This document shows, piece by piece, positions 1-64,000 of a stretch of DNA of 64,000 bases. The stretch is from IMG/VR virus record IMGVR_UViG_3300045988_128600, one strand, 5' to 3'. The notes beneath the pieces are model-generated. The model was not told where the DNA came from, ran no database searches, and saw nothing but the letters and a program-made list of their open reading frames with translations. Within the stretch, counting starts at the first letter, position 1; the number at the start of each line of letters is the position of its first letter. Source of the stretch: a virus. The position numbers and the translations under genes are program-made.

Positions 1-19
1 AAATGATGATCGGTAAATC

Positions 20-223
20 TCATTTATTTTCTCCTTCATCAGATTTATTAAAACAAAAATGTAAATATTTATTTAAATCAGGAAGATTACCTAATTTTGG
101 AGGTATATTAAATAAATAAGGTTTATCTCCTTTAGTAAAATCTAAAAAATTATTTAGAAGAAAATAAACTTTTTCTTTATATTCTTGATAAGTTTCAATC
201 ATAAATACTTTCTCCTTTTCCAT
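20..223 (-). CDS. hypothetical small protein, last gene of the left-end minus-strand operon
   Basis: 67-aa ORF ending in TGA; very AT-rich; no recognisable motif. Confidence 0.3.
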   Translation of the reverse strand: MEKEKVFMIETYQEYKEKVYFLLNNFLDFTKGDKPYLFNIPPKLGNLPDLNKYLHFCFNKSDEGENK

Positions 224-2273
224 CTAAATAATTCAAAAACCATTCATAAGTAGGTACATAACATAACTCATTATTAAGATAATTTAATAATGGATAAATT
301 TCATTTTTAATATCATTAAAATTAGTTATACATTCTCCTCTTAGAAGATTAAATTCAATTTTCTAATTTTTAATATCTTCTATAATTTGTTTATCTAAAT
401 TGCATAAATTAGGGATATTATTAAAATCTTCTTTATTATTATATAAATTATACATAGTATATAATATATAATAAATTAAAAGAAGAATTTTTTCTAAAAA
501 ATAATTATTTTCATATCCATAAAAAGAAGAATCTAAATCACTTACTAATTTTATTTCATTAATAATCCTATAAAGATTCCGTCTTAAAGTGCTTTGTTTG
601 CAATCTTCGTCAATATTTTCTAATTTTAAAATATCAATAAAATTAGCAAAAAATACAATTATTTTATTGATATATCCTGTAATTATCATATTAGAATTAG
701 AATGAGATAAACAATTAGGATTGTCTTCTAACTAAGTTATATAAAGACCCAGATTCTAATCTTCTAACTCATAAGATTCACCATAAATATCGCATCTATC
801 TAAGAAAATACTGTCTTCTCCAAAGAAAAATTTTGAATATTTTATATTATTCTTAATAAGAAAATCTCTTTTAAGAATTAAATTAATCTTTTCAACTGAC
901 TTATCAACATTAGCTATTTTAAATACACCAAAATCTTCCTCACTATGTTTTATTGAATTATATAAAATTTCTAGAACATTATCATTCGGAAATAAATCAT
1001 CAGAATCCCAAAATAATACATATTTATTAAAAGAATACTCTAATCCTAAATTACGAGTTAGACCGGGTCCTTTTCGTTCTAAATTTTTAAAAAAGAAACA
1101 AGGAAAACTCGCTTCATCAAATACTTCAATAAGTTTTTTATCATAGAAAGAATGGTCGCTAATAAAATATACACAACAGTCTTTTATAATTGTTTGAGTG
1201 GATAAATTATTATACAAATTAATAATTTGCTAATCATTCATATTATAATAAGGTATTATAATATCCATTTTTCCATCAATAAAACGAGTAAAACATTTTT
1301 TTAAATAATAAGTATTATATCTAAATTCAATTGGACATCTATTTTCTTTAAATAACTAATAATTTTCTAAAAAATTTTCTTTATCATTAACTAATTTTAA
1401 ATAAAAATCATAATCTCTAAAATAGGCGTCTTCCATTGGAACTATAAATTCTGATTTTGTATCATAATATTTGTGCCAAATCCAAGAAGCTTCAGACATA
1501 GTTCCATCACAATATTTACAAATATTTTTAGGTTTAAAAATAAAATTATGTAAATCATCTAAACTATTTATATCCTCTAACCGCAAATAATCACTTTCAT
1601 CTTCTGGAATATTTACATTATATTTTTTTCTATAAATATCCAAATGTGCAGAAAAAGGACATATATAAATTTTATAATTTTTTAAAGTAAAACAAGGTAG
1701 CTAATGCGGACATTTATGAAAATATACTTCATTTATATCAGTAGTTCCCGCTTCATTTACAAGCTATTGTCGCATAAATAATCTTGAATTATGATTAAAC
1801 CCTAAACCATGACTATCTAAATATTCTACCGCTTTATGATCAGTATATTTTCCATAAGTAGTAATATCAAATATTACTCCCATATCTTGATATTCTTTCT
1901 CATGTTTAAAAGCATCTTGTAAATGACACCCATTGCTTAATATTTTAATTTCTACTTTATCTTTTGGAAAAACTTCTCTAGCAATCTAACATATTTCAAA
2001 TAATTTTGGATGTAAAGTAGGCTCTCCACCTAAAATCATAAAAAGTTTTATATTTGGAATTTTTTTATAAGCAAAAGTAATTTGATTGCGAAAATCATCT
2101 AAATCAATATACCAAGGTTCTGCCAAGGGAGAAAAATGATTACATCCCGCGCAATTAAGGTTACAATGATCTACAATATGCATTTCTAAGCTAACACCAT
2201 CATAGACCGATTTCCACACTGGATTAGTATAAGGAGGAATCCCTTGATAATTTTTAGTTCTATCTATTTCCAT
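195..2273 (-). CDS. radical-SAM domain followed by a family-2 glycosyltransferase domain in one continuous amber-read-through frame (a fusion, or two adjacent genes that cannot be separated under recoding)
   Basis: ATG at 2273-2271 sits 5 nt after a GGAGGA SD. The N-terminus has CNLNCAGC (CxxxCxxC) and ILGGEPTLHP. The frame has only TAG (about 8) and no TAA/TGA until TGA at 195-197. From M at about 1268 the sequence reads MDIIIPYYN...GPGLTRNLGL...WDSDD, which are GT-A/GT2 motifs. Confidence 0.5.
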
Positions 2274-2835
2274 ATTTATCCTCCAAAACATTTATAATAT
2301 TTCCATCATAATTAACTAATTCTTTTATTTGACTATCTCTTTCCTATAAAAAACATTCCGTACAAATTTCATTTATATCATTTAAATCACTATGAAAAAA
2401 TTCACAACGATGTATTTTTCTATTTAACTATTCACAATTTTTATCACACTTTAAAATCTATTCTTCTTTATCGTAAATAATTGGATGTTCTTCTTCAAAT
2501 CGTAAAGTTAAATATAACTTAAATTCTAATTGTCCCTAACTTGAATATAACATCGTTCTATAAAAAATAGATTTTACTGTAGATTCAAACGTAAATTTTT
2601 GTTTTTGATTAAAAACTAATTCAATAATTTTTATATCTTTGTATTCTAAATCTTTTAATTGATTATACAGATAATTTAATGAAGAATATTTTATATCATT
2701 TGAATTATTTACAATTTTACAAAAAGTAATTTCTTTTGGAAAATTTAATCCAAAAACAATATCATTACATTCACGCTCGTCAAACTTTACTGATTTTAGT
2801 AAAATTTGACGAGCATTATATAAATTAATTAACAT
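2254..2835 (-). CDS. Cys-rich (CxxC pairs) hypothetical protein, TAG-recoded
   Basis: ATG overlaps the upstream TAA (TAATG). Under TAG read-through (5 TAGs) the frame stays open to TAA at 2254. Cys pairs CDKNCE and CTEC are present. It overlaps the start of the next gene by about 20 nt. Confidence 0.4.
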
Positions 2836-3143
2836 TAATAATTACGCCAATATCCAGGAATTTTATATCCTAAGAAATGACGATAAATTAAATAATCTTC
2901 ACTCATATTAGGATTTTCATCTTCATTACAATTATCACAATCACAATTATTGTTATCATTAATACTAGAATCAACAATTTTTTTAATTAAATTGTTAATA
3001 AGAGAATTGACTTCTTCATTTTCTCCATTATTTTCAATCCAATTTAAATAGATTACATATAATAAATCTTTGTAATCTCCAACATCAGATGGGTTAAAAG
3101 TGTCATCTAAATGTTGAATTTGTCTTTTCATTTCTTCAATCAT
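2835..3143 (-). CDS. small acidic Cys-containing protein (CDCDNC)
   Basis: ATG at 3143 overlaps the TGA of the upstream rSAM-SPASM gene (ATGA). It ends in TAA, which overlaps the next ATG. The position suggests a RiPP-recognition-element-like partner, but no motif proves it. Confidence 0.4.
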   Translation of the reverse strand: MIEEMKRQIQHLDDTFNPSDVGDYKDLLYVIYLNWIENNGENEEVNSLINNLIKKIVDSSINDNNNCDCDNCNEDENPNMSEDYLIYRHFLGYKIPGYWRNY

Positions 3144-4539
3144 TATAATACCCCAATTGACGGCATAAAGTAAGCCATTTTTCTTTATCGATTTCACTCT
3201 TAAAATAATTTTTTTCAACGGCAATTTGAGTTAACCCTAATTCACAATAGGTTTTTGCCAAGAAAGTTAAATGTGTTTTATGTAATTTACAAACACTTTC
3301 CCCAGGAACAAATAAATCACCTGTCGCTTCATATTGAGCGCCTAAGCATCCTTTTAAACAATAAGGATCAAAAGGACAAGTCGGACAACCAATATTCATG
3401 TGCGTATTATTCATTTTAATTACACTATACACAGTAGGATTAATAGCAGTAATACCAACTACTTTATCATCTTTTACATCAAGACGTCCGCCAAGGAACT
3501 GAGGATAAGAAGTTCTATGACAAGGCGCAAATTCAAAACTTGCTACATAAAAACAAGTCTAATGTGAAATCGCACAAGTATATTCTTCGCTATCCCAAGT
3601 AGAAGTTAATCCAAGAGGGTCATAATTGCCAAGACAAGGTAAAGAACATTCTTCTCCGTCTCCTAAAAAAATATGTCTTGCCAATTTATCTACAGATTCA
3701 CCATTTTTATGGAATCTTACTTCAAGCATATGAGTTAAAAATTCAAGATAATGATCTAGTTTTTCATCAGTCCATTCATCATTACGAACTTCCAGATACA
3801 TAGGTTGAAAATCATGAATATCTTCACCAGCAAGATTATATTTTTCATATTGTTCGTCCCACCAATCAAAATTCTTAATAGCACTCTCAATATTACTTGG
3901 AGAAATCATAGGGTGAATACCACAAGGATTTCTTTGAAGAAATTCAAGAATTTTAATATAATAACTATCATCTTTATCGCGCTCGCGCACGCTATTATAA
4001 GGTCCATCTACAGAACAAGAAAGGCTTATTTCCATATTAATAGTTTTAAATCTAGTTAAAAGTTCTTCCATTCTTTTAGCTTTTTTATCATTGGTAGCAA
4101 AACTAAAATTATTCGGCATTACAATACGAGGATGATTATTAAAAAGATTAGGATGTTCATCATACAATTCTTTATAATATTTAAACATTAATTCAAATAT
4201 TTCAAATCCAATATCATCATAAAATAAATCTCCAGCAAAAAGTTCCATTTCATGAAATAAAACTTTTCTTTCTTTAAAAATATAATTTAAAATAATATCA
4301 GTATTATGAATTAAAGTTTTATTATCAACCCGCTTTTCCATAGGGTAAAGCTTATCTCCATATCTTGCAACATAACAATATTCACATTGTTGATTGCATT
4401 CAGGTCTTATAATAAGCTCAAAAGACTCCCCATTAATCCAGTATCCTTCCTCTTGATGGTCCCTATTAAAAATATAATTATCTACAAATTTTTCAAAATA
4501 TTTATTATTATCTAATTGACAACCTTCACTAATATTCAT
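3136..4539 (-). CDS. radical SAM / SPASM-domain maturase (TAG-recoded, about 467 aa)
   Basis: CNQQCEYC (CxxxCxxC) near the N-terminus. One in-frame TAG at 3559 joins the rSAM half to a C-terminal GCPTCPFDPYCLKGC, which is exactly the SPASM CX2CX5CX3C pattern. The start is coupled to the upstream stop (TAATG). Confidence 0.65.
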
Positions 4540-6038
4540 TAATTACTTTCTCCTCTATATTCATTCATATTTTCAGTATTTTGGAACCACTCTTCTTCAG
4601 GTTTAAGTAAATTATTTTCTCTATCTACATACATAAATAATGCTGATTGAGTTCTTAAAGTACCTATACTTCTTAATAAAGCACTACCTGAAGAAATAAA
4701 ATTATTATAAGTACAAGCATCAATTTTTGTTGCAATTAATGCCAATCTTAATAATTTATCAGGATTATATTTGTAGATAGAGTTTAATTGATTACATTCA
4801 TTAAGCATTTGTAAAGTATTTACAGTCGCTTGAAACATGAATGGGAAGGAATGTGTTTTATACATATCATATTTATATATAACTTTATTAATATCTTCTT
4901 CACTATCAGTTAAAAGATTGATACAATCAGTTTTAGTACGACGAGTATCTTTTCTTAATTGCGCTCCAATAGTGCCATCATCTTTAACATTATTACCGTC
5001 AAGATCAAACATAAAGTTTTGGCAAGACATCATAGTACCATCATAAAGTAATTTTAATTCATTAAAATTACCACTACAAAAATTATTTCTTGAAGCTACG
5101 GTAATTGCTTCTTGATTTCCTTCCATAACTAATCGCATTAATTCTTGAGGTGTAATTGGACGATCTTCTCCAGTAAATCCATGTAAATCAGAAAATACTT
5201 CTTCATAAAGATGACGGTAACCAATAATAATACCAACTGGAAGATGTGGGTCATGAAAATCACTTACATCAATATTAACAAGACGTTGTAAAAAAGATTC
5301 ATACTCAATACGCTCATCAACTGATCCATCTCTTGGGTTCTCAGGGCAAATAGATACGCTACTATTTACTTCAACTCTCTAATTAAGATTAATATCAGCT
5401 AATTCGAATCCAAAATTATCTAAATCTTTATAATAATCATGAACTTTTTGAGTTGTATTAAGCTCATGAATTAAAGCTCCAGAAAGAACACCATGTAATT
5501 GAATAGATACATTTACATTATGAAATTTAATTTTATTTAATTCTTTAATTACAGTTGAAGCAGTTTCAAAGATTTTTTCATTATTGGCATTTCTAATATT
5601 ATTGGTTGAGTAAGTGCCATCGTAAGAAAATTGAACTTCTAAAGCAAGTTCATTATTTGCCAATTCATCAACTTTTTTAATAAAATTAACAGTTCTTTCA
5701 GGGAAATCCATCCCATTAGTAGAATAATCAATATGATTAATATTTGGGAAATAATTAAACCAATCTTCCAAATGATCAGTAAGAAGATGCAGGGTCAATG
5801 TAGGTTCTTGACCCCATAAAGTAAAACATTCTATTTTATATCTGTCAAGATTTAAACGCTTAAAAATACCTTTTACATTATTTAAAAAAGTGCCATCATT
5901 TAAAGCTTTAATAGTTTCATGTTGTAAATTTGCGGAGCAATTATTTAAAGTATTTTCAATAAGACAATATTTACAATGTAAATTACATCCACATGAAGAT
6001 ACTAAAGATACTGCTCTAATATCCATTTCTTTAAACAT
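4539..6038 (-). CDS. radical SAM enzyme (TAG-recoded, about 499 aa)
   Basis: SCGCNLHCKYC (CxxxCxxC) and GQEPTL (GGEP-like) motifs. ORFs 5379..6038 and 4539..5138 are in the same frame with only TAG between them. GGAG SD upstream of ATG 6038; ends TAA at 4539-4541. Confidence 0.6.
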
Positions 6039-6071
6039 TTATATTTATAAAACTCCTTTTTCTCAAAAGAA

Positions 6072-6851
6072 TTAAGAACGTGATCTACCAGCGCCACTAC
6101 GATTTGTACTATTAGAAGTATAAGCCCCTCTATAGGCTCCTCTATAAGTACTTCTATTACCATTATTACTACTATAATTAGAACTTCTTACTCCATTATT
6201 ACTTGAGTAATTAGCAGTATAATAAGTATAATTACTTGAATAATTTGAACTTCTATTGCCATTATTACTACTATAGTTTGAACTTTTATTACCATTATTA
6301 CTTGAATAATCAGAAGAACGTTGGGCATTATTACTTGAATAATAAGAGCTTCTTTGGGCGTCATTACTACTATAATAAGAACTTCTTTGGGCGTCATTAC
6401 TACTATAATAAGAACTTCTTTGTGAATTATTGCTTGAATAATTAGAACTATTATAACTATTATTGCTTGTATAATCCGCACCATTATAGCTATTATTGCT
6501 TGTATAATTAGCACCACGATAACTATTATTACTTGTATAATCTGCTCCATTATAAGCGCAAATACCATTTATAGTATCAAGTTTACTTCTAATTTCTTCT
6601 AAGGGGACTCGTTTCATAAGCTCACTAGCTCTTGGAGCGGTAAAATTAGAAAAAATAGCCTAAGTTCCTACATAAGAAACATTTCTTAAATTTTCAATTT
6701 CATTTTTTAAAGTAGTAATGTCACTTTGTCTCGCATGACGCTCCCCGTTTGAGGAAGCAGTCGTGCGAGTTTGAGAAAAACGAGTCTAAGCAGTATTTAA
6801 AGTATCATATAGAGCGCGAACATCGCTCCATGAAATACGACTACCAGCCAT
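6072..6851 (-). CDS. repetitive S/N/Y-rich protein with leader-like N-terminus; candidate substrate (precursor) of the downstream rSAM/GT enzymes
   Basis: ATG at 6851-6849. Two in-frame TAGs (6786, 6660) join a non-repetitive about 80-aa N-terminal part to tandem about 10-11-aa repeats (YTSNNSY(R/N)G, QRSSYYSSN(D/N)A, NGN(K/R)SSNYSSN). Ends TAA. Confidence 0.55.
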
Positions 6852-6864
6852 TTATATTCTCTCC

Positions 6865-7281
6865 TTAATTTACAGCCTCGGGAGTGTAAGTTATATTAAG
6901 TTCTGCTACAGTATTATAACTATCAGCATATGACTTATCTCCAATATCATTATTATATTCGAAGACCATCTCAGCGATATTGGCGATATTTTTTTCAAAA
7001 ACTTTTCTATAATCATTAGAAACAGTTAAATAATATACACCAATTTTAGCAATCTTTGAACGATCAAAATTGCTAATAAGATCAGCAGAAACTTTAGATA
7101 AATTTAAAGCTTCAACATCATAACCTTCTGAATATTCACGTAGTCTGAAAGCATATTTAACTCCATTGGTTTCTCCATTAATACTCGCAGAAAAAACAAC
7201 AGGACCAGTTATAATACTTTCATTTTCTTTACCTTCATTATCAGTAACAATCACCTTAAAGGTATTATTTAATTCAGCCAT
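6865..7281 (-). CDS. hypothetical protein (138 aa), first gene of the left-end late-type operon
   Basis: Perfect AGGAGG SD. No in-frame TAG. Ends TAA. Follows the strong terminator at 7416-7447. Confidence 0.5.
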   Translation of the reverse strand: MAELNNTFKVIVTDNEGKENESIITGPVVFSASINGETNGVKYAFRLREYSEGYDVEALNLSKVSADLISNFDRSKIAKIGVYYLTVSNDYRKVFEKNIANIAEMVFEYNNDIGDKSYADSYNTVAELNITYTPEAVN

Positions 7282-7415
7282 TATTAAAATTCCTCCTAAT
7301 AAAATAAATAGTCAGGATATCATATATCCTATTTTTATTAAAAATTTATTTTATTTTATTTTTTAATTTCGGTTAAACCTAACCATTTATCATTTTTACT
7401 AAATAAATAATAACA

Positions 7416-7447
7416 AAAAAAAAGAGTAATGTCAAATGACATTACTC
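7416..7447. terminator. bidirectional rho-independent terminator
   Basis: agagtaatgtca-aa-tgacattactct hairpin flanked by an A-run and a T-run. Sits immediately 3' of gene 7454..7759 on the minus strand. Confidence 0.6.
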
Positions 7448-7453
7448 TTTAAA

Positions 7454-7759
7454 TTAACTTAATCCCAATCTTGCCTTCAAATCGGCAATATTTTTCTTTT
7501 CATCTGTGGTGATTTCAATCGGGGTTTCTCCACCTGCGGTTGCCCCATCTTCAAAATTCAAAACATTTGAATCCGCGGTTGCACCTGCTTCACCGACCGG
7601 AGTCTTTGGGCATGTCATACTAATAGCAATCTGAATTCGCTCACCATTTTCATTAGCCCAAAGATAATACTTTTTATCTCGCTCGCCGATCCAATCAGCG
7701 CCAAATACTTCCGCCATTTTCTTAGCGATCTGTTCCTTAGCTACTGCGCCTTTGGCCAT
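7454..7759 (-). CDS. hypothetical protein
   Basis: 101-aa ORF ending TAA; no in-frame TAG. Confidence 0.45.
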   Translation of the reverse strand: MAKGAVAKEQIAKKMAEVFGADWIGERDKKYYLWANENGERIQIAISMTCPKTPVGEAGATADSNVLNFEDGATAGGETPIEITTDEKKNIADLKARLGLS

Positions 7760-7771
7760 ATCTAATTCTCC

Positions 7772-9223
7772 TTAACTAAAATTATGTATAAAGTCTTTTA
7801 AAGACCTAAAATTATTAACTTTTTCTTCACCAGCATCTCTAAAGCACCAAGGACATAAATACATATCAGTCCCTTTATGATAGTGAATATCTTCTGTATA
7901 ATATAAATTATTACAACATTCGCATCGTTTACAATAAGTATCCGCACAACTATCGCAAACTAATTCATTCTCATCACCTACGGAATTTGCTTCATCGAGG
8001 ATTATACGAGAACCGCAACAAGCGCAATAACCATAGTTATCGTCTTCGTTTACTCCATAACTAAATTCACAGTCTCCGCATCGCATATATTCTCCACTTT
8101 CAATTATAGTTTTACCGCATTGTAAGCAGGGAACATCACCACCAATAGACCAATGAGGAAGATCAGTCTCCAATGGATAATAATACAACTTTAAACTGTA
8201 AATAGGTAAATAGCAAGAAGAATAAAGCAAATCATTATATTGAAGAGTATGCTCGCCAATATCTCCAACAATATCACCAATAGGATATAAACGAGATAAA
8301 ATAGGAATCCATGTTTCAGATAGTCCAATAGTTTCTTCACCAAAAGGAGTAGAGCTCATCCTATTAGAGACAGTGTTAATACCTCCATCTACCCAATCAC
8401 GCAACTGAAAAGTCTTATCAAAAGTATTAATAATATCTTTAATCTTAATTAAAGCATTAGTTGTCATAAAAGGATATTGGCGACCAGCCATCAGACCGCG
8501 TCGTTTATCTTCCATGTAAAGAAGCATACGCCATTTCTTAGAATTCCAAAGAACATCTTCGGGAAAGTGCGGAAGTTTCTGATTCTCCGCTCCGCGCAAA
8601 TAGCAAATAAAAGTGCTTCTATCTACCATGTAAGATAAATTTCCTGCTCTATATTCGCCATCAAGCGCATGGCAAGAACGCCAATTGTAAGTATTTTCAC
8701 TCACGCTTAAAAAATCCAAAGGATGAACTGAGAAACATAGTGTTCCCTCAATCTTATCCTCTTGGATAATACGACTTGCATAATTTTGAATGTCTTCCAA
8801 AGAGCGCGGATTCTCTTCAAAATACTTAAAAGCCTTAACTAATTTCATTCCTCTTGGAATCTTTTTATCCTTATAAAAATAAGTATCTATAACTGTATTA
8901 TCAAAGAATCCTTCTTTATTTACTGAAATAAAATCCTTTAAGTCTTCATTATTATAAGTATAATTAATTGTTTCAAGAAACTCCTCAAGACGATGCTCTT
9001 TAGTTTTATCATCTAAAGAAAAAGATACTTTTTCCGGCCATTCATAAATTAAATGACCGTGAAAAAATTTAATTAAGTCTTTTTTGGCTTCGAGGAATCT
9101 TTCGAATAGTTCTTCTGTTTTTGGATTACTGATTCCTTGGGAGTAACTGATGACTTTGTTGAACTGTTCTCTAATGCTTTCGATGTCGAAGTCACATGAC
9201 ATTTGACTAATCCTCCAATACAA
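7772..9223 (-). CDS. hypothetical protein with C-terminal multi-CxxC zinc-ribbon region; paralog of 11710..13314
   Basis: Shares an HPLD(F/Y) motif and a WNSK(K/R)WR motif with 11710..13314. The start is uncertain: the TTG-called start overlaps the upstream gene by 150 nt, and the first ATG is at 9197. Confidence 0.5.
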   Translation of the reverse strand: MYWRISQMSCDFDIESIREQFNKVISYSQGISNPKTEELFERFLEAKKDLIKFFHGHLIYEWPEKVSFSLDDKTKEHRLEEFLETINYTYNNEDLKDFISVNKEGFFDNTVIDTYFYKDKKIPRGMKLVKAFKYFEENPRSLEDIQNYASRIIQEDKIEGTLCFSVHPLDFLSVSENTYNWRSCHALDGEYRAGNLSYMVDRSTFICYLRGAENQKLPHFPEDVLWNSKKWRMLLYMEDKRRGLMAGRQYPFMTTNALIKIKDIINTFDKTFQLRDWVDGGINTVSNRMSSTPFGEETIGLSETWIPILSRLYPIGDIVGDIGEHTLQYNDLLYSSCYLPIYSLKLYYYPLETDLPHWSIGGDVPCLQCGKTIIESGEYMRCGDCEFSYGVNEDDNYGYCACCGSRIILDEANSVGDENELVCDSCADTYCKRCECCNNLYYTEDIHYHKGTDMYLCPWCFRDAGEEKVNNFRSLKDFIHNFS

Positions 9224-10179
9224 TCTTTACAATACTCGCTGTGTGGGTTCGCAGGGTCAATTTCAAATGCCTCTTCACACTCCGCACACCATTCAACATT
9301 ACTGGGAATACAATCAGGGCAATAAAAACATGTATGTCCATCTAATCCCTTTACTGGAAATGTTTCATATTCACTAAATAACTGACCGCATCCTCTACAA
9401 TGAACGTAGAATCCATCACCATCAGTTGGAAAATTCTTACAAATATTATCGAACCAAATGTTATGATAATTACGATAATACTCAAAATTAGGGATATCTT
9501 TCTCTTGGAGCATGCGGATTACCTTATTAATCGTATCAAAAAGAGCACCCGCATTTAATGTTTCAATACGGTTATGTTCATTTTTATAACCTACTGAAAG
9601 ATTTACACCACAAATTTTCCATTCAGGGCATAAAACGCTAATATCACTAAACGTGCCAAAATCCTCTACAAATCCAAAAGATTCAATGTAATCAATGAAT
9701 TTAGGATTGTAAAGGTCATAAAACACACAATCATTTGTGCCCTGTCTGTCCAACTGAATAATATATTTCAGATCAGGAAACGGACACTCAAAATATTGTA
9801 ATACTAATGCTTCGGCGCCTAATCCACCAAGCTCTTCATCGGTGGTAAAAATAATAGAAGGGCGCAAAGACGTATTTCTCAAAATATGAAGAATCGCATA
9901 TACTCCTGCTCTATCATCTGCGCCAAGACCATCGGGCGACCAAAGCACATTTTTTCTTGTATCATAATATAAATCTTTGACCGGTTTCTCAAATACGGTA
10001 TCAAGATGAGCTACTAAAGCAATCGGAATATCGCCGACCGCACAAACATATTCTTTAGTAATAACTACTTCAGTATATTTAGATTTCAATACATCGGCAA
10101 CATATTCCCTTAACTCATCTTGCGTCGAGCGAACCAGATATTCAAATAACCAAAGTTCATTAGTTTTAAAACCTCTCAC
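9073..10179 (-). CDS. putative Zn metallopeptidase (M20/M28/M42-like) with C-terminal zinc ribbon
   Basis: AHLDTV (HxD), GADDRAG (bridging Asp) and TTDEELGGLGA (EE) motifs. C-terminal CxxC pairs. Confidence 0.45.
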   Translation of the reverse strand: MRGFKTNELWLFEYLVRSTQDELREYVADVLKSKYTEVVITKEYVCAVGDIPIALVAHLDTVFEKPVKDLYYDTRKNVLWSPDGLGADDRAGVYAILHILRNTSLRPSIIFTTDEELGGLGAEALVLQYFECPFPDLKYIIQLDRQGTNDCVFYDLYNPKFIDYIESFGFVEDFGTFSDISVLCPEWKICGVNLSVGYKNEHNRIETLNAGALFDTINKVIRMLQEKDIPNFEYYRNYHNIWFDNICKNFPTDGDGFYVHCRGCGQLFSEYETFPVKGLDGHTCFYCPDCIPSNVEWCAECEEAFEIDPANPHSEYCKDCIGGLVKCHVTSTSKALENSSTKSSVTPKESVIQKQKNYSKDSSKPKKT

Positions 10180-10230
10180 AGTTTATTCTCCTATCTTTTA
10201 TCTTATATTTATATTATAACATTATTTTTT

Positions 10231-10878
10231 TTATTTGTCAATTGAGTCCTCTTCCGCCTCGGGAATAGGATTATTCTGCTTACTTGCTTGAACGGCTTTA
10301 TCTATAACACGAGAAAATATAAATGCGGTTTCACAATAATGACACGTCCCTTGTCGTTGACAGCGCTGACCGCAATTGATGCGGTTGGGGCCAAAATCTT
10401 CGGGGATTCCACGATTATCCGCATTATAATTTAAATTGGTTAATAAAAGGTTTAGATTACCTTGCCAATGACCGCTTTGGTAGATATCCAAAAGCACAGC
10501 TTCTTTAGAAAGCGCAGGTTCGTCAAATTCTAAAGTTGAGACATATGTTCCATAATAATCCACATCTTCCGGTCGAACGTAGGAACCGCATATTCCATTT
10601 TCTCTTGGAAGGTTATCGTCATAGCATTTATTCGCAATCATACGAATTGGAACTTTTGCTTGCTGATTTAATTGTCTCAAATCAAACGTAAGCGGTGCCC
10701 CGATGAAAAGTTCGCTAACTCCAAGATCAAGGAGAACACGGACTTCTGCCCATGTAGTAGCAGGATAAGCGAAATAATACTTTATATCAATATTACATCC
10801 ATTACGAGTAAGCATATCTTCAAATGCTACAATAAGATCGACTTTATTCTTAAATGAATCAATCTCTTCCCAATTCAC
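10231..10878 (-). CDS. hypothetical protein
   Basis: 215-aa ORF ending TAA. Confidence 0.45.
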   Translation of the reverse strand: MNWEEIDSFKNKVDLIVAFEDMLTRNGCNIDIKYYFAYPATTWAEVRVLLDLGVSELFIGAPLTFDLRQLNQQAKVPIRMIANKCYDDNLPRENGICGSYVRPEDVDYYGTYVSTLEFDEPALSKEAVLLDIYQSGHWQGNLNLLLTNLNYNADNRGIPEDFGPNRINCGQRCQRQGTCHYCETAFIFSRVIDKAVQASKQNNPIPEAEEDSIDK

Positions 10879-11202
10879 TTCTTCGTTTTTGCGGATTCTG
10901 ATAATATATCGCTTATTGGGGAATTTCTAAATCATATCATACATAATGTTTATATCATTATAATTAACCATAAGCTCATCAGCCTTCTCGCGGACAACAT
11001 CAGGTTGACGCACAGAAACACAATATTTCAAATTATATCACTCCTTTATAATATAATTATAACAAAAAACTCCAATTTTGTCAAGAAAATTCTAAACGGC
11101 TTTTTACTTTTGGACTTTCGGTATGTGCGACCAGCACCGGTCGGAGCAGATAACAAGAAAAAATGGACTGAAAAATTTTCAGTCCATTTAATCATTTAAT
11201 GC

Positions 11203-11619
11203 TTAGTCCTCAGCGACAATCTTGCGATAAGCCACTTTCTTAGATGCCTTACCGCCATCAGCACCCGGAACGGAAACCTCAGTCTTCTCCGCGCGGTTCT
11301 CGCTCACAAGAGTGCGAAGTCGATAACTTGCCTTCTGTGCGGAGACATCCTCATTGCCAAGAGCCTTGACAATCTCAGGGATGGTCATAAACTCATCGTC
11401 ATAAAGAACATTATAAATCTGCTCAGTCAGTTCATCGCCCTCAGCACGCTTGGCGGCCGCACGCTCCTTAGCCTTGGCAGTCTTCTTGTCAAGCAACTCA
11501 ATCTCATGTTCACAAAATGCGATCACATCATCAGGATTATACTTGATCTCACCAGTCTTCATAGCCTCGATAATCGCGGTCAGATAGTCGCGCTTAGAAA
11601 CCTTAACTTCATTAATCAT
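11203..11619 (-). CDS. hypothetical protein, paralog family A (with 29741..30118 and 32307..32681)
   Basis: Shares the (E/N)HEIELL(D/A)KK motif and overall layout with the two early paralogs. Confidence 0.5.
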   Translation of the reverse strand: MINEVKVSKRDYLTAIIEAMKTGEIKYNPDDVIAFCEHEIELLDKKTAKAKERAAAKRAEGDELTEQIYNVLYDDEFMTIPEIVKALGNEDVSAQKASYRLRTLVSENRAEKTEVSVPGADGGKASKKVAYRKIVAED

Positions 11620-11709
11620 AATTTTTACCTTAACCTTTCATAAATAACAATTTTATTTTTAGGAAGTATTTCTTCCTTTACCTTACATAAATATTATATA
11701 TTATTTTTT

Positions 11710-13314
11710 TTAAAAAATCAAAGAAGGTCTTTGATTTGGGTTAGTGCCGTTAACCCAAGAAATAAATTCCTTTTCATTAATATCAAAAAGGTCTCTACCC
11801 TTTTTAGTGAGAGTTTCTCCATCGACATAATAATTGGAGCGCCAACCGTCTCTATCTTCTTCAATTTCACCAGTGAAGAAGGTTTTTACTTTTTTATCTT
11901 CACAACAATCCCAACAAATATCCACATAGAATCCAACTGGCTTCTTCTGGAATCGAAGGCGGATTTGCTTCATGTCATCATAATCTTTGCGGACTCTGCA
12001 ACAAGGACAAATTTCTGTGCTTTCATCATAACAATAAGCACAGTAAGTTTTTCCATCAACATTGTAAGTGTCATCGACATAAACAATATCGCCACACTTA
12101 TCACACTTTACCGCGCCGGAACAACTCGTGCAAATGACCATTTCCGCGTTATTCTCTCTATCATCGAGGAGAGAATCATCAAGAAGTTCTCCACAACACA
12201 TACACTCAGATTCACCCGAGTAGTTAAGATCAATGTTTTCGTCCGTAGGAATCTTAGTGGAAACGTAAGCATTATGCTCTGAATAAATATCGTTATACAT
12301 GAAATTGGTAACAAGATTGAAATAAATACTTCTATCAAGCTCACCAATAATATTATTACTGTAATTCTGAATCTTATTTAAATACTTGGTATAAGGACCA
12401 AAACCAAGATTCTGTTCAACGAGCTTTTTGATCCAAGCAAGACAAATGCTTTCAAGATTTTCATTACAATAAGGATAACCTTTAATACCAAGGATAAGAC
12501 TTTCGTCTACGATGAAAAGCTCACGCCAACGCTTGCTATTCCACATAACAGGCTTACCAACCTTATACCAAATTTCCATATCCTTATCAGATTTAAGGTA
12601 AGCTTCGAGGACAATGGGAGAATTCATCATCTCAACGGTTCCCTGACGATACTCGCCACCGCCATTCTGCCATCTCATACAAGAGTCCCAACCGCAATTA
12701 TTATCACTCATAGTGATATAGTCAAGAGGATGAATAGAAAGACAAAGTTCACCAGAAATATTTTTCTGATTAAGGAACTGAGAATGAGCGATACGGAACT
12801 TTTCATAGATATCGCGATCAATCTCCAAGATATCACTCATCTTACCAAGCATTTTGCTAAGCTTCATACCCTTATTAATCATAAGAGTTTTATCGTTGTA
12901 AGTGAATTTAAAAGATTCACCATCATAGATGTTGGACATTAAAGGCTCAACATCCAAAAGACTTGCCAGATTAAGATACTGAGTATTAGAGATGGTTGTC
13001 CTAAGATAAAGATCCCTTACCTTATTATTAAAGGTATTTCGGAATTCATATCCATCACTATTTCTACCGAAATAATCATAAAAATCCTCACTCATCTCTT
13101 CATAAGAACGAGAATAATTTACCTTACGAGAAATGATAAGATTATCTCCCAACATCTTATAAAGACTCTGTTTATTATAAGCCCAAAAGCGGAGAATGTA
13201 ATCGAGAGATGCCTTCATATCGGAACTATCTCCGCCAAGACCCGCAAAATTGCGGATATACCCTTCAATCTTTTCGCAATCTTCTTTGGAAAGGAGCTCA
13301 AATAAATTAGCCAT
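11710..13314 (-). CDS. hypothetical protein, paralog of 7772..9223 with C-terminal zinc ribbons
   Basis: 534 aa. Carries LSIHPLDY and WNSKRWR motifs shared with 7772..9223, plus multiple CxxC pairs. Confidence 0.55.
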   Translation of the reverse strand: MANLFELLSKEDCEKIEGYIRNFAGLGGDSSDMKASLDYILRFWAYNKQSLYKMLGDNLIISRKVNYSRSYEEMSEDFYDYFGRNSDGYEFRNTFNNKVRDLYLRTTISNTQYLNLASLLDVEPLMSNIYDGESFKFTYNDKTLMINKGMKLSKMLGKMSDILEIDRDIYEKFRIAHSQFLNQKNISGELCLSIHPLDYITMSDNNCGWDSCMRWQNGGGEYRQGTVEMMNSPIVLEAYLKSDKDMEIWYKVGKPVMWNSKRWRELFIVDESLILGIKGYPYCNENLESICLAWIKKLVEQNLGFGPYTKYLNKIQNYSNNIIGELDRSIYFNLVTNFMYNDIYSEHNAYVSTKIPTDENIDLNYSGESECMCCGELLDDSLLDDRENNAEMVICTSCSGAVKCDKCGDIVYVDDTYNVDGKTYCAYCYDESTEICPCCRVRKDYDDMKQIRLRFQKKPVGFYVDICWDCCEDKKVKTFFTGEIEEDRDGWRSNYYVDGETLTKKGRDLFDINEKEFISWVNGTNPNQRPSLIF

Positions 13315-13324
13315 ATCTTATCAA

Positions 13325-13385
13325 CCTCTTTTTAATATCTTTCTTAACTTTATATATATATTATAATATATTTTTTTATAAAAAT
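13325..13385 (-). promoter_or_regulatory. conserved AT-rich middle-type promoter/leader motif (one of about 8 copies)
   Basis: On the minus strand it reads TTTTTATAAAAAAATATATTATAATATATATATAAAGTTAAGAAAG, directly 5' of the gene start. Near-identical copies lie at about 11650, 15470, 18335, 21245, 23990 and 27575, and a weaker one at 10200. Confidence 0.45.
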
Positions 13386-13443
13386 AAAGAAAGCCCTTTG
13401 CGGTCAATCAAAGGGCTTTCTTGCGAAAGGGGTTTTATTATAT

Positions 13444-14796
13444 TTACTTACAAAGATTACCCATGAACATGAGCGGAAGAAGATCATCCGCGTTCTTGGA
13501 GTCCTTCATAAGGAAATACATCATCATAGGATTCTTAGAGAAATCCATACCACCCTGACCGCTCATCATAGAGAGCATCAGCATGGTGTTCATATCGAAC
13601 TCGCCACTATTCTCACTCATCATGAGGAAGGGGAGCATATTGCCGAACGGCGCATCCGGAGTCGGCGCATCAGAAGTCATGTTAAAGAGAGACACGACCT
13701 TCGTTGCGAAGTTGAAACCAAACGGAGACTTGGTAAGCAGAATCTTCTTCTCCTCACCGGCCTGCGGGTCAATCGCGGTCATACCGGTCTCAGCCACCTC
13801 AGTCACAAACATCGCCTTGCGGTTGTGAATCACAATGTCGCCGACCTTAACGTCCTTGATGGCAACCGGCATCTTGTAAAGGAACTTACCGCCATCAAAG
13901 TTGAAGATATCGACGTCGATAATCTCCTTACTCTCAGGGTTGTAAGAAACCCAAGTGCCATTCGCGTTCTTCACGGCCAGGCCATACATAGACATACGAA
14001 TGTTATCAGTGGTGCAGGGGCCAAAATCAAAATTAAACGCCTTCATTTTCTTATTTCCTTTCTTATTATCAACATTATTGTTAAATGTATTTTGTTCGTT
14101 CAAAACTTTATTGATTCGATCATCAATATAATCGTTATCAATCATAGCGCACTTATCTTCAATTGCGTCAATTCGACTACCAAGTGTAGTTGTGTTAGAG
14201 GTAGCGAGAGTAGTAGCGAAAATTGCGTTAGAATTAATCGAAGCAACCTTTCCAGTCATGCAATCGTTATCAGGAACTACCGTAATAGGTGTAGTATTTA
14301 ACTCTCCAAGAATCTTCTGGGCTTCTTCGTCAGAAATAGTCCACGCAGTGGAAAATTCTGTATTCCACCCCGTACACACTTTGGTATAATCAAGGTCATC
14401 GCGGGTTTTGCTTATATCGTTATTCTTTTCAACAGTCTTCTTTGCCTTACGCATCTTATATTCAAGAAACTTTTCCGAACATTCAATCGCATAATCATTT
14501 GTAAAAATATTACAAACATTATCAACTAAGTATTCACCAAAAGAACCATCAATACCGTCAGCAAAGAAAGAATTCATAATATAAGTATCAGGAAAAATAT
14601 CAAAGAAAATTTTACCATTAAGGTCAGATTTGACAACAATCCTAACACTATTTTTAGTAGTCTTTAATTTACGCCAAAAGACGTAATCAAGCTTATGATA
14701 CTTACCATCTTGAACTGCTTGACTAAATTTATCTAAGACTTTATCAAAGACATTAGGTGGGAATTTATAAGTTCCCATTACATTAGATTCAGCCAT
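13444..14796 (-). CDS. hypothetical protein (450 aa)
   Basis: Long uninterrupted ORF. A middle-type AT-rich promoter motif and a terminator hairpin flank it. Confidence 0.5.
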   Translation of the reverse strand: MAESNVMGTYKFPPNVFDKVLDKFSQAVQDGKYHKLDYVFWRKLKTTKNSVRIVVKSDLNGKIFFDIFPDTYIMNSFFADGIDGSFGEYLVDNVCNIFTNDYAIECSEKFLEYKMRKAKKTVEKNNDISKTRDDLDYTKVCTGWNTEFSTAWTISDEEAQKILGELNTTPITVVPDNDCMTGKVASINSNAIFATTLATSNTTTLGSRIDAIEDKCAMIDNDYIDDRINKVLNEQNTFNNNVDNKKGNKKMKAFNFDFGPCTTDNIRMSMYGLAVKNANGTWVSYNPESKEIIDVDIFNFDGGKFLYKMPVAIKDVKVGDIVIHNRKAMFVTEVAETGMTAIDPQAGEEKKILLTKSPFGFNFATKVVSLFNMTSDAPTPDAPFGNMLPFLMMSENSGEFDMNTMLMLSMMSGQGGMDFSKNPMMMYFLMKDSKNADDLLPLMFMGNLCK

Positions 14797-14949
14797 TTAG
14801 TCTCCTCTCCACTTCTCGTCGGATATATTCCATATCGCTATCCGTCAGAGTGAGTTCAGTCTGGAAACTTGTCGCGCCCGCACTAATTTCCTTGATAATT
14901 CTTTCAAGTTCCTCAGTGTGATTCGCATAACACATAAACAAATTATCCA

Positions 14950-15225
14950 TTACTCCATCCACTCCAATGTATCTTTATCGTCCCAAAAGAAATCAAACTC
15001 AGTATGCGCTTTGCCGTCCTTATCTTTCTTAATAAGGATATCCATCATATGAGCATGAATACCATCTTCGGGATAATCCATTTCCCAAATTTCACGAATC
15101 TTATAACGAGACTTGTGCGGAATGGCTAAATGAGTAATGAATTCCTCGGGAGTCCAAGTTTCAGTAGCCGTGCAGAACACCAAGCCATAGTGCTCACTAT
15201 GAATTGCGATTACTCTTTCAATCAT
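14950..15225 (-). CDS. hypothetical protein
   Basis: 91-aa ORF. Confidence 0.4.
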   Translation of the reverse strand: MIERVIAIHSEHYGLVFCTATETWTPEEFITHLAIPHKSRYKIREIWEMDYPEDGIHAHMMDILIKKDKDGKAHTEFDFFWDDKDTLEWME

Positions 15226-15460
15226 TGTTATCCTCTCCTAATATATCACAAATTGCCTGATGACTAAACGTAATTTTCGCTCCAAGATAAGGAACTGTTT
15301 CATCATCAGCGATAATAATTTCCACAAAAGCAATATCGTATTTATAAAAATATACAATACGCTTAATTGCTTCCAAGTAATCAGAGGCTACCATTACACC
15401 CTGAAAATCTTCCTTTTCTGGGTCTACTGCATGAACATGAGCTATGTAGTGATACTCCAT
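15218..15460 (-). CDS. hypothetical protein
   Basis: 80-aa ORF preceded by the middle-type promoter motif. Confidence 0.4.
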   Translation of the reverse strand: MEYHYIAHVHAVDPEKEDFQGVMVASDYLEAIKRIVYFYKYDIAFVEIIIADDETVPYLGAKITFSHQAICDILGEDNND

Positions 15461-15541
15461 AATAAATAACCTCTTTTCTTATTTTCTATATATATTATAT
15501 AATAATATTTATAAAAAATCAAAAAAGGACTTTTAATTTAT

Positions 15542-16213
15542 TTAATTATTGAATAAATCAGTATCAATGATGGCGAAATTCGCACGATGAATATATACCG
15601 CCTTATCATCAATCATTAACTGAGTAGTCTTAGGAAGATTCTTTGGAATATCCCAAGAGACATTATCCCCTACAAGCATACAAATGGGGTCGCCCATCTG
15701 AGACTGAATCACTACAATCTTGCTACCAGTATCCGCATTGTTCAAATTCTTAGACTTCAAATACCACCAAGAAAGATCCCAATAATCATTCCAACCGCGG
15801 TCGGTAGGCGCGGAAATGCTGGCTCCATTGCCACTATTAGTCGAGGCTTCCGCGGGAATATCTACATCATACTGAGTGAGACGGCTATCAGCAAAAACAA
15901 TAGTAGAACCGCAACTCTCAATACTCTTCCCATCAATATCGACGCTTACAATAGACGAAAGAGAATAAGAACTAACCCAATGACCATCCGTGCTATAAGC
16001 CCATTCCTTTACCTTATTGGGCTTAATGTCAAAGGTCTCACCTTCACATTGAAGCCACTGAGTGCCGTAGTTATCATAAAAGGTAGCAAGGAAAGAAAGC
16101 TTAACATCGCCGTCTTCCGGCTCAGCAGTAATTGTGGTTGCTTCTGGACCACCACATGCAGTCAATGAAAGGCAAAGGATAATCGCAATAATACCACAAA
16201 TAAATCTCTTCAT
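15542..16213 (-). CDS. lipoprotein
   Basis: Signal peptide MKRFICGIIAIILCLSLTAC with an LTAC lipobox. Confidence 0.55.
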   Translation of the reverse strand: MKRFICGIIAIILCLSLTACGGPEATTITAEPEDGDVKLSFLATFYDNYGTQWLQCEGETFDIKPNKVKEWAYSTDGHWVSSYSLSSIVSVDIDGKSIESCGSTIVFADSRLTQYDVDIPAEASTNSGNGASISAPTDRGWNDYWDLSWWYLKSKNLNNADTGSKIVVIQSQMGDPICMLVGDNVSWDIPKNLPKTTQLMIDDKAVYIHRANFAIIDTDLFNN

Positions 16214-16216
16214 AAT

Positions 16217-16390
16217 TTAATGCTCTTTTGGATTATTTTCCATATAATTTTTGATACGTTCACCATCGAATCGAGAGGGACATTTGAGACAAATATAACT
16301 ATCGTAATAGTCGCACCAGTGCTTCTCTGTCCCATCAGGATTCAGAGTTGGATTCAGCGTATCATACGCACAATACATTTTATCAGTCAT
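16217..16390 (-). CDS. small Cys-containing hypothetical protein (57 aa)
   Basis: ATG ORF read from the reverse complement; it fills the gap between flanking genes. Confidence 0.3.
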   Translation of the reverse strand: MTDKMYCAYDTLNPTLNPDGTEKHWCDYYDSYICLKCPSRFDGERIKNYMENNPKEH

Positions 16391-17109
16391 TATTTTACCT
16401 CACTACATCTTGTTAATGTATTAATCTTTACATTCTTGCGGACGTCTTGCGACTTCACAGTTCCGCGGATATGATAAGTATTCCCAACAGTCCAATCACT
16501 TTTGGAGGAAGTAATCCACATAAACTGATTACCATCAGCATCACTCATAGAATAAGCAATGGTATGACCATATTTGCTTTCAAGAGCATGCTTGTCATCA
16601 ATTTTCACGGTAATGTCAATGCGGTCGCCAATGTTGCCAACCCACTGAGCCAAACTCTCGTCATACACAAGGGCATCAACCGCGTGCTTTACCACTTCTT
16701 CACGATAAAGCTCACCATCTGCTCCACCAACCTTATCCCAATCAAGACGAATCGGTTCAACGTCTGCGGGAAGCGTGGGAATCTCATCACATGAACGGAA
16801 ATACCAACCCCACAACCGCGTATAACGCGCGGAACTCATCTTAAACCAATCATTCTCTTCATCACAATTACCTTTGAAAATCGTGATGTAGCCCGCATCG
16901 CCAAACCCAAGAACTTGACGATGCGGAGCCATCTTAGTTGCTACCTCTTGGGATTTTTCGGGGTAAAGCTTAGCATACTCCGCGTCTTCATACCATCTGA
17001 CTTGTCTCACATTAAGAGTTCGAGGATGCTGAACTTGAATATACTTTTTGCCACCGGAAATATAAACATCACCGATCACTTTATACGATTGAAAACTCGG
17101 AGCTACCAT
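16390..17109 (-). CDS. hypothetical protein (239 aa)
   Basis: Uninterrupted ORF. Confidence 0.45.
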   Translation of the reverse strand: MVAPSFQSYKVIGDVYISGGKKYIQVQHPRTLNVRQVRWYEDAEYAKLYPEKSQEVATKMAPHRQVLGFGDAGYITIFKGNCDEENDWFKMSSARYTRLWGWYFRSCDEIPTLPADVEPIRLDWDKVGGADGELYREEVVKHAVDALVYDESLAQWVGNIGDRIDITVKIDDKHALESKYGHTIAYSMSDADGNQFMWITSSKSDWTVGNTYHIRGTVKSQDVRKNVKINTLTRCSEVK

Positions 17110-17112
17110 ACT

Positions 17113-17400
17113 TTACACCTCCCACATACTAACTATGCTAAAATGTTTTTCATCCTCTAAGATATAAGCTTCAAGCGTTTCATATTTCTTAGAGTTATTA
17201 TACTTATTATATAGCTCAAAAGAGCATTTCATACTATCAAAATAATCTTCAATGGATAAATCGTGATAAACACAAGACCAAAGAAAATCATCATAAGTTC
17301 TTTCTTCATAAAAAGAAAGAAGCATTTCATATGCATCTGAAAGATCACCGCAAGCTAAAACGGGGCGAAATTCATCACATACTAAGTGAACTCTTTTCAT
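17113..17400 (-). CDS. hypothetical protein
   Basis: 95-aa ORF tiling with its neighbours. Confidence 0.4.
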   Translation of the reverse strand: MKRVHLVCDEFRPVLACGDLSDAYEMLLSFYEERTYDDFLWSCVYHDLSIEDYFDSMKCSFELYNKYNNSKKYETLEAYILEDEKHFSIVSMWEV

Positions 17401-17603
17401 AGGATTGTCTGCTCCTCAATATAATATTCATGGCTCTTGAACTGAATTGCGAAACCTTCGGTTGTAATATAGGGAGACCGCATTGCTTGAAGCTTGCTAT
17501 ACCAATCTTTCAAACTAGCGACCTCAGTCCACCACTTTTCCGGCTTAATGGTAAGATAAGAGCTGGTGAATCGCACGGTATCACTAAGGAATCGCCCATT
17601 CAA
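17397..17603 (-). CDS. hypothetical protein
   Basis: 68-aa ORF. Confidence 0.35.
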   Translation of the reverse strand: MNGRFLSDTVRFTSSYLTIKPEKWWTEVASLKDWYSKLQAMRSPYITTEGFAIQFKSHEYYIEEQTIL

Positions 17604-17790
17604 TGCCTTCCTCTACCTCTTCTAGGTCATAATCCTCAAAGGCATGACTATAACCGTCGATTACGTCATAAGCCATTCCCTTGCCAATATCATCAGCTTC
17701 TGCGACACTATCAACCTCAAAAACACCGCCAGTATTGATGCCGTGGAGTCCGCAATAGACGCTTTCATAAGCATAAATCATTACAACCAT
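17584..17790 (-). CDS. hypothetical protein
   Basis: 68-aa ORF. Confidence 0.35.
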   Translation of the reverse strand: MVVMIYAYESVYCGLHGINTGGVFEVDSVAEADDIGKGMAYDVIDGYSHAFEDYDLEEVEEGIEWAIP

Positions 17791-18047
17791 TAGATAGTCT
17801 CTTTATCAACTTCCATAATCTTTACATAGTAGTCGCCGTAGCCGTGAACGAAAAACCCATCAAACGAAGGCTTTTTACAATATGAGATAGACTTATTTTT
17901 TTCCCAACGTTCTTGCGCTTCCTTTTCTTTCTTTCGTCCTGCTTCAAAAGCCTTTTCCTCAGTAGAATAAAGGCTAAGCACCGCGGTATCATCACCGCCA
18001 AAACTATCATAATGATAACAAAGAGCATAAACAGTCATTAATGACAT
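17790..18047 (-). CDS. hypothetical protein
   Basis: 85-aa ORF. Confidence 0.4.
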   Translation of the reverse strand: MSLMTVYALCYHYDSFGGDDTAVLSLYSTEEKAFEAGRKKEKEAQERWEKNKSISYCKKPSFDGFFVHGYGDYYVKIMEVDKETI

Positions 18048-18322
18048 ACCTCCGTATAATAAGTTCCAAGAGAACCATCTGCGTTAATCCAAGAGACGAT
18101 CAGCACATAAACCATTTCGACGCCGATTGTATCGAAAACGCAGGGGATTTCAATGTTATACTCGCGGATTCGGCCCTCACCCTTAGCCTTGGAGAAAAGA
18201 ATCTCAACCGCGTTGGCGATATGAACGCCATCCTTAGAAACGAGCATTGTGTATTCATCATCTTCTGGATCAGTATACTTTCTACCAATCAGATCCCAAA
18301 GCTCTACATACATAATTTTCAT
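18038..18322 (-). CDS. hypothetical protein
   Basis: 94-aa ORF directly downstream of a middle-type promoter motif. Confidence 0.4.
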   Translation of the reverse strand: MKIMYVELWDLIGRKYTDPEDDEYTMLVSKDGVHIANAVEILFSKAKGEGRIREYNIEIPCVFDTIGVEMVYVLIVSWINADGSLGTYYTEVCH

Positions 18323-18410
18323 TTCCTTTCTTAACTTTATATATATATTATATTATATTTTTTTAATAAAATAAAATAAGGACTTATGAATTAACATAAG
18401 TCCTTATTAT

Positions 18411-19001
18411 TTAATGAACTGAATGAGCGTCGCCCATGTAATAAATAGTTTCGCCTACATCGGTGATTTCGCCACAAACGGTAATATAAGAGCCTTTCTT
18501 GGCGTCCTTAATGAAATCGTAAACATCAGAGCCCTTGTCCATACTCCAATGGATATTATCTAAGAGAGTAAAATCGTCAGGGTCAGATACAATGGTAAAA
18601 TATTTACCATCACTATCAACAACATCAAGATAACCTGATACCTGAATATACTTACCAGTATACTCTTCCTCAGCTTTGATAGGATAATCTTCTACCATAT
18701 CAATCATTTTAGAAAGAGATTCGGATGAATATTCCGCGGTTTCCTGCTCATCGATCTCTTCGCCTGAACCAACCGAACTTTGAGACGAGGCTCCCGCGCT
18801 TTCTACAATCGGAGTGCGGTATACAGTAGGTTCGGGATCGGGATTTCTGATAACATAATCAATCCCCGTAAAGATGATAAGCACAAGGAGAATATGGAAC
18901 CACGTCTTATCATAGAAAGGAATCTTTACATTGCCTCCACAAAACGGACAAACTTTTGACTTATCAGAAATGGGCTGACCGCAATGTTTACAAATAATCA
19001 T
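18411..19001 (-). CDS. membrane-anchored zinc-ribbon protein
   Basis: N-terminal CKHCG...CPFCG zinc ribbon, one TM helix, and a C-terminal globular domain. Confidence 0.45.
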   Translation of the reverse strand: MIICKHCGQPISDKSKVCPFCGGNVKIPFYDKTWFHILLVLIIFTGIDYVIRNPDPEPTVYRTPIVESAGASSQSSVGSGEEIDEQETAEYSSESLSKMIDMVEDYPIKAEEEYTGKYIQVSGYLDVVDSDGKYFTIVSDPDDFTLLDNIHWSMDKGSDVYDFIKDAKKGSYITVCGEITDVGETIYYMGDAHSVH

Positions 19002-19112
19002 TTTTATTCTCCTTACTTCAACTCAATAGGTTCAAGTCGATCGACATATTCTCCGGCGTAAATTCTCAACCAAGGATTCGCGCGATTAGCCTTTGCGCTC
19101 GCAAGGTCTTCA

Positions 19113-19418
19113 TTATATTCCCTGAATTTCTTTATAAAGTTCAGTCGCGCCAAGGTTGTTATCATTATCAGTATAATCCTGTTCAAGTCGCCATTCAAGA
19201 GCTTCTCGACGAGTTGTATACTTCTCGTAAAGAGAATCACTGTATACATTTTCATTGATAACCACAATAGTAGAAAATACCATTACGATTCCAAAGATAA
19301 TGGTGCCAGTGAAGCCAACAATCGAACTAATACAACCAAGAGCAGAATATTTATTCATACCCCAAACTGCGAGAGCGATAAAACCCGCAAGCGCAAGAAT
19401 AAAAACTACATAAAGCAT
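19113..19418 (-). CDS. membrane protein
   Basis: Two predicted TM helices. It overlaps an alternative ORF (19013..19267) whose start cannot be resolved. Confidence 0.4.
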   Translation of the reverse strand: MLYVVFILALAGFIALAVWGMNKYSALGCISSIVGFTGTIIFGIVMVFSTIVVINENVYSDSLYEKYTTRREALEWRLEQDYTDNDNNLGATELYKEIQGI

Positions 19419-19431
19419 AACTATCTTCTCT

Positions 19432-19638
19432 TTAATGAATAAAATATTGAATTACTCCATACACTCCTGATATGATTGGGAGCGTAGAGATTATAAGTAG
19501 CAAGCTTCCAGTAATGACACAAGTGTCAATTAAAAATGTATCTTCGGGAGCGCTTGCGCCGTCAGCAAGCTTGAAGATACATAAGGCAAGTCTTGCTATA
19601 ATTAATCCAAGAATAATTTCTACAATAAACTCTACCAT
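19432..19638 (-). CDS. small membrane protein
   Basis: 68-aa hydrophobic ORF. Confidence 0.4.
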   Translation of the reverse strand: MVEFIVEIILGLIIARLALCIFKLADGASAPEDTFLIDTCVITGSLLLIISTLPIISGVYGVIQYFIH

Positions 19639-19872
19639 ATATCCTCCTCCTTAATCTAAGTCATCGAACAAAACGGACAAAATGCCAAGAGCGCAAAAAC
19701 AAAGAATTATTGCTTTAAGCATAAAAGACTGACTGAATGAAACCGGCAAACAGGCAAAGCAACATGCCCATACCGCAGTAATAATACTTCTCTTTAAGAG
19801 ATATAGTATTATCATTCAGTAAATCCATATACATAAAGCCGAAAAATACTAATATGATAAATAGCATAATAA

Positions 19873-20607
19873 TCATTTCTCCCATATTTTTTTACCTCCT
19901 CGCTTCTGCTTTCTCTTGGTCGCAGTGTCAATCGTCTTTCTATGGACGCTCCCGATCTTCGCAGTTGGACCATTTTTCATGAACTGATTCAAGTTCAAAG
20001 GGGCGGGGCCAAATACATCTACACAAACATTCTTATGATAGATGTCCGTCTCTTTATGATTGTGGTCGTGGCCGTGAAGATCGAGAGCCCAGTCCTGCTT
20101 AATCGGTTCGTGAGAAAGCATAAGTTTCTCACCAATGATGAGCGCGCCCTCATATACTTCGTCAAAAAGACCATTGTCCGCGGAAACCTCCCAATATTCA
20201 AAGGGGGTGTGGAAATCAAATCCCGAATCAATAGAATATTTACAATCAGGATAAAGACGCTTCATTTCCATGAGCGCTTCGTTCTTTTGGTAGTAATCCA
20301 TAGAGAACTTCTTCTTGACGATTTTGCGCTTATAGTTTTCAGATCCCGCATCATGGTTGCCCTTGATAAGAACCTTATAACCGGCGCGCAGTTTCCGCAC
20401 ATAGGAGATCTTGCCTACATCACCTAAACAAAGAAGCACATCTTTCCGACCGGCTTTACTGTTTAAAAGTTTTACAAGGTCATCATCAGAAATGCGGTCG
20501 GGGTGGCCAATCCGCAAATCCGAATCACCAAAATGCCAATCAGAGGATACCCAGACCGTCTGACCGCCCCAGCGCGTATTAAAGATTTCATAAAGTCCAG
20601 GAATCAT
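19873..20607 (-). CDS. calcineurin-like metallophosphoesterase
   Basis: SDWHFGD (DxH), GDVG, GNHD and GHDH motifs. Confidence 0.65.
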   Translation of the reverse strand: MIPGLYEIFNTRWGGQTVWVSSDWHFGDSDLRIGHPDRISDDDLVKLLNSKAGRKDVLLCLGDVGKISYVRKLRAGYKVLIKGNHDAGSENYKRKIVKKKFSMDYYQKNEALMEMKRLYPDCKYSIDSGFDFHTPFEYWEVSADNGLFDEVYEGALIIGEKLMLSHEPIKQDWALDLHGHDHNHKETDIYHKNVCVDVFGPAPLNLNQFMKNGPTAKIGSVHRKTIDTATKRKQKRGGKKIWEK

Positions 20608-20618
20608 TTATATCCTCC

Positions 20619-20900
20619 TTAAAATGCGTAAGCATTAAATTTATACATATAGAACTCGCCGTCCATAAGAAGAAGTTTATCAACTTCTTTCTGATAATCT
20701 ACTTCTGTTCTCCACCAATCAGGTTTAGGAAGAGGGAGATCGAAGTATTCGATTCGCTGAGTTTCCATAACGTCTTCTTCGATCGCGCCTTCAAGGAAAG
20801 CAAGATATAACTCTTCCGCTTCTGCCTCAGAAATGTTGGCGAAGGTCCAAGACTTACTGGTCATTTCATCTTCAATTTTATAACAAGTAATTTCTTTCAT
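20619..20900 (-). CDS. hypothetical protein
   Basis: 93-aa ORF. Confidence 0.4.
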   Translation of the reverse strand: MKEITCYKIEDEMTSKSWTFANISEAEAEELYLAFLEGAIEEDVMETQRIEYFDLPLPKPDWWRTEVDYQKEVDKLLLMDGEFYMYKFNAYAF

Positions 20901-20911
20901 AATTATTCTCC

Positions 20912-21232
20912 TTACATTTCAATCGCATCAACGAAATCAATGAAAACATCATTTGCGACCTCGTTCATCATATCGAGGTAAGAAGAAAATCTCTTTGTCC
21001 ACTCACCGGTCATCTCACCGTGGTAAAGATACCAATCATAATCAGAATCTTTCTGAATTGTTTCGAACTGACGCTCCATAAGACTATCATCGACCATATC
21101 TCGACAATACTCCATAAACATTTCCTGCATATCAGCCTCGGATGCATTCAGGAAATAGAAATTATGGTCTCCGGCCGTATCACAAAGAATACCAATAGAA
21201 TGAGTTTTAATATTAGAATTAGAAGTAATCAT
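20912..21232 (-). CDS. hypothetical protein
   Basis: 106-aa ORF downstream of a middle-type promoter motif. Confidence 0.4.
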   Translation of the reverse strand: MITSNSNIKTHSIGILCDTAGDHNFYFLNASEADMQEMFMEYCRDMVDDSLMERQFETIQKDSDYDWYLYHGEMTGEWTKRFSSYLDMMNEVANDVFIDFVDAIEM

Positions 21233-21329
21233 AATTTTTATTTCCTTTCTTTACTTTATATATATATTATATATTATTTTTTATAAAAAATCAAAAAAGG
21301 ATTTGCGGTTTGCGCAAATCCTTTAAAGA

Positions 21330-21545
21330 TCAGAGAATGGGAGCATAATCATAATAAATAATCATATCTTCCAGTGCATCTTTGTAAAGTTTTGTATCAA
21401 ATTTATGACAGTGGAATCGTTTCTCAACATTCTCTTCGATCGCGGACATAGCGATTTCGAGAGCGTCAGACCCACTTACGTTTGTAGCACAATAAATCTC
21501 ATCACAAGGCGCGTCATAAACGAATAAGACAGGCATATACTTCAT
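21330..21545 (-). CDS. hypothetical protein
   Basis: 71-aa ORF. Confidence 0.35.
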   Translation of the reverse strand: MKYMPVLFVYDAPCDEIYCATNVSGSDALEIAMSAIEENVEKRFHCHKFDTKLYKDALEDMIIYYDYAPIL

Positions 21546-21603
21546 ATATTATTCCTCCATTAATTGATTTTACCCAAAATTTTTGTTATAATATATTTAG
21601 AAA

Positions 21604-21849
21604 TTAAAAGATTTCAACTGCGTCTTCAAAAAGATTGAGAAACTCTTCGGCAGTCTCAGAAGATACAAGAATACTTGTTGAAGCATTGAACTGCCAATCA
21701 ATGTAGATAAATGAGAGCGGACCACCGCCCGCTTCCGCGATTTCCTCCGCATAAGTTTCAGAATTTACGGGTCGAATTTCGACGGCATTAATATTGTTAG
21801 TATTAATAAGATACTTAGAACCGCGGAAGTTGTGTAAAATTACAATCAT
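21604..21849 (-). CDS. hypothetical protein
   Basis: 81-aa ORF. Confidence 0.35.
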   Translation of the reverse strand: MIVILHNFRGSKYLINTNNINAVEIRPVNSETYAEEIAEAGGGPLSFIYIDWQFNASTSILVSSETAEEFLNLFEDAVEIF

Positions 21850-22116
21850 CTAAATGCCTCCTCAGATACAAAATTTTTAAGTTGTCTTAGAATTGCGACA
21901 CCATCAGAATAACCATCATCAAAGACATACTCATAATGAGATTTATCATTCATATAAAAGTCAAGTTTTGTTTCAAAAGTTTCAGCAGAAATGCTGTCAT
22001 TATCTGAATTATCCTTGGCAATATGAGAAATAAGAACCATGACGATTTCATTTACGTTAAGAAAAGCGCGGTCGCCATTAGACATTTTAAAATAAATCAA
22101 TTCACCTTTGTTCATT
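21846..22116 (-). CDS. hypothetical protein
   Basis: Start placed at the ATG (MNKGEL) immediately after the stop of the upstream gene. The TTG-called longer ORF overlaps 22117..22716. Confidence 0.35.
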
Positions 22117-22716
22117 TTACTTCTCCACAATATAGTCTTTCGCCACGTCTGTTCCTTCTGGAATATAAAGATAAACTCGCGCTGATTTAGAACAGATAAA
22201 GAACCACTCTCTCCAATCGCCATAACGAGGGATGCGCTTTTCAGCGTGCGGAACCTGATTAGAGTAAACAACTACCGTATCATTCACGGGATAATTCTTA
22301 GTGCTTGTAATGCCATCAGCGCTAAGCGTAAGATAAGTGTAATAAACACTTTCACCTTCGAATGCGCGGTAAGTATAGATACAGCCATCATCATCCATAC
22401 TTGTTAGCTCTTGGGCTTCCGTAATTGTATAATCGTATTCGGAATAATCCTCTTTAACAGAAGACATTATAACTCCACCAAATAGACTTATGGTAAGATA
22501 AAGACAAACGCCGAGCCAAAAGGCGGGAATAATTTGACGGGGAATGTCAACGCGGTCGCGGTGAGACCAATTGCGGAAGTGCTTAGCTTTAGGATCGGAA
22601 AGAGTGCTGTAATAGCCATAGCTACAATATGCAGAATGAATGGCGAAAATCAGAAAAATAATTAAGGTCGGTAGAACAAATCCGCCCACCAGCGTTTTCA
22701 AGAAGAAGATAAGCAT
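22117..22716 (-). CDS. membrane protein
   Basis: N-terminal TM helices. Confidence 0.45.
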   Translation of the reverse strand: MLIFFLKTLVGGFVLPTLIIFLIFAIHSAYCSYGYYSTLSDPKAKHFRNWSHRDRVDIPRQIIPAFWLGVCLYLTISLFGGVIMSSVKEDYSEYDYTITEAQELTSMDDDGCIYTYRAFEGESVYYTYLTLSADGITSTKNYPVNDTVVVYSNQVPHAEKRIPRYGDWREWFFICSKSARVYLYIPEGTDVAKDYIVEK

Positions 22717-22730
22717 ATTTAAAAACTCCT

Positions 22731-23180
22731 TTAAAGAATAGGTTTAAGTTTATCGCAGTAATTGAAATCTCTCATACAACCATTTTCCTCAGTGAAACAA
22801 GAACAACCATTTTGGCAAGTATTACGAACAATGTCGGGATTACGGACATTCGTGATGGCTTGCATATTTCCAACGATTTCTCGCTTTTGGATCATTTTCG
22901 GTGTGTCGGGAGAAGCATCAAACGCGCAGTTCACATTTTGTTCACAATTTGCGCATGTGTTAAGTTTTGCCCAACATTTATCGCAATAAGTGTTGCCTTG
23001 ATCGTCGATGATCATTTGTTTATGGAAAATTGGAGTATGACATGCTTTACAAGTGTAATATTCACCGCAAAGAAAATTATCGCAGATCGCATGATTTGGG
23101 TCAATTGTGTTGCCTGTGATTTGACATAATCCGGTCGTTGGCCGGTAATAACCGCAGTTACTACAATAAAAAGTCATCAT
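22731..23180 (-). CDS. Cys-rich (multi zinc-binding) protein
   Basis: About 25 Cys in 149 aa, arranged in CxxC patterns. Confidence 0.45.
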   Translation of the reverse strand: MMTFYCSNCGYYRPTTGLCQITGNTIDPNHAICDNFLCGEYYTCKACHTPIFHKQMIIDDQGNTYCDKCWAKLNTCANCEQNVNCAFDASPDTPKMIQKREIVGNMQAITNVRNPDIVRNTCQNGCSCFTEENGCMRDFNYCDKLKPIL

Positions 23181-23431
23181 AGTAGTTTAGCAGAATATGG
23201 AGCATCTTCGCCGTCAAATTTTAGAATCTTATCGGCGAGTTCGCGGTTAACGCGCAAAGGACCATCGTCAAGAGGGGTAAATGCGACAGTGATAAGATTT
23301 TCGAAATATTCTCCTGCCCAACGGCCGGCTTCTGCGAGGGTTTCCGCGAAGATAAAACCGCACGTGAATTTATCTATTTTGTCGGAGTCGTCCCAATAAC
23401 GTGCTTCATAATAAACGGGGCATTGCTTCAT
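23177..23431 (-). CDS. hypothetical protein
   Basis: 84-aa ORF. Confidence 0.4.
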   Translation of the reverse strand: MKQCPVYYEARYWDDSDKIDKFTCGFIFAETLAEAGRWAGEYFENLITVAFTPLDDGPLRVNRELADKILKFDGEDAPYSAKLL

Positions 23432-23447
23432 ATTTATTTTCCTTTCT

Positions 23448-23786
23448 TTAAGAAATTGTAGAGATTAGAAAAATCTCGGGATCATCAAGGCTTTCGATGG
23501 GGATTTTAAGAAACTTTGCGTAAGCTTCCTTCATTGTGTTATTAAGGCGATAATATTCCTGCGGAGCGATGAAGATATTGTCGATGCGGACGGCCTGTCC
23601 CGATTCAGCTTCGCCGAGAACATAACCAAAGACCGGATTTTCATCGTTATCATAGTAGCTTGCGCGATGCCAATAGCCTTCCTCAGTAAGCTGTTCGATA
23701 GCCTCAGTCATATTATCATAGTTCTCAAGAAGGTTCTTGGGGACTTTATAGCCACATACGAGCTTAGAACCAAAATCAACAGACAT
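23448..23786 (-). CDS. hypothetical protein
   Basis: 112-aa ORF. Confidence 0.4.
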   Translation of the reverse strand: MSVDFGSKLVCGYKVPKNLLENYDNMTEAIEQLTEEGYWHRASYYDNDENPVFGYVLGEAESGQAVRIDNIFIAPQEYYRLNNTMKEAYAKFLKIPIESLDDPEIFLISTIS

Positions 23787-23787
23787 A

Positions 23788-23985
23788 TTACTTATCCTCC
23801 TTAAGAATAGAATTGATAAAAGTGCTATACTCAGTGGGTCTTACATAATATGCGGTTTTTATTTTATTATCCCAAAGAATCGTCATAAGCTTGTCAGACC
23901 CAGAATTTTTTACGCAAATTGACCGAATGAAAGTTGTATTGATGATATGAATTTGACCTTGATTATCAATAAGTTTAGCAAGCAT
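23788..23985 (-). CDS. hypothetical protein
   Basis: 65-aa ORF; first gene after the middle-type promoter motif at about 23990-24050. Confidence 0.4.
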   Translation of the reverse strand: MLAKLIDNQGQIHIINTTFIRSICVKNSGSDKLMTILWDNKIKTAYYVRPTEYSTFINSILKEDK

Positions 23986-24109
23986 TTTTTATCACCTTTA
24001 ATAGTTTTTCTTTATTTTATATTTATATTATATATTAAAATTTAATAAAAATCAATAAAGCGGTTTTGTCGCCCCAAGGTGGTATAAAGACTGGGTTTAA
24101 TGATCGGCT

Positions 24110-24235
24110 TATCAAAAATGGTCATTTTAAATGAAAATGGTCAAAATTTTCTATATGTTGGTCTAAAATTTCTATATTTTTGTCCGTTTTTTTCTATATT
24201 TCTGGTCAAAAAATGCTGATAAAGAGATCGGATAG
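24110..24235. repeat. cluster of direct repeats (GGTCAAAATTTCTATAT-like, x4)
   Basis: The sequences ggtcattttaaatg, ggtcaaaattttctatatg, ggtctaaaatttctatatt and tttttctatatttctggtcaaaaaatg follow one another directly. Confidence 0.5.
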
Positions 24236-24259
24236 CAAGTATAGAGGCGGATTAGGGCA

Positions 24260-24455
24260 AGGAAAACCGCGTTGGTAATTTTTCATAGTTGCTTATTTTC
24301 ATATAGATGTCTAAATTTTAAACAAAATAGGTAAAAATTTTAGGTAATTTTTCATAGTTCCCTATTTTTATTTAGAATTTGTAGGTAATTTTTAATAGTT
24401 AGCGATCGGTTTAGTTAGAATTTTTAAGAAATTTTTCATAGTTGCCTTTAAAAAT
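24260..24455. repeat. iterons, TAGGTAATTTTTCATAGTT x4, upstream of the RepA_N-like gene
   Basis: Four spaced copies of ggtaatttttcatagtt (or ...aatagtt) separated by about 50 bp. Confidence 0.6.
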
Positions 24456-24505
24456 ATACTTTGGGTAAAAATTGTTAAAATTACTATTTTAGATTTGAAG
24501 TATAT

Positions 24506-25156
24506 ATGAAGGAGGTGGAAGCGTTGCCAGTAGAATAGAAAAGATTTCCTGCTAATGTAGATATGAATATATTAACTTTTTTAAATAATAAGAAAATAAA
24601 TGGTGAATTATATGCTTATTTATAGAGTTTATCTGAATATAATGTTATTAGTAAATAGCATAATATTTATAAAACTTATGTATTGAAAAAATGGTTGCCA
24701 ATTCAAAGTAAGATGTGTCAAATGCTTGGTATTAAAAGTCCTAAAACATTAAAAACGCATTTGAATTATTTAATTGAACAAGGGTATATTATAGAAGAAG
24801 AAGATAGATATATATTACCTGAAATGGAAAATATATATTTTCTTATTCCTTTACATACATTAAGATATATAAATGATAACTGTAAAGAACATATTATAAA
24901 GATATATATTTATTTGGGATAGCGTTATAAATATGCGTTAAATAATGGAAGTTAGTATGAATTTACATTAGAGGAAATTGGAGAACATAGCGGTATAAAA
25001 GTTAAGAATAATAGCAGAGGTTATGAAATTATTAATAATGCTTTAACGTTTTTATAGAATTCAGAATTGATTGATTATGTTAGTTTTTTTGATGGATAGA
25101 TGTAGAAAAAGAAATTAACAAAATTTAGTTTTGAATATAAAAATTAGAATAGGTAA
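24506..25156 (+). CDS. RepA_N / DnaD-like replication initiator (winged helix), TAG-recoded
   Basis: AAGGAGG SD then ATG at 24506. With 7 in-frame TAG read as sense the product is about 216 aa. ELYAYLQSLS...WLPIQSKMCQMLGIKSPKTLKTHLNYLIEQGYI matches the RepA_N helix-turn-helix pattern, and a second wing follows (TLEEIGEHSGI). Ends TAA at 25154-25156. Confidence 0.5.
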
Positions 25157-25240
25157 TTTTTAATAGTTGCTTAATAGGCATTTTAGGTAATTTTTCATAG
25201 ATGCTTCGACTTAAATTAGGTAAAAAATCATAGATTATCT
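25140..25240. repeat. iterons, TAGGTAATTTTT(C/A)ATAG x3, downstream of the RepA_N-like gene
   Basis: Same motif as at 24260-24455, so the gene is bracketed by the repeat on both sides. Confidence 0.55.
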
Positions 25241-25264
25241 AAGTAATAAGTAGAGGGTGTTTCC

Positions 25265-25330
25265 TAAGTAGTTTGTATGATACAAATGATCGGCTTCGCC
25301 TCACTTTGTATCATACAAACATTTGATTTT
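25265..25330 (+). terminator. long-stem hairpin terminator
   Basis: gtttgtatgatacaaa ... tttgtatcatacaaac, a 16-bp stem, followed by a T-run. Confidence 0.5.
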
Positions 25331-25352
25331 TTTGTAAGAAAGGTAATGTAGA

Positions 25353-25916
25353 ATGAAAAAAGAAGAATGGTCTAAATTAATAGGTCATGGAATAAGAGAA
25401 GATACTTATATTTTGTTAGAAAGAATGCGTGGTGGGGAAAAATATAATGATATTATAAAAGACATAGATAATAATAGAGAGAAATATCATATAAAGAAGT
25501 ATACTGCTTTATCAAAAAGAGAAACAGTAGAGAAATATTTGTTAATAGCTAATAATGAAGAAAAAGTTAAATTAAATAATATAGAAAATAAACATGGTAT
25601 TTATGGAATATATATAAATAATATTTTGATTTATATTGGCAAAACTACTACTTCATTTAAAGTAAGATTTCAATAGCATAAACATTTTATGAATGTAGAG
25701 GAAAATAAAGATTATTTATATTAGATATTAAAATGTGCTAAATAGAATAATTAGATTATAACATTAAAACCGCTTATTATAGTAGAAGATTTAAAAGTTC
25801 AATATCCTATCAAAGATAGAGATTTAGATGCTATGGAGTTAGCCTTAATAACTTTATATAAGCCTTAGTGTAATAAAATTATAGATTTTTTTAAGAGTAA
25901 AAGGAGTAAAATATGA
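25353..25916 (+). CDS. GIY-YIG homing endonuclease, TAG-recoded
   Basis: HGIYGIYINNILIYIGKT is a canonical GIY-(10)-YIG. Five in-frame TAGs extend it to about 187 aa; it ends in TGA. Confidence 0.6.
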
Positions 25917-26164
25917 GTTATAGTTATACAGATATAAAAGGCGGAAAAGGCAATCTGTCTATTGTTAAATTTAGAAGAGGAACGCAAGAATAGTTTGATA
26001 AGTTGGATAAGACAGGTATGATAAAACCTGATTTATATATGAAAGATGATACTCTTTATTTAGTTATTCCTACAAATACAAAGCCAGTAGAGGTAGCATT
26101 TGACAGTGATAAGCCTGAATCAATAGAAGAAAATCCATTCTTACAAGATTCTATTTGCTATTAA
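25913..26164 (+). CDS. hypothetical protein (one in-frame TAG)
   Basis: ATGA overlap with the upstream stop; AAAGGAG SD. Confidence 0.35.
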
Positions 26165-26302
26165 TTAAAAATTATATTATAATATAAATAGTAAAGAAAG
26201 AAATAAAATTATCCGGGGTATATTATTTCTATATAGAGTAGGGGTATTTATTCCGGGGAGCATTTCAAAAAATAAAATGAAAGTAAGGATTTGAAAACTG
26301 AA

Positions 26303-26674
26303 ATGAAATTTGATACTAAAACCTTAAAAGAGAATAATGGAAAAAAGGTAGGCGTTTTCCGCAATTGGAATGTAATTGCAACTACTAAGAAAGAGTTCTT
26401 TAATAGGGAGAATACGCAAGGCGCTTATCTTATCTGGGACGATTGTAATAAGTTGGTTTTTAATGGTAAGGTTGTTGGTAGAATTGGTGAGCAGGGTAGG
26501 GTGGAATATATCGAAAGTGAATATAGATATGTGAGGCCGCAGACGACTTCGGACACGAGCGCCCTTGTTGATGTTGCTTCTGGATCGGAAGATGTGGATC
26601 TTAGCAAGCGCACACTTGCTGATGACATTCTTGATAATGCGTTTAAGACAAAGTTGGAAGAGCTTTTAGTATAA
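26303..26674 (+). CDS. hypothetical protein
   Basis: ATG (MKFDTK) with SD; 123 aa. Confidence 0.4.
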   Translation: MKFDTKTLKENNGKKVGVFRNWNVIATTKKEFFNRENTQGAYLIWDDCNKLVFNGKVVGRIGEQGRVEYIESEYRYVRPQTTSDTSALVDVASGSEDVDLSKRTLADDILDNAFKTKLEELLV

Positions 26675-26687
26675 GGAGGATATTATG

Positions 26688-26762
26688 AGTGGTATTATTT
26701 GGTTTTTAATTGGTGTAGCTGTTGGATATTGCATATGGAACGCTGGAAGAGATCGATAATAG
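26688..26762 (+). CDS. 24-aa hydrophobic mini-protein
   Basis: TAAGGAGGA SD then ATG; translation MSGIIWFLIGVAVGYCIWNAGRDR. Confidence 0.3.
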
Positions 26763-26914
26763 ATCTATATTGGTTGATTCGCTTCTGGATAACAATTAAA
26801 TGTTCGGATACTACGTATCCTCACTGTAAGGGGAAAAAGGATTAAATTATAAGAGACGGGTTGAAATCGTAGAAATATTAGTAGTTGTTAATATTGTTAA
26901 AATCACTAATATTG

Positions 26915-27018
26915 CTATTAAAAGTGTGAAAATTACTATTAAAAGTGTGAAAATTGCGAGAGTGTGAAAATTACTAAAATTGCGAGAGTGTGAAAATTAC
27001 TAAAATTGCGAGAGTGTG
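26915..27018. repeat. imperfect tandem repeats carrying GTGTGAAAATT x5 (unit about 22-26 bp)
   Basis: The unit actaaaattgcgagagtgtgaaaatt is repeated about 2.5 times, with variant copies upstream. Confidence 0.6.
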
Positions 27019-27068
27019 ATGCCGATCGGTTTAACCAATCACCAACCACATTTTCCCCGTCTCCGCTC

Positions 27069-27110
27069 TCCGAGCCTAAAAAAAAGAGAGACTTTTTTTA
27101 GTCTCTCTTT
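27069..27110. terminator. bidirectional rho-independent terminator
   Basis: aaaagagagact-ttttttt-agtctctctttt hairpin. Confidence 0.6.
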
Positions 27111-27180
27111 TTTCATATTAAGCAATTCTTGGTGAAATTGTCGATTCTTAGAATGAAAAATATCTCATCCGACACATTGT

Positions 27181-27558
27181 TCACTTATTGATGAAAGTAT
27201 TCAAAAAATCGGCAATTACATCATCATCGGTTCTCTTAACCTTCTTAACCTTTACTGGCTCACTCTTGGGAAAAAGCACGTCAAGAAGACCGTTAACCCC
27301 GGTCATAAGACCGTAAACCTCAGCAAAGATGGTCTCCACATCGGACGCGGTCAACGCGGAATCCTTGCAGCCATTAAGAGCGGCATACTCGTTAATCCGA
27401 TCGGCGATTTCCTGCGCGAGCGCGGTCTTCCGATCGGCCTGCTTGGTTTCCTTCTCCACCTGCTTAACCGCATCATTCAGAGACTTAGCCATTTCGTCCG
27501 CAATAACCTGAGCGTCCTCACCATTTTTCAGACGAGCAATAATATCATTCATATCCAT
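27181..27558 (-). CDS. hypothetical protein
   Basis: Start placed at MDMNDII, directly after the middle-type promoter motif and SD. Confidence 0.45.
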   Translation of the reverse strand: MDMNDIIARLKNGEDAQVIADEMAKSLNDAVKQVEKETKQADRKTALAQEIADRINEYAALNGCKDSALTASDVETIFAEVYGLMTGVNGLLDVLFPKSEPVKVKKVKRTDDDVIADFLNTFINK

Positions 27559-27878
27559 ATGAATACCTCTTTTCTTATTTTCTATATATATTATATACTT
27601 TTTTTTTAAAAATGTCAAGATTTTTTTGGACGAAAACATACGCGTGAAACAATGTAAGGGCGAAGCAATTTTTAATTAATCATAAAGGCATATGATCCTA
27701 CGCGAGCTTAAAAAAGTCTTTTTTTACTATTATAACATATTTTTTATAAAAAGTCAATTTTCGGGATTTTTTTGGGCCATATGGAGAGGTGCTAGAAGTA
27801 TGAAAAATTTTGCATATGGGCATACCGATCGGAAACTCGGCCCGCGACGTTCCACCGCGGGCCGGTCAATCCAGTGTA

Positions 27879-28493
27879 TTAGAGTTCTTGAAGCAACTCC
27901 AAAGTTTTTTCGTATCCATACTTATTTATCAATCGAGTTGTTTCAATTATAATTTCTTTTCGATTCATTAGCATCCATCTGGGGTTATCTTCCGGCGAAC
28001 CCCATCTAAGATTTTCTAATCTATTATCAGTGCGGTTTCCGTTAATGTGATCTATAATCTATTCTTCAAAATTAATATTTGGTTGCCAAGATTGTAATAC
28101 TATACGATGTAAATTATAATTCTAATTATTAATAGAAACTCTAACATACCCCTAATAAATTGTTCCTTTTAAAATTATTTTAGTCCGTTTATTCCTAACT
28201 CGACCTAAATTAGAAACTTCATAATTCTTAGAGCAATAAGTTTCTATCCATTTTTCTCCATCTAATTCTGTCGTATCACTTCTGCGAGTAGAAAATAAAG
28301 ATTTATCAACGTCTTGCTTTTCCGTGCGCTCAACGGTATAAACTGCTTTTGCTCCAATACCTGTTCTTGTAATTAAGAATCCTCGTTTTAATTGATTCTT
28401 ACAAAACAAAGGAAAATTTGCACTAATTGTGGAGATTGCTACTCCAAAATAATCTGCTAATTCTTGTTTATTCAAAATAATCAGTCCTTTCAT
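27879..28493 (-). CDS. HNH homing endonuclease (N-terminal HTH, NUMOD4-like, HNH_3), TAG-recoded
   Basis: N-terminal HTH (QELADYFGVAISTIS) and a WIETYCSKNYEVSNLGRVRN NUMOD4-like motif precede TAG at 28152. Reading 4 TAGs as sense reveals DHINGNRTDNR-x-KNLRWGSPEDN, which is the HNH motif. Ends TAA at 27879-27881. Confidence 0.65.
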
Positions 28494-28654
28494 TATTATA
28501 TAAATTTTGGGATTTCATAATTTTCTATTTTTGTCCAATAATTTTTTTGCAAAATTTGCTAAACCTATAATTATTCCAAAATTCCGCCCGGAGCGTCAGT
28601 GATCGGGCGGTCCATTATACCACGTTTTCCGATCGGTGTCAATAGGTAAAATGC

Positions 28655-28685
28655 ACAAAAAAATCAGCAGGTTTTAGTCAACCTG
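28655..28685 (-). terminator. rho-independent terminator
   Basis: cagcaggttgactaaaacctgctg hairpin followed by a T-run on the minus strand, 3' of gene 28698..29114. Confidence 0.55.
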
Positions 28686-28697
28686 CTGATTGAATAT

Positions 28698-29114
28698 TTA
28701 TGCAAGAAATGCGTTTACAATTTCATCGAACACCGTGGGGTTAATGTCCACATTAAAAAAACGGTCATTCTTGCGGAACGCTTTGGGGTATCGTCTAATC
28801 AGTTCCGCACGCAATGCGCTTTCCGCGCCTTCGGCGGGATAGTCCCCACAAGAACGGATTCGGTGAATTTCAACGCGCGTGATAGCATACTTTTTTGCAT
28901 ACTCGCCGATTTCATCACGCAAGCGCCCTATAACATCTTTTGCGGAAGTGCCTACTTTGTTAAATTCAAGTTCGTCGTTGTTGTAAAACTTAAAAAAGTA
29001 GACTGCTTGAACGTCTTTCAGGTTCTCGCCACAATTAGGCATAAACTCCATAGAAACGGGCGGTCTGCCGTCCTTAAATCGGCGTAGCTTAATAGTAATT
29101 TCTTCCATTAACAC
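28698..29114 (-). CDS. GIY-YIG-like domain protein (putative nuclease)
   Basis: VYFFKF-(10)-KVGTS, then downstream R and E residues; weak GIY-YIG-like pattern. It shares a 29-nt 5'-UTR element with gene 31390..32166. Confidence 0.4.
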   Translation of the reverse strand: MLMEEITIKLRRFKDGRPPVSMEFMPNCGENLKDVQAVYFFKFYNNDELEFNKVGTSAKDVIGRLRDEIGEYAKKYAITRVEIHRIRSCGDYPAEGAESALRAELIRRYPKAFRKNDRFFNVDINPTVFDEIVNAFLA

Positions 29115-29231
29115 AAAATCCTCTCTATTGATTGAGGTTTACCATCGTTCTCTCAACCATTATTTTTTGTACTTTTTTGCTTGTTTTCGGGTGAAAAACC
29201 GCATTTTTCAACGGTTTTTCACCCTTTTTTG

Positions 29232-29639
29232 TCAGTTTTTGGGCTTTCGCTTCTGAATCAGGGTCAATTCATAATCATTTTCGCCCACATGGAACGCAAT
29301 CATGCGCTCAATGTTCGTGATTTCCACATTTTCGCACGCATTTTCGCTGTTTTCACGCAAAAAAGTCGCAAGTTCAGCGATAATCGAGCGTTTTGTGGGG
29401 TTTTCCTTGCGCTGTCGCTTCTCAAACTTATAAGCGGTCGGCGCTTTGCGTGTTCCGGTCTTAGAATACTTGTTAGCTTCTTTGAGCTTTTCCGCGGACA
29501 GGTCAAAGTCTTTGGCGATTCCATGGTCAATGTCATCATCGTCCATGAGAATTTCTTTTGCTTCCTCGGCAGTACAATCCAACTTTTTCATTAGATTGTC
29601 AATCTTTGCCTGAAAGTCCTTTTCACTCATTTTAGGCAT
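29232..29639 (-). CDS. hypothetical protein
   Basis: 135-aa ORF. Overlapping plus-strand and alternative-frame ORFs were judged spurious. Confidence 0.45.
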   Translation of the reverse strand: MPKMSEKDFQAKIDNLMKKLDCTAEEAKEILMDDDDIDHGIAKDFDLSAEKLKEANKYSKTGTRKAPTAYKFEKRQRKENPTKRSIIAELATFLRENSENACENVEITNIERMIAFHVGENDYELTLIQKRKPKN

Positions 29640-29703
29640 TTTCTTTGCCCCCTTTCAAGTATGATTATAACACCGCCGTCAGCAAATGTCAAGAGGAAAA
29701 TGT

Positions 29704-29738
29704 GGGAGCGCCTAATTTTTTTTTAGGCGCTCCCCTTG
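29704..29738. terminator. bidirectional terminator
   Basis: gggagcgcctaa-ttttttt-ttaggcgctccc hairpin. Confidence 0.55.
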
Positions 29739-29740
29739 AA

Positions 29741-30118
29741 TTAACGCGCCATGCGGAAGTAGGACTTGCGCTTGTCCACAATCTTTTCCACCTTGTTGGC
29801 GTCAATCATCTGACGCAGAAGAGCGGAAACGCGCTGGTTGGTGAGGTCGCCCAGATCGTCCACATTCTTAATGAGGTCGGTCACGGTATACAGCTTGTCG
29901 GGGTTTGCGGTCATTTCAGCAAGGATAATGTCCTTGTAGCCGTCGTTGGCAATCTGATTCGCGGTCGGCTTCTTATCGCCCGCGTTCTTCTTGGCGAGCA
30001 ATTCGATTTCGTGGTTGATAAACTCAACCATAGCAGGGTCAGCCTGGACCTCGGACAGCTTGAGCAGAGCCTCGAAACGGTCGCGCTTGGTGAGCTTCTT
30101 AACAGTAGAAGTAGACAT
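29741..30118 (-). CDS. hypothetical protein, paralog family A
   Basis: About 60% identical to 32307..32681 over its length; shares the HEIELLAKKNAGDKKPTA motif. Confidence 0.55.
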   Translation of the reverse strand: MSTSTVKKLTKRDRFEALLKLSEVQADPAMVEFINHEIELLAKKNAGDKKPTANQIANDGYKDIILAEMTANPDKLYTVTDLIKNVDDLGDLTNQRVSALLRQMIDANKVEKIVDKRKSYFRMAR

Positions 30119-30169
30119 AGTATCAATTCCTTTCTTTGGCGGTAGGTCGCTACCCTTTTGATATTATTG

Positions 30170-30198
30170 AGTATACCACACTTTAGAGTGCTTGTCAA
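30170..30198 (-). promoter_or_regulatory. sigma70-type promoter TTGACA-N17-TATACT
   Basis: Read from the minus strand; it drives gene 29741..30118. Confidence 0.55.
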
Positions 30199-30647
30199 GA
30201 GGTTTCGCAAACTTTTCACACGAATTACCGCCCCGACCTGACGGATAATTTATTGTTTGTTGATTCAATCTATTTGTCAGCGGAAAACCGCGTCAAGGAT
30301 AGTTGGTTCAATCAAACTCACTTTCGCGTTCAACGTTTGGCTTTACAACGTGGTGTATTATGTTTACTTCCTATACTTTCTCAAGGTCGCGCGCCCTCGG
30401 ATTTCTTGGGCTACTCCCTCTCGACATTTTCTATTGTAGCACACTCGCTGGGATTTGTCAAGAGGGAATTTCAAATTTCTTTGAAAACGGGTCAGTTACC
30501 GAGTTATCACACCCATCAGCGAAGCCGTTTGGCAATTCACTGTTCCCTCCTGACATTATTCATTATAGCAGATTGCCCGTAGATTGCAATTGACAAAATA
30601 ACCAAATTACGGGAAAAAATTTTCTTCATTTTTGTGCAACTTTTCTC

Positions 30648-30676
30648 TTGACAAAATTGGCGGGGTGTGGTATAAT
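30648..30676 (+). promoter_or_regulatory. consensus sigma70-type promoter TTGACA-N17-(TGg)TATAAT on the plus strand
   Basis: Perfect -35 and -10 hexamers with a 17-bp spacer and an extended -10. It points opposite to the flanking genes. Confidence 0.5.
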
Positions 30677-30683
30677 GGAAAAT

Positions 30684-30790
30684 TCGGACCGCTGCGTACG
30701 CTGGCGGTCCGCCCATTTTATCACAAAAATCCGCATTTGTCAATAGGCAAAATAAACAAAAAAAACTGCCCATTTTTGGGCAGTTTTTTA
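30684..30790 (+). ncRNA. candidate about 105-nt sRNA (repeat-family copy E1)
   Basis: It starts downstream of the consensus promoter with a GC stem-loop (cggaccgc...gcggtccg). An A/U-rich segment follows, then the terminator hairpin ctgccca-ttttt-gggcag and a T-run. Confidence 0.35.
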
Positions 30791-30791
30791 T

Positions 30792-31037
30792 TTAGTCCAG
30801 CAGGTTGATTTCGCCGGGAATTGCGAAAGAATCAGCGTTCAATGTGTAGTTCCAGCCCGTGGCAAAAAATTCAATCGTTCCACACTCTCTGACGTAATTG
30901 TCTACTGACCGCCGAACGTTGTTCCAGAGGTCAGTCTGTCGGCTTTCCGCTCGGGCTTCCTTGACTTCCTTTATTTGGGCGATGAGTTCGTCCAGTTCCT
31001 CGTCAGTCATGCAATTAAAATCTAAATCCATTTTCAA
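30792..31037 (-). CDS. hypothetical protein
   Basis: 81-aa ORF. Confidence 0.45.
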   Translation of the reverse strand: MKMDLDFNCMTDEELDELIAQIKEVKEARAESRQTDLWNNVRRSVDNYVRECGTIEFFATGWNYTLNADSFAIPGEINLLD

Positions 31038-31339
31038 AACTCCCTTTTAATGGCTTTTTCCCACGCTTCACGGCCGAACTTTCCCTCGCGGTCTAACTTC
31101 TTGCCAATGTCTTTTGCGGTCAGCAGGTCAAGCTCGTCCGCAATCTCATCTTCAAAGTTTACCCAAGAGTCGTAAGTCTGAATAATGAGAACTTCATCAG
31201 CTTCAAAGACGCCACCGCACTCAGCGCAGATAATATAATCGTGGTCGATTAAAATACCCATGTGAGGGTCATTATCATCAGGGACTACAAAAAGGACTTG
31301 TTTAGCGTTCATGTGAAACACCTCTTTCATTTGATACAT
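31034..31339 (-). CDS. hypothetical protein
   Basis: 101-aa ORF; the promoter at 31341-31369 lies directly upstream. Confidence 0.45.
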   Translation of the reverse strand: MYQMKEVFHMNAKQVLFVVPDDNDPHMGILIDHDYIICAECGGVFEADEVLIIQTYDSWVNFEDEIADELDLLTAKDIGKKLDREGKFGREAWEKAIKREF

Positions 31340-31340
31340 T

Positions 31341-31369
31341 GATTATACCATAGGGAATAGGATTTGTCA
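31341..31369 (-). promoter_or_regulatory. sigma70-type promoter TTGACA-N17-TATAAT
   Basis: On the minus strand the element reads gggcTTGACAaatcctattccctatggTATAATcaa. Confidence 0.55.
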
Positions 31370-31389
31370 AGCCCTATTCCCTATTTTTT

Positions 31390-32166
31390 TTAGCTCATGT
31401 TTATCATGGGATTTTCCTTAATGTTTCGCATGAGCGCACGCTGAAACTCGGTCGGCTTGGGGCGTTCCACCGTGGGAGTTTTGAAAAGGGACTTTTCCAT
31501 TTTCTTGTGCTGTCGGACGCAATAGCGCAGAATCTCAACTTCAATGAGAACATCTTCTAATCCCGTGTGGGATTCATCAAAGCTGTCCTTACCGCTGATA
31601 AAGCGATAGAGAATTTCTGCGGTGAAACGGAGCTGTCCGTTCTTGGTCTTGTAGCCGTTCTTTTCGCAATAGTCGCGGTAAGTGGGCATTTTGCCGATAA
31701 CCTGACGTGCCATTTTCAACGTGTCCCAAATTTCGAGGTCGTAGGGGAAGAAATAGCGATACTTGCTTTTCGTGTCCCATCTTTGTGCGTTGTTGCAGGC
31801 GTTAAGGTCGAACCGCATATTGTGAGCGCACACAAAAGAGCAGTTGTAGCGCTCGACACATTCGCAAAACGCAAGACGAATTTCGTAAAGGTCAGCCATA
31901 ATGCGAATGCCGTTTTGAATATCCTCGACATAGCGAGGAATCTTGTTGGCATAGTATGCGGACTGCATGAGGTCGCGTTCGTAGCAGAAAATGTCGCGAT
32001 TCACAAAGGAATGAGTTTCATAAACATTTCCCTTGGAATCAATGACTGCCCAGCCGAAGTCGTAGGGAAGCACATTTGACATATCCAGCTTATTACCGTC
32101 CTGAATGGTGTTTGCGGTTTCCGTGTCCAGCATAATGCCGTAGTTTTTGCGCCTATCAATACCCAT
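31390..32166 (-). CDS. DnaQ-like 3'-5' exonuclease (DEDDh)
   Basis: IMLDTETAN (Exo I), CAHNMRFDLN (Exo II) and HTGLEDVLIEVE (Exo III, H-x4-D) motifs. Confidence 0.6.
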   Translation of the reverse strand: MGIDRRKNYGIMLDTETANTIQDGNKLDMSNVLPYDFGWAVIDSKGNVYETHSFVNRDIFCYERDLMQSAYYANKIPRYVEDIQNGIRIMADLYEIRLAFCECVERYNCSFVCAHNMRFDLNACNNAQRWDTKSKYRYFFPYDLEIWDTLKMARQVIGKMPTYRDYCEKNGYKTKNGQLRFTAEILYRFISGKDSFDESHTGLEDVLIEVEILRYCVRQHKKMEKSLFKTPTVERPKPTEFQRALMRNIKENPMINMS

Positions 32167-32306
32167 TTTATCGTCTCCTATTGGAAAAGTAGATTGAGGT
32201 TTACCATCGTTCTCTCAACCTCTAAATATAGTATAGCACTTTGCTATTGGTTTGTCAACAGTTTTTTTTGTGGGGCAGGGGATTTTTTATCCCCTGCCCT
32301 TTTCCC

Positions 32307-32681
32307 TTATGCGTGGGAGAAGTAGGACTTGCGCTTGTCAACCGTCTTGACAACCGTGCCTGCATCAATCATCTGACGCAGAAGAGCAGAAACACGCTGG
32401 TTGGAATACTCCGCAAGCTCGGGAACGCCCTTGATGAGGTCGGTCACGGTATACAGCTTGTCAGGGTTTGCGGTCATCTCGTCCAGAATGACCTGCTTCA
32501 CAGCGTCATTCTCCATCTGCTTGGCCGTGGGCTTCTTATCGCCCGCGTTCTTCTTGGCGAGCAATTCAATCTCATGCTCGATGAACGCCACCATGTCAGG
32601 ATTTGCCTGAACCTCGCTCATTTTGAGCAGAGCCTCGAAACGGTCGCGCTTGGTGAGCTTCTTAACAGTAGAAGTAGACAT
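32307..32681 (-). CDS. hypothetical protein, paralog family A
   Basis: Paralog of 29741..30118 and 11203..11619. Confidence 0.55.
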   Translation of the reverse strand: MSTSTVKKLTKRDRFEALLKMSEVQANPDMVAFIEHEIELLAKKNAGDKKPTAKQMENDAVKQVILDEMTANPDKLYTVTDLIKGVPELAEYSNQRVSALLRQMIDAGTVVKTVDKRKSYFSHA

Positions 32682-33184
32682 AGTATCAATTCCTTTCTGG
32701 TTTTTGAGACTGTCCTTGTCTTTGATGTAGTTATTATATCATAGGTGGCGCAGGTTGTCAATAGGTTTTGCAAATTTTTTTTAGGGGCGGTCGCGAGGTT
32801 TATTACTATACATCTTGTTTATACCTACCTTTATCTATAATCATAAACCAATTCATTTTACTAAACCAAATTAGTCTTTAAGGCGGTGGACGAGCATTAG
32901 AAGTCATCTTGTTTTTACCTCTCTCATTTGATGTATTCATTATACCCTACGTAGAACGGTTTGTCAAGGGGTTTTTCAAACTTTTTTTTTGAAAGTTTGT
33001 TCGGCACGCCACGCTTGGAACATTCCGTCGGATTTTGGTATAATGGTCAAGGGAACTGCCTTTCCGCAGGTCTTACTCTTTCCTCCTGACATTATGTAGT
33101 ATAGCAGATTGGTAATGATTTGTCTATTGGCAGAATGACCAAATAACGGGAAAAAATAAAATTGAAATTTGTGCAAAATTTCTC

Positions 33185-33213
33185 TTGACAAAAATGCTGG
33201 CAGGGTGTATAAT
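33185..33213 (+). promoter_or_regulatory. consensus TTGACA-N17-TATAAT promoter on the plus strand (repeat copy E2)
   Basis: Same layout as the promoter at 30648-30676. Confidence 0.45.
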
Positions 33214-33219
33214 GGTAAA

Positions 33220-33330
33220 TTCCGGTCGCAACATGCGTTAGCGACCGGCCAATTTTATCACATTTAAGGAACTTTGTCAATAGTCAAAGTAAACAAAAAA
33301 ATCTCCCCATTTTTGGGAAGATTTTCTTTT
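33220..33330 (+). ncRNA. candidate sRNA (repeat-family copy E2)
   Basis: GC stem-loop ccggtcgc...gcgaccgg, then the terminator tctcccca-ttttt-gggaaga and a T-run. Confidence 0.3.
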
Positions 33331-33604
33331 AGCCAATCACATTGACCTCGGTTTTGATAGGCGTTACCATCTTGTCGCGCGGGAACTCGCGAACCTGACC
33401 CGTTTCAAGATTCACCGCGTAGCAATACTGCGGGCCTCTCGACCGGACAAACGGCGTGTTGTTGTTGCTGTCAATTTTAAGATACATTCCCATACCGCTA
33501 CCATTGGAACGCAGAGTGGTGAACGTGCCACCGCTGAGAACGTTGATAATCTGGAACTGACCCTTAGTGCCAAAATTTACTTTCATTTTTATTTCCTCTT
33601 TCAA
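33329..33604 (-). CDS. hypothetical protein
   Basis: 91-aa ORF. Confidence 0.4.
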   Translation of the reverse strand: MKEEIKMKVNFGTKGQFQIINVLSGGTFTTLRSNGSGMGMYLKIDSNNNTPFVRSRGPQYCYAVNLETGQVREFPRDKMVTPIKTEVNVIG

Positions 33605-33915
33605 AATTCTTCTAAGAAGTGAATCGGTTTATGATTTGGTCTGAAAAATGCCATTCCCTCGGTATAAAGAGAATTAAACAAATCCGCAGACACTTCAAAC
33701 CATTCCGTGCCACTAATGCGATTGCCCAACTCACTTAAAGTCAGATGACAAGAATTTTCCATGTCTCGGCTTCCAGCGCAAGTGCTACGCATTATTGCTT
33801 TTGGATTATGGGTGTAATAGGTTTTACGACGATTTGCAAGGTTTTTAGTGCCGTCAGAATAGCCAACTTTAACCAAATGACTATTGGCTAAATTATCCAT
33901 CATCAAATACAGCAT
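33601..33915 (-). CDS. hypothetical protein; weak T5orf172/GIY-YIG-like signature
   Basis: VKVGYSDGTKNLANRR loosely resembles the T5orf172 motif; the resemblance is weak. Confidence 0.3.
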   Translation of the reverse strand: MLYLMMDNLANSHLVKVGYSDGTKNLANRRKTYYTHNPKAIMRSTCAGSRDMENSCHLTLSELGNRISGTEWFEVSADLFNSLYTEGMAFFRPNHKPIHFLEEF

Positions 33916-33922
33916 TTTTACC

Positions 33923-34066
33923 TCACAACAGATGGGTATTGACCCAATCTGCGGTCACAAGTCCGATTTCCTTAGAGACAACCGTTTCATAGCGGTAATT
34001 ACCGCCATCAGTTCGTCCGGTCACTTTGGCGAGAACGCCAAGGGTAAGCCAAAAATAAGGCATCAT
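33923..34066 (-). CDS. small hypothetical protein (47 aa)
   Basis: AAAGGGG SD then ATG, immediately after the stop of the upstream TM peptide. Confidence 0.3.
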   Translation of the reverse strand: MMPYFWLTLGVLAKVTGRTDGGNYRYETVVSKEIGLVTADWVNTHLL

Positions 34067-34071
34067 TTTTA

Positions 34072-34278
34072 TCACCCCTTTGAACCGACCGTAAAGAGCG
34101 AACGCAGAAGCAACAGAACAATCCAAATTGCGAGCGCCAGCTTCCACGAGAACACGATGACGAAAGTGCCGATTGCGGTGATACCAAGGGCGGGAAGAAG
34201 CCAACAGAGAAGCCAAACCAGACCAGAGGTAAGCAGGAACGAAATTGCGAGAGACAGCAGAATCAAAAGAACAAACAT
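34072..34278 (-). CDS. small membrane protein (2 TM)
   Basis: Consensus promoter at 34309-34337, then SD and ATG; strongly hydrophobic. Confidence 0.5.
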   Translation of the reverse strand: MFVLLILLSLAISFLLTSGLVWLLCWLLPALGITAIGTFVIVFSWKLALAIWIVLLLLRSLFTVGSKG

Positions 34279-34308
34279 TTTATTTTTTCCTTTTCATTTG
34301 ATGTATTT

Positions 34309-34337
34309 ATTATACCATTGGAGTAGGGCTTTGTCAA
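34309..34337 (-). promoter_or_regulatory. sigma70-type promoter TTGACA-N17-TATAAT
   Basis: On the minus strand the element reads gggcTTGACAaagccctactccaatggTATAATaaa. Confidence 0.55.
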
Positions 34338-34834
34338 GCCCTTTTCTCCAAAAGTTCCGAAAGTTTTTCGATAATGTTTACTGTGGTCGGGTCAATGGTA
34401 GCGCCCAAGTGCCAACCATTCCGAACCTTTTCATTATCGTCAACCAAGATGGACACGTCATAGCGGTCGCGCACGCTGTCGGCCTTAGTCGCGCCATACT
34501 GGACGCCGTGGAAGTGGTCATAGTGGAAGCCCTGTTCTTTAAGCCACGCGCGCTTTGCTTCACGCACGAGGTTTTTGTATTCCTCGCTCGAATCCTTAGA
34601 GAGCCAAGTAATGATATTGATTTCCCAGCCCTCGGCGCGGAGAAGTTCGCAAACCTCATTCAATTCAGCCATGTCACACATGGGGACGGCAGTTCGATAG
34701 GGCTTAGGGTTTTCCGAACGGAGAAGCGCGAGCCAATCCTTGACGCCGTAGAGGTCAGCGATAGTGCCGTCCATGTCAAAGTTAATGGAGCGTCGAGTGG
34801 CCACAACGTGGGACTTGATGTAAGTGATTTTCAT
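34334..34834 (-). CDS. HAD-superfamily 5'(3')-deoxyribonucleotidase-like phosphatase (NT5C family)
   Basis: INFDMDGTIADL matches HAD motif I (DxDG) as found in dNMP phosphatases. ILVDDN supplies motif III. Confidence 0.55.
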   Translation of the reverse strand: MKITYIKSHVVATRRSINFDMDGTIADLYGVKDWLALLRSENPKPYRTAVPMCDMAELNEVCELLRAEGWEINIITWLSKDSSEEYKNLVREAKRAWLKEQGFHYDHFHGVQYGATKADSVRDRYDVSILVDDNEKVRNGWHLGATIDPTTVNIIEKLSELLEKRA

Positions 34835-34846
34835 AGGTGCTTACCT

Positions 34847-34875
34847 CTTTCCTTTACTATGCTTGTATTATACCA
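34847..34875 (-). promoter_or_regulatory. consensus sigma70-type promoter TTGACA-N17-(TGg)TATAAT
   Basis: tgtcaa at 34870-34875 and attata at 34847-34852 on the plus strand; the spacer is exactly 17 bp. Confidence 0.6.
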
Positions 34876-34926
34876 CTATTGGATTTGCTTGTCAAGTGTT
34901 TTTTTTCAAAATTTTCGCGGTCTTTC

Positions 34927-35070
34927 TTAATACACGAAAGATAAGAAATTAAGCAAAATCAACACAGGAATAGCGTAAACGATATTGAAAGAGTCCCACC
35001 CGAGACTTTCACAGGAATAAGCAAAAATAAAGCCAAAAACGAGGCCGAAAATGCCGATTAAAATAATCAT
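34927..35070 (-). CDS. small membrane peptide (about 47 aa)
   Basis: GGAGGA SD then ATG (MIILIGIFGL...). Confidence 0.4.
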   Translation of the reverse strand: MIILIGIFGLVFGFIFAYSCESLGWDSFNIVYAIPVLILLNFLSFVY

Positions 35071-35330
35071 TCTAAATCCTCCAAGTGGCCGAAATGTTCG
35101 TTGATATGCCATTCAAGATAGGCATTAGTCGCAATCTGAATTTCTCTATCCAGCCAGTCATAAAAATCCTCGGGGTCGCGGGCCATGCGTTCATCAATGA
35201 TATCTTTGAGAGAAACGCGGTGAGCAAGGAATTCCGAAATATCAAGAGAATCCATAGAAGAAAGAAGCTCTTCCGCACATTCTCCGCGAGTAGAGAACTT
35301 TTCAGTAGAAAAATCGTGAGTGTAATACAT
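35067..35330 (-). CDS. hypothetical protein
   Basis: 87-aa ORF. Confidence 0.4.
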   Translation of the reverse strand: MYYTHDFSTEKFSTRGECAEELLSSMDSLDISEFLAHRVSLKDIIDERMARDPEDFYDWLDREIQIATNAYLEWHINEHFGHLEDLE

Positions 35331-35352
35331 TGTTTGTACCTCCTATGAGTAT

Positions 35353-35607
35353 TCAGAAAAGAATTTTACCAACAGTAGAGAAATTATTATCATCATTGAT
35401 ATAATATTCCTCTTCGTAGGTATTATACTCAATACTCCCAAAAGCGGAACAATAGTTCTTGATTGCTTCTACGACTTCATTCCACGCGGTCTCCTTTGCA
35501 CAAAGCCGTCTATGTTCAAGCTCATCGGCGATAACCAACTGTAAATGAGACAGGTCTTCGGCAGAGATTGTCTCAACAGGATTAGTAAGTAAATTCTTAA
35601 TTTCCAT
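35353..35607 (-). CDS. hypothetical protein
   Basis: 84-aa ORF. Confidence 0.4.
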   Translation of the reverse strand: MEIKNLLTNPVETISAEDLSHLQLVIADELEHRRLCAKETAWNEVVEAIKNYCSAFGSIEYNTYEEEYYINDDNNFSTVGKILF

Positions 35608-35725
35608 TTTATGTTCCCCTTTCCTTTACGGTAATCATAGTATAGCAGATTATTACATTCTTGTCTATTGGCAAAATGCCCAAATTCGGGAAAATAATTA
35701 GTTGGACTTTTGGCTAAATTTCCTA

Positions 35726-35754
35726 TTGACAAATTGCTGAGATGGTGGTATAAT
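35726..35754 (+). promoter_or_regulatory. consensus TTGACA-N17-TATAAT promoter on the plus strand (repeat copy E3)
   Basis: ATTGACAaattgctgagatggtgGTATAATgg. Confidence 0.45.
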
Positions 35755-35760
35755 GGAATT

Positions 35761-35870
35761 TCCGGCCGTGGCAGGCGCAAACGGCCGGTCATTTTATCAC
35801 ACTATTGGATTTTTGTCAATAGGCAAAATAGCTAAAAAATGAGGTGAATTTTCACCTCAAATTTTATCTG
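35761..35870 (+). ncRNA. candidate sRNA (repeat-family copy E3)
   Basis: GC stem-loop ccggccg...cggccgg, then the hairpin gaggtgaa-tttt-cacctc. Confidence 0.3.
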
Positions 35871-36045
35871 TAATAACGGGTAGTAATGGTTTTGAAAATC
35901 TGATAGATATTTTCATCTTCCATCAACTTTTGGATAAAAGCATCAGCTTTTTCTTCGGAATCAAAACTGATTCGATTTTCATAATACTGGTCCCAAGGAT
36001 TTTTACCGCTGTAATCAACCCGGAATGTCTTTTCAATTTCCATTT
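35866..36045 (-). CDS. small hypothetical protein (59 aa)
   Basis: ATG ORF with SD; it lies below the 60-aa cutoff of the ORF track. Confidence 0.3.
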
Positions 36046-36120
36046 TATTTGCCCCTTTTCTTTGATTCTTTTATTGTAGCACAAGGGACTTGTTTTGTCA
36101 AGTCCCTTGTGCTATTTTTT

Positions 36121-36573
36121 TTAACGTTCAGATACAATGCTGAGGTAGCGGACAATCATGTCCATTTCGCAACCCTTGTCTTGCTGGTCGCAAACCGCAT
36201 AACCCACAAGGTCGCCGTCCGCACAAATCGGGTAAACGCCATAAGTGTTATTGAAAACAAACGGCTTTCTTTCAAATTCCCATTGGGTCGGAACGTAGGC
36301 CGGATAGTTTTCCATACCCCGCAGTTTCACGGTAGTATCATAGATTGCGATAGGACGCAGACCGGAATTCGATGCCATTGTAATAGCGGTTCGCAGAGCT
36401 TCTTCGGTCAGCGAACCAAGCACCGAATACCTCTTGAAGCAAACGCAGTCGTTGTCTTCAATGAAGATTTCGAGCGGATCGCCCTCGCGAATCTTCAAAG
36501 TCCGGCGAATCTCTTTCGGAATGACCACACGTCCAAGGTCATCAATTCTGCGGACAATACCAGTAGCTTTCAT
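36121..36573 (-). CDS. AbrB/SpoVT-family (swapped-hairpin) DNA-binding regulator
   Basis: The N-terminus MKATGIVRRIDDLGRVVIPKEIRRTLKIREGDPLEIF matches the AbrB N-domain consensus. About 100 further aa follow at the C-terminus. Confidence 0.65.
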   Translation of the reverse strand: MKATGIVRRIDDLGRVVIPKEIRRTLKIREGDPLEIFIEDNDCVCFKRYSVLGSLTEEALRTAITMASNSGLRPIAIYDTTVKLRGMENYPAYVPTQWEFERKPFVFNNTYGVYPICADGDLVGYAVCDQQDKGCEMDMIVRYLSIVSER

Positions 36574-36637
36574 TTTAATTTTCCCCTTTCATTTGATACG
36601 TTAAGTATAGCAGAATAAAAGGCTTTTGTCAAGCCCT

Positions 36638-37117
36638 TTATTCAAGATTTTTGCTTTCGTAAGCAGAAATTTTTCCGTTGCAGGTATGCGCGATTTCCTT
36701 AACTGCTTTTGTCTGCTCTTGCGTGGAACAGTAGCAATTAAACATAATCCACTTACCCGCATAGAAATAATTACACGGAATGTCATGGTCAGTTACCATT
36801 AACTTCACAATATCGGCGTTATAGTCCGCGGAAACAGCAAATTCAATTTTCCATAGCTTATCTTTACGCGCTTTCTCTTCAATCCACTTGACAAGGTAAA
36901 CGCCTACGAAATTACAAATGGCAGTAATAGCCATTTTCAACCAGATGGGCATACCGTCCGCGGAAGTCAGCACAATCACATAGGAATAAAAACCATAAGT
37001 GATAGCATTGATAAAAGATGCGCTAAACTTCCCACCGTTGACAGTCAAGATGCTTTTGATAGTTGACAGAATCACATTCACCGCCGTGCAAAGCGCGAAC
37101 AGAAGAATTGTATTCAT
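36638..37117 (-). CDS. membrane protein
   Basis: Several TM helices in the N-terminal half. Confidence 0.45.
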   Translation of the reverse strand: MNTILLFALCTAVNVILSTIKSILTVNGGKFSASFINAITYGFYSYVIVLTSADGMPIWLKMAITAICNFVGVYLVKWIEEKARKDKLWKIEFAVSADYNADIVKLMVTDHDIPCNYFYAGKWIMFNCYCSTQEQTKAVKEIAHTCNGKISAYESKNLE

Positions 37118-37362
37118 TCTACCACCTCAATATCGCAGTAAATACAGTCGGTAATATCGACGTATTCCTCAAAGTTCATTCTTTTATCGTCGCGGTGTGT
37201 AAAGTCGATGTAGGCATCTTTACCGCGAAGATTATTCTCTTCATTATATGCGCGAGTGGCATTGTCAAAAGCCTTAATAGCGTCAGCTTCATTATAAACC
37301 ACCACTTCTTTGACTTCCAGAGCATCATACCAAATAGTATATTTCTTTTTCATTATTATCAC
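37114..37362 (-). CDS. hypothetical protein
   Basis: 82-aa ORF. Confidence 0.4.
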   Translation of the reverse strand: MIIMKKKYTIWYDALEVKEVVVYNEADAIKAFDNATRAYNEENNLRGKDAYIDFTHRDDKRMNFEEYVDITDCIYCDIEVVE

Positions 37363-37577
37363 CCTTTCCTTTTTCTATTATAATAATATCATATTATAAT
37401 AGAAATGTCAATAGAGAGTTTTTAATTTACTCTTTTAATTTTTCTAATAAGTCATCAGCACATTCATAGCTGATACTTCTGCGGTCGCACTCGTTGGACA
37501 AAGGACAACAAGCGCAGTCGTTAAAGGTTTCCGTCCAAGCGCGCAACCAGTCAATCAAGCGCAAAGTATTAACTTCC

Positions 37578-37880
37578 TCATACATTGTTTTCAGTCTCCT
37601 TTACTCGGACAAAAAAGACCTTGTTATAGATTTTCGTCGCTTTAAGGTCAATCCAAAAATACACATTTCCACATACTCGATAGATTTTACAAGTCTCTCC
37701 GCTGACCTTTTTGACTTCCTCAAATTTCTCTGGCGTAGTGGGGTGGAAAACCGTCAGTTTAAGGAATATGCAATAGAAAGATAAAGGAACAAAGCCGATA
37801 ATCAGAGCAATCCATGCGAGAACGTCAGTTAAAGTGTTTTCCCCATTCGCACCATTCGTCGGTGATTGTAGCGAACGCAA
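37578..37880 (-). CDS. hypothetical membrane protein
   Basis: Contains a TM segment. A 32-aa hydrophobic mini-ORF (37825-37923) lies just upstream on the same strand. Confidence 0.35.
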   Translation of the reverse strand: MRSLQSPTNGANGENTLTDVLAWIALIIGFVPLSFYCIFLKLTVFHPTTPEKFEEVKKVSGETCKIYRVCGNVYFWIDLKATKIYNKVFFVRVKETENNV

Positions 37881-38150
37881 TACCCACGCAAAATGCGAGA
37901 ATCAACCAATACCATGCCACCATTATTTTATTCCCCCTTTATTTGTTGTATACATCTTACCACATTATAGGATTTTTGTCTATTGGCATTTTACACAAAA
38001 ATTCGTGCGAAAATTTGTTGAACTTACCTCTTGACAAAAAACTCGGCGCGCCACAATCGTCCGCGCGCCGACAATTTTATCACATTCAAGGAACTTTGTC
38101 AATAGTGAAAGTAAACAAAAAAAATCACCCAAATTGGGTGATTTTTTCAT

Positions 38151-38342
38151 TTAATTTTCTACGGCTTCGAGGTCGGCGAGAATGGGAACGAGCTTGTCTT
38201 CAAGAAGCGCGACACGCTCAATCATTTCATTTGCCTCTGCACCACCCGACGGGTATCTCTTCTGAATACCGTATCGAGCCATTCTGCACACCGTTTCAAC
38301 AACCTCGCTCAGTTTCTCATTTTTCATTTTTCTTATCTCCAT
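38151..38342 (-). CDS. hypothetical protein
   Basis: 63-aa ORF. Confidence 0.4.
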   Translation of the reverse strand: MEIRKMKNEKLSEVVETVCRMARYGIQKRYPSGGAEANEMIERVALLEDKLVPILADLEAVEN

Positions 38343-38438
38343 TCAATTTATTTTTGGAAAGGGTGGCGGTTGTTTCAGGCACAACCGCCAAAGCCATAGG
38401 AAAGGGGGAGAAAAAACACGAACAAAAGTTCGGTTTTG

Positions 38439-38690
38439 TCAAGAGATAATGAGTTCTGCACCGTAGATGGGGAGAACCAAGTGTTTTGGACTGAAACAGT
38501 CAAGAGTGTAATTATCCAAATTGAGAGCGTTCCATTCATCTGCTCCGGTGTCGTCATTGACCTCTAAAGAGGTTTTAATGTAATAAGTGTCTCCGGTGGT
38601 GGCAGGGGCTTGAAAAACCATACCCTCGGGAATATCTTCAAACGGAACAAGTTTATTGCTATGTTTAACAGTAATTTTCATTTCATTCAC
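38439..38690 (-). CDS. hypothetical protein
   Basis: 83-aa ORF. Confidence 0.4.
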   Translation of the reverse strand: MNEMKITVKHSNKLVPFEDIPEGMVFQAPATTGDTYYIKTSLEVNDDTGADEWNALNLDNYTLDCFSPKHLVLPIYGAELIIS

Positions 38691-38838
38691 CCTTTATAAT
38701 AGTATTTGTAAGCCCATTCGATGATTTCATGGCTTGTGGTAGTCCATTCCTCTTTGGGGCTATCGAACTTTTCCGCATACTTTTTGATGTAGTTATTATA
38801 CTCCATGCGTGCGGTGTCGTATGCTCCAATAGCCACAA

Positions 38839-39039
38839 TTAAAGCGTGCTTCGCTTTTCGGCGTCAGAGACGGCTTTCTTGCGGTCAGCGCCATCGGGGT
38901 AGAGGTTAATCACTCCTACGCGCGTAATGACTTGCCTTGTCTTTTCATAAAGGCGGTCGCGTGTTTCCCATACTTCATAAAGCGCATCGTCCGCGCGACT
39001 TTCATAAGGGTTGAAAGGCTTCTTTTTCTTACCGAACAT
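38839..39039 (-). CDS. small basic protein
   Basis: Start placed at MFGKKKKPF; the longer TTG-called ORF overlaps the upstream gene. Confidence 0.35.
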   Translation of the reverse strand: MFGKKKKPFNPYESRADDALYEVWETRDRLYEKTRQVITRVGVINLYPDGADRKKAVSDAEKRSTL

Positions 39040-39367
39040 TTTTCTTTTTCTCCTTTTCCTGTTTATTCCACATTCTATCAAAGAACGCATTTGCGAGAAC
39101 ACGCTTGTAAAGGTTATCAGGCATGGGGCGCTCGCCGTGCTTATTTCTCCAAATCGCGGTGATTTTATCAATATCCGCGATATAGGCTGTAATGAGCGTG
39201 CCGTCCTTGGCGCTACGGATAAGAAGAATACCGGTTGTAGTGATAGTGTAGAGAACATCGTCCTCAACGCTGTCGATATACGGTTCGCCGATTCCTACAT
39301 TATCGTAGATGAAGAGCAGGCGGTCAATGCGGTCTTGCGTAGCATGTTTTGACATTTTGATAAGCAT
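39029..39367 (-). CDS. hypothetical protein
   Basis: Start moved to the ATG (MLIKMSK) downstream of promoter 39405-39433 and the AAGAGG SD. Confidence 0.4.
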   Translation of the reverse strand: MLIKMSKHATQDRIDRLLFIYDNVGIGEPYIDSVEDDVLYTITTTGILLIRSAKDGTLITAYIADIDKITAIWRNKHGERPMPDNLYKRVLANAFFDRMWNKQEKEKKKNVR

Positions 39368-39404
39368 TTGTTTTACCTCTTTCTTTTCCTCTTGGATTGA
39401 TTGT

Positions 39405-39433
39405 ATTATACCATATGGGGAGGGGCTTGTCAA
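39405..39433 (-). promoter_or_regulatory. sigma70-type promoter TTGACA-N17-TATAAT
   Basis: On the minus strand the element reads gggcTTGACAagcccctccccatatggTATAATaca. Confidence 0.55.
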
Positions 39434-39450
39434 GCCCCTTTAATATAATT

Positions 39451-39597
39451 GTTCCCCATTGTGGTAGCGCTCATATTCCGCTTCAAGGAAGTCGAGAATA
39501 GTTTCAAAGTCGTCTGCGTCTGCGGGGTCTGCAAAGACCTTTTCAAGGACTTCGTTAGTGTGTCTGTTGTAAACTCGAACCATATCCATTTTACTTA
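39451..39597 (-). CDS. small acidic protein (about 49 aa)
   Basis: Promoter 39620-39648 (TTGACA-N17-TATAAT), AAGAGG SD, then ATG (MDMVRVYN...). Confidence 0.35.
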
Positions 39598-39619
39598 CCT
39601 CTTTCTTGATTGTATATGT

Positions 39620-39648
39620 ATTATATCATGCGAAAGGGCTTTTGTCAA
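39620..39648 (-). promoter_or_regulatory. sigma70-type promoter TTGACA-N17-TATAAT
   Basis: tgtcaa at 39643-39648 and attata at 39620-39625 on the plus strand. Confidence 0.55.
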
Positions 39649-39794
39649 GCCCTTTTTATCAGAAATGATAATTTCTGATGATGGCGTCGAACTTGGGAGC
39701 ATATTTAATTTCCATGGTGTTTCTCCCTTTCCTTTATTGTATCTTTATTGTAGCATATAGGGCTTGTTTTGTCAAGCCCTATATGCAATTTTTT

Positions 39795-40103
39795 TTAGCA
39801 GTAAGCCAGATTCCCGCGTGCCCAGCCATATACGCTGATTTGATTGCACGCCTTGCCAATTTCAAGCGCCTGCTTCTTGGTCTGCACCCTCTTGGACTTG
39901 TCAACATAATAGATGCCGTTCGCAAGCCACACACCGCAGTTTCCGTCGAAGTCCTTAACCGCGTTGATAGCTTCGCGGGCGGTCTTACATTCAACGCCGT
40001 TGGTAGCGACCTGCCAGCCGGACTTGTAGTTGACTTTTTTGCCATATTTGAGGGTCATGCCGTCATTTTCTGCGAGCTTACGAATAGAACGAATGTTAAT
40101 CAT
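39795..40103 (-). CDS. hypothetical protein
   Basis: 102-aa ORF with a long 5' leader that includes a GC stem-loop (repeat copy E5). Confidence 0.45.
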   Translation of the reverse strand: MINIRSIRKLAENDGMTLKYGKKVNYKSGWQVATNGVECKTAREAINAVKDFDGNCGVWLANGIYYVDKSKRVQTKKQALEIGKACNQISVYGWARGNLAYC

Positions 40104-40368
40104 GTTGTAAATCCCTTTCCGGTTTGGTAGGTTTTCCTTCCCTTACTGTGATTATAGTATAGCACCGATTCGGGATTCTGTCTATTGACATTATGCACAA
40201 AGATTTGCCATAAAAATTGTTGAACTTGCCTATTGACACAAAATTCCGGCCGCGCCTGGCGTGCACGGCCGGCCGATTATACCACAAAGTTTTGAAATTG
40301 TCAATAGTCAAAGTAAACAAAAAAATCTCCCCATTTTTGGAGAGATTTTTAATTCAAAAAATTTAATT

Positions 40369-40668
40369 TTAACCATCAACATAAACGATAAGGACATCAT
40401 TTTTGGCTTTCAAACCGCTGACCGGTAGTCCCAGCACCCATTCTTCGCTTGCGCCTAAAACATCGCCGTTCAGAGTCATGCGACCTTTGCGGTCTTTGAG
40501 ATAGCGACCGCAAGTGTTTTCATTTATCACTTCGATGCCGTTCCCCTCATAGAACATCAGCGCGCCTTTTACCAGACCAATCACATTTTTAACCATGCCC
40601 AAAGTCATTTTTGTCAACCTCTTTCGTTTTAATGTTGTTCCCCTTGGAACAATTATAGTATAGCACAA
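40369..40668 (-). CDS. hypothetical protein
   Basis: 99-aa ORF. Confidence 0.4.
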   Translation of the reverse strand: MCYTIIVPRGTTLKRKRLTKMTLGMVKNVIGLVKGALMFYEGNGIEVINENTCGRYLKDRKGRMTLNGDVLGASEEWVLGLPVSGLKAKNDVLIVYVDG

Positions 40669-40760
40669 GGTGTAGCAAAAGTCAACTTAAATTTTGGGAT
40701 TACCAATAGGTAAAATGTATAAAAAACTCGGCAGGATTTTGTATGTCCTGCCGAGTTTTT

Positions 40761-40955
40761 TTAGTCTTCCCAACTCTCGATGACTTCGCCGGTCATTGCA
40801 TCGATGATGTCAACCGAGAGGACGTTGTCTGCGTCCATGAACTTCTGCCCGAGGGCATATGCGTTTTCCTGTCCTGCGACAGACACTTCATAGCGATAGC
40901 GGTTGTTATCGCCAGCCTTGTAATTGTAGTAGTTGATAGAAACAATAAATAACAT
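40761..40955 (-). CDS. hypothetical protein
   Basis: 64-aa ORF. Confidence 0.35.
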   Translation of the reverse strand: MLFIVSINYYNYKAGDNNRYRYEVSVAGQENAYALGQKFMDADNVLSVDIIDAMTGEVIESWED

Positions 40956-41059
40956 TTGGTTTATCCCCTTTCTTTTTATACTCTTATTATACTATAGATT
41001 CAGGATTTGTCAATAGGTTTTTGAAAAAAGTTTGAAAAAAAATAAGGGCGTTTCCGCCC

Positions 41060-41317
41060 TTATTCTTCATAAATAATAATATTATTTTGTAGCAGTTTCA
41101 CGCGAGAATCTTCACAAAAGTGATAGGTAAAACTCACGGAGAGGTGTTTGAGAAATTCACGTCTCCATGTGCGGGACTTCGGCTCTAATTCAAAGAGAAT
41201 GTAAAGCGTTTCTTCTAACCGGTCGAGGAAGTTTTCAGTGTCCGCGACGTTGAATTTGCCCGCGAATTTCGGAATAGGATTAGAAGTCCCAACAGTAATA
41301 ATGTTGTAAGTTGTCAT
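41060..41317 (-). CDS. hypothetical protein
   Basis: 85-aa ORF. Confidence 0.4.
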   Translation of the reverse strand: MTTYNIITVGTSNPIPKFAGKFNVADTENFLDRLEETLYILFELEPKSRTWRREFLKHLSVSFTYHFCEDSRVKLLQNNIIIYEE

Positions 41318-41509
41318 GGAAAAATCTCCTTTTCATTTGATGTATTTATTATACATGATAGTGTGGAACTTGTCAATACTTAAAATAGAAAAAAGAGAAG
41401 TTTTTCAACTTCTCTTTTTCAGTTTCTTTTCTGCCCATTCAATGAGCGCGCCCGCGGCGATTGTCCCAAGGTAAATGAAAAGTAAAACTAAACCGTCATG
41501 CATGCTCAT

Positions 41510-41692
41510 TTAATATTCCTCCACATACTCAGTAAAAACAAGCTCCCAGTCAGGGCCAAGATCCGGAGCTTTGCAGTATCGTGACTGTCGAATGTCATGC
41601 TCATTAGTAATTTTGTTGATAAACTCGAATTCATACATTTTTATTATCTCCTTTTCTTTACTGTACCAATAGTATAGCAGATAACAGGGCAT
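41510..41692 (-). CDS. hypothetical protein
   Basis: 60-aa ORF. Confidence 0.35.
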   Translation of the reverse strand: MPCYLLYYWYSKEKEIIKMYEFEFINKITNEHDIRQSRYCKAPDLGPDWELVFTEYVEEY

Positions 41693-41726
41693 TTGTCAAT
41701 ACCATTTATAAAAAAATGTACGAGGT

Positions 41727-42044
41727 TTAATCCTCGTACATTTCCATTAACGATTTGATTTTTTCGATTGCATTTTCAATTTCTTCTACATAGTCGGCCT
41801 GCTCCTCATTTGCGCGCATGGCCTGTTCATATGCGTCATAGATAGCTTCGCACTGTTCACGGGTGTAGTCTTCTTCTGGAGCGTGTTCCATGGTGACGAC
41901 TGTCGTCCAAGCGAGCGTTTCCTTATCGTCAAGGTCATCGGCTTTTTCCGTGGCAGTGGTAAGCTCATGTTCGAGGCGCGTTTTTTCGAGCGAGAGGGTC
42001 TTGAGAAAATCCTTGTTAGTCATTGTGGTGTATCTCCTTTTCAT
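41727..42044 (-). CDS. hypothetical acidic/coiled-coil protein
   Basis: 105-aa ORF. Confidence 0.4.
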   Translation of the reverse strand: MKRRYTTMTNKDFLKTLSLEKTRLEHELTTATEKADDLDDKETLAWTTVVTMEHAPEEDYTREQCEAIYDAYEQAMRANEEQADYVEEIENAIEKIKSLMEMYED

Positions 42045-42338
42045 TTGATACCTTTATTATACCACTTCTGGACTGAATGTCAATAGGTTTTTGAAAAAAA
42101 TATTTATTCATCAGGGCTGTATAAATATTCATGTATAAATATTCATTTTCGGGTGTATAAAGGTGACTGGCATAATGCACAAAATGGTTTCAAAATTTTT
42201 GTGCAACTTGCCTATTGCAAAACTCGGCCTGCTGACTTGCGCAACGCACGTCAGCGGGCCGGCCAAGCCAATGTGTGAATATGCAATGAATATTCATATG
42301 AATATTTATGAATCAAAATGAAAAATGGAGAGAGAGAC

Positions 42339-42701
42339 TTAATAAGCCTCTCTCCACACCTTGATTATTTCATCATCTGCTATATCATCTGTGTCATTAT
42401 CGTTTATCCACAAAAGCAGAAAATCATTATCATCAATGGTCATATTCTCAACTTCCCATTGGTTGCCACGTTCGTCCAGTAGCGTGATGGTGTTACCATT
42501 TCGGGAAGCGACCTCTGCACCGATAAAGCGTATGCTTCCTTTCTCTGTGCCAGCGCCGCACCATTCATCTAATGCGGTGAGGTCGTAGGACTGGGGTGCT
42601 TCCTCACAGGCTTCCGCGGTTGTGTGGTCGTGGAATCCGAAGAAAGACACGGAGAGAATGATGGCAATGGCCATGGTGATGATTTTGGAAACGTTTTTCA
42701 T
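42339..42701 (-). CDS. secreted protein (signal peptide)
   Basis: The N-terminus MKNVSKIITMAIAIILSVSFFG is hydrophobic and is followed by a cleavage-like site. Confidence 0.45.
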   Translation of the reverse strand: MKNVSKIITMAIAIILSVSFFGFHDHTTAEACEEAPQSYDLTALDEWCGAGTEKGSIRFIGAEVASRNGNTITLLDERGNQWEVENMTIDDNDFLLLWINDNDTDDIADDEIIKVWREAY

Positions 42702-42724
42702 TTTGTTTTACCTCTTTCTTACTT

Positions 42725-42868
42725 TATAGGTTAGTGGCGATAGTGACAACAGCAATAAGCATGAGCGTGCTTGAGACAGCTTTACCTACATTCTTGCTAT
42801 CTATGGCATAGACAAAATTATATGCGCTTATAGCGGTAAGCACAATAATAGCAGCAATGATAGACATG
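42725..42868 (-). CDS. small membrane peptide (47 aa)
   Basis: ATG ORF with 2 TM segments, below the ORF-track cutoff. Confidence 0.3.
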
Positions 42869-42897
42869 GCATATGCTCCCCTCTTTGAGCGAGTGGG

Positions 42898-43248
42898 TTA
42901 AACCCACTCGCTAAACAATGTCTTGATATAGTCGTCATGTAAATCACCGGGAAGCTGGTCAATTCCGCATTTGTATGTGTTCAGAACAGTTAATTTGTTC
43001 CCAACACTCATGTTCTCGCGCTCAAATTTGGCCTGTTCTTCAACGGTCATAAAATACCCGCTATAATTATAGATGTCACCAAATTCGGCATCATCTATAA
43101 TATAGTCTACCACGGTGAAGCGCGTGTCAATCCATGTTTTAGCGATCATGGACATAATATCTGCGCGTTTACGCCAGTCCTCACCAAGGACATAAGACAA
43201 GGGCTTGACAGGAATAACGCCGTCGAGAAGAGTCTTGATAGTAGACAT
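42898..43248 (-). CDS. hypothetical protein
   Basis: 116-aa ORF. Confidence 0.4.
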   Translation of the reverse strand: MSTIKTLLDGVIPVKPLSYVLGEDWRKRADIMSMIAKTWIDTRFTVVDYIIDDAEFGDIYNYSGYFMTVEEQAKFERENMSVGNKLTVLNTYKCGIDQLPGDLHDDYIKTLFSEWV

Positions 43249-43326
43249 AATGTGCCTTTCCGCGCTATTGTGCGCTATCGTATGTGTGTGTAGGTATGCA
43301 CCGCGAGGGGCGAGGGCACAAGGCCC

Positions 43327-43629
43327 TCACTTATTCGCGGTGGTGGGAAGCACCTGAGCGGCACGGGCAGTCGCGGCCTTGGGATACTTTGCAAGGCACT
43401 CGGCATACAGCTTGGGCGCTTTAGTCTTAAAGACTTTCGTATCGAGGCCGCCTGCGTTCATGCCACCGGCGCGAATCTGCACGGTGTACTTGTTTTCGGC
43501 GGTGTAAACCGTCGTGCCGGTCAACTCACTATCGGCGCGGAATTCGGCCTTGAGTTCTTCTAAACGTGCGCTCAATTTTTTAATCTGTTCGGAGAGTTTG
43601 CAAATCTCTTTAATTTTGTTGTCGGTCAT
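43327..43629 (-). CDS. hypothetical protein; first gene of the leftward early block
   Basis: Start placed at MTDNKIKEI with SD. Sits in a GC-rich segment. Confidence 0.4.
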   Translation of the reverse strand: MTDNKIKEICKLSEQIKKLSARLEELKAEFRADSELTGTTVYTAENKYTVQIRAGGMNAGGLDTKVFKTKAPKLYAECLAKYPKAATARAAQVLPTTANK

Positions 43630-43911
43630 AATTAAAAACCCCTTGTAATGTATTTGCCGTTCGGTATTGTGTCGCTCGGCATGGTCAAATAGTAGCAGAT
43701 TCGACCACGGAATACAAGTGGCGGATTGCACAAAGATTTGTTTGTACGGGGGTCTGTTTTTGTGCAGTTTGACGGGCGCGGCACCCTTGCATCATACCTT
43801 TGTATTTTTATTCACTCAAGAATGAATAAAATCTGCATAGAGGGGGGGTGTATTTCAGGAAAAATAAATTTTTATTTATTGTTTTTTCTTTTGCCTGGTC
43901 AAAACGCAATC

Positions 43912-44085
43912 TAAATCAATTTTCAATTTCAAATTACGAAGAATAATTTTCAATTTCAAATTACGAAGAATAATTTTCAATTTCAAATTACGAAGAATAA
44001 TTTTCAATTTCAAATTACGAAGAATAATTTTCAATTTCAAATTACGAAGAATAATTTAAAATTTCAAATTACGACTTCTTTTTTC
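43912..44085. repeat. 28-bp tandem repeat TTTTCAATTTCAAATTACGAAGAATAAT x5.5
   Basis: Five exact copies plus a degenerate sixth, placed between the divergent leftward and rightward transcription units. Confidence 0.85.
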
Positions 44086-44165
44086 TACCTCTTTTAGGCT
44101 TCTCACCCCACATAAAAGTGTATAATCCAGAAGTAGCAGAATATGTAGCTTTCTGCTGATACTTT

Positions 44166-44549
44166 TTAGCAGCTGCCTTCAAGGGGTTGAGGGGTTTCCG
44201 CATTTAATTTTTCCTCCATATATTCGATTAATTTATCTTTATATTTACAACTATCAATATATCTATTAATATATTTTTCCATTAAATGCTCTAATACATA
44301 TTTGTATTTATTTAACTGGTATTCTTCTTGTTCTTCTTTAGTGCTTAATTGGGCCTTTTCCGCGTCTGATAAAGGTTTATAAGTAATTGTTCTTGACCCA
44401 TTATCCTTTTGCTCAATACGTATTGTTTTAAATAATTTCCAATCTCTTACAAAAGGGTCTTTATCTCTTGTTGCGTTAAAATATTCTTGTTCTAATCTAA
44501 ATATTACCGCGTCTATCCCTCTTACTTCAAAAGGCTGGTTCCATCCCAT
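44166..44549 (-). CDS. hypothetical protein
   Basis: Start placed at MGWNQPFEV; ends TAA. Confidence 0.35.
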   Translation of the reverse strand: MGWNQPFEVRGIDAVIFRLEQEYFNATRDKDPFVRDWKLFKTIRIEQKDNGSRTITYKPLSDAEKAQLSTKEEQEEYQLNKYKYVLEHLMEKYINRYIDSCKYKDKLIEYMEEKLNAETPQPLEGSC

Positions 44550-44922
44550 CTTCAATATCCTCCCATTCAAATGTTCCATCATCTAATTCATATACAAATG
44601 CTTGTTTATAAAATGATGAAACAATTCCATCATTTGCAATTCCTTTTGGACTATTTTTTGCATCATGGAAACAATTATAAACAATTAGTCCTTGCGTTTC
44701 ATATCGTGAAAAATCTACTGCCCTTCCCTCAAAATCATAATTATAAAATATGTTTAATAATAGCATACACTCATATTGCGCGATTGGCCATTTATTCAAT
44801 TCTTTTTGCTAATTTGCCATTTTTTGGTACAATACCCAAAAAGCTTTTCTATATAACCATAAAAAAAGGAGTGATGCTACTAACGCACAACTCAATAATA
44901 CAATAAAAATAATTTCCATAAA
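44527..44922 (-). CDS. TM-anchored hypothetical protein, TAG-recoded
   Basis: MEIIFIVLLS... (44809..44997) and 44527..44799 are in the same frame, separated only by TAG at 44809-44811. Confidence 0.4.
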
Positions 44923-45057
44923 TACTCCTTTTCTTTTTCTTATAATAATAATAAAATAAAAATAAAGAAATGTCAAATCATGGGTGTGATTGGGCAAAAG
45001 TTATTTGTTTTGTTAAAAAAATTTTTAAATATAAAAAGAAAAAATTTTAAATGAAAC

Positions 45058-45086
45058 TTGACAAAAAAAATTTTTTCGAGTATAAT
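45058..45086 (+). promoter_or_regulatory. consensus sigma70-type promoter TTGACA-N17-TATAAT for the rightward unit
   Basis: cTTGACAaaaaaaattttttcgagTATAATat, then GGAGGT SD and ATG at 45111. Confidence 0.55.
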
Positions 45087-45110
45087 ATAAATATAGACTG
45101 GAGGTAAAAA

Positions 45111-46166
45111 ATGATAAAACTTGATTATTCTTTACAAACTCCAGAAGAAAGAAATCAATTAGTCGAACAAATTTTGGCTGACAATCCAGATCCGCCTGAA
45201 AAGTATTTAGAAATTTTAGCAGACTATTTGGTTCTTTGTATGGAGAAACAAGAAAAAAAGGAGAAAAAATTATTAACTAATAATCGTATGGCTACAGTTA
45301 ATAAGCGTGAGACTTCTTTTGAAGGTCTTGTTTCCCAACTCGAAAATGGCGAAGATGGAATTTATAATTTAATTACAGATAATAGAAATACAATATTTCA
45401 ACCACATATTACAATTACAAAAAAAGATTTAGAAGAGATACCAAGTTTAAATTAGTTAAGAGAAGCCATTAATGTTTGGGAGGCTAAATTAAAAGTAACA
45501 GAAGGCAGAGATGCTTTTGTTATTAAAAAGGCTCTTATTGAAATGCGTAAAGATTAGTATGTTATGAAAAATGCTTATCGTCGTCCAATAGTGCCTACAA
45601 AATTAACCAGATCAAAGTCTTATATTCCATTAGATGATAAAACATTTATTTTTGATGATGATGGGTTTCCTATTCCTGATGGAATTAGTTTATTAAGACC
45701 TGAAATATGTTCTGCGGTTTTATGTAATTATTCCCGATTAAAGCAAGATAGTTGGGGTGAATACGATAAAGACTTATGGTATTTAATGGAGGATTTTGAT
45801 AAGCTTTGTGATAAAGCTTTAGCTAATTATCCTCTTTATGATAGAATCGTTGAATATAAAATTGATGGTTTACAAAATATTGACATTCAAGAGAAAATAC
45901 AAATGGAATTTGGTATTAAGCACAGTCTTGAATATATTTCAAGTTTATGGCGTAATAAAATTCCAAAATTAATTGCTTCGACTGCGGAAGATGAATATTT
46001 AGATAATTATTATTTAAATGTTGAAAAAGGTAAATATAAAAAATGTAGTCGTTGTGGTAAAATAAAATTAGCTCATAATAAATATTTTAGTAAAAATAAA
46101 ACAAGTAAAGATGGCTTTTATAGTATTTGTAAAAGTTGTCGAAATTCTAAGGTCAAAAAATCTTAA
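45111..46166 (+). CDS. hypothetical protein with C-terminal zinc ribbon (possible late regulator), TAG-recoded
   Basis: ORFs 45111..45455 and 45564..46166 share a frame and are joined by 2 TAGs. C-terminal CSRCG...CKSC. Confidence 0.45.
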
Positions 46167-46215
46167 TATTGTCCTTTTGTTTATAATAAATAGTTGAAAG
46201 GAGAATATTTTATTT

Positions 46216-47403
46216 ATGGCTGAAACATATTATTGCGAAAAATGTAATCGCACAATGAATGGCACGGAATTCTATTCATCTAATAATTTAGAAAAATATC
46301 CTAATGATGGTAAATTTCCTGTGTGCAAAAAATGTATGACAATGCACGTCGATAATTGGAATCCAGATACTTATTTATGGATTTTACAAGAAGCGGATGT
46401 TCCTTATGTTCCAGATGAATGGAATAAATTAATGGAAAAATATGGGCGCGATCCGCAGTCTATAACCGGTATGACAATTATTGGACGTTATTTGTCAAAA
46501 ATGAAACTCAAATAGTTTAAAGATTATCGTTGGAAAGATACAGAATTTTTATAGTAGATGGCGAATAATAAATTAGAGCAAACTATGAAGCGTCAAGGAT
46601 ATGATGCTCAATAGATTGCAACCGCTATTGAAAAAAGTTCTATTGCTATTCCAGAAGGAGAACTAAAAGGACCGGTTTATGCTCCACCACCTAATGCCCC
46701 TGCGGAAGATTATTTCGCACAATAGAGTGGTGAAGTGGAACAAGAATTAGACTTAACTGATGAAGACCGCACTTATTTAAGACTTAAATGGGGCAAGACT
46801 TATAAACCTGAAGAATGGGTTAAGCTTGAATAGCTGTATGAAGAAATGATGGCTTCTTATGATATTCAAGGTGCCGGACATAAAGATACGCTAAAATTAA
46901 TATGTAAGACATCTTTAAAGGCAAATCAATTGATCGATATTGGTGATATTGAAGGTTTCCAAAAGATGAGCAAAGTATATGATAGCTTGATGAAGTCTGG
47001 TAAATTTACCGCTGCTCAAAACAAAGCAGAATCAGGTGAATTTATTGATTCAATTGGTGAATTAATTGAATTGTGTGAAAAAGAAGGATATATTGAAAGA
47101 TATTATGTTGAATAGCCACATGATAAAGTGGATTTAACTATTCAAGATATGCAACGTTATACTCGTACTCTTATTGAAGATGAAACTAATATTAGCACAA
47201 TGGTAGAAAAAGCTTTACGCGAAAATGCTAAAGAAGATGAAGAGAAAGCAAAGAACGCGGAAAGCGATATCGTTGATGATGCTGATTTAAGTATTGAAGA
47301 ACTTGAAAAAACTATTAAAGATAGTGATTACGCGGATTTTGAGGAATTTAAAGAATAGGAGTCCGCGCGAGATAATGAGTTCTTATAGGGTTTGGATAAA
47401 TAA
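46216..47403 (+). CDS. hypothetical protein upstream of the terminase (possible small terminase subunit), TAG-recoded
   Basis: The pieces 46216.., 46846.. and 47128.. share a frame and are joined by about 8 TAGs. N-terminal Zn ribbon. Ends TAA, overlapping the terminase ATG. Confidence 0.4.
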
Positions 47404-49142
47404 TGGCATTACAAGATTTACTGTAGTTAAATGATAGCCGTAAAAAAATAGGTCTATCACCGGAGCGAGTAGAAGCGGTAATGCCTACTATCCGCAAATA
47501 CGTTGCCTTTTGGAGAGAATATCCTGATTTATTTGTAGATTTTATGGTGCGAGGAAGACGCACTGAAATAAAAGATGGAGAATTTAATTTTTATTTTTAT
47601 TAGAGAGTATTTCTCCGTTCTGTTATGCGTTATTAGTATGTTTACGCGGTTTTCCCTCGTGCTTATTCTAAATCATTCTTGTCTGTTATGGCATTAATGA
47701 TTAGATGTATTTTATACCCTGGTGCGCATTTGTTCGTTACTTCTGGAGGTAAAGAACAAGGTGCTAGTATTCTTCATGATAAAGTTCAAGAAATATGTGA
47801 ACTTATTCCAAGTTTTAATCGAGAAATTGATTGGAGCCGAGGAAAAACTCTTGAAGGAAAAGATAAAGTTAGATATGTGTTTAAAAATGGTTCAGTTTTG
47901 GATAACCTCGCAGCTCGTGAAAGCACTCGTGGTCAGCGTCGTCATGGTGGACTAATGGAAGAATGTGTTGGTATTGATGATGCCATTCTTCGTGAAGTTA
48001 TTATTCCTGTTATGGCAATTTCTCGTAGAGCTAAAGATGGCACTACTAATGAACAAGAGCCATTAAATAAATCACAAATCTATATTACTACTGCTGGTTA
48101 TAAGGGCACATTCCCTTATGATAGACTTATTGGTTTCTTAGTTCGTATGGTGACTTAGCCCGATCGTTGTATGATATTAGGCGGAACATGGCGAACTCCT
48201 GTTGCGGTAGGATTACAAAGTAAAACATTTATTACTGACCAAAAGAATGAAGGAACTTATAATGAAGCTTCATTCGAACGTGAATATGAATCTAAGTGGT
48301 CAGGAACTGTTGAGGATGCTTTCTTTAATGGAGAGCATTTTGATAGAAATAGAAAACTATTATAGCCTGAATATGAAGCTTCTGGGCGCGCGGGCGCACA
48401 AGCTTATTATGTACTTTCTGTAGATGTAGGTCGTAAGGGGTGTGATTCGGTAGTTTGTGTATTTAAAGTAACACCACAAGCTCAAGGTCCAGCTATTAAA
48501 TCATTAGTAAATATGTATACTATGTCAGATGATCATTTTGAAGATTAGGCTATTAAATTAAAGAAATTATTTTATAAATATAAAGCTAAAACTTTGGTTA
48601 TAGACGGTAATGGTTTAGGTATTGGACTTTTGGATTATATGGTAAAATCTCAAAATGATGAAGATGGTGAATTTTTACCTGATTTTGGTGTTGAGAATGA
48701 TGATGATGGATATTATAAAAAATATCGCACACCAAATACTCAATTTGATGCTATGTATGTTATTAAAGCAAATGCTCCAATAAATACTGAATGTCATGCT
48801 AATGCTCAGACTCAATTACAAGCGGGTAAGGTAAAATTCTTAATAGATGAGAGAACAGCTAAAGAAAAATTATTAGCTACTCAAAAAGGTTCAAAAATGA
48901 CTTCTGAACAAAGGGCAGATTATTTAAAACCATTTACTCTAACCTCCATATTAAAAGAAGAAATGATGAATTTACGCGAAGAAAATGAAGGTATTAATAT
49001 TATCCTAAAATAGGCAAATCGTGGAATTCGTAAAGATAAATTTTCGGCTTTTGAATATGGATTATATTATTTAAAACTTGAAGAAGATAAAAAGAAAAAG
49101 CGTAAAAAGTTTAATGCGGCTGATTGGTGCTTTTTAAATTAA
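47403..49142 (+). CDS. terminase large subunit, TAG-recoded
   Basis: Four same-frame pieces (47403.., 47679.., 48171.., 48594..) are joined by about 7 TAGs, giving about 579 aa. The segments YVLSVDVGRKGCDSVV and LVIDGNGLGIG are terminase ATPase/nuclease-like. The position before the portal gene fits. Confidence 0.6.
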
Positions 49143-49154
49143 GGAGGGTGGAAA

Positions 49155-49511
49155 ATGCGTGCTTCAAGAGGAGAAATTAAAATTGAAGAAATCTTAGAAG
49201 AAGCAGGACTACCTTTTAAAATGGAATATATCTTTCCAGATTTAAAAAGCCCAAGCGGGCGTCCGCTTCGTTTTGATTTTGTTATATTTGATGATGATGG
49301 AAAAATTGATTTCATTATTGAGTATTAGGGAAAATAGCATTATGAAGCCAGTTCTAAATTTGGCGGAAAACGCGGTTTATACCAGTAGCAATATAATGAT
49401 AATCAAAAAAGACGTTTTTGCGCTTTACATGATTTTAGATTAATAGAGATTCCATATACCGACGAAAACCTTATTTCTTATGATTATATAATGAAATTAG
49501 CAGGTTATTAA
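49155..49511 (+). CDS. small PD-(D/E)xK-like nuclease-fold protein (Vsr/DUF559-like), TAG-recoded
   Basis: RFDFVIFDDDGKIDFIIEYQGKQH gives a D...E-x-K-like core; 3 in-frame TAGs. Confidence 0.35.
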
Positions 49512-49524
49512 AGGAGGTGGAACT

Positions 49525-51174
49525 TTGGATACGCAAGATCGTAATGATTAGATTCACGCTAAAGGTTTTGATATTTATAATAGTCGTTATGAATATAATT
49601 ATAATGACACTATGGATTATGCCAATAGAAAAATAAAAGTTGGCACAAAAACTTTAGATGATGCTATTTTAAAACTTGGTGATTATAGTAAGATTAGATA
49701 CCCAGGTCAAACTCGTATTATCACGAAACCCGATGTGCTTCGCGCACTAGCAGAAAGAGATTTAAATGCTTTGCGATATATTTCTAATCTTTATTATGAT
49801 ATAAGTGGTGTATATCAACGAGTTTGTAATTATGTTGCTTTTTTATACCGCTATGATTGGTATATTGCAGCCGAAACTTATGATGATAATGTAAAAGAAG
49901 AAAAAGTTTTAAAAGATTTTTATAGAATGTTGAATTATTTTGATAATAGTTATATTAAAAAGATTTGCGGAGATATTGCTTTACAAGTCGTTAAAAATGG
50001 ATGCTATTATGGATATATAGTTCCTTCAGAGAAAAATCTAATTTTACAAGAGTTGCCAGTTAGATATTGTAGAACACGTTATAGTGTAAATAATACTCCA
50101 GTTGTCGAATTTGATATGCGATTTTTTGATACTTTTAGAGATATGAATTACCGTTTAAAAGTATTAAAATTATTCCCAGAAGAATTTGCTAAAGGTTATG
50201 TTTTATATAAGCAAGGAAAACTTGCTTTAGATGATGCGGTTGGATGCTAGCATACTGGTAGTTGGTATGTTCTTGAGCCAGAAAATTGTATTAAATTTAA
50301 TATTAATAATAGTGATGTTCCTATTTTTGTAAATTCCATTCCTACTATTATGGATTTAGATGCAGCGCAAGATCTTGACCGCAAGAAACAAATGTAGAAG
50401 TTGCTTAAAATTTTAGTCCAAAAGCTCCCAATGGATAAAAATGGTGATTTAATATTTGATGTTGATGAAGCCAGAGATATCCATAATAATGCCGTTTAGA
50501 TGTTATAGAGGGCTATTGGAGTAGATGTTTTAACTACATTTACTGATGTAGATTCTATTGATATGTCTGATAAGAATACTACTACAACGACAGATGATTT
50601 AGCTAAAGTTGAACGTAGTGTTTATAATTCGTTAGGTATTTCATAGAATTTATTTAATACTGATGGTAATATGGCTTTAGAAAAATCAGTGTTAAATGAT
50701 GAATCTACAATAAGAAGTTTAATTTTATAGTTTAATATATTCTTTAATAGAATTATTGAAAAAAAGAGTAGTAATAAGAAATATAATTTTAGATTTTATT
50801 TATTAGAAACTACTCAGAATAATTATCAAACACTTTCTAAAATGTATAAAGAACAAGCGCAAATGGGGCAATCAAAACTATTGTCTTAGATTGCTCTTGG
50901 ACATTCATAGAGTTTTATTCTTAATGCAGCTCATTTTGAAAATGAGATTTTACATTTAAGTGAAATTATGATTCCTCCTCTTATGAGTTCTACTATGGGT
51001 AGTGAAGATATTTTGAGTTTAAAGGGTTCATCATCTAATAATAAAACTCAAAATAATTCAGGAAGTTTAGGTTCTGGAACTACTAAAGCTTCTAATGGCG
51101 AGGCGGGACGTCCGGAAAAACCTGATGATTAGAAAAGTGAAAAAACTATTCAAAATAAAGAAGCAATGAAATAA
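49525..51174 (+). CDS. portal protein (putative), TAG-recoded
   Basis: About 549 aa once about 11 TAGs are read through. The position follows the terminase. AAGGAGGTG SD, then a TTG start. Confidence 0.5.
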
Positions 51175-51183
51175 GGAGGATTT

Positions 51184-52770
51184 ATGAAACATACAAGTAT
51201 TAAATTAAATACACCTTGTGAGTTTATAAATATAACTCCTGTAAATCCTTTAATTTCTAAATGCCAAATTAAGGTTTGTTATGTAGATGATAAACCTAAT
51301 CGTAATAAAAGCGTAATTACTAAAGATGTAGCGACTGAGATGGCTAATAGTCTTCCAGGCAGTCCTATTGTTGGCTTTTTTAACGAAAATACCGAAGATT
51401 TTGAAGAACATAATAGGATAATTGAATTATCTAACGGCGAATTTAGAATGAAAGATAATACTCGCCCTTATGGTTTTGTTGATCTTGGAGCTAAAGTTTG
51501 GTTTTAGAAATTTTTGGATGATGGTGTTGCCGAACGTGAGTATTTAATGACTGAAGGTTATTTGTGGACTGGTTAGTATCCTGAATGTAAACGTGTAGTT
51601 GATAAAGGGAATAATCATTCTATGGAGCTTGATGAAAAAACATTAAATGCTACGTGGGCAAAAGATAGTAATGGAAAGCCTTAGTTTTTTATTATAAATA
51701 AGGCAATTATTTCTAAACTTTGTATTTTGGGAGAAGAAAATGAACCTTGTTTCGAAGGCTCCCAAATCAATGTGAATTTTTCATTCGATGATGGTTTTAA
51801 GAACACTTTGTTCTCCATGATGAATGAACTTAAAGAATTTATGAAAGAAGGAGGACCCAAAGTGTTTACACAATATGCTGTTGAAATTGGCGATAGTTTG
51901 TGGAATTCTCTCTGGTCTTATGTTGAGACTAAGTATCCTGGCGAGCCTAGTAGTTATTGTTCTATTTATCGCATTGAAGGCGTTTATGAAGATGCTGGAC
52001 AAAAGTTTGCTATTCTTCAAAATAGACAAGACCAAAAATATTATCGCATGGACTTTTCTCTTACCGATGTAGAAGGCTTTGTTCCTTCTGACGCTTTAAC
52101 TGAAGTAACTAAGTCTTATACTCCGGCAGCAGAGCCTCAGTTTGCTCTTGCTGATGTTGAAGCTTTTGAGACTGATTATGCTTCAAAGAAAAAGGCTGAG
52201 GAAGAGGACAAAAATAATAAATCTAATGGCCAAAACCCTGATAATAAATCAGAGGGCAATGATAATAAAAAGAACCCTGATAATGGGGAACCCTCTAATA
52301 AGTCTGATAAAGGCGACAATGGCGAGAATGATGATGATAAAAAGAAAAAGAAAAATTATTCTCTTGAGGACGTTGTTGAATATACTGAACTTAAAGCTCA
52401 GTATGATGAATTACAGACTAAATTCGCGGCTCTTGAAACTGAAAATAATAGCTTGAAAGAGCAAATTGCTCCACTTGCTGAATTTAAAAATGCCGCTGAA
52501 AAGAAAGATAAAGAAGATATGATTGCTAAATTCTATATGCTTTCTGATGAAGATAAGGCTGATGTTGTTGAAAATATTGATAAATATTCTCTTGATGATA
52601 TTGAAGCTAAATTATCTGTTATTTGTGTTCGCAACAAGGTGAGTTTCGACCTTGACGAAAATAATAAGCCCAATGGTGCTACTACTTTTAATTTGAACAA
52701 TAATGGTTCAGAAGATGATGATATGCCCGCTTGGGTGAAGGCGGCTTTTGCTACCGCCAACAAAAATTAA
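51184..52770 (+). CDS. scaffold-like protein with acidic/coiled-coil C-terminal half, TAG-recoded
   Basis: 51184.. and 51727.. share a frame and are joined by 3 TAGs. The C-terminal half is a K/E/D-rich coiled-coil-like region. Confidence 0.4.
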
Positions 52771-52787
52771 TAAGGAGGACATACTAA

Positions 52788-53705
52788 ATGTTTAAAGACT
52801 TTTTGAATAAGAATCTTCCTATTAAGTCTCAGGCAAAGTATGTTGAGTTTGGTTACGGTCAGGTCGAGCCTAATCACCTTTCCGCACAAAGAAATGCTCA
52901 AATCTATGCTCAACTTCCCGCCAATAAAGACATTGAGATTCTTGAAAACGGTCAGTTTGTAAAGTATGACTATGCTGCTAATAATAACGGTGTCGGCGAA
53001 GTCAACTTCACTGGCGAAGGCGAATGGATGCTCGTTTATAACGAGATTAAACTTTATCGTGATCATTATGATGGCAGTAAGCAGTGGGATTGCGAATTTG
53101 CTATGATTAAAGATGACTATCAGGCTCGTGTTTATAGCCCTTATGATTGGGAGCATACCGAGGTTGAATATGGTGGTCGTTTCTGGAATGGTGTTGATGA
53201 AAAGGGTCAAACCTATAAGTTAATCAATCAGACTGTTTCCGCTGATCAAGGTTTAAAGACTGTTACTATTGCTGGTCGTGTTTATGATGTTGATGAAACC
53301 GGCAAGTTTACTTATGATGGTAATGAATATACTCTTGATAGTAATCATCAGGTTGCTAATGTTCCTGTAAAATATTACTATGATAAGCTTCTTACTGATG
53401 TTCCTGATATGTATGAAATGAATTGGACCGCTGATCCATATCATAAGTTAGGTATTTATCATGAGAAGTTCATGGAATCTGGCACTTCTATGGTTCCTCG
53501 TGTATTTAAGACCATGATTGGTGATCTTTATACTACTAATATGATTAATGAAGAGACTCTTGCTGTTGGAGATAAGCTTTCTCCTTCTGCTGCTACAAAG
53601 GGTATTCTTAGCAAAACTGGCGACGATTCAATGACCTGGCAGGTTGTTAAGGTTTATACTATGCCTGATGGTCAAAAGGGCGTCAAGGTAATGCGTATTA
53701 AGTAA
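52788..53705 (+). CDS. head protein (no TAG codons)
   Basis: 305 aa, uninterrupted, ends TAA. Confidence 0.4.
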   Translation: MFKDFLNKNLPIKSQAKYVEFGYGQVEPNHLSAQRNAQIYAQLPANKDIEILENGQFVKYDYAANNNGVGEVNFTGEGEWMLVYNEIKLYRDHYDGSKQWDCEFAMIKDDYQARVYSPYDWEHTEVEYGGRFWNGVDEKGQTYKLINQTVSADQGLKTVTIAGRVYDVDETGKFTYDGNEYTLDSNHQVANVPVKYYYDKLLTDVPDMYEMNWTADPYHKLGIYHEKFMESGTSMVPRVFKTMIGDLYTTNMINEETLAVGDKLSPSAATKGILSKTGDDSMTWQVVKVYTMPDGQKGVKVMRIK

Positions 53706-53722
53706 GAAAGGAGAAAAGGATA

Positions 53723-54829
53723 ATGTTAGATAAAAATAATTTAATTGCTCTTATGAAGCAAGTTGCTAAGGCTGATCCTTCTGCTCCTGTTGCTTATAGT
53801 TATGAGGGAAAAAATCTTAGTTATGAAGCCTTAAATGAAACTCTTCGTAATGAAATGAATGAGTTGGCTGGTACTTACGCTCTTTATCGTGAAAATAAGA
53901 ATCTTATTTTCTCTATGATTGAGCAAACTCTTGATGAGGTTCTTCCTAAGAAAGTTATTCAGCAATATGATCAGTTTGCTGAGGTTAAGACTTTCGCTCA
54001 AGGTGATAAACCTATTTTCCGTCGTCCTCTTAATAATCGTGCTCGTGCTAAGCAGTTTGTAACTCGCGTTGGTCTTGCTGGTATTTATGAAGTCTTCAAG
54101 CTCGGACCTAAAGAGAATGAAGCCTTCGAGGTACGTACTAGCGCTATCGGCGGAGCTGCTCAGATTGGCTTCGAAGAGTTCCTTGATGGTCGTGTTGATT
54201 TCGGTGAAGTAACCAAGATCATCATGGATGGTATGGATGAACTTATTTATAAAGAAGTCGCTGCTGCTCTTAGATCTTCTATTAATCAGCTTCCTCCTGC
54301 TAACCGCGTTGCGGCTGCCGGATTTGATGAAGCTGCTATGGATCGTTTGATCACTATTGCTTCTGCTTATGGCACTCCTACTATTTATTGTACTTATGAG
54401 TTCGCTGTTAAGATGATTCCTCATGAGGCTTGGAGATATACTGAAGCTATGAAGAACGAGCTTTGGAATAATGGTCGTCTTGCTACTTACAAGGGCACTA
54501 AGGTTATTATTCTTGAGCAGGGCTTTGAAGATGAAACCAATACTCGTAAGGTTATTGATCCTGGTTATGCTTGGGTTATTCCTACGGGCACTGATGGTAA
54601 GCCTGTAAAGATTGCTTTCGAAGGTGGCACTATTGTTGACGAGTTCAACAATTATGATCGTTCTCGTGAGATTCAGGTTTACAAGAAGGTTGGCGTAGTT
54701 TGTATGCTTGCTAATAACATCTGTGCTTATGTTGATACTTCACTTCTCGGTCAGATGTATACTTGGAATTATGATGGAGTCACCGGTAAGGTTGTCACTT
54801 ATGATGGCCGTCTTGATGGCAAGATTTAA
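53723..54829 (+). CDS. major capsid protein (putative; no TAG codons)
   Basis: 368 aa, followed by a strong terminator, and located downstream of the portal and scaffold genes. Confidence 0.5.
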   Translation: MLDKNNLIALMKQVAKADPSAPVAYSYEGKNLSYEALNETLRNEMNELAGTYALYRENKNLIFSMIEQTLDEVLPKKVIQQYDQFAEVKTFAQGDKPIFRRPLNNRARAKQFVTRVGLAGIYEVFKLGPKENEAFEVRTSAIGGAAQIGFEEFLDGRVDFGEVTKIIMDGMDELIYKEVAAALRSSINQLPPANRVAAAGFDEAAMDRLITIASAYGTPTIYCTYEFAVKMIPHEAWRYTEAMKNELWNNGRLATYKGTKVIILEQGFEDETNTRKVIDPGYAWVIPTGTDGKPVKIAFEGGTIVDEFNNYDRSREIQVYKKVGVVCMLANNICAYVDTSLLGQMYTWNYDGVTGKVVTYDGRLDGKI

Positions 54830-54848
54830 TTTAATATAAATTATTCCA

Positions 54849-54885
54849 TGGGGAGAAGGGATTAAAACTCCCTCTCCCCATATTT
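54849..54885 (+). terminator. rho-independent terminator
   Basis: tggggagaaggga-ttaaaact-ccctctcccca hairpin, then a T-run. Confidence 0.65.
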
Positions 54886-54916
54886 TTGTTTTATGAGTAA
54901 AAGGAGAAATTGAATA

Positions 54917-55510
54917 ATGATTAATAATGAAGATATTTATAATGTAAAAAATAGAAGCACTAGCGTAGTTGTTTATACTATTCCTGATACAAATTTGCGT
55001 CGTGAATTTGCGCCTGGTGAAACTAAGCGTATTCCATTTGGTGAGCTAGAGAAATTAACTTATCAGGCAGGCGGCCGCGAATTAATTGCTAATTTTTTAC
55101 AAATTTTAGAGCCAGAAGTAACTCATACTCTTAATGTTCATACTGAACCTGAATATAATATGTCAGAGCAACAAGTTGCTGATTTAATTCTTAATGGCTC
55201 ATTAGATGCTTTCTTAGATGCTCTTGATTTTGCTCCTATTGGAATTATTGACTTAATCAAGAATTTATCTGTTAGCCTTCCTATTACTGATATTAATAAG
55301 CGTAGAGCTTTGAAGGAAAAAACTGGGTTTGATGTTGATAAAGCTATTGCTAATGATATCGCTAGTAAAGAAGAAGATACTATTGTAGAGAAAGAACCGG
55401 CAGCTAAGCGTCGTGTAGTAAGAGAAGAACCTACTACTCAAGGTCGTCGTACAAGCGGTTCTGGATATAAAGTAATTAATAAAACCGAGGAAACTTCCTC
55501 CAAGAAATAA
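54917..55510 (+). CDS. virion-associated hypothetical protein (no TAG)
   Basis: 197-aa ORF. Confidence 0.4.
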   Translation: MINNEDIYNVKNRSTSVVVYTIPDTNLRREFAPGETKRIPFGELEKLTYQAGGRELIANFLQILEPEVTHTLNVHTEPEYNMSEQQVADLILNGSLDAFLDALDFAPIGIIDLIKNLSVSLPITDINKRRALKEKTGFDVDKAIANDIASKEEDTIVEKEPAAKRRVVREEPTTQGRRTSGSGYKVINKTEETSSKK

Positions 55511-55529
55511 TTTATAGGAGGGCGATTAA

Positions 55530-56102
55530 GTGGGAACATTATTCTCAACTGTTTATAATCGCTTTCTAAACAAGGTTACTGATGATATGTATCTGGAATT
55601 GACTCCTGAAGATACTCTAAGAGATTTATAGAATCTTATAATAGATGCTATTCCTGGATTTGAATTTCCGCGAAAAAATCTTTTAGATTATAATTTAGAT
55701 GTCGCTACTATTAATGAATCTGACGCTATGCCGGATGATTTTATTGTAGGAACAGTATGGGGGGAACTTCCAGAGCCGGGTGAAGAACCTCAAGTTTTAG
55801 TTGATAGATCCAGTTTTAATTGTGATCTAACTGAAGAAGAAATTAATATTTTAGCTATTTTAATGATGTGCGGTTGGACGCAAAGACAAGTCACTTCAAT
55901 TGAGAATACTCGAATGAAATATAGTGGCTCTGATTTTAAATTTACTTCTTAGGCAAATCACCTATCAAAGTTATTGAATTTATTAGGTGAATGCCAAAGA
56001 CAATCTCACCATATGTAGCGTTTATATAAACGCAGACGTTTAAATAATAAAGGTGAGTATGAATCTAATTGGGATGTATTTAAAAGTCGATATGATTACT
56101 AA
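55530..56102 (+). CDS. head-tail joining-region protein, TAG-recoded
   Basis: AGGAGG SD then GTG; 3 in-frame TAGs; ends TAA. Confidence 0.4.
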
Positions 56103-56395
56103 ATATAATTTTGATATTCCAATAGAGAGCATAAAAGTAAATTGCTTGCGCTTAACCAATCAATTATGGAAATTAATTCCAATGCGCGAAAATAATGAAG
56201 ATTGGCATAAATAGCTAGAAACTGTTATAAATGAAATTGTGGGGTTTAGTGTGATTTTTAGCGCTGAACCCCTTTATTTATAGTTATTAAACAAACTTGA
56301 GGGATTATAGAATCAAGATACTGATTTTAATTTTTACCGTAAGACTGTATTTGAAACTATCAGTCTTTTATAGGAGATAAATTATGGCGTCAGGG
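56092..56395 (+). CDS. hypothetical small protein, TAG-recoded
   Basis: An ATG frame bridging the neighbouring genes, with 4 TAGs. Confidence 0.25.
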
Positions 56396-57448
56396 TTTGA
56401 TTATAGTAGTAAGCAACCTTTTAGATTATAGCAAGGTCGCTTAGGAATTTATGATAAACCACCCTTTGAAGGTAGCCCTGTTGAAGGCGTTAATTATATG
56501 GCGGTTCGGCTCGGTCAAATGGGCGGAAACCGCCAACAAGAGCGTATGATTTTATCTAAACGTAGAAGTTTAGATAGGGCAGTATGGAATTCATACCAAG
56601 CCGCGGAAATTATTAAATAGGATGCGGAATATAAAAAACCTATTAGGTGTTTGATTAATCCTAATAAATTAAAATAGGATTATGATGACAAGATTTTATC
56701 TGTTGGAAATGAATATTAGTTTAAACCAGGAGATATTTTTGAATGGTGTGGAACTAATACCTATTGGATTTGTTATCTTTAGGATTTGACTGAATTAGCT
56801 TATTTTAGAGGAGATATTAGAAAATGCTCTTATAAAATAAATTGGGTAGATGAGGGAGAGAAAAAGTCTACTTATGCAGCAATTCGCGGTCCTGTAGAAA
56901 CGAAAATTAATTATATTCAAAAACATGAAATTAGTGTAGATATTCCTAATTATTCATTAAATATTTTGATGCCTAAGAATAAAGATACTTTGAGTTATTT
57001 TAAGCGGTATACAAAATTTTATTTAGATAGTTAGGATGACGGAGATAATTTAATTTGTTGGCGTGTTGAAGCTGTAGATTCTATAAGTATGCCTGGTATT
57101 TTAGAAGTCAATGCGACTGAATATTATATTAATGAGTAGGAAGATAATTTAAATGATAAGACTGTTGGTTCTTTAATTGCGGAACCGATTGATCCGAATC
57201 CTACGACAACTGATATTATAGGAGAAACATTTATCTTTCCAAAGAAAAGTTATACTTATTATTTTGATGGTGAAGTTGTTTTAGAATGGAGCATAAAGAA
57301 TAATAAGAAGTTGCCGGTTTCTTTAAAAATTATTAAAGAAGCAAAAAAACCAACAGTTGAAATAAGTTGGACTTCTGGATATAGTGGATAGTTCGATTTA
57401 TTATATGGAGATTATAAAAAAACGATAATTGTTCAATCATTGTTTTAA
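56384..57448 (+). CDS. structural protein, TAG-recoded (about 354 aa)
   Basis: TAGGAG SD then ATG; about 9 TAGs; ends TAA. Confidence 0.45.
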
Positions 57449-57463
57449 GGAGAAAAAGGTGTT

Positions 57464-58045
57464 ATGAAGATTGATGGAGTAAAGATTCCTAAATCTAGTT
57501 TCTTATCTATGGAAAAGGATTTAGAAATTGTTGTAAATCATTTATGTAAAAATGAAAGATTAAAACGTTTATTGTATTATACTACCCCAGATGCTATAGA
57601 CAAGCCAAATCTGAGTGATGAACAAATGATTTAGTTATTTAAGAAAAATATTAAATTAATTCCTAAATTATATGTTGATGGTAGTGTTTTAAATTATGTC
57701 GTAATTAGTTTTGATAATTTTATTCCTAATGATACAAATCCAGAATTTAGGGATAATATTATTGAATTTGATATAGTTTGTCATTATGATTAGTGGCATT
57801 TAAAAGATTATTAGTTGCGTCCTTATCGCATTGCTGCGGAAATAGATAGTATGATAGATAAAACACATTTAACAGGTATTGGAAAATTGGAATTTCTTGG
57901 TGGCAACCAAATTATTTTAACTGATGAATATGCTGGTTTATGTCTTATGTATACTGCTATTCATGGAGAAGAAGATAAGAAATTTATGCCAAATCCCAAT
58001 GATGAAGAAAGATTTTTAAAAGACTTTTAGGATCGAACTAAATAA
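57464..58045 (+). CDS. structural protein, TAG-recoded
   Basis: 4 TAGs; ends in the TAATG overlap with the next gene. Confidence 0.4.
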
Positions 58046-58770
58046 TGGATTTACGTTTAGGCTTAATGTGCGGAATTGATTTACCAATACCAGAACTTTA
58101 GGCTACAATTCATTAGCCAAAGATAAAAGAGATTGCTTTTGTCGGTGAAAAAGATTTCTTCCTTGGGGTTCAATGTCTTTGTATTGATAAAAATATAATA
58201 GCCAATTAGGGCGAAAGTCTTTTAGTTAATACGAATAATTTTTAGATATTTATGACAATGATGAAAGAAAAAGAGATGGCTGAAAAAAAAGATTCAGTCA
58301 TAAATGTTTTTTCTCTTATATTTCCAAAATATAAAACTTTATTTACTCCAAGATCTATCATTTTACAAAGTGATACTTAGATAATGATTGATGATTCAAA
58401 TTTTGAAATTCTTTAGGAATATTTAAAGGAAATATTTTGTTTTAAATCTTCTATGTCTCAAGAGCTGGGTTTTAACCCTGCTAATGATACTGCTAAAAAA
58501 ATTGCAGATAAATTAATGAGAGGTAGATAGAGAGTTGCTGAATTAAATGGTTCAGCTAATGTTAGTATATTTAGTTAGTATCTTTCAATGCTTACTGTAG
58601 GTTTAGATTCAATGTCTCTACAGGATTTAATGGATTTAACAATGTTCCAACTTTTTGACCTTGTTGAAAGATATTAGCTTTATATTAATTGGGATATTGA
58701 TATTCGGTCAAGGCTAGCGGGCGGAAAACCTGATGGCAAACCGGAGAACTGGATGAAAAATATCCATTAA
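58045..58770 (+). CDS. structural protein, TAG-recoded
   Basis: About 11 TAGs; about 241 aa. Confidence 0.4.
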
Positions 58771-58794
58771 ATTTATTAAGGAGGAAAATAACCT

Positions 58795-59793
58795 ATGAAA
58801 TTTGGTGTTCGCGAAATTTGCGATGTCGTTTTAAAGGCTAAGGCAACTCAAAAGGTTGGTAATAAAATCTTTTATAGAAATGAGCCAGTTATTTATTTCG
58901 ACACTTTAAAAACTTCCAGCATGGAAGGCGCTGCTACCACTGTATATGCACAGGGAGGACGCGGTAATGCTCGTTTAGTAGCCTGGGAAGGTGAGCGTAC
59001 TGTTACCTTTACAATGGAAGATGCTCTTATTTCTCCAGAAGGTTTCATGATTCTTTCTGGTGCTGGTCTTGTTGAAGCAAGTGCTACTAGTACTATTAAA
59101 CAGCACGTTACTGAAACTGTAGATAAATCACAAATTGATAGTACAACCACTGAAGGACAAGTTACTATTCGTGTTTCTAAAAAGCCCTATCTTCCAACAG
59201 ACGAACAAGAGAATTTTGCTTATGTTATGTTTGTCAAAGATGGCGAAATTATCACTGAGCCTTTTATTCCTGTCCATGAGGAGTTAACTGCTAAGACAGA
59301 TACTAACGGTAATGAATATTTTGAATTAACTCTTAAAACTCCACATGATGATTATATTGCTGGTACAGGTAATTATACTTTTAATGAAAAGAATGGCCTT
59401 CCAGCGGCTGCAGCATATGATAGTGCTATTGTTGATTATTATACTGAAAAGGCTAGTGGCGCTCAACAGATTGAGATTACTGCTGATAAATTCGGTGGTA
59501 ACTATTATCTTGAAGCCTCTACTTTATTCCGTGATCAAAATGGTGTTGATATGCCTGCTGAATTTATTATTCCTAACTGCAAGATTCAGTCTAACTTCAC
59601 CTTCACAATGGCTTCTTCTGGTGATCCTTCTACTTTCACCTTTACTATGGATGCTTTCCCTGATTATACTCGTTTTGACCACAGTAAGAAAGTTCTTGCC
59701 GCAATTCAAATTATTGAGGAAGGCGGAGCTAGTGACCTCCATCGTACTATGACTGCTCACGATGAGGCTCACAATGCTTCTTTCACTGACTGA
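58795..59793 (+). CDS. major tail protein (putative; no TAG codons)
   Basis: AAGGAGG SD; 332 aa; located upstream of the chaperone and tape-measure genes. Confidence 0.4.
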   Translation: MKFGVREICDVVLKAKATQKVGNKIFYRNEPVIYFDTLKTSSMEGAATTVYAQGGRGNARLVAWEGERTVTFTMEDALISPEGFMILSGAGLVEASATSTIKQHVTETVDKSQIDSTTTEGQVTIRVSKKPYLPTDEQENFAYVMFVKDGEIITEPFIPVHEELTAKTDTNGNEYFELTLKTPHDDYIAGTGNYTFNEKNGLPAAAAYDSAIVDYYTEKASGAQQIEITADKFGGNYYLEASTLFRDQNGVDMPAEFIIPNCKIQSNFTFTMASSGDPSTFTFTMDAFPDYTRFDHSKKVLAAIQIIEEGGASDLHRTMTAHDEAHNASFTD

Positions 59794-59966
59794 TGATTAT
59801 TAAAGGTAAACGTTGGAACATCCAAAAGAAAACTGAGGAAGTAAAAAACAACAATACCAAGAAAGAGAAAAAAGCTGTTAAATCTATCAAGGTTCCTGAA
59901 GAACCTGTGATTTCTGAAGAAGAAATTGATGAGGTCAGCAAATTCTTTAATTTAGATAAAGAATAA
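59793..59966 (+). CDS. small basic protein
   Basis: ATGA overlap with the upstream stop; 57 aa. Confidence 0.3.
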   Translation: MIIKGKRWNIQKKTEEVKNNNTKKEKKAVKSIKVPEEPVISEEEIDEVSKFFNLDKE

Positions 59967-59968
59967 TT

Positions 59969-60010
59969 TTATGGGAGAGAATAGAAATATTCTCTCCCAT
60001 TTTTTTTATT
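59969..60010 (+). terminator. rho-independent terminator
   Basis: tgggagagaata-gaaa-tattctctccca hairpin, then T8. Confidence 0.65.
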
Positions 60011-60031
60011 TAGAGAAAAAGGAGAGATAAT

Positions 60032-61138
60032 ATGAATTCGTTATAGAGAAGTATTAAGGCCAGTCCAAGAGAAATGAATACAGAAGATTTTTTAAAGAAA
60101 TCTTATGAATTTACAAAAAGAAGTATGAGTTAGAAATTAAGAGCAAGAGATACTTCTGAAAAACAAGCTAAAAAATTAGAAGAATTCTTTCAAAGTATTC
60201 AAAATAGATAGCTTGGAAATCCTATCGAAAATATCCAAATGAGTGAATTATTAGATGCTTTAGAATAGATTAATCCTTAGCTTTTTAATTCAATGAAATA
60301 TTTATTTACTACGCCAGATAACTATGGAGATTCTAATGATGCGCATGGTAAATATTTTGAAGGGGTTATTGCGGAAGCGGTTGCCACTGCGGAGAATTAT
60401 TTTGCTGGTAATAAAACTATGACTATAAGTGGAAGTAGTAAAAAGGCTGGAACCGCATCTGTTAATCTTATAGATTTAGCAAAGGATTTAGATGAAGATA
60501 CAAAAAATCTAATGAATGATATTTATTAGAAAACTGCCCAAGAAATGAAAAAAGATAGTGAAGCTGCCTCTTCTATGATAAAAGGAGTTTCTGGCAAAGC
60601 GGATATTATAGGAATTTAGTAGAATTATACAATATAGAAAACTAGCCATTTAGAATTAGATGAAGAAATTTATGATGCTTTATTAAATGCTACTTTTACT
60701 GCGAAAAATTATATGTCTAACACTTAGATTGAATTAGGATCTACTAATCCTTTTCGTGTTTTTATGACTATGATTCCTCTTGGAGGAGCTACAAGTAAAA
60801 TTTAGAGATATTACCGTATGTTGGCTTGTAAATAGAAGCACTTTCCTGATAAGCATCCTGATGCACCAAAGTATTTTTATAGATTAAGAGCTATTTATGA
60901 ATTAACTGGTGGAAAATCTAATTATACTAATACTGTATTAAATAAGCTAATAGGTGGAAATTATACTAAATTTTTAGTTTTAAATTTATAGGGACATATA
61001 AGAGTTATTCCTACTTAGAGTGTCATAAAAGAGCTTATTGACAATATTGATGATGATTAGTTTAATAAAGATATAGATTGGCAAAAGGCTTTATATGGAC
61101 GTATTAGGATTAATCAAAATAAATTTAGTGAAATTTAA
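60032..61138 (+). CDS. tail-region protein, heavily TAG-recoded (about 15 TAG)
   Basis: AAAGGAGAG SD then ATG; the frame is open to TAA at 61136 only if TAG is read as sense. Confidence 0.4.
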
Positions 61139-61140
61139 AA

Positions 61141-61169
61141 TTGACTAAATAGAAAATTTTTTGTATAAT
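61141..61169 (+). promoter_or_regulatory. sigma70-type promoter TTGACT-N17-TATAAT
   Basis: Lies directly upstream of the AAGGAGG SD and ATG at 61197. Confidence 0.45.
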
Positions 61170-61196
61170 ATAATAAAGAGTAAAAGGAGGCTAATT

Positions 61197-61730
61197 ATGG
61201 CTAAAATTTCATATACTAAATTAGGAATTGGCAAGGAAGAATTGAATAAAGTTCAGACTGTAGAATATAATGATCAGACTATTGAAGTAAAGCAATATCT
61301 TCCAGTTGCAGAAAAGAGTGAATTAATTACTCGTGTATTAAATAATTCTGTAGATGAAGACAATGGATATTATAATCTTTTAAAGATGGATATGCATCTT
61401 GCGCTTGAGATTGTTTATGCTTATAGTAATATTAATTTTACAGAAAAGCAAAAAGAGGATTCAGCGAAGCTTTATGATATGCTCAATGCTTCAAAGGTGC
61501 TTAATCTTATTATTGGTCTTATTCCAGAGGGGGAGTTTTATTATTTAAATAAGACTGTCCATGAAATGGCTAATAATATTGTGGCTTATCGCAATTCCGC
61601 AATGGGAATTATGGAGCGCATCACTACTGATTATAGCAATTTAAATTTTGATGCTAGCACGATTCAAAAAGAGCTTGCCGATCCTAATAATATGACTTTA
61701 TTGAAAGATATTCTCACTAAATTGGGCTAA
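61197..61730 (+). CDS. tail assembly chaperone-like protein (by position; no TAG)
   Basis: 177 aa, immediately upstream of the tape-measure gene. Confidence 0.35.
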   Translation: MAKISYTKLGIGKEELNKVQTVEYNDQTIEVKQYLPVAEKSELITRVLNNSVDEDNGYYNLLKMDMHLALEIVYAYSNINFTEKQKEDSAKLYDMLNASKVLNLIIGLIPEGEFYYLNKTVHEMANNIVAYRNSAMGIMERITTDYSNLNFDASTIQKELADPNNMTLLKDILTKLG

Positions 61731-61782
61731 TTAAATTATTTAATTTAATTAATTTTTTAAAGTCATTAGAGTAATGGGGATA

Positions 61783-61825
61783 AGAGTATTTTATTACTCT
61801 TATCCCCTTTTTATTTTTATTTTGC
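61783..61825 (+). terminator. rho-independent terminator
   Basis: ggggataagagta-ttttat-tactcttatcccc hairpin, then a T-run. Confidence 0.6.
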
Positions 61826-61859
61826 AAAGTAAAAATTAAGAGAGAAAGGAGATTTTTTG

Positions 61860-64000
61860 ATGGCTAAACAATTAAATAGTTATCAAGTTAATTTACAATT
61901 TAATGCAAATACTACATAGGCGAAAATGCAATTGCAGGATTTGCAAACGACTCTTGATGCTATTATAAAAGAATCTGTGGCGGGAGTCTCTAAAGGAGAT
62001 TTTAATTTAACTAAAAGATTAAATGAAGCACAGATAGCGGCATCAAAACTACAAACCATTTTAGCTCAAACTACTAATGTAGAAACGGGAAAAATGGATT
62101 TAACAAGATTTTCTCAATCTTTAAAATAGAGTAACTTAGATTTAAAAAAGATATAGAGTAGTTTACTTGAGCTTGGGCCTTCTGGACAAAAAGCTTTTAT
62201 GTCTTTAGCTCAATCTATTGTTGAAGCTGATGTTCCATTAAAAAGAACAAATTTATTAGTTTCTGAATTATGGACAACTTTAAAGAACACAGCTCGTTGG
62301 TAGATTTCTTCTAGTGCATTGCATGCATTTATGGGTACTATTCAATCTGCTTATGGATATGCTAAAGATTTAAATGAATCTTTAAATGATATTCGTATTG
62401 TTACTGGACACAATATTGAATATATGGATAAATTTGCTGAAAGAGCAAATAAAGCGGCGAAAGCATTAAATGCTACTACATTAGATTACACTAATGCTTC
62501 TTTAATTTACTATCAATAGGGTTTAAGTGATGAAGAAGTAGAAAAAAGAACAGATATTACTGTTAAAATGGCTAATGTCATTAAACAAAATGCTGATATT
62601 GTTTCTGATCAATTAACTGCGATTTGGAATAATTTCTATGATGGCTCTGACTCTCTAGAACATTATGCTGATGCGATGGTGCGCTTAGGTGCAGATACCG
62701 CATCTAGCTCTGATGAAATTGCTGGTGGTCTTGAAAAATTTGCGGCAGTTGCTAATACAATTGGTTTAAGCTTTGATAATGCAGCGGCTGCATTGGCTAC
62801 TATTACTGCTACAACTCGTCAAAGTGAAGATGTAGTAGGTACTTCTTTAAAGACTATTTTTGCTCGTATTCAAGGTTTAAAATTAGGCGAGACCTTAGAA
62901 GATGGTACTACTTTAAATCAGTACTCACAAGCTCTTGCAGCTGTTGGAGTTAATATTAAAGACTCCAATGGACAATTAAAGGATATGGATATCATTCTTG
63001 ATGATTTGGGGCACAAATGGTCAACAATTAGTAAAGATCAACAGGTAGCTTTAGCTCAACAAGTAGCTGGTATCCGTCAGTACAACCAATTAATTGCTTT
63101 AATGGATAATTTTGATTTTTATCAAGAAAATATTCAAAGAGCAAAAGAAGCAGATGGTTCTTTACAAGAACAAGCTGATATTTATGCTGAAAGCTGGGAA
63201 GCTGCTCGTGATCGTGTGCGTGCAGCAGCCGAAAGTATTTATGATGATTTGATTAATGATAAATTTTTTATTAGTTTGTCTGATGCGATAGCAGGAGCTT
63301 TAGATGCTATCGATAAATTGATTAGTTCTATAGGAGGTCTTCCAGGAGTAATTGCAGCTCTTGGAATGATATTTACTAAAGTGTTTAAAGTTCAAATGGG
63401 CGAGGGCGTTAATAATTTAGTTTTTGGCCTTTAGTCTTTAATTGGACTTACAAAAAAGAGTGCAGTTTCTCTTAAACAAGAAGCTTATAATCGAGCTTCT
63501 AATATGGCTTTTGATACTGGTACTGAAGTTGGAGATAGGTAGGGAGAATCATTAAAATAGACTTTAGACTTAAAGAAAAGAATATATGATATATCTGAAA
63601 ATATTACAAAAGAGGAAAGACAATAGCTTGAAGGGTTAATTGAAATTAATCGAGCTTATAATGAACAGGCTATAAAAGCAGCTCAAAAAAAAGATTAGGC
63701 TAGTGAGAATCTTCAAAATACTCGCATGGATCTTAGAGCGCGCATAAGAAGAAATTCTGCCACTGGAGAAGTAGAGAAAAATTTAAATACTTTTGGAAAT
63801 GTTCAATAGCAAATGAGTGGAATTATTAAAACTGGTTTGCGAGGAAGTAAAGCTTTAGATGGACTTAATAAAGCATTAAAAGAAGGAAGTTCATTAGGAA
63901 AAGCTTTTGAAGGTAGAATAAATACAATTCAGTAGGCTTTAATTAAAGTAGATAGATCTAAAGCAGCTGAATCTATTGGAAATTTTGCTGAAGAGTTAAA
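61860..64000 (+). CDS. tail tape measure protein (partial, continues beyond the window), TAG-recoded
   Basis: ATG at 61860; more than 700 aa within the window and more than 12 TAGs. The central region (YAKDLNESLNDIRIVTG...GLSDEEV...) resembles the tape-measure core domain. Confidence 0.6.

What the first reader, a model, noticed from the sequence alone, without database searches (positions are those of the whole stretch)
1..64000. Stage-specific amber (TAG) stop-codon reassignment
Consecutive ORF fragments in the late, endonuclease, replication-initiator and left-end genes repeatedly end in TAG and continue in the same frame. This is seen in the large terminase, portal, tape-measure protein, 60032-61138, the HNH and GIY-YIG endonuclease genes, the RepA_N-like gene, all three rSAM genes and the repetitive protein. 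Real ends are TAA or TGA, and starts are often coupled (TAATG/ATGA). In contrast, about 60 genes across 7.4-24 kb and 28.7-43.7 kb contain no in-frame TAG and all stop at TAA. The HNH catalytic motif (DHINGN...NLRWGSPEDN) exists only if four TAGs are translated. By analogy with recoded gut phages the codon most likely encodes Gln. A dedicated suppressor tRNA was not found in this window.
Basis: seen in the sequence. Interest (0 to 1): 0.85.

Follow-up and report, generated by a model that had tools for sequence, protein, structure and literature searches.

The report
Gut phage reads TAG as glutamine
This stretch of a roughly 190 kb human-gut phage uses the stop codon TAG as a glutamine codon in its virion, endonuclease and radical-SAM genes but not in its early-type genes. 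This is a real example of a phage trick that has already been well described.

Summary
If only TAA and TGA are treated as stops, 24 of 83 called genes carry 123 in-frame TAGs. Profile and tblastn matches run across those TAGs in single stretches for portal, terminase, HNH, radical SAM and tape measure. The 53 minus-strand genes at 6.9-24 kb and 28.7-44.6 kb have no secure in-frame TAG.

TAG means glutamine. In 82 related contigs, 65% of the changed codons aligned to TAG are CAA or CAG. Standard-code relatives and cultured Firmicute phages have Q at portal TAG columns.

The missing suppressor lies about 14 kb to the left of the window. All 10 close relatives that were read there carry a tRNA(CUA) in a roughly 20-tRNA array. 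It has no encoded CCA and is followed directly by a minimal HDV-like ("theta") ribozyme.

Some details of the finding were wrong:
- The HNH gene has 3 TAGs, not 4.
- 14 TAG-free genes end in TGA.
- The "RepA_N" label is unsupported.
- Capsid, tube and three other late genes are TAG-free.

Stage-specificity is inferred, not shown. The phenomenon is known (Borges 2021, Kienbeck 2024, and phAss-1 in Babkin 2023). This is a new member of a known kind.

The parts
195..2291 (-). Radical SAM + glycosyltransferase-2 fusion gene with 8 in-frame TAGs
   Evidence: Pfam Radical_SAM matches residues 39-135 and Glycos_transf_2 matches 344-490, and both stretches span TAGs. All 8 TAGs are conserved in L083-L085.
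2254..2835 (-). Gene of unknown function with 5 in-frame TAGs
   Evidence: Gene call. TAG at codon 136 is CAG in L083. No Pfam hit.
3136..4539 (-). Radical-SAM-like gene (CNQQCEYC motif) with 1 in-frame TAG
   Evidence: The TAG at codon 327 is CAG in L084 and L085. No Pfam hit at E<=0.01; the motif was seen in the translation.
4539..6038 (-). Radical SAM gene with 1 in-frame TAG
   Evidence: Pfam Radical_SAM matches residues 14-166 with E=1e-5, below the gathering score. The TAG at codon 220 is CAA in L084 and L085.
6072..6851 (-). Repetitive Ser/Asn/Tyr-rich protein gene with 2 in-frame TAGs
   Evidence: Translation. 33-nt tandem repeat, 11.9 copies. Both TAGs are conserved in 3 relatives.
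6865..23985 (-). TAG-free gene block 1: 28 genes, GC3 about 0.43 (pooled with block 2), CAG >= CAA
   Evidence: TAG by frame is 2/43/56 and stops are 22 TAA and 6 TGA. Pfam hits are DUF5052, Metallophos and tRNA_anti-like. Codon usage.
17581..17790 (-). Small gene ending in a TAG-TGA tandem, which terminates under either code
   Evidence: The TAG is the last codon before TGA.
24506..25156 (+).
   Evidence: Only weak HTH_36 and LexA_DNA_bind hits (E=0.0086) and phrog_3502. No RepA_N hit.
25353..25916 (+). Gene with a GIY...YIG motif and 5 in-frame TAGs
   Evidence: The motif GIYGIY..LIYIGKT is visible in the translation. No Pfam or PHROG hit.
27879..28493 (-). NUMOD4 + HNH_3 homing-endonuclease gene with 3 in-frame TAGs
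   Evidence: Pfam HNH_3 matches residues 128-170 (spans the TAG at 145) and NUMOD4 matches 83-121 (spans the TAG at 114). Both exceed the gathering score.
28698..44582 (-). TAG-free gene block 2: about 25 small genes at 40-45% GC
   Evidence: TAG by frame is 1/23/16. Minus-strand ORFs hit PHROGs: phrog_20187, polynucleotide kinase / 5'-3' deoxyribonucleotidase, and antitoxin. The long plus-strand ORFs hit nothing.
44948..45086 (.). Divergent sigma-70-like promoter pair between the early-type block and the late operon
   Evidence: TTGACA-17-TATAAT (12 of 12) at 45058-45086 on the plus strand, and TTGACA-17-TATTAT (11 of 12) at 44976-44948 on the minus strand. These are consensus matches only.
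45111..47403 (+). First two late-operon genes (351 aa with 2 TAGs; 395 aa YonG_N-like with 9 TAGs)
   Evidence: phrog_3314 matches residues 2-341 in one stretch. PF27269 YonG_N is recorded on the identical ENA gene.
47403..49142 (+). Large terminase gene with 7 in-frame TAGs
   Evidence: phrog_2 (terminase large subunit) matches residues 41-438 and spans 5 TAGs.
49525..51174 (+). Portal gene with 10 in-frame TAGs
   Evidence: phrog_2739 matches residues 73-546 in one stretch and spans 9 TAGs. A single tblastn piece aligns to annotated portals of cultured Enterococcus phages. Q is found at the TAG columns.
52788..55510 (+). Three TAG-free late genes, including the major capsid protein (53723-54829, YonB family)
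   Evidence: 0 TAGs against 14, 12 and 5 CAA/CAG codons. The median TAG count is 0 in up to 82 relatives. PF27364 YonB.
55530..58770 (+). Head-tail and tail genes with 3, 8, 4 and 9 in-frame TAGs (YomW and YomV families)
   Evidence: phrog_4051 matches residues 1-240 and spans all 9 TAGs of 58045-58770. Pfam YomW and YomV_2nd.
58795..59793 (+). Tail tube gene (YomU_Tube), TAG-free
   Evidence: phrog_2729. PF27173. 0 TAGs against 11 CAA/CAG codons.
60032..61138 (+). Gene of unknown function with the highest TAG load: 15 TAGs in 368 codons, 68% of its Gln-type codons
   Evidence: Binomial P(>=15)=0.0004 against the late-operon average. Relatives carry 9-15 TAGs. No family hit.
61857..64000 (+). 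N-terminal 713 codons of the tape-measure gene with 12 in-frame TAGs. The gene runs off the window and is 2968 aa on the ENA contig.
   Evidence: Pfam PhageMin_Tail matches residues 198-405. Gene length.

Best explanation
The window comes from a roughly 186-200 kb tailed phage of the human gut. It has an SPbeta-like virion module and its host is probably a member of the Bacillota. The phage uses genetic code 15, in which UAG is read as glutamine.

Shown:
- TAG is an in-frame sense codon in 21-24 genes. It supplies about 38% of their Gln-type codons, and these genes almost lack CAG.
- TAG is interchangeable with CAA and CAG in relatives.
- Near-identical relatives encode a tRNA with anticodon CUA in a roughly 20-tRNA array about 14 kb beyond the left edge of the window, on the same strand as the leftward genes.
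- That tRNA lacks an encoded CCA, has a mismatched 1-72 pair and a G73 discriminator. A sequence that aligns end to end with an HDV-type ribozyme model follows it immediately.

Inferred:
- After infection, host ribosomes translate the TAG-free leftward genes, which have more host-like, GC-richer codon usage.
- The tRNA array is then expressed. The ribozyme cuts off the 3' trailer of the suppressor tRNA, host enzymes add CCA and charge the tRNA with Gln, and UAG read-through begins to outcompete release factor 1.
- Only then can full-length terminase, portal, tail, tape-measure, homing-endonuclease and radical-SAM-cluster proteins be made.
- A perfect sigma-70 consensus sits in front of the late operon. 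This suggests the gate acts on translation rather than only on transcription.
- The highest-copy virion proteins (capsid, tube and neighbours) are kept TAG-free, presumably because suppression is leaky or costly.
For: - In-frame TAG census and frame bias.
- Homology crossing TAGs: Pfam HNH_3, NUMOD4, Radical_SAM, GT2 and PhageMin_Tail. PHROG portal 73-546, terminase 41-438 and phrog_4051 1-240. A single-piece tblastn alignment to annotated portals of cultured phages.
- The identical ENA contig is already called with the read-through protein lengths, and those proteins hit Yon/Yom Pfam families.
- Gln identity: of 2236 changed cells at TAG codons, 1186 are CAA and 262 are CAG, and Tyr codons are not in the top 8. 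60 of 85 sites have a Gln codon in a relative, and Q is the commonest alternative at 50 of 76 variable sites. The single TAGs of the two rSAM genes are CAG or CAA in relatives. Q occupies portal TAG columns in code-11 relatives and in cultured Firmicute phages.
- Suppressor tRNA: a CUA tRNA in 10 of 10 relatives. Several of those contigs also carry the late module at 92-98% identity to the window. Rfam tRNA score 52.3 bits. Cloverleaf structures.
- Ribozyme: RF02682 aligns over its full model length starting 1 nt after the tRNA. A second copy sits right after tRNA-Ala.
- Early-gene avoidance and the codon-usage split.
- Promoters.
- Published model: Borges et al., Kienbeck et al., Babkin et al..
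Against: - The tRNA(CUA) was seen in relatives, not in the window's own genome, whose remainder could not be read.
- The ribozyme match (27.7 bits) is below Rfam's gathering score of 44.
- No expression-timing data exist. 'Early' and 'late' are inferred from gene content and orientation.
- The TAG/non-TAG split also tracks base composition (GC3 of 0.18 against 0.43). Composition or gene origin could therefore contribute.
- Five or six genes inside the late operon are TAG-free, while the rSAM cluster, which lies upstream of the tRNA array on the leftward strand, uses TAG.
- The commonest tRNA(CUA) type in the closest relatives has a roughly 20-nt variable arm, which is unusual for tRNA-Gln.
- The host and its Gln-charging route are unknown.
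Confidence: 0.85

Rival explanations
1. TAG is read as Gln, but the recoding is not a timing switch. It would be a by-product of AT-biased drift plus acquisition of a suppressor tRNA (codon capture). The distribution of TAG would then reflect expression level, gene age or module origin rather than infection stage.
For: - TAG use tracks composition: TAG genes have GC3 of 0.18 and 22-33% GC, while TAG-free blocks have GC3 of 0.43 and 36-45% GC.
- The most abundant late proteins are TAG-free, both here and in relatives.
- Non-structural genes (rSAM cluster, endonucleases) use TAG.
- Code-11 and code-15 genomes coexist at 81-87% MCP identity, so the state is labile.
- Borges et al. themselves propose a low-GC route to recoding.
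Against: - There are 0 secure in-frame TAGs among about 145 Gln codons in 53 leftward genes. That avoidance is far stronger than composition predicts, because out-of-frame TAGs are plentiful there.
- In TAG genes, TAG makes up about 38% of Gln-type codons, whereas other G-ending codons are only 8-20% (up to 43% for Ala) of their A/G pairs, so TAG is actively preferred.
- One early-type gene ends in a TAG-TGA tandem, as expected if it must terminate under both codes.
Confidence: 0.25
2. TAG is decoded as an amino acid other than Gln (Ser, Tyr, Trp or pyrrolysine). This would apply at least in genomes carrying the 90-nt tRNA(CUA), whose long variable arm and G73 resemble class II tRNAs such as tRNA-Ser.
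For: - ARAGORN labels the tRNA 'Pyl', though by anticodon only.
- The type B tRNA has a variable region of about 20 nt and G73.
- Kienbeck et al. report non-Gln isotype predictions for about 30% of phage suppressor tRNAs.
Against: - TAG exchanges overwhelmingly with CAA and CAG, and its other substitutions (Glu, Lys) match those of CAA. Ser is the commonest alternative at only 3 of 76 sites, and Tyr also at 3.
- The relatives used in these tallies include contigs that carry the type B tRNA.
- Q occupies the TAG columns in standard-code phages.
Confidence: 0.05
3. TAG is a true stop. On this view the TAG-containing genes are pseudogenes or fragments, or the pattern is an assembly or sequencing artefact or a chimera of two phages.
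For: Table-11 gene calling fragments these genes. The AT-rich and GC-richer parts of the window differ sharply in composition.
Against: - All 123 interruptions are of one codon type, with no in-frame TAA or TGA.
- Single profile alignments cross up to 9 TAGs.
- The same architecture and many of the same TAG positions recur in more than 80 independent contigs.
- Independent contigs are collinear across both compositional boundaries: L083 and L085 over window 1-12.3 kb, and L001 and L006 from 43.6 kb.
Confidence: 0.01
4. The host itself reads UAG as sense or lacks release factor 1, so the phage simply matches its host.
For: The host is unknown. The related contigs sit in MAG bins of various Bacillota, and one is labelled Mollicutes.
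Against: - 53 genes avoid in-frame TAG completely.
- Relatives with 81-87% MCP identity use TAG as a real stop, for example at the end of the portal gene in L032.
- The phage lineage carries its own tRNA(CUA).
- Borges et al. found that code-matched phages have in-frame recoded stops in about 90% of their genes, against 29% here.
Confidence: 0.03

Closest known systems
Code-15 (TAG to Gln) recoded gut phages as described by Borges et al. 2021/2022 (crAss-like, Lak, Garnet, Amethyst, Topaz; some Agate and Sapphire genomes)
   Same: - In-frame TAG in structural and late genes, with a subset of genes compatible with the standard code.
- A phage-encoded suppressor tRNA.
- Recoded homing endonucleases.
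- Low GC content.
- Code-11 and recoded genomes within a single clade (searches compared).
   Different: - Clade membership was not tested, because no terminase tree was built.
- The genome is about 190 kb with an SPbeta-like virion module and a probable Bacillota host.
- The capsid and tube genes are TAG-free here, whereas a tail tube family was preferentially recoded in their crAss-like set.
- No release-factor or aaRS gene was seen in the parts that were read.
Phage phAss-1 (OQ749652) and its group (Babkin et al. 2023); NCBI taxon 'Caudoviricetes code 15 clade'
   Same: - It is the closest annotated phage: MCP 50% and portal 39% identical by tblastn.
- It comes from the human gut.
- It has TAG in terminase, portal, tape measure and other genes.
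- It carries tRNA-Sup(CTA) genes and a large tRNA set, and no dedicated aaRS.
- It has relatives among the Enterococcus EF1-type phages.
   Different: - phAss-1 is 136 kb, and there is no nucleotide-level match (megablast found none), so this is not the same genus.
- phAss-1 has three suppressor tRNA genes; here one was seen in the region read.
- The rSAM/YcaO cluster was not examined in the phAss-1 genome or paper.
Theta (minimal HDV-like) ribozymes next to phage suppressor tRNAs (Kienbeck et al. 2024)
   Same: [quoted passage not shown]
- The tRNA lacks an encoded CCA.
- The same ribozyme sequence follows three different tRNA bodies, and a second copy follows tRNA-Ala.
- The setting is a gut phage using code 15 (searches compared).
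   Different: - The match here is only a sub-threshold Rfam match to RF02682 (27.7 bits against a gathering score of 44).
- Their descriptor motif was not run.
- No cleavage data exist.
- About 90% of their predicted hosts were Bacteroidota, whereas a Bacillota host is likely here.
SPbeta-like siphophages of Bacillota (SPbeta, Enterococcus EF1/VRE9, Bacillus Kirov, Brevibacillus Sundance)
   Same: Virion-module families YonG, YonD, YonB, YomW, YomV, YomU and YomO in the same order. Portal and MCP homology of 22-40%.
   Different: Those cultured phages use the standard code. Their annotated portal genes have no in-frame TAG.

Membership tests
Code-15 (TAG to Gln) recoded phages | In-frame TAGs in conserved phage genes, where reading through them restores full-length homologues | tested here: met
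   There are 123 in-frame TAGs. Single-stretch PHROG, Pfam and tblastn matches cross them.
Code-15 (TAG to Gln) recoded phages | TAG positions align with Gln in relatives and in standard-code homologues | tested here: met
   CAA and CAG make up 65% of changed cells. 60 of 85 sites have a Gln codon in a relative. The rSAM TAGs are CAG or CAA in relatives. Portal columns carry Q.
Code-15 (TAG to Gln) recoded phages | The genome encodes a tRNA with anticodon CUA | tested here: met
   There is none in the window. It is present in 10 of 10 close relatives, about 14 kb beyond the left edge of the window. The window's own genome outside the window could not be read.
Code-15 (TAG to Gln) recoded phages | Only part of the gene set is recoded, and the rest is compatible with the standard code | tested here: met
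   24 of 83 genes carry TAG. 53 leftward genes have no secure in-frame TAG and almost never end in TAG.
Code-15 (TAG to Gln) recoded phages | The host uses the standard code | not testable with these tools
   The host is unknown. The indirect evidence is that relatives with 81-87% MCP identity use TAG as a stop and that related contigs sit in Bacillota MAG bins.
Code-15 (TAG to Gln) recoded phages | Gln is actually inserted at UAG, and recoded genes are expressed late | not testable with these tools
   This needs proteomics and time-course data.
Theta-ribozyme-associated suppressor tRNA | The ribozyme cleavage site lies within 5 nt of the tRNA 3' end | tested here: met
   The tRNA ends at L087 13652 and the HDV-type match starts at 13653. 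A second case follows tRNA-Ala: the tRNA ends at 5190 and the match starts at 5191.
Theta-ribozyme-associated suppressor tRNA | Minimal HDV-like fold with a conserved core | tested here: inconclusive
   RF02682 aligns over model positions 1-74 with P4 reduced, but the score is 27.7 bits against a gathering score of 44 (E=0.0014 in a 201-nt search). The authors' descriptor was not run.
Theta-ribozyme-associated suppressor tRNA | The tRNA lacks an encoded CCA tail | tested here: met
   All three tRNA(CUA) types end in ...G73-C and are followed by GGTGCT.
Theta-ribozyme-associated suppressor tRNA | Self-cleavage activity | not testable with these tools
   This needs an in vitro transcription and cleavage assay.
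Phassvirus (phAss-1 genus) | Nucleotide-level genome similarity (about 83-86% among members) | tested here: not met
   Megablast of window 45000-64000 against INPHARED found no match. Protein identity is 50% for MCP and 39% for portal. This phage is a related lineage, not a member of the genus.
Pyrrolysine decoding of UAG | UAG is read by tRNA-Pyl as a lysine derivative, so it should not be interchangeable with Gln codons | tested here: not met
   The substitution spectrum is that of Gln. The tRNAs have ordinary D and T arms, and ARAGORN's 'Pyl' label follows from the anticodon alone. pyl genes were not searched for.

The most novel reading that the evidence does not exclude
In this lineage UAG may act as a graded translational throttle rather than a simple early/late switch.

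- The late operon sits behind a perfect host-type promoter.
- Its highest-copy products (capsid, tube and neighbours) are kept TAG-free, with more host-like codons.
- Low-copy assembly, tail, endonuclease and RiPP-like genes are loaded with TAG, up to 68% of Gln codons in 60032-61138.
- The decoding module is itself a swappable cassette. Three unrelated tRNA(CUA) bodies sit in front of one fixed ribozyme, and one of them has a class-II-like variable arm that might change charging efficiency or identity.
Probability: 0.2. Interest if true: 0.5.

Novelty: new member of a known kind. Interest (0 to 1): 0.3.

Why it matters
- Practical value: this phage group must be annotated with table 15, otherwise terminase, portal, tail and auxiliary genes fall apart into fragments. 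Two PHROG families of 'unknown function' that match the two halves of the terminase (phrog_15503 and phrog_24618) may be products of that kind of fragmentation.
- Biological value: the lineage is a compact natural system for studying how the genetic code changes. Code-15 and code-11 genomes share 81-87% capsid identity. The suppressor-tRNA-plus-ribozyme cassette sits at a fixed site, and genes within one operon differ clearly in whether they use TAG.
- It does not open a new question. It adds a Bacillota-type, roughly 190 kb example to a published phenomenon.

Tried and rejected
- Simple ORF totals with each stop codon made sense in turn were uninformative, because the AT-rich sequence yields many spurious ORFs. 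I replaced them with codon-scored gene calls.
- The look-up of encoding contigs did not find the 189-aa and 67-aa end proteins. The window's own genome could therefore not be extended.
- The DNA search on viral contigs returns loci of only about 1.1 kb, which is useless for walking. I walked with the search for related loci instead.
- The ±10 kb around the capsid gene holds no tRNA in 60 relatives.
- ARAGORN's 'tRNA-SeC (tca)' lies inside a 676-aa ORF and is not supported by Rfam. I rejected it as an opal suppressor.
- ARAGORN's 'tRNA-???' with a 2-nt anticodon at the start of the array scores 42.7 bits as a tRNA, but I did not interpret it.
- The RepA_N label for 24506-25156 and a profile-level GIY-YIG call for 25353-25916 were not supported.
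- An attempt to fetch the tRNA region of the code-11 relatives found only code-15 contigs and unrelated phages. Whether code-11 relatives lack the tRNA(CUA) is still open.
- No release factor, aaRS or CCA-adding enzyme was found among the 10 proteins scanned next to the tRNA array. Most of the genome was not seen.
- Rfam at gathering thresholds finds nothing in the window.

Full report
**Observation**

The window is 35% GC and contains no tRNA. I called genes with only TAA and TGA as stops, using a self-trained codon score. This gave 83 genes covering 78% of the sequence. Twenty-four of them contain 123 in-frame TAGs:
- 17 in the five leftmost minus-strand genes (195-6851)
- 15 in three plus-strand genes at 24.5-26.2 kb
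- 3 in the HNH gene 27879-28493
- 85 in the plus-strand operon from 45111 to the end of the window

Two minus-strand blocks, 6865-23985 and 28698-44582, hold 53 genes with only three in-frame TAGs. None of the three is a secure sense codon. One is the last codon before a TGA (17581-17790). The other two lie upstream of alternative start codons.

TAG is not rare in those blocks in the other reading frames. The counts by frame are 2/43/56 and 1/23/16, against 85/132/107 in the late operon. In the nearly identical locus L001, ORFs of at least 150 aa cover 40% of the late region under table 11 and 74% when TAG is read as sense.

**Are the fragments parts of single proteins?**

Yes.
- With X at the TAG positions, the portal matches phrog_2739 in one stretch (residues 73-546) that spans 9 of its 10 TAGs.
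- The terminase matches phrog_2 over 41-438, spanning 5 TAGs.
- phrog_4051 covers 1-240 of the 58045-58770 product and spans all 9 of its TAGs.
- Pfam HNH_3 (128-170) and NUMOD4 (83-121) each span a TAG and exceed their gathering scores. So do Radical_SAM and Glycos_transf_2 in the 195-2291 product and PhageMin_Tail in the tape-measure protein.
- tblastn aligns the read-through portal in a single piece to annotated portal proteins of cultured Enterococcus, Bacillus and Brevibacillus phages.
- The capsid protein is encoded identically on a 186 kb human-gut ENA contig that is 99.98% identical to window 43669-64000. That collection's gene calls already have the read-through lengths (579, 395, 528, 354 aa and so on). 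They hit the SPbeta-type families YonG, YonD, YonB, YomW, YomV, YomU and YomO.

**Which amino acid does TAG encode?**

Across 82 related loci, codons aligned to the late-operon TAGs gave 2236 changed cells. Of these, 1186 are CAA and 262 are CAG. The next most frequent are GAA, AAA, GAG and AAG, which is the same substitution spectrum that CAA shows. Tyr codons, which are only one mutation away from TAG, are not in the top eight.

Site by site, 60 of 85 TAG positions have a Gln codon in at least one relative. Q is the commonest alternative at 50 of 76 variable sites. The single TAGs of the two radical-SAM genes are CAG or CAA in two of three relatives.

The clade also contains standard-code members: L028-L041, L060-L066, L082 and L099, with capsid identity of 81-87%. 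Their late genes have no in-frame TAG, and TAG is the real stop of their portal gene. Those genomes have Q at most of the window's portal TAG columns. Cultured Enterococcus, Bacillus and Brevibacillus phages have Q at four of them. TAG therefore encodes Gln.

**Where is the suppressor tRNA?**

It is not in the window and not within 10 kb of the capsid gene in 60 relatives. I walked leftward from the leftmost gene in IMG/VR relatives that are 93% identical to window 1-12.3 kb. This showed that the window starts about 3.4 kb from a tRNA array on the window's minus strand.

One more step recovered the whole array, about 20 tRNAs, in ten contigs. All ten carry a tRNA with anticodon CUA. Several of these contigs are the same ones whose late modules are 92-98% identical to the window. 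In contig 118866 the CUA tRNA lies about 13.7 kb beyond the window's left edge.

Rfam's tRNA model scores the CUA tRNA at 52.3 bits. Three unrelated tRNA bodies occupy the same site between identical flanks: 73 nt, 90 nt with a roughly 20-nt variable arm, and 72 nt. All three have a mismatched 1-72 pair and G73, and none encodes CCA. From my recollection of E. coli GlnRS identity rules, a weak 1-72 pair, G73 and U35 fit Gln identity. That is a lead, not a test.

The base after the tRNA begins a sequence that aligns over the whole HDV-F-prausnitzii model with a shortened P4. The score is 27.7 bits, below the gathering score of 44. A second such match starts one base after tRNA-Ala. This is the arrangement described for theta ribozymes next to suppressor tRNAs in code-15 gut phages. 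An ARAGORN 'SeC(tca)' call lies inside a long ORF and was rejected.

**Pattern of TAG use**

TAG-containing genes are very AT-rich at third codon positions (GC3 0.18). They almost lack CAG (17 CAG against 182 CAA and 120 TAG). The TAG-free leftward genes have GC3 of 0.43 and use CAG more than CAA. Regional GC runs at 22-33% against 36-45%.

Within the late operon, six genes have no TAG: 52788-53705, the capsid gene, 54917-55510, the tube gene, 59793-59966 and 61161-61730. The first four together hold 42 CAA/CAG codons. For five of them the median TAG count in relatives is 0 (for 61161-61730 it is 1). By contrast, 60032-61138 uses TAG for 15 of 22 Gln-type codons.

The leftward TAG-free genes that could be annotated are of early or auxiliary type: a phosphoesterase, a polynucleotide-kinase/deoxyribonucleotidase-like protein, an antitoxin-like protein and DUF5052. 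A perfect TTGACA-17-TATAAT sits 25 nt upstream of the first late gene. An 11-of-12 match faces the other way.

**Mechanism**

Shown: TAG is a Gln sense codon in a defined gene subset. The lineage encodes a tRNA(CUA) with an abutting HDV-type element. The other genes avoid TAG.

Inferred, following Borges et al.: host ribosomes first translate the TAG-free genes. Once the tRNA array is expressed and processed, UAG read-through permits full-length synthesis of terminase, portal, tail, tape-measure, endonuclease and rSAM-cluster proteins. The consensus promoter before the late operon suggests that translation, and not only transcription, sets the timing. The TAG-free capsid and tube genes suggest that suppression is costly for very high-copy proteins. 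No expression data support the timing claim.

**Rival explanations**

- Pseudogenes, artefact or chimera. This is excluded by the single codon type, the homology spanning TAGs, recurrence in more than 80 contigs, and collinearity of independent contigs across both compositional boundaries.
- A non-Gln residue. This is unlikely given the substitution spectra, although the long-arm tRNA type is unexplained.
- A recoded host. This is unlikely given the TAG-free genes and the code-11 relatives.
- A non-adaptive origin, or a distribution driven by expression level rather than by stage. This remains plausible, and I give it about 0.25.

**Comparison with known systems**

This is genetic code 15 in a gut phage, as described by Borges et al. 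That work already covers recoded homing endonucleases, code-neutral early genes, low GC content and mixed codes within clades.

The closest annotated phage is phAss-1 (OQ749652), which NCBI files under 'Caudoviricetes code 15 clade'. Its capsid is 50% identical and its portal 39% identical. It has no nucleotide-level match to the window, so this phage is a different genus-level lineage. The tRNA-ribozyme unit matches Kienbeck et al.. The virion module is SPbeta-like.

- The HNH gene has 3 TAGs, not 4.
- 14 of the 53 TAG-free genes end in TGA.
- 24506-25156 is not shown to be RepA_N.
- 25353-25916 has a GIY-YIG motif but no profile hit.
- The late module contains TAG-free genes.

**Verdict**

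The phenomenon is well documented, and existing pipelines already handle it for this very sequence. This is a new member of a known kind, of modest interest.

Noticed in passing
window 195-6851 (-), continuing left of the window (L087 586-3122): This looks like a RiPP-type biosynthetic cluster in a phage. It holds three radical-SAM genes (one fused to a GT2 glycosyltransferase) and a repetitive Ser/Asn/Tyr-rich 259-aa protein with 33-nt repeats (11.9 copies). In relatives, a YcaO cyclodehydratase (Pfam E=7e-29) and a weak peptidase-U32-like gene lie immediately beyond the window edge. The window genes of the cluster use TAG. Only 3 IMG/VR contigs carry the rSAM-GT gene.
   Followed up: partly
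L087 13580-13652, L088 13432-13521, L095 6666-6737: Three unrelated tRNA(CUA) bodies (73 nt; 90 nt with a roughly 20-nt variable arm; 72 nt) occupy the same site between identical flanks in closely related genomes, upstream of the same ribozyme-like sequence. The long-arm type is the commonest, and its aminoacylation identity is unclear.
   Followed up: partly
L087 5191-5249 and 7941-7991: A second HDV-like match (28.5 bits) starts one base after tRNA-Ala. There is also a sub-threshold twister-P1 ribozyme match (40.4 bits, gathering score 67.2) inside the tRNA array.
   Followed up: no
L028-L041, L060-L066, L082, L099: These relatives have 81-87% capsid identity but use the standard code. Their late genes have no in-frame TAG, and TAG is the genuine stop of the portal gene. 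Whether they lack the tRNA(CUA) could not be checked.
   Followed up: partly
window 43918-44074: A near-perfect 27-bp tandem repeat (5.8 copies, 98% matches) lies about 0.9-1 kb to the left of the divergent promoter-like pair that separates the early-type and late genes. It could be an iteron or regulatory array.
   Followed up: no
window 45058-45086 (+), 28642-28614 (-), 27618-27590 (-): There are three perfect 12-of-12 sigma-70 consensus matches (TTGACA-17-TATAAT). One lies directly upstream of the first late gene and one upstream of the HNH gene.
   Followed up: no
window 26911-27019 and 24138-24447: Further short tandem repeats (26 nt x 2.7 at 100% matches, 21 nt, 43 nt) lie in the intergenic regions that flank the AT-rich plus-strand island at 24.5-26.7 kb.
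   Followed up: no
window-wide: 1-7 kb, 24-26 kb and 44-64 kb compared with 8-24 kb and 28-44 kb: There is a sharp compositional split. TAG-using regions are 22-33% GC (GC3 0.18), while TAG-free regions are 36-45% GC (GC3 0.43). The two classes also prefer different Gln, Lys and Leu codons.
   Followed up: partly
window 47403-49142: The two halves of the terminase match two PHROG families of 'unknown function' very strongly (phrog_15503 at 1e-60 and phrog_24618 at 4e-50). These families may have been built from table-11 fragments of recoded terminases.
   Followed up: no
L087 17499-18989 and 14835-16865: Beyond the tRNA array lie a protein with an Mtd_N domain (major tropism determinant N-terminal domain, as in targets of diversity-generating retroelements) and a 676-aa Ser/Thr/Gly-rich protein with 4 TAGs. 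These are probably receptor-binding or tail-fibre genes.
   Followed up: no
L120 14290-14412: In a more distant recoded relative, the gap between tRNA-Gln(UUG) and tRNA-Tyr holds a tRNA-like sequence. It has matching acceptor and T arms and ends in CCA, but carries a roughly 50-nt insertion. ARAGORN does not call it. In L095 this is the position where the CUA tRNA sits.
   Followed up: no
window 36124-36573 (-), 34337-34834 (-): Among the small TAG-free genes are an antitoxin-like protein (phrog_4681, 4e-20) and a polynucleotide-kinase / 5'-3' deoxyribonucleotidase-like protein.
   Followed up: no

What the first reader, a model, noticed from the sequence alone, without database searches (positions are those of the whole stretch)
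195..7281. Phage-encoded radical-SAM/SPASM plus glycosyltransferase maturation cluster next to a repetitive S/N/Y-rich precursor-like protein
The very AT-rich (about 23% GC) left-end operon lies on the minus strand and is TAG-recoded. Its gene order is: (1) a 138-aa protein; (2) a 259-aa protein with a leader-like N-terminus and tandem about 10-aa Tyr/Ser/Asn repeats; (3) an rSAM (CNLHCKYC, GQEPTL); (4) an rSAM-SPASM (CNQQCEYC plus CPTCPFDPYCLKGC); (5, 6) two small Cys-rich proteins; (7) a third rSAM (CNLNCAGC, GGEPTLHP) continuous with a GT2 glycosyltransferase domain. Starts are translationally coupled to upstream stops. This is the layout of a RiPP or protein-crosslinking pathway: multiple rSAM/SPASM maturases plus a glycocin-type GT. 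The repeated Y-x-x-N-type motifs would suit cyclophane or crosslink formation and/or glycosylation. The unusual part is that it is embedded in a phage late transcription unit.
Basis: partly seen in the sequence, partly recalled or inferred. Interest (0 to 1): 0.9.

Follow-up and report, generated by a model that had tools for sequence, protein, structure and literature searches.

The report
Phage cassette that modifies a repeat protein
A large gut phage carries a self-contained gene cassette in which a fast-evolving, repeat-tailed protein always sits next to three oxygen-independent radical enzymes and other modifying enzymes, which looks like an undescribed, widespread phage system for heavily modifying one of its own proteins.

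Summary
With TAG read as Gln, window 195-7281 (minus strand) holds seven tightly packed genes:
- a 138-aa protein;
- a 259-aa protein with an 11-aa Tyr/Ser/Asn repeat tail;
- a twitch-type radical SAM (rSAM) enzyme;
- a 7-Cys SPASM rSAM enzyme;
- two small proteins;
- an rSAM-GT2 fusion.

- **Precursor family.** The repeat protein has a conserved about 100-residue helical domain with no structural relative. Its Ser/Phe/Asn/Gly-rich tail is hypervariable. The family has 237 clusters.
- **Synteny.** The precursor sits directly upstream of the two rSAM genes in 19 of 22 lineages at the HMM threshold. A further divergent candidate was seen by eye. Modules are co-duplicated in one contig.
- **Core and accessories.** The core is precursor, two rSAMs, a small helical protein and U32-like protein(s). 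GT2 and YcaO are accessories.

My best reading is a late-expressed RiPP-like protein-maturation cassette. The chemistry and the fate of the product are inferred, not shown. I found no description in the searchable literature.

The parts
7407..7450 (-). Terminator of the upstream operon (7450-7421, 13-bp stem plus T-run), overlapped by the best sigma-70-like promoter match (TTGACA-17-TATTAT with TG, 7435-7407). This is the likely 5' boundary of the cassette's transcription unit.
   Evidence: It coincides with the start of the low-identity block between sister phages.
6865..7281 (-). g1, 138 aa, no TAG, unknown function. An accessory small protein found directly upstream of the precursor in several lineages. 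The position is conserved but the sequence is not.
   Evidence: No Pfam, NCBIfam or PHROG hit. It is 40% identical between sister phages.
6072..6851 (-). g2, 259 aa, the putative precursor or substrate. It has a conserved about 100-aa helical N-domain (about 6552-6851) and a hypervariable Tyr/Ser/Asn repeat tail (6072-6551) ending in a conserved NRSGAGRSRS.
   Evidence: The family has 237 clusters. AF2 gives pLDDT 81.5 with three long helices (plus one short helical turn). There is no structural relative.
6150..6541 (-). Tandem DNA repeat inside g2: period 33 nt (11 aa), 11.9 copies, 74% matches.
   Evidence: Copy number varies among relatives whose N-domains are at least 90% identical.
4539..6038 (-). 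g3, 499 aa, rSAM enzyme with a twitch-type auxiliary-cluster motif. Invariant residues are C18, C22, C25, then C321-x12-G334-x4-C339, and C442.
   Evidence: Pfam rSAM scores 25.9 bits, below the cut-off. It matches phrog_1802 at 9e-8.
3136..4539 (-). g4, 467 aa, rSAM/SPASM enzyme. Invariant residues are C48, C52, C55, plus seven invariant C-terminal Cys (C322, C340, C385, C388, C394, C398, C417).
2835..3143 (-). g5, 102 aa, a small helical and acidic protein whose start overlaps the end of g4 by 8 nt. It follows g4 in many lineages. Function unknown.
2254..2835 (-). g6, 193 aa (5 TAG), with two C-terminal CxxC pairs. An accessory found with g7 in several lineages.
195..2291 (-). g7, a fusion of a twitch-type rSAM domain and a GT2 glycosyltransferase (8 TAG). 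The likely true start is MEIDRT at 2273. Coordinates: rSAM about 1491-2192, GT2 about 822-1262. The C-terminal 200 aa are unassigned.
   Evidence: Invariant residues are C43, C47, C50, C200, C211, C258, C261, D429xD431 and E492-D493.
20..202 (-). Small conserved ORF (about 60 aa, MIETYQ...). Its start overlaps the g7 stop, and its stop overlaps the ATG of the next gene.
   Evidence: It is 95% conserved in L001 and L003.
1..23 (-). First codons (MRFTDHHF) of the next cassette gene, a 167-180-aa Cys-rich protein. In the relatives, a YcaO and a U32-like gene follow beyond the window.

Best explanation
This is a phage-borne protein-maturation cassette of the RiPP type.

**Substrate.** g2 is the dedicated substrate. 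Its conserved helical domain of about 100 residues serves as the handle that the enzymes or accessory proteins recognise. The domain is normally N-terminal and is C-terminal in a permuted subfamily. Its hypervariable Ser/Asn/Gly/aromatic repeat tail is what gets modified.

**Enzymes.**
- The paired rSAM enzymes g3 (one auxiliary cluster) and g4 (full SPASM) make radical-mediated modifications along the tail, most likely C-C or C-heteroatom crosslinks.
- The U32-like barrel protein(s) add a further O2-independent step. By analogy with UbiU/UbiV this could be hydroxylation of aromatic rings.
- In this lineage three accessories act as well. The rSAM-GT2 fusion glycosylates the Ser/Thr/Asn-rich tail, a YcaO modifies the backbone, and small proteins (g1, g5, g6, c180) assist.

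**Timing.** In-frame TAG codons restrict translation to the recoded (late) phase. The product is therefore made with the virion proteins and is either carried on the particle or released at lysis.

**Shown:** gene content, motifs, TAG = Gln, the synteny, co-duplication and hypervariability of the module, and the folds of two components.

**Inferred:** that g2 is the substrate, every chemical step, the timing, and the fate of the product.
For: 1. **Synteny.** HMM annotation of 38 loci gives the order precursor domain, g3, g4 in 19 of the 22 lineages that have enough upstream sequence. One of the three misses (L030) has a divergent look-alike seen by eye. A permuted precursor (L042) and a Hint-bearing one (L043) also sit directly upstream of a g3-like rSAM.
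2. **Co-duplication.** Contig L011/L028 carries two complete tandem modules, each with its own precursor, g3, g4, g5 and two U32-like genes. It also holds three rSAM-GT2-type genes.
3. **Leader/core-like architecture.** There are 237 family clusters, and the domain is nearly always at residues 1-103. The tails are 30-420 aa with a shared composition (S 18.6%, F 13.8%, N 12.1%, G 11.7%) but unrelated sequences. Tail length ranges from 38 to 159 aa among relatives whose N-domains are at least 90% identical.
4. **Enzyme class.** g4 has invariant rSAM and 7-Cys SPASM cysteines. The family's HMM matches are to peptide or protein maturases. g3 has CX12GX4C.
5. **One evolutionary unit.** The cassette is 49-79% identical between L003 and L005, against 93-98% in both flanks.
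7. **GT2.** The DxD and ED motifs are invariant. The relatives include GalT1, which to my knowledge acts in glycosylating a serine-rich repeat adhesin.
8. **YcaO.** Pfam gives 98.8 bits in relatives.
9. **TAG = Gln.**
Against: - There is no experimental link between g2 and any enzyme.
- No RRE/PqqD-like domain, leader peptidase, exporter or immunity gene was detected.
- g3 and g4 are short before their rSAM motifs (16 and 45 residues), so they have no N-terminal recognition domain.
- All family-specific rSAM models score far below their cut-offs. The SPASM HMM is below its cut-off for this protein (18.3 against 27).
- Tails of divergent Oscillospiraceae loci are (SNGTx)n with few aromatics, so aromatic crosslinking cannot be universal.
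- The U32-like family keeps only three conserved Cys (C188, C192, C218), not the four-Cys motif. The sequence link to U32 is weak.
- The GT2 domain's best solved relatives are teichoic-acid glycosyltransferases.
- No suppressor tRNA or release-factor gene lies in the window, so late timing is inferred.
Confidence: 0.6

Rival explanations
1. The cassette is a small-molecule or cofactor factory. The tail repeats are multi-copy cores. After rSAM, U32 and GT chemistry they are cut out by host or phage peptidases to release many copies of a small modified peptide or an amino-acid-derived compound. PQQ, mycofactocin and multi-core RiPPs work this way.
For: The tails are tandem repeats of short units: 11 aa here and 4-5 aa elsewhere. 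Copy number varies freely. PQQ and mycofactocin maturases are SPASM enzymes acting on Tyr (my knowledge). An M28/M20-like peptidase gene lies 2 kb upstream.
Against: The repeats are imperfect (74% matches). There are no obvious conserved cleavage sites. The peptidase lies outside the diversified cassette, in the 96-98% conserved flank and a separate operon. No protease belongs to the conserved core.
Confidence: 0.12
2. The enzymes act on a non-protein substrate such as phage DNA, nucleotide sugars or host wall teichoic acid. g2 is then an unrelated structural or scaffolding protein that merely travels with them.
For: - The g7 GT2 domain is closest to TarS and TarP (3e-19 and 1e-17). To my knowledge these glycosylate wall teichoic acid, and TarP is prophage-encoded.
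- The g7 rSAM core weakly matches MoaA, NrdG and pVip models.
- Known U32 substrates are RNA bases and a quinone ring.
- Phage DNA hypermodification pathways are documented (PMC8989533, seen only as a title and abstract).
Against: - g3 and g4 match peptide or protein maturases, not nucleotide enzymes.
- The pVip match covers only the generic core, positions 2-87 of 257.
- g2-g3-g4 adjacency is conserved across 19 of the 22 lineages with enough upstream sequence, including permuted precursors, and precursor and enzymes are co-duplicated.
- Profile searches of the seven cassette proteins returned only rSAM and GT2 matches. Among those matches the nucleotide-enzyme ones were only weak, partial MoaA, NrdG and pVip hits to the g7 rSAM core.
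Confidence: 0.12
3. It is a bacteriocin-type weapon carried by a temperate phage for the benefit of lysogens, like sublancin on SPbeta.
For: Surveyed phage-borne biosynthetic clusters are almost all bacteriocins in temperate phages. SPbeta carries the glycocin sublancin, which has a GT2 enzyme (bioRxiv 10.1101/2020.10.01.322628). One relative is an SPbeta-like prophage with YonJ, YonG and YonD domains.
Against: There is no exporter, immunity gene or leader peptidase. The products are 140-670-aa proteins, not short peptides. In-frame TAG codons would block expression in an uninfected lysogen using the standard code. In the window's lineage the cassette lies next to tail-fibre-like genes. In the L007 prophage it lies upstream of YonG and the terminase gene.
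Confidence: 0.08

Closest known systems
rSAM/SPASM RiPP maturase systems acting on repeat precursors, such as triceptides (XyeAB, YhhB and related 3-residue cyclophane-forming enzymes)
   Same: A precursor with a conserved recognition part plus a variable core sits next to an rSAM/SPASM enzyme. Triceptides are crosslinked on aromatic-X-X motifs (PMC11499958). The phage tails are enriched in aromatic-N-x-[S/T] units (2.6x).
   Different: No cyclophane-synthase model is reached: YhhB, XyeB, FxsB and AmcB give only weak partial hits. Two different rSAMs are always paired. There is no RRE. The 'leader' is a 100-residue folded domain that can sit at either end. The tails reach 570 aa. The system is phage-borne. 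U32-like partners are part of the core.
Sublancin (glycocin) cluster of prophage SPbeta
   Same: It is a phage-borne ribosomal product with a GT2-family glycosyltransferase. One relative of this cassette sits in an SPbeta-like prophage.
   Different: Sublancin has a short precursor, an exporter, thiol-disulfide oxidoreductases and an immunity gene, has no rSAM, and is made by lysogens. This cassette has none of those features and carries TAG codons.
UbiU/UbiV, TrhP and RlhA (U32 family, O2-independent prephenate-dependent hydroxylation)
   Different: Sequence similarity is marginal: Pfam is below its cut-off in 2 of 9 members, and hhalign gives E 0.017. Only three Cys are conserved. No U32 protein is known to act on a protein. 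The window's lineage has a single copy.
Serine-rich repeat glycoproteins of Gram-positive bacteria (for example Fap1, with GalT1)
   Same: A Ser-rich repeat region is encoded together with cytoplasmic GT-A glycosyltransferases. GalT1 (5hea) is among the closest solved relatives of the g7 GT2 domain (8e-15).
   Different: Those are secreted, cell-wall-anchored adhesins with dedicated SecA2/Y2 export and no rSAM chemistry (my knowledge). Here the GT is fused to an rSAM domain and there is no export signal.
Anaerobic sulfatase-maturating enzyme (anSME)
   Same: It is an rSAM/SPASM enzyme that modifies a full-length protein rather than a short peptide. It is matched weakly by 14 of 36 g4-family members, and one homologue is annotated AslB.
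   Different: Scores are far below the equivalog cut-off. There is no sulfatase and no C/S-x-P-x-R motif in g2.

Membership tests
Radical SAM superfamily (g3, g4, g7) | A CxxxCxxC cluster motif, and a Pfam PF04055 score above the gathering score. | tested here: met
   The motif is invariant in all three families. The Pfam score is above the cut-off only for g7 (30.7 against 29.5). g3 scores 25.9 and g4 scores 14.7, both below it. Both hit phrog_1802 'radical SAM domain-containing protein'.
SPASM-domain rSAM enzymes (g4) | A seven-Cys C-terminal signature (C...C, CX2CX5CX3C, C) for two auxiliary clusters, and a TIGR04085 match. | tested here: met
   C322, C340, C385, C388, C394, C398 and C417 are invariant in 36 homologues. 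TIGR04085 is matched by 25 of 36 members (best 1e-6) but scores only 18.3 bits against a cut-off of 27 for this protein.
Twitch-type rSAM enzymes (g3 and the g7 N-domain) | A single auxiliary cluster with a CX9-15GX4C half-motif. | tested here: met
   g3 has C321-x12-G334-x4-C339 plus C442, invariant in 16 sequences. g7 has C200, C211, C258 and C261 conserved in 52-53 of 53 sequences. NCBIfam N_Twi_rSAM gives weak hits.
RiPP biosynthetic cluster | A ribosomal precursor with a recognition (leader or follower) part and a modified core, encoded next to its maturases. | tested here: met
   The architecture and synteny are shown. Modification itself is not shown.
RiPP biosynthetic cluster | An RRE (PqqD-like) domain, a leader peptidase, and an exporter. 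| tested here: not met
   There is no PF05402 or peptidase/ABC hit in g1-g7. No such genes occur in the conserved core.
Triceptide / cyclophane synthases | Membership of the XyeB, YhhB, FxsB or AmcB models, and an aromatic-to-C-beta crosslink on aromatic-X-X motifs. | tested here: not met
   Only partial hits far below the cut-offs were found: YhhB 18 bits against 445, and XyeB in 15 of 36 members at 1e-4 or weaker. The crosslink is not testable here.
Glycosyltransferase family 2 (g7 C-terminal half) | A PF00535 match above the cut-off, and a DxD motif. | tested here: met
   The score is 41.8 bits against 23.3. D429xD431 and E492-D493 are invariant. PDB relatives are TarS, TarP and GalT1.
Glycocin S/O-glycosyltransferases (SunS type) | Specific similarity to SunS, ThuS or GccA, and a Cys/Ser acceptor in a helix-loop-helix peptide. 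| not tested
   No glycocin-GT model or structure appeared among the hits. I made no dedicated comparison.
Peptidase U32 / UbiU-UbiV family (about 290-aa protein, outside the window) | A PF01136 match above the cut-off, the U32 barrel fold, and a four-Cys Fe-S motif. | tested here: inconclusive
YcaO (outside the window, in 94-98% identical relatives) | A PF02624 match above the cut-off. | tested here: met
   The score is 98.8 bits against 25.7, E 5e-28. No E1-like or TfuA partner was identified.
Prokaryotic viperins (pVip) | A full-length match to the viperin model, including the C-terminal nucleotide-binding part. | tested here: not met
   The PADLOC pVip hit covers only model positions 2-87 of 257.
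TAG-to-Gln recoded phages (code 15) | In-frame TAG in long conserved ORFs, TAG aligning with Gln codons in relatives, and a suppressor tRNA or release-factor gene. | tested here: met
   The first two features are met. No tRNA lies in this 64-kb window. More distant relatives encode a release factor.

The most novel reading that the evidence does not exclude
The cassette makes a new kind of phage product. This would be a hypervariable repeat protein whose aromatic side chains are hydroxylated without oxygen by a U32-type enzyme pair (DOPA-like), crosslinked by two rSAM enzymes, and in some lineages glycosylated. The product would be displayed on the virion or released at lysis as an adhesive, receptor-binding or counter-defence polymer. 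If true, it would be the first protein substrate of U32 hydroxylases and the first rSAM-matured late or structural phage protein.
Probability: 0.2. Interest if true: 0.9.

Novelty: new variant of a known kind. Interest (0 to 1): 0.8.

Why it matters
- **Phage biosynthetic clusters.** A survey of phage-borne biosynthetic clusters reported them to be rare and almost all simple bacteriocins of temperate phages. This cassette is about 11 kb with multiple rSAM enzymes. It recurs in many large phages and prophages of gut Clostridia and is built around a precursor family with a novel fold.
- **Arms-race pattern.** The cassette diversifies much faster than the rest of the genome. That is the pattern expected of genes in an arms race.
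- **New chemistry.** It pairs enzyme types not known to work together on a protein: twitch rSAM, SPASM rSAM, U32-like, rSAM-GT2 fusion and YcaO. It could therefore reveal new anaerobic protein chemistry.
- **A function for recoded genes.** It also gives a concrete function to part of the recoded gene set of TAG-reassigned phages.
- **A tractable entry point.** A standard-code copy exists in a sequenced Clostridiales Family XIII genome (PM5-7). Whether a cultured strain is available was not checked.

Tried and rejected
**Searches that found nothing**
- megablast of 1-9000 and tblastn of g4 against GenBank phages gave no match.
- PDB sequence searches found nothing for g4, the g2 domain or the U32-like profile. 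The g4 family profile gave only one marginal SPASM hit, 8vpo, E 0.0055.
- Rfam across the whole window found no family.
- ARAGORN found no tRNA, so the suppressor is not in this window.
- Pfam on the late genes gave no informative hits. PHROGs was needed to identify the terminase and portal.

**Ideas tested and dropped or weakened**
- The crude ORF-length totals per alternative code were not discriminating.
- The pVip hit of g7 covers only the generic rSAM core, so I rejected a viperin assignment.
- g1-like proteins of different lineages show no BLAST similarity. The N-terminal extensions of 'long' precursors are permuted repeat tails, not g1 fusions.
- Prephenate-supply genes as support for U32 chemistry: DAHP synthase occurs in only one lineage. 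The chorismate mutase near L012 lies beside a transporter and may be host DNA. I keep this only as a weak hint.
- My interim note that ORF 20-223 is the end of the next gene was wrong. It is a separate small ORF.

- Searching the literature for PDB code 7WZV found nothing relevant, so the function of that rSAM structure stays unknown to me.
- The afdb50 library was unavailable.
- Four literature searches found no description of this module. A fifth turned up only the phage-BGC survey read.

Full report
**1. What is in the sequence**

Under the standard bacterial code, window 1-7300 shows only fragments on the minus strand. Reading TAG through joins them into seven long ORFs with no room between them:

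| Gene | Coordinates | Length | In-frame TAG |
|---|---|---|---|
| g1 | 6865-7281 | 138 aa | 0 |
| g2 | 6072-6851 | 259 aa | 2 |
| g3 | 4539-6038 | 499 aa | 1 |
| g4 | 3136-4539 | 467 aa | 1 |
| g5 | 2835-3143 | 102 aa | 0 |
| g6 | 2254-2835 | 193 aa | 5 |
| g7 | 195-2291 | 698 aa (probably 692 aa, starting at 2273) | 8 |

- All genes end in TAA or TGA. Neighbouring genes overlap by 1, 8, 1 and 20-38 nt, or are 13 and 33 nt apart.
- GC is 26.6% across the cluster (20-23% in g5-g7), against 37.6% in the adjacent genes.
- A strong terminator (7450-7421) overlaps the best promoter-like site (7435-7407) just upstream of g1. The cluster is therefore a transcription unit of its own.
- The window is a phage. 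PHROGs identifies a large terminase, a portal and a virion protein on the plus strand at 47-60 kb. Six IMG/VR contigs of 97-196 kb carry the same cluster.

**2. TAG is a sense codon, most likely Gln**

I compared the cluster genes codon by codon with four relatives. TAG is paired with TAG 37 times and with CAA/CAG 18 times. Every other amino acid is rarer: Asn 8, Lys 6, Tyr 6. In the near-identical relatives, 4 of 5 changes are TAG to Gln codons.

TAG to CAA needs two substitutions, so this reflects selection on meaning and not mutational proximity. In-frame TAGs are frequent among the plus-strand late genes. Across the minus-strand block 7.4-23.8 kb they are rare: the clearly conserved genes carry none, apart from one in the 266-aa gene at 10231-11031.

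No tRNA lies in the window. More distant relatives encode a release factor. UAG-to-Gln recoding by suppressor tRNAs in gut phages is documented (PMC10879173, abstract seen).

**3. The enzymes**

- **g7.** It passes Pfam thresholds for both rSAM and GT2. Its family (98 hits) keeps this fusion. Invariant residues are the rSAM cysteines, four more cysteines of a twitch-type auxiliary site, and the GT2 DxD and ED motifs. The GT2 half is closest to TarS, TarP and GalT1 among solved structures.
- **g4.** It has the rSAM motif and seven invariant C-terminal cysteines in the SPASM arrangement. Across 36 family members the weak NCBIfam matches are to PapB (33), nif11-type maturase (30), QhpD (30), the SPASM domain (25), YhhB (19), SCIFF maturase (16), XyeB (15) and anSME (14). 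All are far below the equivalog cut-offs. g4 is therefore a new family within the peptide/protein-maturase branch.
- **g3.** It is a paralogue: both g3 and g4 hit phrog_1802. It has CX12GX4C plus one more invariant Cys, which makes it twitch-like.

**4. The repeat protein is a real, conserved gene family**

*The conserved domain*
- The first 100 or so residues of g2 align with proteins from distant phages.
- A profile of this domain, searched exhaustively against 1.84 billion representatives, finds 237 clusters, 130 of them at E of 1e-10 or better. The domain is almost always at residues 1-103.
- AlphaFold2 with 75 sequences gives three long helices, with one short helical turn between the second and third (pLDDT 81.5, pTM 0.69). 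It has no meaningful match in BFVD or the PDB.

*The tail*
- What follows the domain is a tail of 30-420 residues. Its sequence is not conserved but its composition is: S 18.6%, F 13.8%, N 12.1%, G 11.7%, and 24% aromatic in all.
- Aromatics are spaced preferentially four apart and are rarely adjacent.
- Units of the form aromatic-N-x-[S/T] are 2.6-fold over shuffles. Tandem repetition inflates the statistics.
- In the window the tail is an 11-aa unit repeated about 12 times.
- Relatives with at least 90% identical domains have tails of 38-159 residues with the same C-terminal NRSGAGRSRS.

*Variants*
- A subfamily has the tail first and the domain last.
- One member ends in a Hint domain.
- Some Oscillospiraceae loci have (SNGTx)n tails with few aromatics.

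**5. The gene neighbourhood ties the protein to the enzymes**

I built HMMs for each component and annotated 38 loci from viral contigs, metagenomes and bacterial genomes.
- The order precursor domain, g3, g4 holds in 19 of the 22 lineages with enough upstream sequence. By eye, one of the three misses (L030) has a divergent look-alike.
- A permuted precursor (L042) and the Hint-bearing one (L043) also sit immediately upstream of a g3-like gene.
- A small helical g5 follows g4 in many lineages. In most lineages two paralogous genes of about 290 aa come next.
- g7, g6, g1, YcaO and a 170-180-aa Cys-rich protein are accessories.
- One contig carries two complete modules in tandem, each with its own precursor, g3, g4, g5 and pair of U32-like genes, together with three rSAM-GT2-type genes.
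- The hosts are gut Clostridia and relatives. One copy lies in an SPbeta-like prophage that uses the standard code.

**6. The cassette extends beyond the window and evolves as a block**

- In relatives 94-98% identical to the window, g7 is followed by a 60-aa ORF, the Cys-rich protein, a YcaO and one gene of about 290 aa, and then by tail-fibre-like glycine-rich proteins. YcaO scores 98.8 bits in Pfam.
- The window ends 23 nt into the Cys-rich gene.
- Between two sister phages, DNA identity is 93-98% on both sides. It is only 49-79% from just upstream of g1 to the end of the 290-aa gene, a stretch of about 10.8 kb.

**7. The 290-aa protein**

- Sequence methods give only hints of peptidase U32.
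- An AlphaFold2 model from 21 sequences is confident (pLDDT 86.7, pTM 0.87) and is an eight-stranded barrel.
- U32 proteins UbiU and UbiV are Fe-S proteins required for O2-independent, prephenate-dependent hydroxylation of an aromatic ring. TrhP and RlhA are linked to RNA hydroxylation (PMC10990095).
- The phage family keeps three cysteines, not four.
- A DAHP synthase gene adjoins the module in one prophage. The chorismate mutase near another may be host DNA.
- I treat hydroxylation as a hypothesis only.

**8. Interpretation**

The best-supported reading is a dedicated protein-maturation cassette. A recognisable helical handle carries a fast-evolving repeat tail. Two rSAM enzymes and U32-like protein(s) modify that tail, with glycosylation and YcaO chemistry added in this lineage.

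- **Shown:** genes, motifs, code, folds, synteny, co-duplication and block-wise divergence.
- **Inferred:** that g2 is the substrate, each reaction, late timing, and whether the product stays on the virion or is released.

The points against this reading are:
- no RRE, leader peptidase, exporter or immunity gene was found;
- all specific enzyme models score below threshold;
- some tails are poor in aromatics;
- the GT2 domain's nearest solved relatives act on teichoic acids.

The rivals (small-molecule factory, non-protein substrate, lysogen bacteriocin) are listed with their tests.

**9. Novelty**

Four literature searches found no description of this module. A fifth led to the survey of phage-borne biosynthetic clusters, which reports almost only bacteriocins in temperate phages, with sublancin as the model.

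The general principle, a precursor plus rSAM/SPASM maturases, is known. What is new is:
- the precursor family;
- the obligatory rSAM pair;
- the U32-like partners;
- the rSAM-GT2 fusion;
- the phage and recoded setting.

Noticed in passing
L043:507-1628 (protein P0157): One member of the precursor family ends in a Hint/intein-like domain (CLIPGTLI...IVHN|AITK; Pfam Intein_splicing, weak). It has no Cys/Ser/Thr after the HN, so it could cleave or transfer the tail's C-terminus but not splice.
   Followed up: partly
proteins P0170, P0190, P0195, P0196, P0243, P0250, P0280; L042:783-1484: A circularly permuted subfamily has the repeat tail at the N-terminus and the conserved helical domain at the C-terminus. 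It still sits directly upstream of a g3-like rSAM gene.
   Followed up: partly
window 7772-9223 and 11710-13314 (minus strand): Two large paralogous Cys-rich proteins (483 and 534 aa) share an ...HPLD...W.SC... core and many C-terminal CxxC pairs. One hits phrog_18912 (unknown function). L009 and L012 carry a 460-465-aa gene in the same relative position.
   Followed up: no
window 9073-10179 (minus strand): An M28/M20-like peptidase has a C-terminal zinc-ribbon-rich extension. It lies in the conserved operon upstream of the cassette, and an M28-like gene occupies the same position in distant relatives L009 and L012.
   Followed up: partly
window 24001-26000 and 27879-28493: A 24% GC island carries TAG-rich plus-strand genes (24506-25916). 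Nearby is an HNH_3 + NUMOD4 homing-endonuclease-like gene with 3 in-frame TAGs. These are probably mobile insertions.
   Followed up: partly
window 29741-30118 and 32307-32681 (minus strand): Two near-identical paralogous genes of 124-125 aa (MSTSTVKKLTKRDRFEALLK...) lie about 2.5 kb apart. This suggests a local duplication. Neither has a Pfam match.
   Followed up: no
window 33000-44500: This stretch has the highest GC in the window (40-44%) and few long ORFs under either code. It includes a MazE/AbrB-like gene at 36121-36573. I did not work out its coding pattern.
   Followed up: no
L009:1554-2636 and L012:2134-3216: Distant relatives that share the window's upstream synteny encode a release factor (PCRF/RF-1 domains). 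This fits stop-codon recoding. No release-factor gene or tRNA lies in this window.
   Followed up: no
L007:14193-14996; L012:19974-21530: A DAHP synthase gene lies directly after the module inside an SPbeta-like prophage. A chorismate mutase lies about 8 kb from the module in another lineage, beside a Na/sulfate symporter, and may be host DNA. Either could supply aromatic amino acids or prephenate.
   Followed up: partly
L003:17946-21251 (downstream of the cassette in relatives): Tail-fibre-like proteins with ALK/LTK-type glycine-rich domains (Pfam 4e-35) follow the cassette on the same strand. They are 94-96% conserved between sister phages over most of their length, with a divergent segment near 19.8-20.7 kb.
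   Followed up: no

What the first reader, a model, noticed from the sequence alone, without database searches (positions are those of the whole stretch)
24110..25240. RepA_N-like initiator gene bracketed by iterons; candidate replication origin
A winged-helix RepA_N/DnaD-like protein (24506-25156, TAG-recoded) has four copies of TAGGTAATTTTTCATAGTT upstream (24260-24455) and three downstream (25140-25240). A separate cluster of GGTCAAAATTTCTATAT-like repeats lies at 24110-24235. Iteron-flanked initiators are typical of theta or rolling-circle phage and plasmid origins.
Basis: partly seen in the sequence, partly recalled or inferred. Interest (0 to 1): 0.6.

Follow-up and report, generated by a model that had tools for sequence, protein, structure and literature searches.

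The report
Iteron-flanked two-winged-helix initiator-like phage gene
A gut phage that reads TAG as glutamine carries a small DNA-binding gene flanked by repeated binding sites, laid out like a plasmid replication origin, and the protein belongs to an undescribed family also found on tiny gut plasmids.

Summary
The 19-mer TAGGTAATTTTTCATAGTT occurs four times upstream and three times downstream of a 216-codon ORF (24506-25156, nine in-frame TAG). All copies are on the + strand and none lies elsewhere in the 64 kb. A 21-22-bp tandem array lies at 24117-24225.

The protein is a tandem winged-helix protein of an uncharacterised metagenomic family (536 clusters). It gives no RepA_N or DnaD profile hit. 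Its second domain matches the WH1 domain of Rep_3 initiators in a profile-profile comparison (91.7%).

In 15 lineages (43-94% identity) the layout is kept:
- direct GGTAA-W5-NNTAG sites upstream;
- an inverted GGGTAAAA...TTTTACC repeat before the gene;
- direct sites starting at the stop codon;
- then a conserved TATCTAA A/T-rich element and a hairpin.

The GGTAA half and the first recognition helix are invariant. The second half-site changes together with the second helix.

Distant family members carry their own iterons. One sits on a ~4.75-kb circular element with no known Rep, where 23-bp iterons are followed by CCTAAT repeats.

The best reading is an autoregulated, iteron-type origin with its initiator, organised like mini-F or P1 (confidence about 0.5). 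GC skew is uninformative, no replication genes are nearby, and replication is unproven.

The parts
24027..24055 (-). Leftward sigma-70-type promoter (TTGATT-17-TATAAT) of the neighbouring minus-strand gene block. It marks the left boundary of the module and is not part of it.
   Evidence: Best promoter-like match in the region, 10 of 12 positions. The same AT-rich block is present in relatives L001, L005, L008 and L010.
24099..24110 (+). First copy of the exact 12-mer AATGATCGGCTT, which contains GATCGG. Role unknown.
   Evidence: Direct-repeat family D10. All four GATC sites of the locus are GATCGG in one orientation.
24117..24225 (+). Second repeat family: about five tandem units of 21-22 bp (TGGTCAAAATTTTCTATAT). 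It is an accessory element that varies between lineages.
   Evidence: Tandem Repeats Finder: 24138-24211, period 21, 3.4 copies. Present in L001, absent in L005 and L010, and replaced by a different repeat in L008.
24272..24290 (+). Upstream iteron 1 (TTGGTAATTTTTCATAGTT).
24330..24341 (+). Isolated GGTAA half-site (GGTAAAAATTTT) directly before iteron 2. It is conserved in relatives.
   Evidence: same half-site at -176 to -203 in L014, L015, L016, L017, L019
24341..24359 (+). Upstream iteron 2 (TAGGTAATTTTTCATAGTT, exact consensus).
24382..24400 (+). Upstream iteron 3 (TAGGTAATTTTTAATAGTT), followed by GCGATCGGTTT.
24425..24443 (+). Upstream iteron 4 (TAAGAAATTTTTCATAGTT). It overlaps the -35-like hexamer of the best rightward promoter-like site (TTTTCA-16-TATACT, 24433-24460).
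24463..24484 (+). Inverted repeat of the GGTAA half-site (GGGTAAAAATTGTTAAAATTAC), a candidate autoregulatory operator just before the ribosome-binding site.
   Evidence: Plus- and minus-strand GGTAA hits face each other at -40 to -80 in L015, L016, L019, L021, L024, L025, L026 and L027. In the window the right arm is TTACT rather than TTACC.
24506..25156 (+). Gene for the 216-aa tandem winged-helix protein. It has 9 in-frame TAG read as Gln, a TAA stop, an AGGAGG ribosome-binding site at 24511, and an alternative in-frame TTG start at 24524.
25150..25168 (+). Downstream iteron 5 (TAGGTAATTTTTAATAGTT), overlapping the stop codon.
25184..25202 (+). Downstream iteron 6 (TAGGTAATTTTTCATAGAT).
25217..25235 (+). 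Downstream iteron 7 (TAGGTAAAAAATCATAGAT), the conserved variant with an A-rich spacer.
25236..25253 (+). Conserved TATCTAA followed by A/T-rich short repeats (GTAATAAGTAG). This is the candidate DNA-unwinding element.
   Evidence: TATCTAA follows the last iteron in 17 of 19 lineages examined, with (C)TAA(G/A)TA units repeated 2-5 times. The plasmid homologs have CCTAAT or CTAAT three times at the same place.
25271..25336 (+). Perfect 16-bp stem hairpin (25271-25320) with a T-run. Its loop holds the second AATGATCGGCTT copy and a GGCTTCGCC motif. It is a likely intrinsic terminator of the gene, so transcription would run through the downstream iterons.
   Evidence: Inverted repeat I3. RNA fold -28.5 kcal/mol, z = -4.8. 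Hairpins with different stems and CTTCG(C) loops occupy the same position in all lineages.

Best explanation
The locus is a self-contained iteron-type replicon module: a candidate phage origin of replication together with its autoregulated initiator. Shown: the ORF encodes a protein with two winged-helix domains. Seven 19-bp sites in one orientation bracket the gene. An inverted repeat of one half-site lies just before the gene. Inferred: monomers bind each 19-bp site with both domains. The first domain, whose helix IKSPKTxRxHLxYL is invariant, reads GGTAA. The second domain, whose helix (SRGYEIINNAL in this phage) varies between lineages, reads CATAG one helical turn away. Dimers bind the inverted GGTAA repeat and the promoter-proximal iterons and so repress the protein's own gene. 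Protein loaded on the array that starts at the stop codon opens the adjacent conserved TATCTAA/TAAGTA A/T-rich element, where a helicase is loaded. The upstream array acts in autoregulation or by pairing with the downstream array. Because the gene needs nine TAG codons read as Gln, the initiator can only be made once TAG suppression is active in the infected cell.
For: (1) Repeat statistics and strict single orientation, with copies unique to this locus in 64 kb.
(2) The AlphaFold model (pLDDT 79) shows two winged-helix domains.
(3) The architecture is conserved in 15 lineages at 43-94% protein identity: direct sites upstream, an inverted half-site repeat at -40 to -80, and direct sites beginning at or just after the stop codon. 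One lineage (L010) has at least 12 downstream copies at 29/38-bp spacing.
(4) Covariation: the GGTAA half-site and the first recognition helix are invariant. The second half-site (CATAG, GGATAG, TCTAA, GCTAG, ATCTAC, TATAG) changes together with the second recognition helix.
(5) Carrying its own iterons is a family trait. Distant members have their own direct repeats next to the gene (L034: 5 copies starting at the stop; L036: 4 copies at 23-bp spacing starting just after the stop of a family-like 197-aa ORF and upstream of the P0155 gene; pRGI00117: 3 copies of 23 bp just after the stop).
(6) A family member (profile E 3e-15) sits on a ~4.75-kb circular element. That element has no recognisable Rep, 3-4 iterons of 23 bp, three CCTAAT repeats of about 11 nt, and a hairpin.
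(7) The same order 'iterons, then ATC(C)TAA short A/T-rich repeats, then hairpin' is found in the phages and in both plasmids. Two-winged-helix Rep proteins are known to bind iterons and also the repeated elements of the adjacent unwinding element (PMC4081077).
(8) A profile-profile match of the second domain to Rep_3 WH1 scores 91.7%, E 8e-7. Reversed and shuffled controls score 0.4% or less. Seven of 55 members give sub-threshold Rep3_N hits. PHROG replication-initiator or DnaD-like families are hit by several members. The annotated viral structural neighbours are mostly 'replication initiator' or 'replisome organizer'.
Against: No experiment or coverage data show replication starting here.
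GC skew gives no support. The flip at 24 kb tracks gene orientation, and GC-matched minus-strand blocks left and right of the locus have the same coding-strand skew (0.106 vs 0.124).
There are no DnaA boxes at the locus.
None of the 10 larger early ORFs that were scanned matched a polymerase, helicase, primase or helicase-loader family; one gave a weak match to a DNA polymerase exonuclease subunit.
Neither the query nor any tested member reached the gathering cut-off of a curated Rep family. Fold matches are generic single winged helices.
Plasmid pRGI00117 has a canonical Rep_3 with its own iterons besides the family member, so there the member is not needed as the only Rep.
Half of the distant members hit a PHROG named ScpB.
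Iteron spacing is irregular (33-69 bp), not the classical 22 bp.
A gene with 9 TAG codons is an odd choice for a function usually needed early.
Confidence: 0.5

Rival explanations
1. It is an autoregulated transcription factor with no role in replication. The protein binds the repeats to control its own small rightward operon, and perhaps the divergent leftward early promoter, for example as a timing switch.
For: Only generic HTH, CRP, MarR or LexA-type hits reach significance for many members. Promoter-like hexamers overlap iterons 2-4, and the inverted repeat sits just before the ribosome-binding site. The locus lies at a divergent promoter junction.
Against: Multiple same-orientation bipartite sites placed after the stop codon, up to 12 or more copies, are not needed for promoter control. 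No copies lie near any other gene in 64 kb, including the late block. The conserved A/T-rich element after the last site recurs on small plasmids. The upstream sites are more than 200 bp from the leftward promoter in this window.
Confidence: 0.22
2. It is a centromere-like or DNA-organising system. The repeats would be a loading site for a tandem winged-helix protein of the ScpB/kite or TubR/ParR type, which segregates or compacts phage or plasmid DNA.
For: PHROG 3396 ('ScpB') is hit by 27 of 55 members (best E 1.6e-15). JetB, ScpB and MukE appear among the fold hits. TubR is a weak profile hit. On pRGI00117 the member coexists with a separate Rep_3 replicon.
Against: No ParA, ParM, TubZ, SMC or kleisin gene is adjacent in any of the contexts inspected. 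The PHROG name probably reflects only the shared tandem winged-helix fold. A gene with 9 TAG codons could not be expressed in a standard-code carrier state, where partition would matter.
Confidence: 0.12
3. It is a packaging recognition (pac/cos-like) site. The winged-helix protein would act as a small-terminase-like recognition factor.
For: Small terminases such as lambda Nu1 use a winged helix to bind repeated sites near the cut site (from my own knowledge). Several short relatives' contigs end inside the repeat region (L003, L004).
Against: A terminase/portal-like late block lies 20 kb away, at 45-51 kb. The long contigs are permuted with respect to the locus. The same protein-plus-repeat module occurs on 4.75-7-kb plasmids that have no packaging genes.
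Confidence: 0.04

Closest known systems
Mini-F (ori2/incB - repE - incC) and P1 (incC - repA - incA) iteron replicons, with Rep_3-type initiators (RepE, pi, pPS10 RepA, TrfA)
   Same: The initiator has two winged-helix domains. Directly repeated sites of about 19 bp lie on both sides of the initiator gene. An inverted repeat sharing one half of the iteron lies at the gene's own promoter. An A/T-rich element with short repeats lies next to an iteron array. (The F and P1 layouts are from my own knowledge; Rep binding to iterons and to the unwinding element is from PMC4081077.) The second domain matches Rep_3 WH1 profile-to-profile.
   Different: No Pfam Rep3_N or Rep3_C hit reaches threshold. 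The homology signal covers only one domain (57 columns). The domain that appears to read the half-site shared with the operator is the N-terminal one. Spacing is irregular (33-69 bp). There are no DnaA boxes. The host genome is a ~190-kb lytic-looking, TAG-recoded phage, and the gene itself carries 9 TAG codons.
RepA_N initiators of Firmicutes plasmids (pSK41, pTZ2162; PDB 4pql, 4pta, 5kbj)
   Different: There is no PF06970 hit. The similarity is no better than to CRP, TFE or ORC2 domains. In RepA_N replicons the iterons lie inside the rep gene (from my own knowledge), whereas here none lie inside the ORF.
Phage origin-binding initiators and replisome organisers (lambda O, SPP1 G38P, Phage_rep_org_N, DnaD-like)
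   Same: These are phage-encoded proteins that bind direct repeats at the origin. A few distant family members hit these PHROG or Pfam models. Viral structural neighbours carry such names.
   Different: In those systems the origin repeats usually lie inside the initiator gene, and a helicase-loader or helicase gene follows (from my own knowledge). Here the repeats flank the gene and the neighbours are small genes of unknown function.
ScpB and other kite proteins; TubR and ParR centromere binders
   Same: They share the tandem winged-helix fold (ScpB) or the binding of arrays of direct repeats next to their own gene (TubR, ParR).
   Different: No SMC/kleisin or NTPase partner gene is adjacent. 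No ScpB Pfam hit was reported.

Membership tests
RepA_N (PF06970) | Profile match to the RepA_N N-terminal domain | tested here: not met
   Pfam scan of the protein at E up to 1 gives no RepA_N hit, and RepA_N is not among the 25 Pfam families most often matched by the 55 distant members. Profile searches against PDB sequences do not retrieve 4pql, 4pta or 5kbj.
RepA_N (PF06970) | Fold of the DNA-binding domain resembles the RepA_N N-terminal domain specifically | tested here: inconclusive
RepA_N (PF06970) | Origin iterons located inside the rep coding sequence (from my own knowledge of pSK41- and pAD1-type replicons) | tested here: not met
   No iteron copy lies inside 24506-25149. All copies are flanking.
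DnaD / replisome organiser (DnaD-like, Phage_rep_org_N) | Profile match | tested here: not met
   There is none for this protein. Only 1 of 55 distant members hits Phage_rep_org_N, and 6 of 55 hit a PHROG DnaD-like loader.
Rep_3 iteron initiators (PF01051 + PF21205) | Pfam Rep3_N / Rep3_C above the gathering score | tested here: not met
   No hit for this protein. Seven of 55 distant members give sub-threshold Rep3_N hits (best E 1.3e-4; for P0247, 21.4 bits against a cut-off of 22.4).
Rep_3 iteron initiators (PF01051 + PF21205) | Detectable homology by profile-profile comparison | tested here: inconclusive
   hhalign of the family profile against a 31-sequence Rep_3 alignment gives 91.7%, E 8e-7, but over only 57 columns (second domain to WH1). 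Reversed and shuffled controls give 0.4% or less. No control against an unrelated winged-helix family was run.
Rep_3 iteron initiators (PF01051 + PF21205) | Two winged-helix domains in one polypeptide | tested here: met
   AlphaFold model: domain A about residues 30-113, domain B about residues 116-207, mean pLDDT 79.
Iteron-type replicon (functional class) | Directly repeated, same-orientation binding sites next to the initiator gene, specific to the cognate protein | tested here: met
   Covariation of the second half-site with the second recognition helix. Binding itself is inferred.
Iteron-type replicon (functional class) | Inverted repeat sharing part of the iteron at the initiator's own promoter (autorepression) | tested here: met
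   GGGTAAAA-N-TTTTACC at -40 to -80 in at least eight lineages. The position relative to the promoter is inferred.
Iteron-type replicon (functional class) | A/T-rich unwinding element with short repeats adjacent to the iterons | tested here: inconclusive
   A conserved TATCTAA plus (TAAGTA)n follows the last iteron. The analogous CCTAAT x3 or CTAAT x3 is found on the plasmids. The element is short, and unwinding was not tested.
Iteron-type replicon (functional class) | The fragment supports autonomous replication, or replication starts there | not testable with these tools
   GC skew is uninformative. No read-coverage data are available.
Centromere / partition system (ParR, TubR) or SMC kite (ScpB) | Adjacent partner NTPase (ParA, ParM, TubZ) or SMC/kleisin gene | tested here: not met
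   Precomputed Pfam annotation of neighbours within 3-6 kb on either side in relatives and on the 4.75-kb element shows none.

The most novel reading that the evidence does not exclude
The locus is a working phage origin whose initiator belongs to a previously undescribed family of two-winged-helix Rep proteins shared by ~190-kb TAG-recoded gut phages and cryptic gut plasmids. Because three quarters of the initiator's Gln codons are TAG, firing of this origin would be gated by the phage's switch to genetic code 15. Stop-codon recoding would then time DNA replication and not only late and lysis genes.
Probability: 0.15. Interest if true: 0.7.

Novelty: new variant of a known kind. Interest (0 to 1): 0.45.

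Why it matters
If confirmed, this would define a new family of iteron-binding initiators: 536 clusters at 50% identity, all metagenomic, none matching a curated Rep model. It would also give the first experimentally tractable origin for a large group of uncultured, TAG-recoded human-gut phages and for small gut plasmids. The clear bipartite site, and its covariation with the two recognition helices, offers a ready-made specificity code to test. An initiator gene this rich in TAG would extend the idea that recoding controls the timing of the phage programme to include replication. If the module proves to be only a regulator, it remains a well-defined protein-operator pair that is useful for annotating these genomes.

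Tried and rejected
- GC and cumulative skew looked suggestive, with a minimum near 23 kb. Per-gene coding-strand skew, matched for GC, is the same on both sides of the locus, so I rejected it as evidence.
- DnaA boxes: none at the locus.
- DNA similarity and tblastn against GenBank phages found nothing, both for the query and for two distant members.
- Rfam: nothing meaningful.
- PDB sequence searches with both profiles returned only generic HTH regulators.
- The afdb50 fold library was unavailable.
- tRNA scan of the window: no tRNAs, so no suppressor tRNA is seen here.
- Source names for cluster members: none exist.
- Gene contexts of other distant members were not informative about replication. 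They were phage fragments, or a member lying between two serine recombinases.
- A search for a second family member in the window, which might bind the 21-bp repeats, found none.
- Reading the 19-mers as a general phage promoter motif was rejected, because no copy lies elsewhere in 64 kb, including the late gene block.
- Treating the exact 12-mer pair at 24099 and 25285 as a target-site duplication of an inserted element was considered and not adopted. The whole module is syntenic in all relatives, and the motif recurs as GATCGG within the locus.
- A rolling-circle reading (iterons plus a hairpin with a conserved loop) was considered and set aside. The invariant and nearly invariant residues show no HUH-type motif, and the model is two winged-helix domains with no nuclease domain.

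Full report
**Observation.**
- The core GGTAATTTTTCATAGTT (up to 3 mismatches) occurs six times in the 64-kb window. All copies are on the + strand and all are at this locus (24274, 24343, 24384, 24427, 25152, 25186). About one is expected by chance, and no shuffle reached six.
- A seventh copy at 25217-25235 keeps both ends of the motif but has an A-rich spacer. The same variant holds the same position in relatives.
- The first downstream copy overlaps the stop codon.
- A separate tandem array of 21-22-bp units (consensus TGGTCAAAATTTTCTATATTT) lies at 24138-24211, with degenerate units on each side.

**The gene.**
- ORF 24506-25156 is open only if TAG is sense. It has nine in-frame TAG codons, a TAA stop and an AGGAGG ribosome-binding site.
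- The window is a phage genome in which low-GC genes use TAG and almost never CAG, while higher-GC genes use CAG and never TAG. This gene has 9 TAG, 3 CAA and 0 CAG.
- In orthologs the TAG positions align with CAA/CAG glutamine codons of other lineages (for example YLGqRYK against YLGQRYK). All phage orthologs recovered over their whole length are also TAG-rich, with 3-11 TAG.
- No tRNA gene lies in the window.

**The protein.**
- Pfam and PHROGs give this sequence only sub-threshold generic helix-turn-helix hits. There is no RepA_N, DnaD or Rep_3 hit.
- The family is large: 409 close homologs and 536 clusters at 50% identity. It is entirely metagenomic and unnamed. Close homologs sit on contigs of up to ~200 kb from human-gut samples.
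- An AlphaFold model built on 38 homologs (pLDDT 79) shows two winged-helix domains in tandem.
- Among predicted viral structures the best full-length matches are uncharacterised gut-phage proteins. The annotated ones are mostly called replication initiator or replisome organizer.
- Scanning 55 distant members gives mixed weak signals: HTH_36 (18 members), DUF6945 (13), Rep3_N (7, sub-threshold), a PHROG named ScpB (27), and PHROG replication-initiator or DnaD-like families (3-6 each).
- A profile-profile comparison with a 31-sequence Rep_3 alignment aligns the second domain with Rep_3 WH1 at 91.7% probability (E 8e-7, 57 columns). Reversed or shuffled controls give 0.4% or less.

**Conservation of the DNA architecture.**
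- Synteny is conserved. The gene lies on the + strand between two minus-strand blocks.
- In 15 lineages with 43-94% protein identity the same layout recurs:
  - two to six direct GGTAA-W5-NNTAG sites upstream;
  - an inverted GGGTAAAA-N-TTTTACC repeat at -40 to -80;
  - one to more than twelve direct sites beginning at or just after the stop codon.
- The GGTAA half-site never changes, and neither does the first recognition helix (IKSPKTxRxHLxYL).
- The second half-site differs between lineages, and the second recognition helix changes with it:

| Second half-site | Second recognition helix |
|---|---|
| CATAG | SRGYEII |
| GGATAG | AKQYEVV / SAGYRVV |
| ATCTAC or ATCTAT | SRAYTLI / SRNSQIV |

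- TCTAA, GCTAG and TATAG half-sites occur in further lineages.
- This is the pattern expected if one protein molecule reads each site with both domains, one helical turn apart. Binding itself is inferred.
- After the last downstream site, 17 of 19 lineages have TATCTAA. It is followed by 2-5 short (C)TAA(G/A)TA repeats and then a stable hairpin. The stems of that hairpin differ between lineages, but the loops keep CTTCG(C).
- In the window the hairpin (25271-25320) folds at -28.5 kcal/mol (z = -4.8) and is followed by a T-run. It is most simply an intrinsic terminator.

**A family trait, also on plasmids.**
- More distant members carry their own different direct repeats beside the gene. L034 has five copies starting at the stop codon. 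L036 has four copies at 23-bp spacing starting just after the stop of a family-like 197-aa ORF and upstream of the P0155 gene.
- A true homolog (hhalign 97.6%) on the 7.2-kb plasmid pRGI00117 has three 23-bp repeats 28 nt after its stop, followed by three CTAAT repeats. That plasmid also has a canonical Rep_3 gene with its own three 22-bp iterons.
- A member of 267 aa (profile E 3e-15) is found on many ~4.75-kb circularly permuted contigs with 127-nt terminal overlaps.
- That element has no recognisable Rep. Its only other large ORF is an unknown 247-aa protein.
- It carries three to four 23-bp iterons, followed by three CCTAAT repeats of about 11 nt and a hairpin.
- This is the organisation of a theta-type iteron origin. 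Two-winged-helix Rep proteins are known to bind both the iterons and the repeated elements of the neighbouring unwinding element (PMC4081077).

**Most likely mechanism.** The locus most likely works as an autoregulated iteron replicon.
- Monomers occupy the 19-bp sites.
- Dimers on the inverted repeat and on the promoter-proximal sites shut off the gene.
- The array that starts at the stop codon directs opening of the adjacent TATCTAA/TAAGTA element.
- The upstream array serves control.

The layout (repeats, then the gene with an inverted-repeat operator, then repeats) is that of mini-F and P1 (from my own knowledge). The fold, the sites, their conservation and the covariation are shown. Binding, autorepression, unwinding and replication are inferred. 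I put this reading at about 0.5.

**What weakens it.**
- GC skew gives no independent support. Its sign follows gene orientation, and GC-matched minus-strand genes to the left and right of the locus have the same coding-strand skew.
- There are no DnaA boxes at the locus.
- None of the 10 larger early ORFs that were scanned matched a polymerase, helicase, primase or helicase-loader family; one gave only a weak match to a DNA polymerase exonuclease subunit.
- Site spacing is irregular.
- pRGI00117 does not need the family member as its only Rep.
- A gene that needs nine TAG read-throughs is unexpected for an early function. However, TAG density in this genome follows GC content more than gene class, and the source paper on recoded phages reports variable recoding of replication genes (bioRxiv 10.1101/2021.08.26.457843).

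**Rival readings.** The rivals are a purely transcriptional autoregulator (0.22), a centromere-like or DNA-organising protein (0.12), and a packaging site (0.04).

**Comparison with known systems and novelty.** The module works like Rep_3-type iteron replicons, but membership is not established. Curated Rep_3, RepA_N and DnaD models are not matched, and only one domain shows remote homology to Rep_3 WH1. I classify it as a new variant of a known kind. It is of moderate interest because it concerns a large, uncharacterised family in uncultured TAG-recoded gut phages and small plasmids, and because it makes clear, testable predictions.

Noticed in passing
window 25353-25916 (+): A GIY-YIG-like ORF (GIYGIY...YIGKT) with 5 in-frame TAG lies right after the terminator hairpin. 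It is missing at this position in the closest relatives L013 and L014, so it is an indel, probably a homing endonuclease. A homolog also lies downstream of the winged-helix gene in L018. In L036 a similar nuclease region is fused to a family-like winged-helix N-terminus (P0155).
   Followed up: partly
window 24102, 24226, 24404, 25288; exact 12-mers at 24099-24110 and 25285-25296: All four GATC sites of the locus are GATCGG in the same orientation. Two of them are part of the exact repeat AATGATCGGCTT, and the second copy sits in the hairpin loop. In L014 and L017 the motif continues as GATCGGTTTACC, which is an inverted GGTAA half-site. The role is unknown.
   Followed up: partly
window 27022-28631 and 30000-38000: Five CCGATCGG palindromes cluster between 27.0 and 28.6 kb. 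In contrast, there is no GATC at all from 30 to 36 kb and only a single site between 30 and 40 kb.
   Followed up: no
whole window (gene list): There are two codon classes. Low-GC genes use TAG for Gln and almost no CAG. Higher-GC genes use CAG and no TAG. None of the 63 ORFs tabulated (all delimited by TAA or TGA) contains a TAG that would end it earlier in the TAG-free class. The capsid-like late genes (52788-54829, 58795-59793) are TAG-free, so TAG density follows GC content or expression level rather than a simple early/late split.
   Followed up: partly
window 27879-28493 (-): An HNH endonuclease with a NUMOD4 motif (Pfam E 2.5e-10 and 3.4e-8) carries 3 in-frame TAG. It is a second homing-endonuclease-like gene within 3 kb of the locus.
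   Followed up: partly
L030-L033 (about 4.75-kb circular contigs): A small circular gut element (GC 27%) encodes a family member (267 aa), an unknown 247-aa protein and two Xre-type HTH proteins. It has 23-bp iterons, CCTAAT x3 and a 21-bp hairpin, and no known Rep family. It is seen in many samples.
   Followed up: partly
window 25271-25320 and the same position in L001, L005, L008, L010, L016, L017, L020, L024, L026, L027: The hairpin after the iterons is conserved in position. Its stems are different, apparently compensatory, and its loops keep CTTCG(C). It is probably a terminator, but the conserved loop could mean more.
   Followed up: partly
window 29741-30118 (-), 32307-32681 (-), 11203-11619 (-): Two near-identical paralogs (MSTSTVKKLTKRDRFEALLK...) lie 2.5 kb apart, and a third, more distant copy is also present. 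Function unknown.
   Followed up: no
window 195-6038 (-): Three large TAG-containing ORFs begin with CxxxCxxC-type motifs reminiscent of radical-SAM enzymes. This was not checked against Pfam.
   Followed up: no
L012 (plasmid pRGI00117, HG796263.1): This 7.2-kb plasmid carries two separate protein-plus-iteron modules. One is a canonical Rep_3 with three 22-bp iterons (1186-1251). The other is a family member with three 23-bp iterons (6629-6692).
   Followed up: partly
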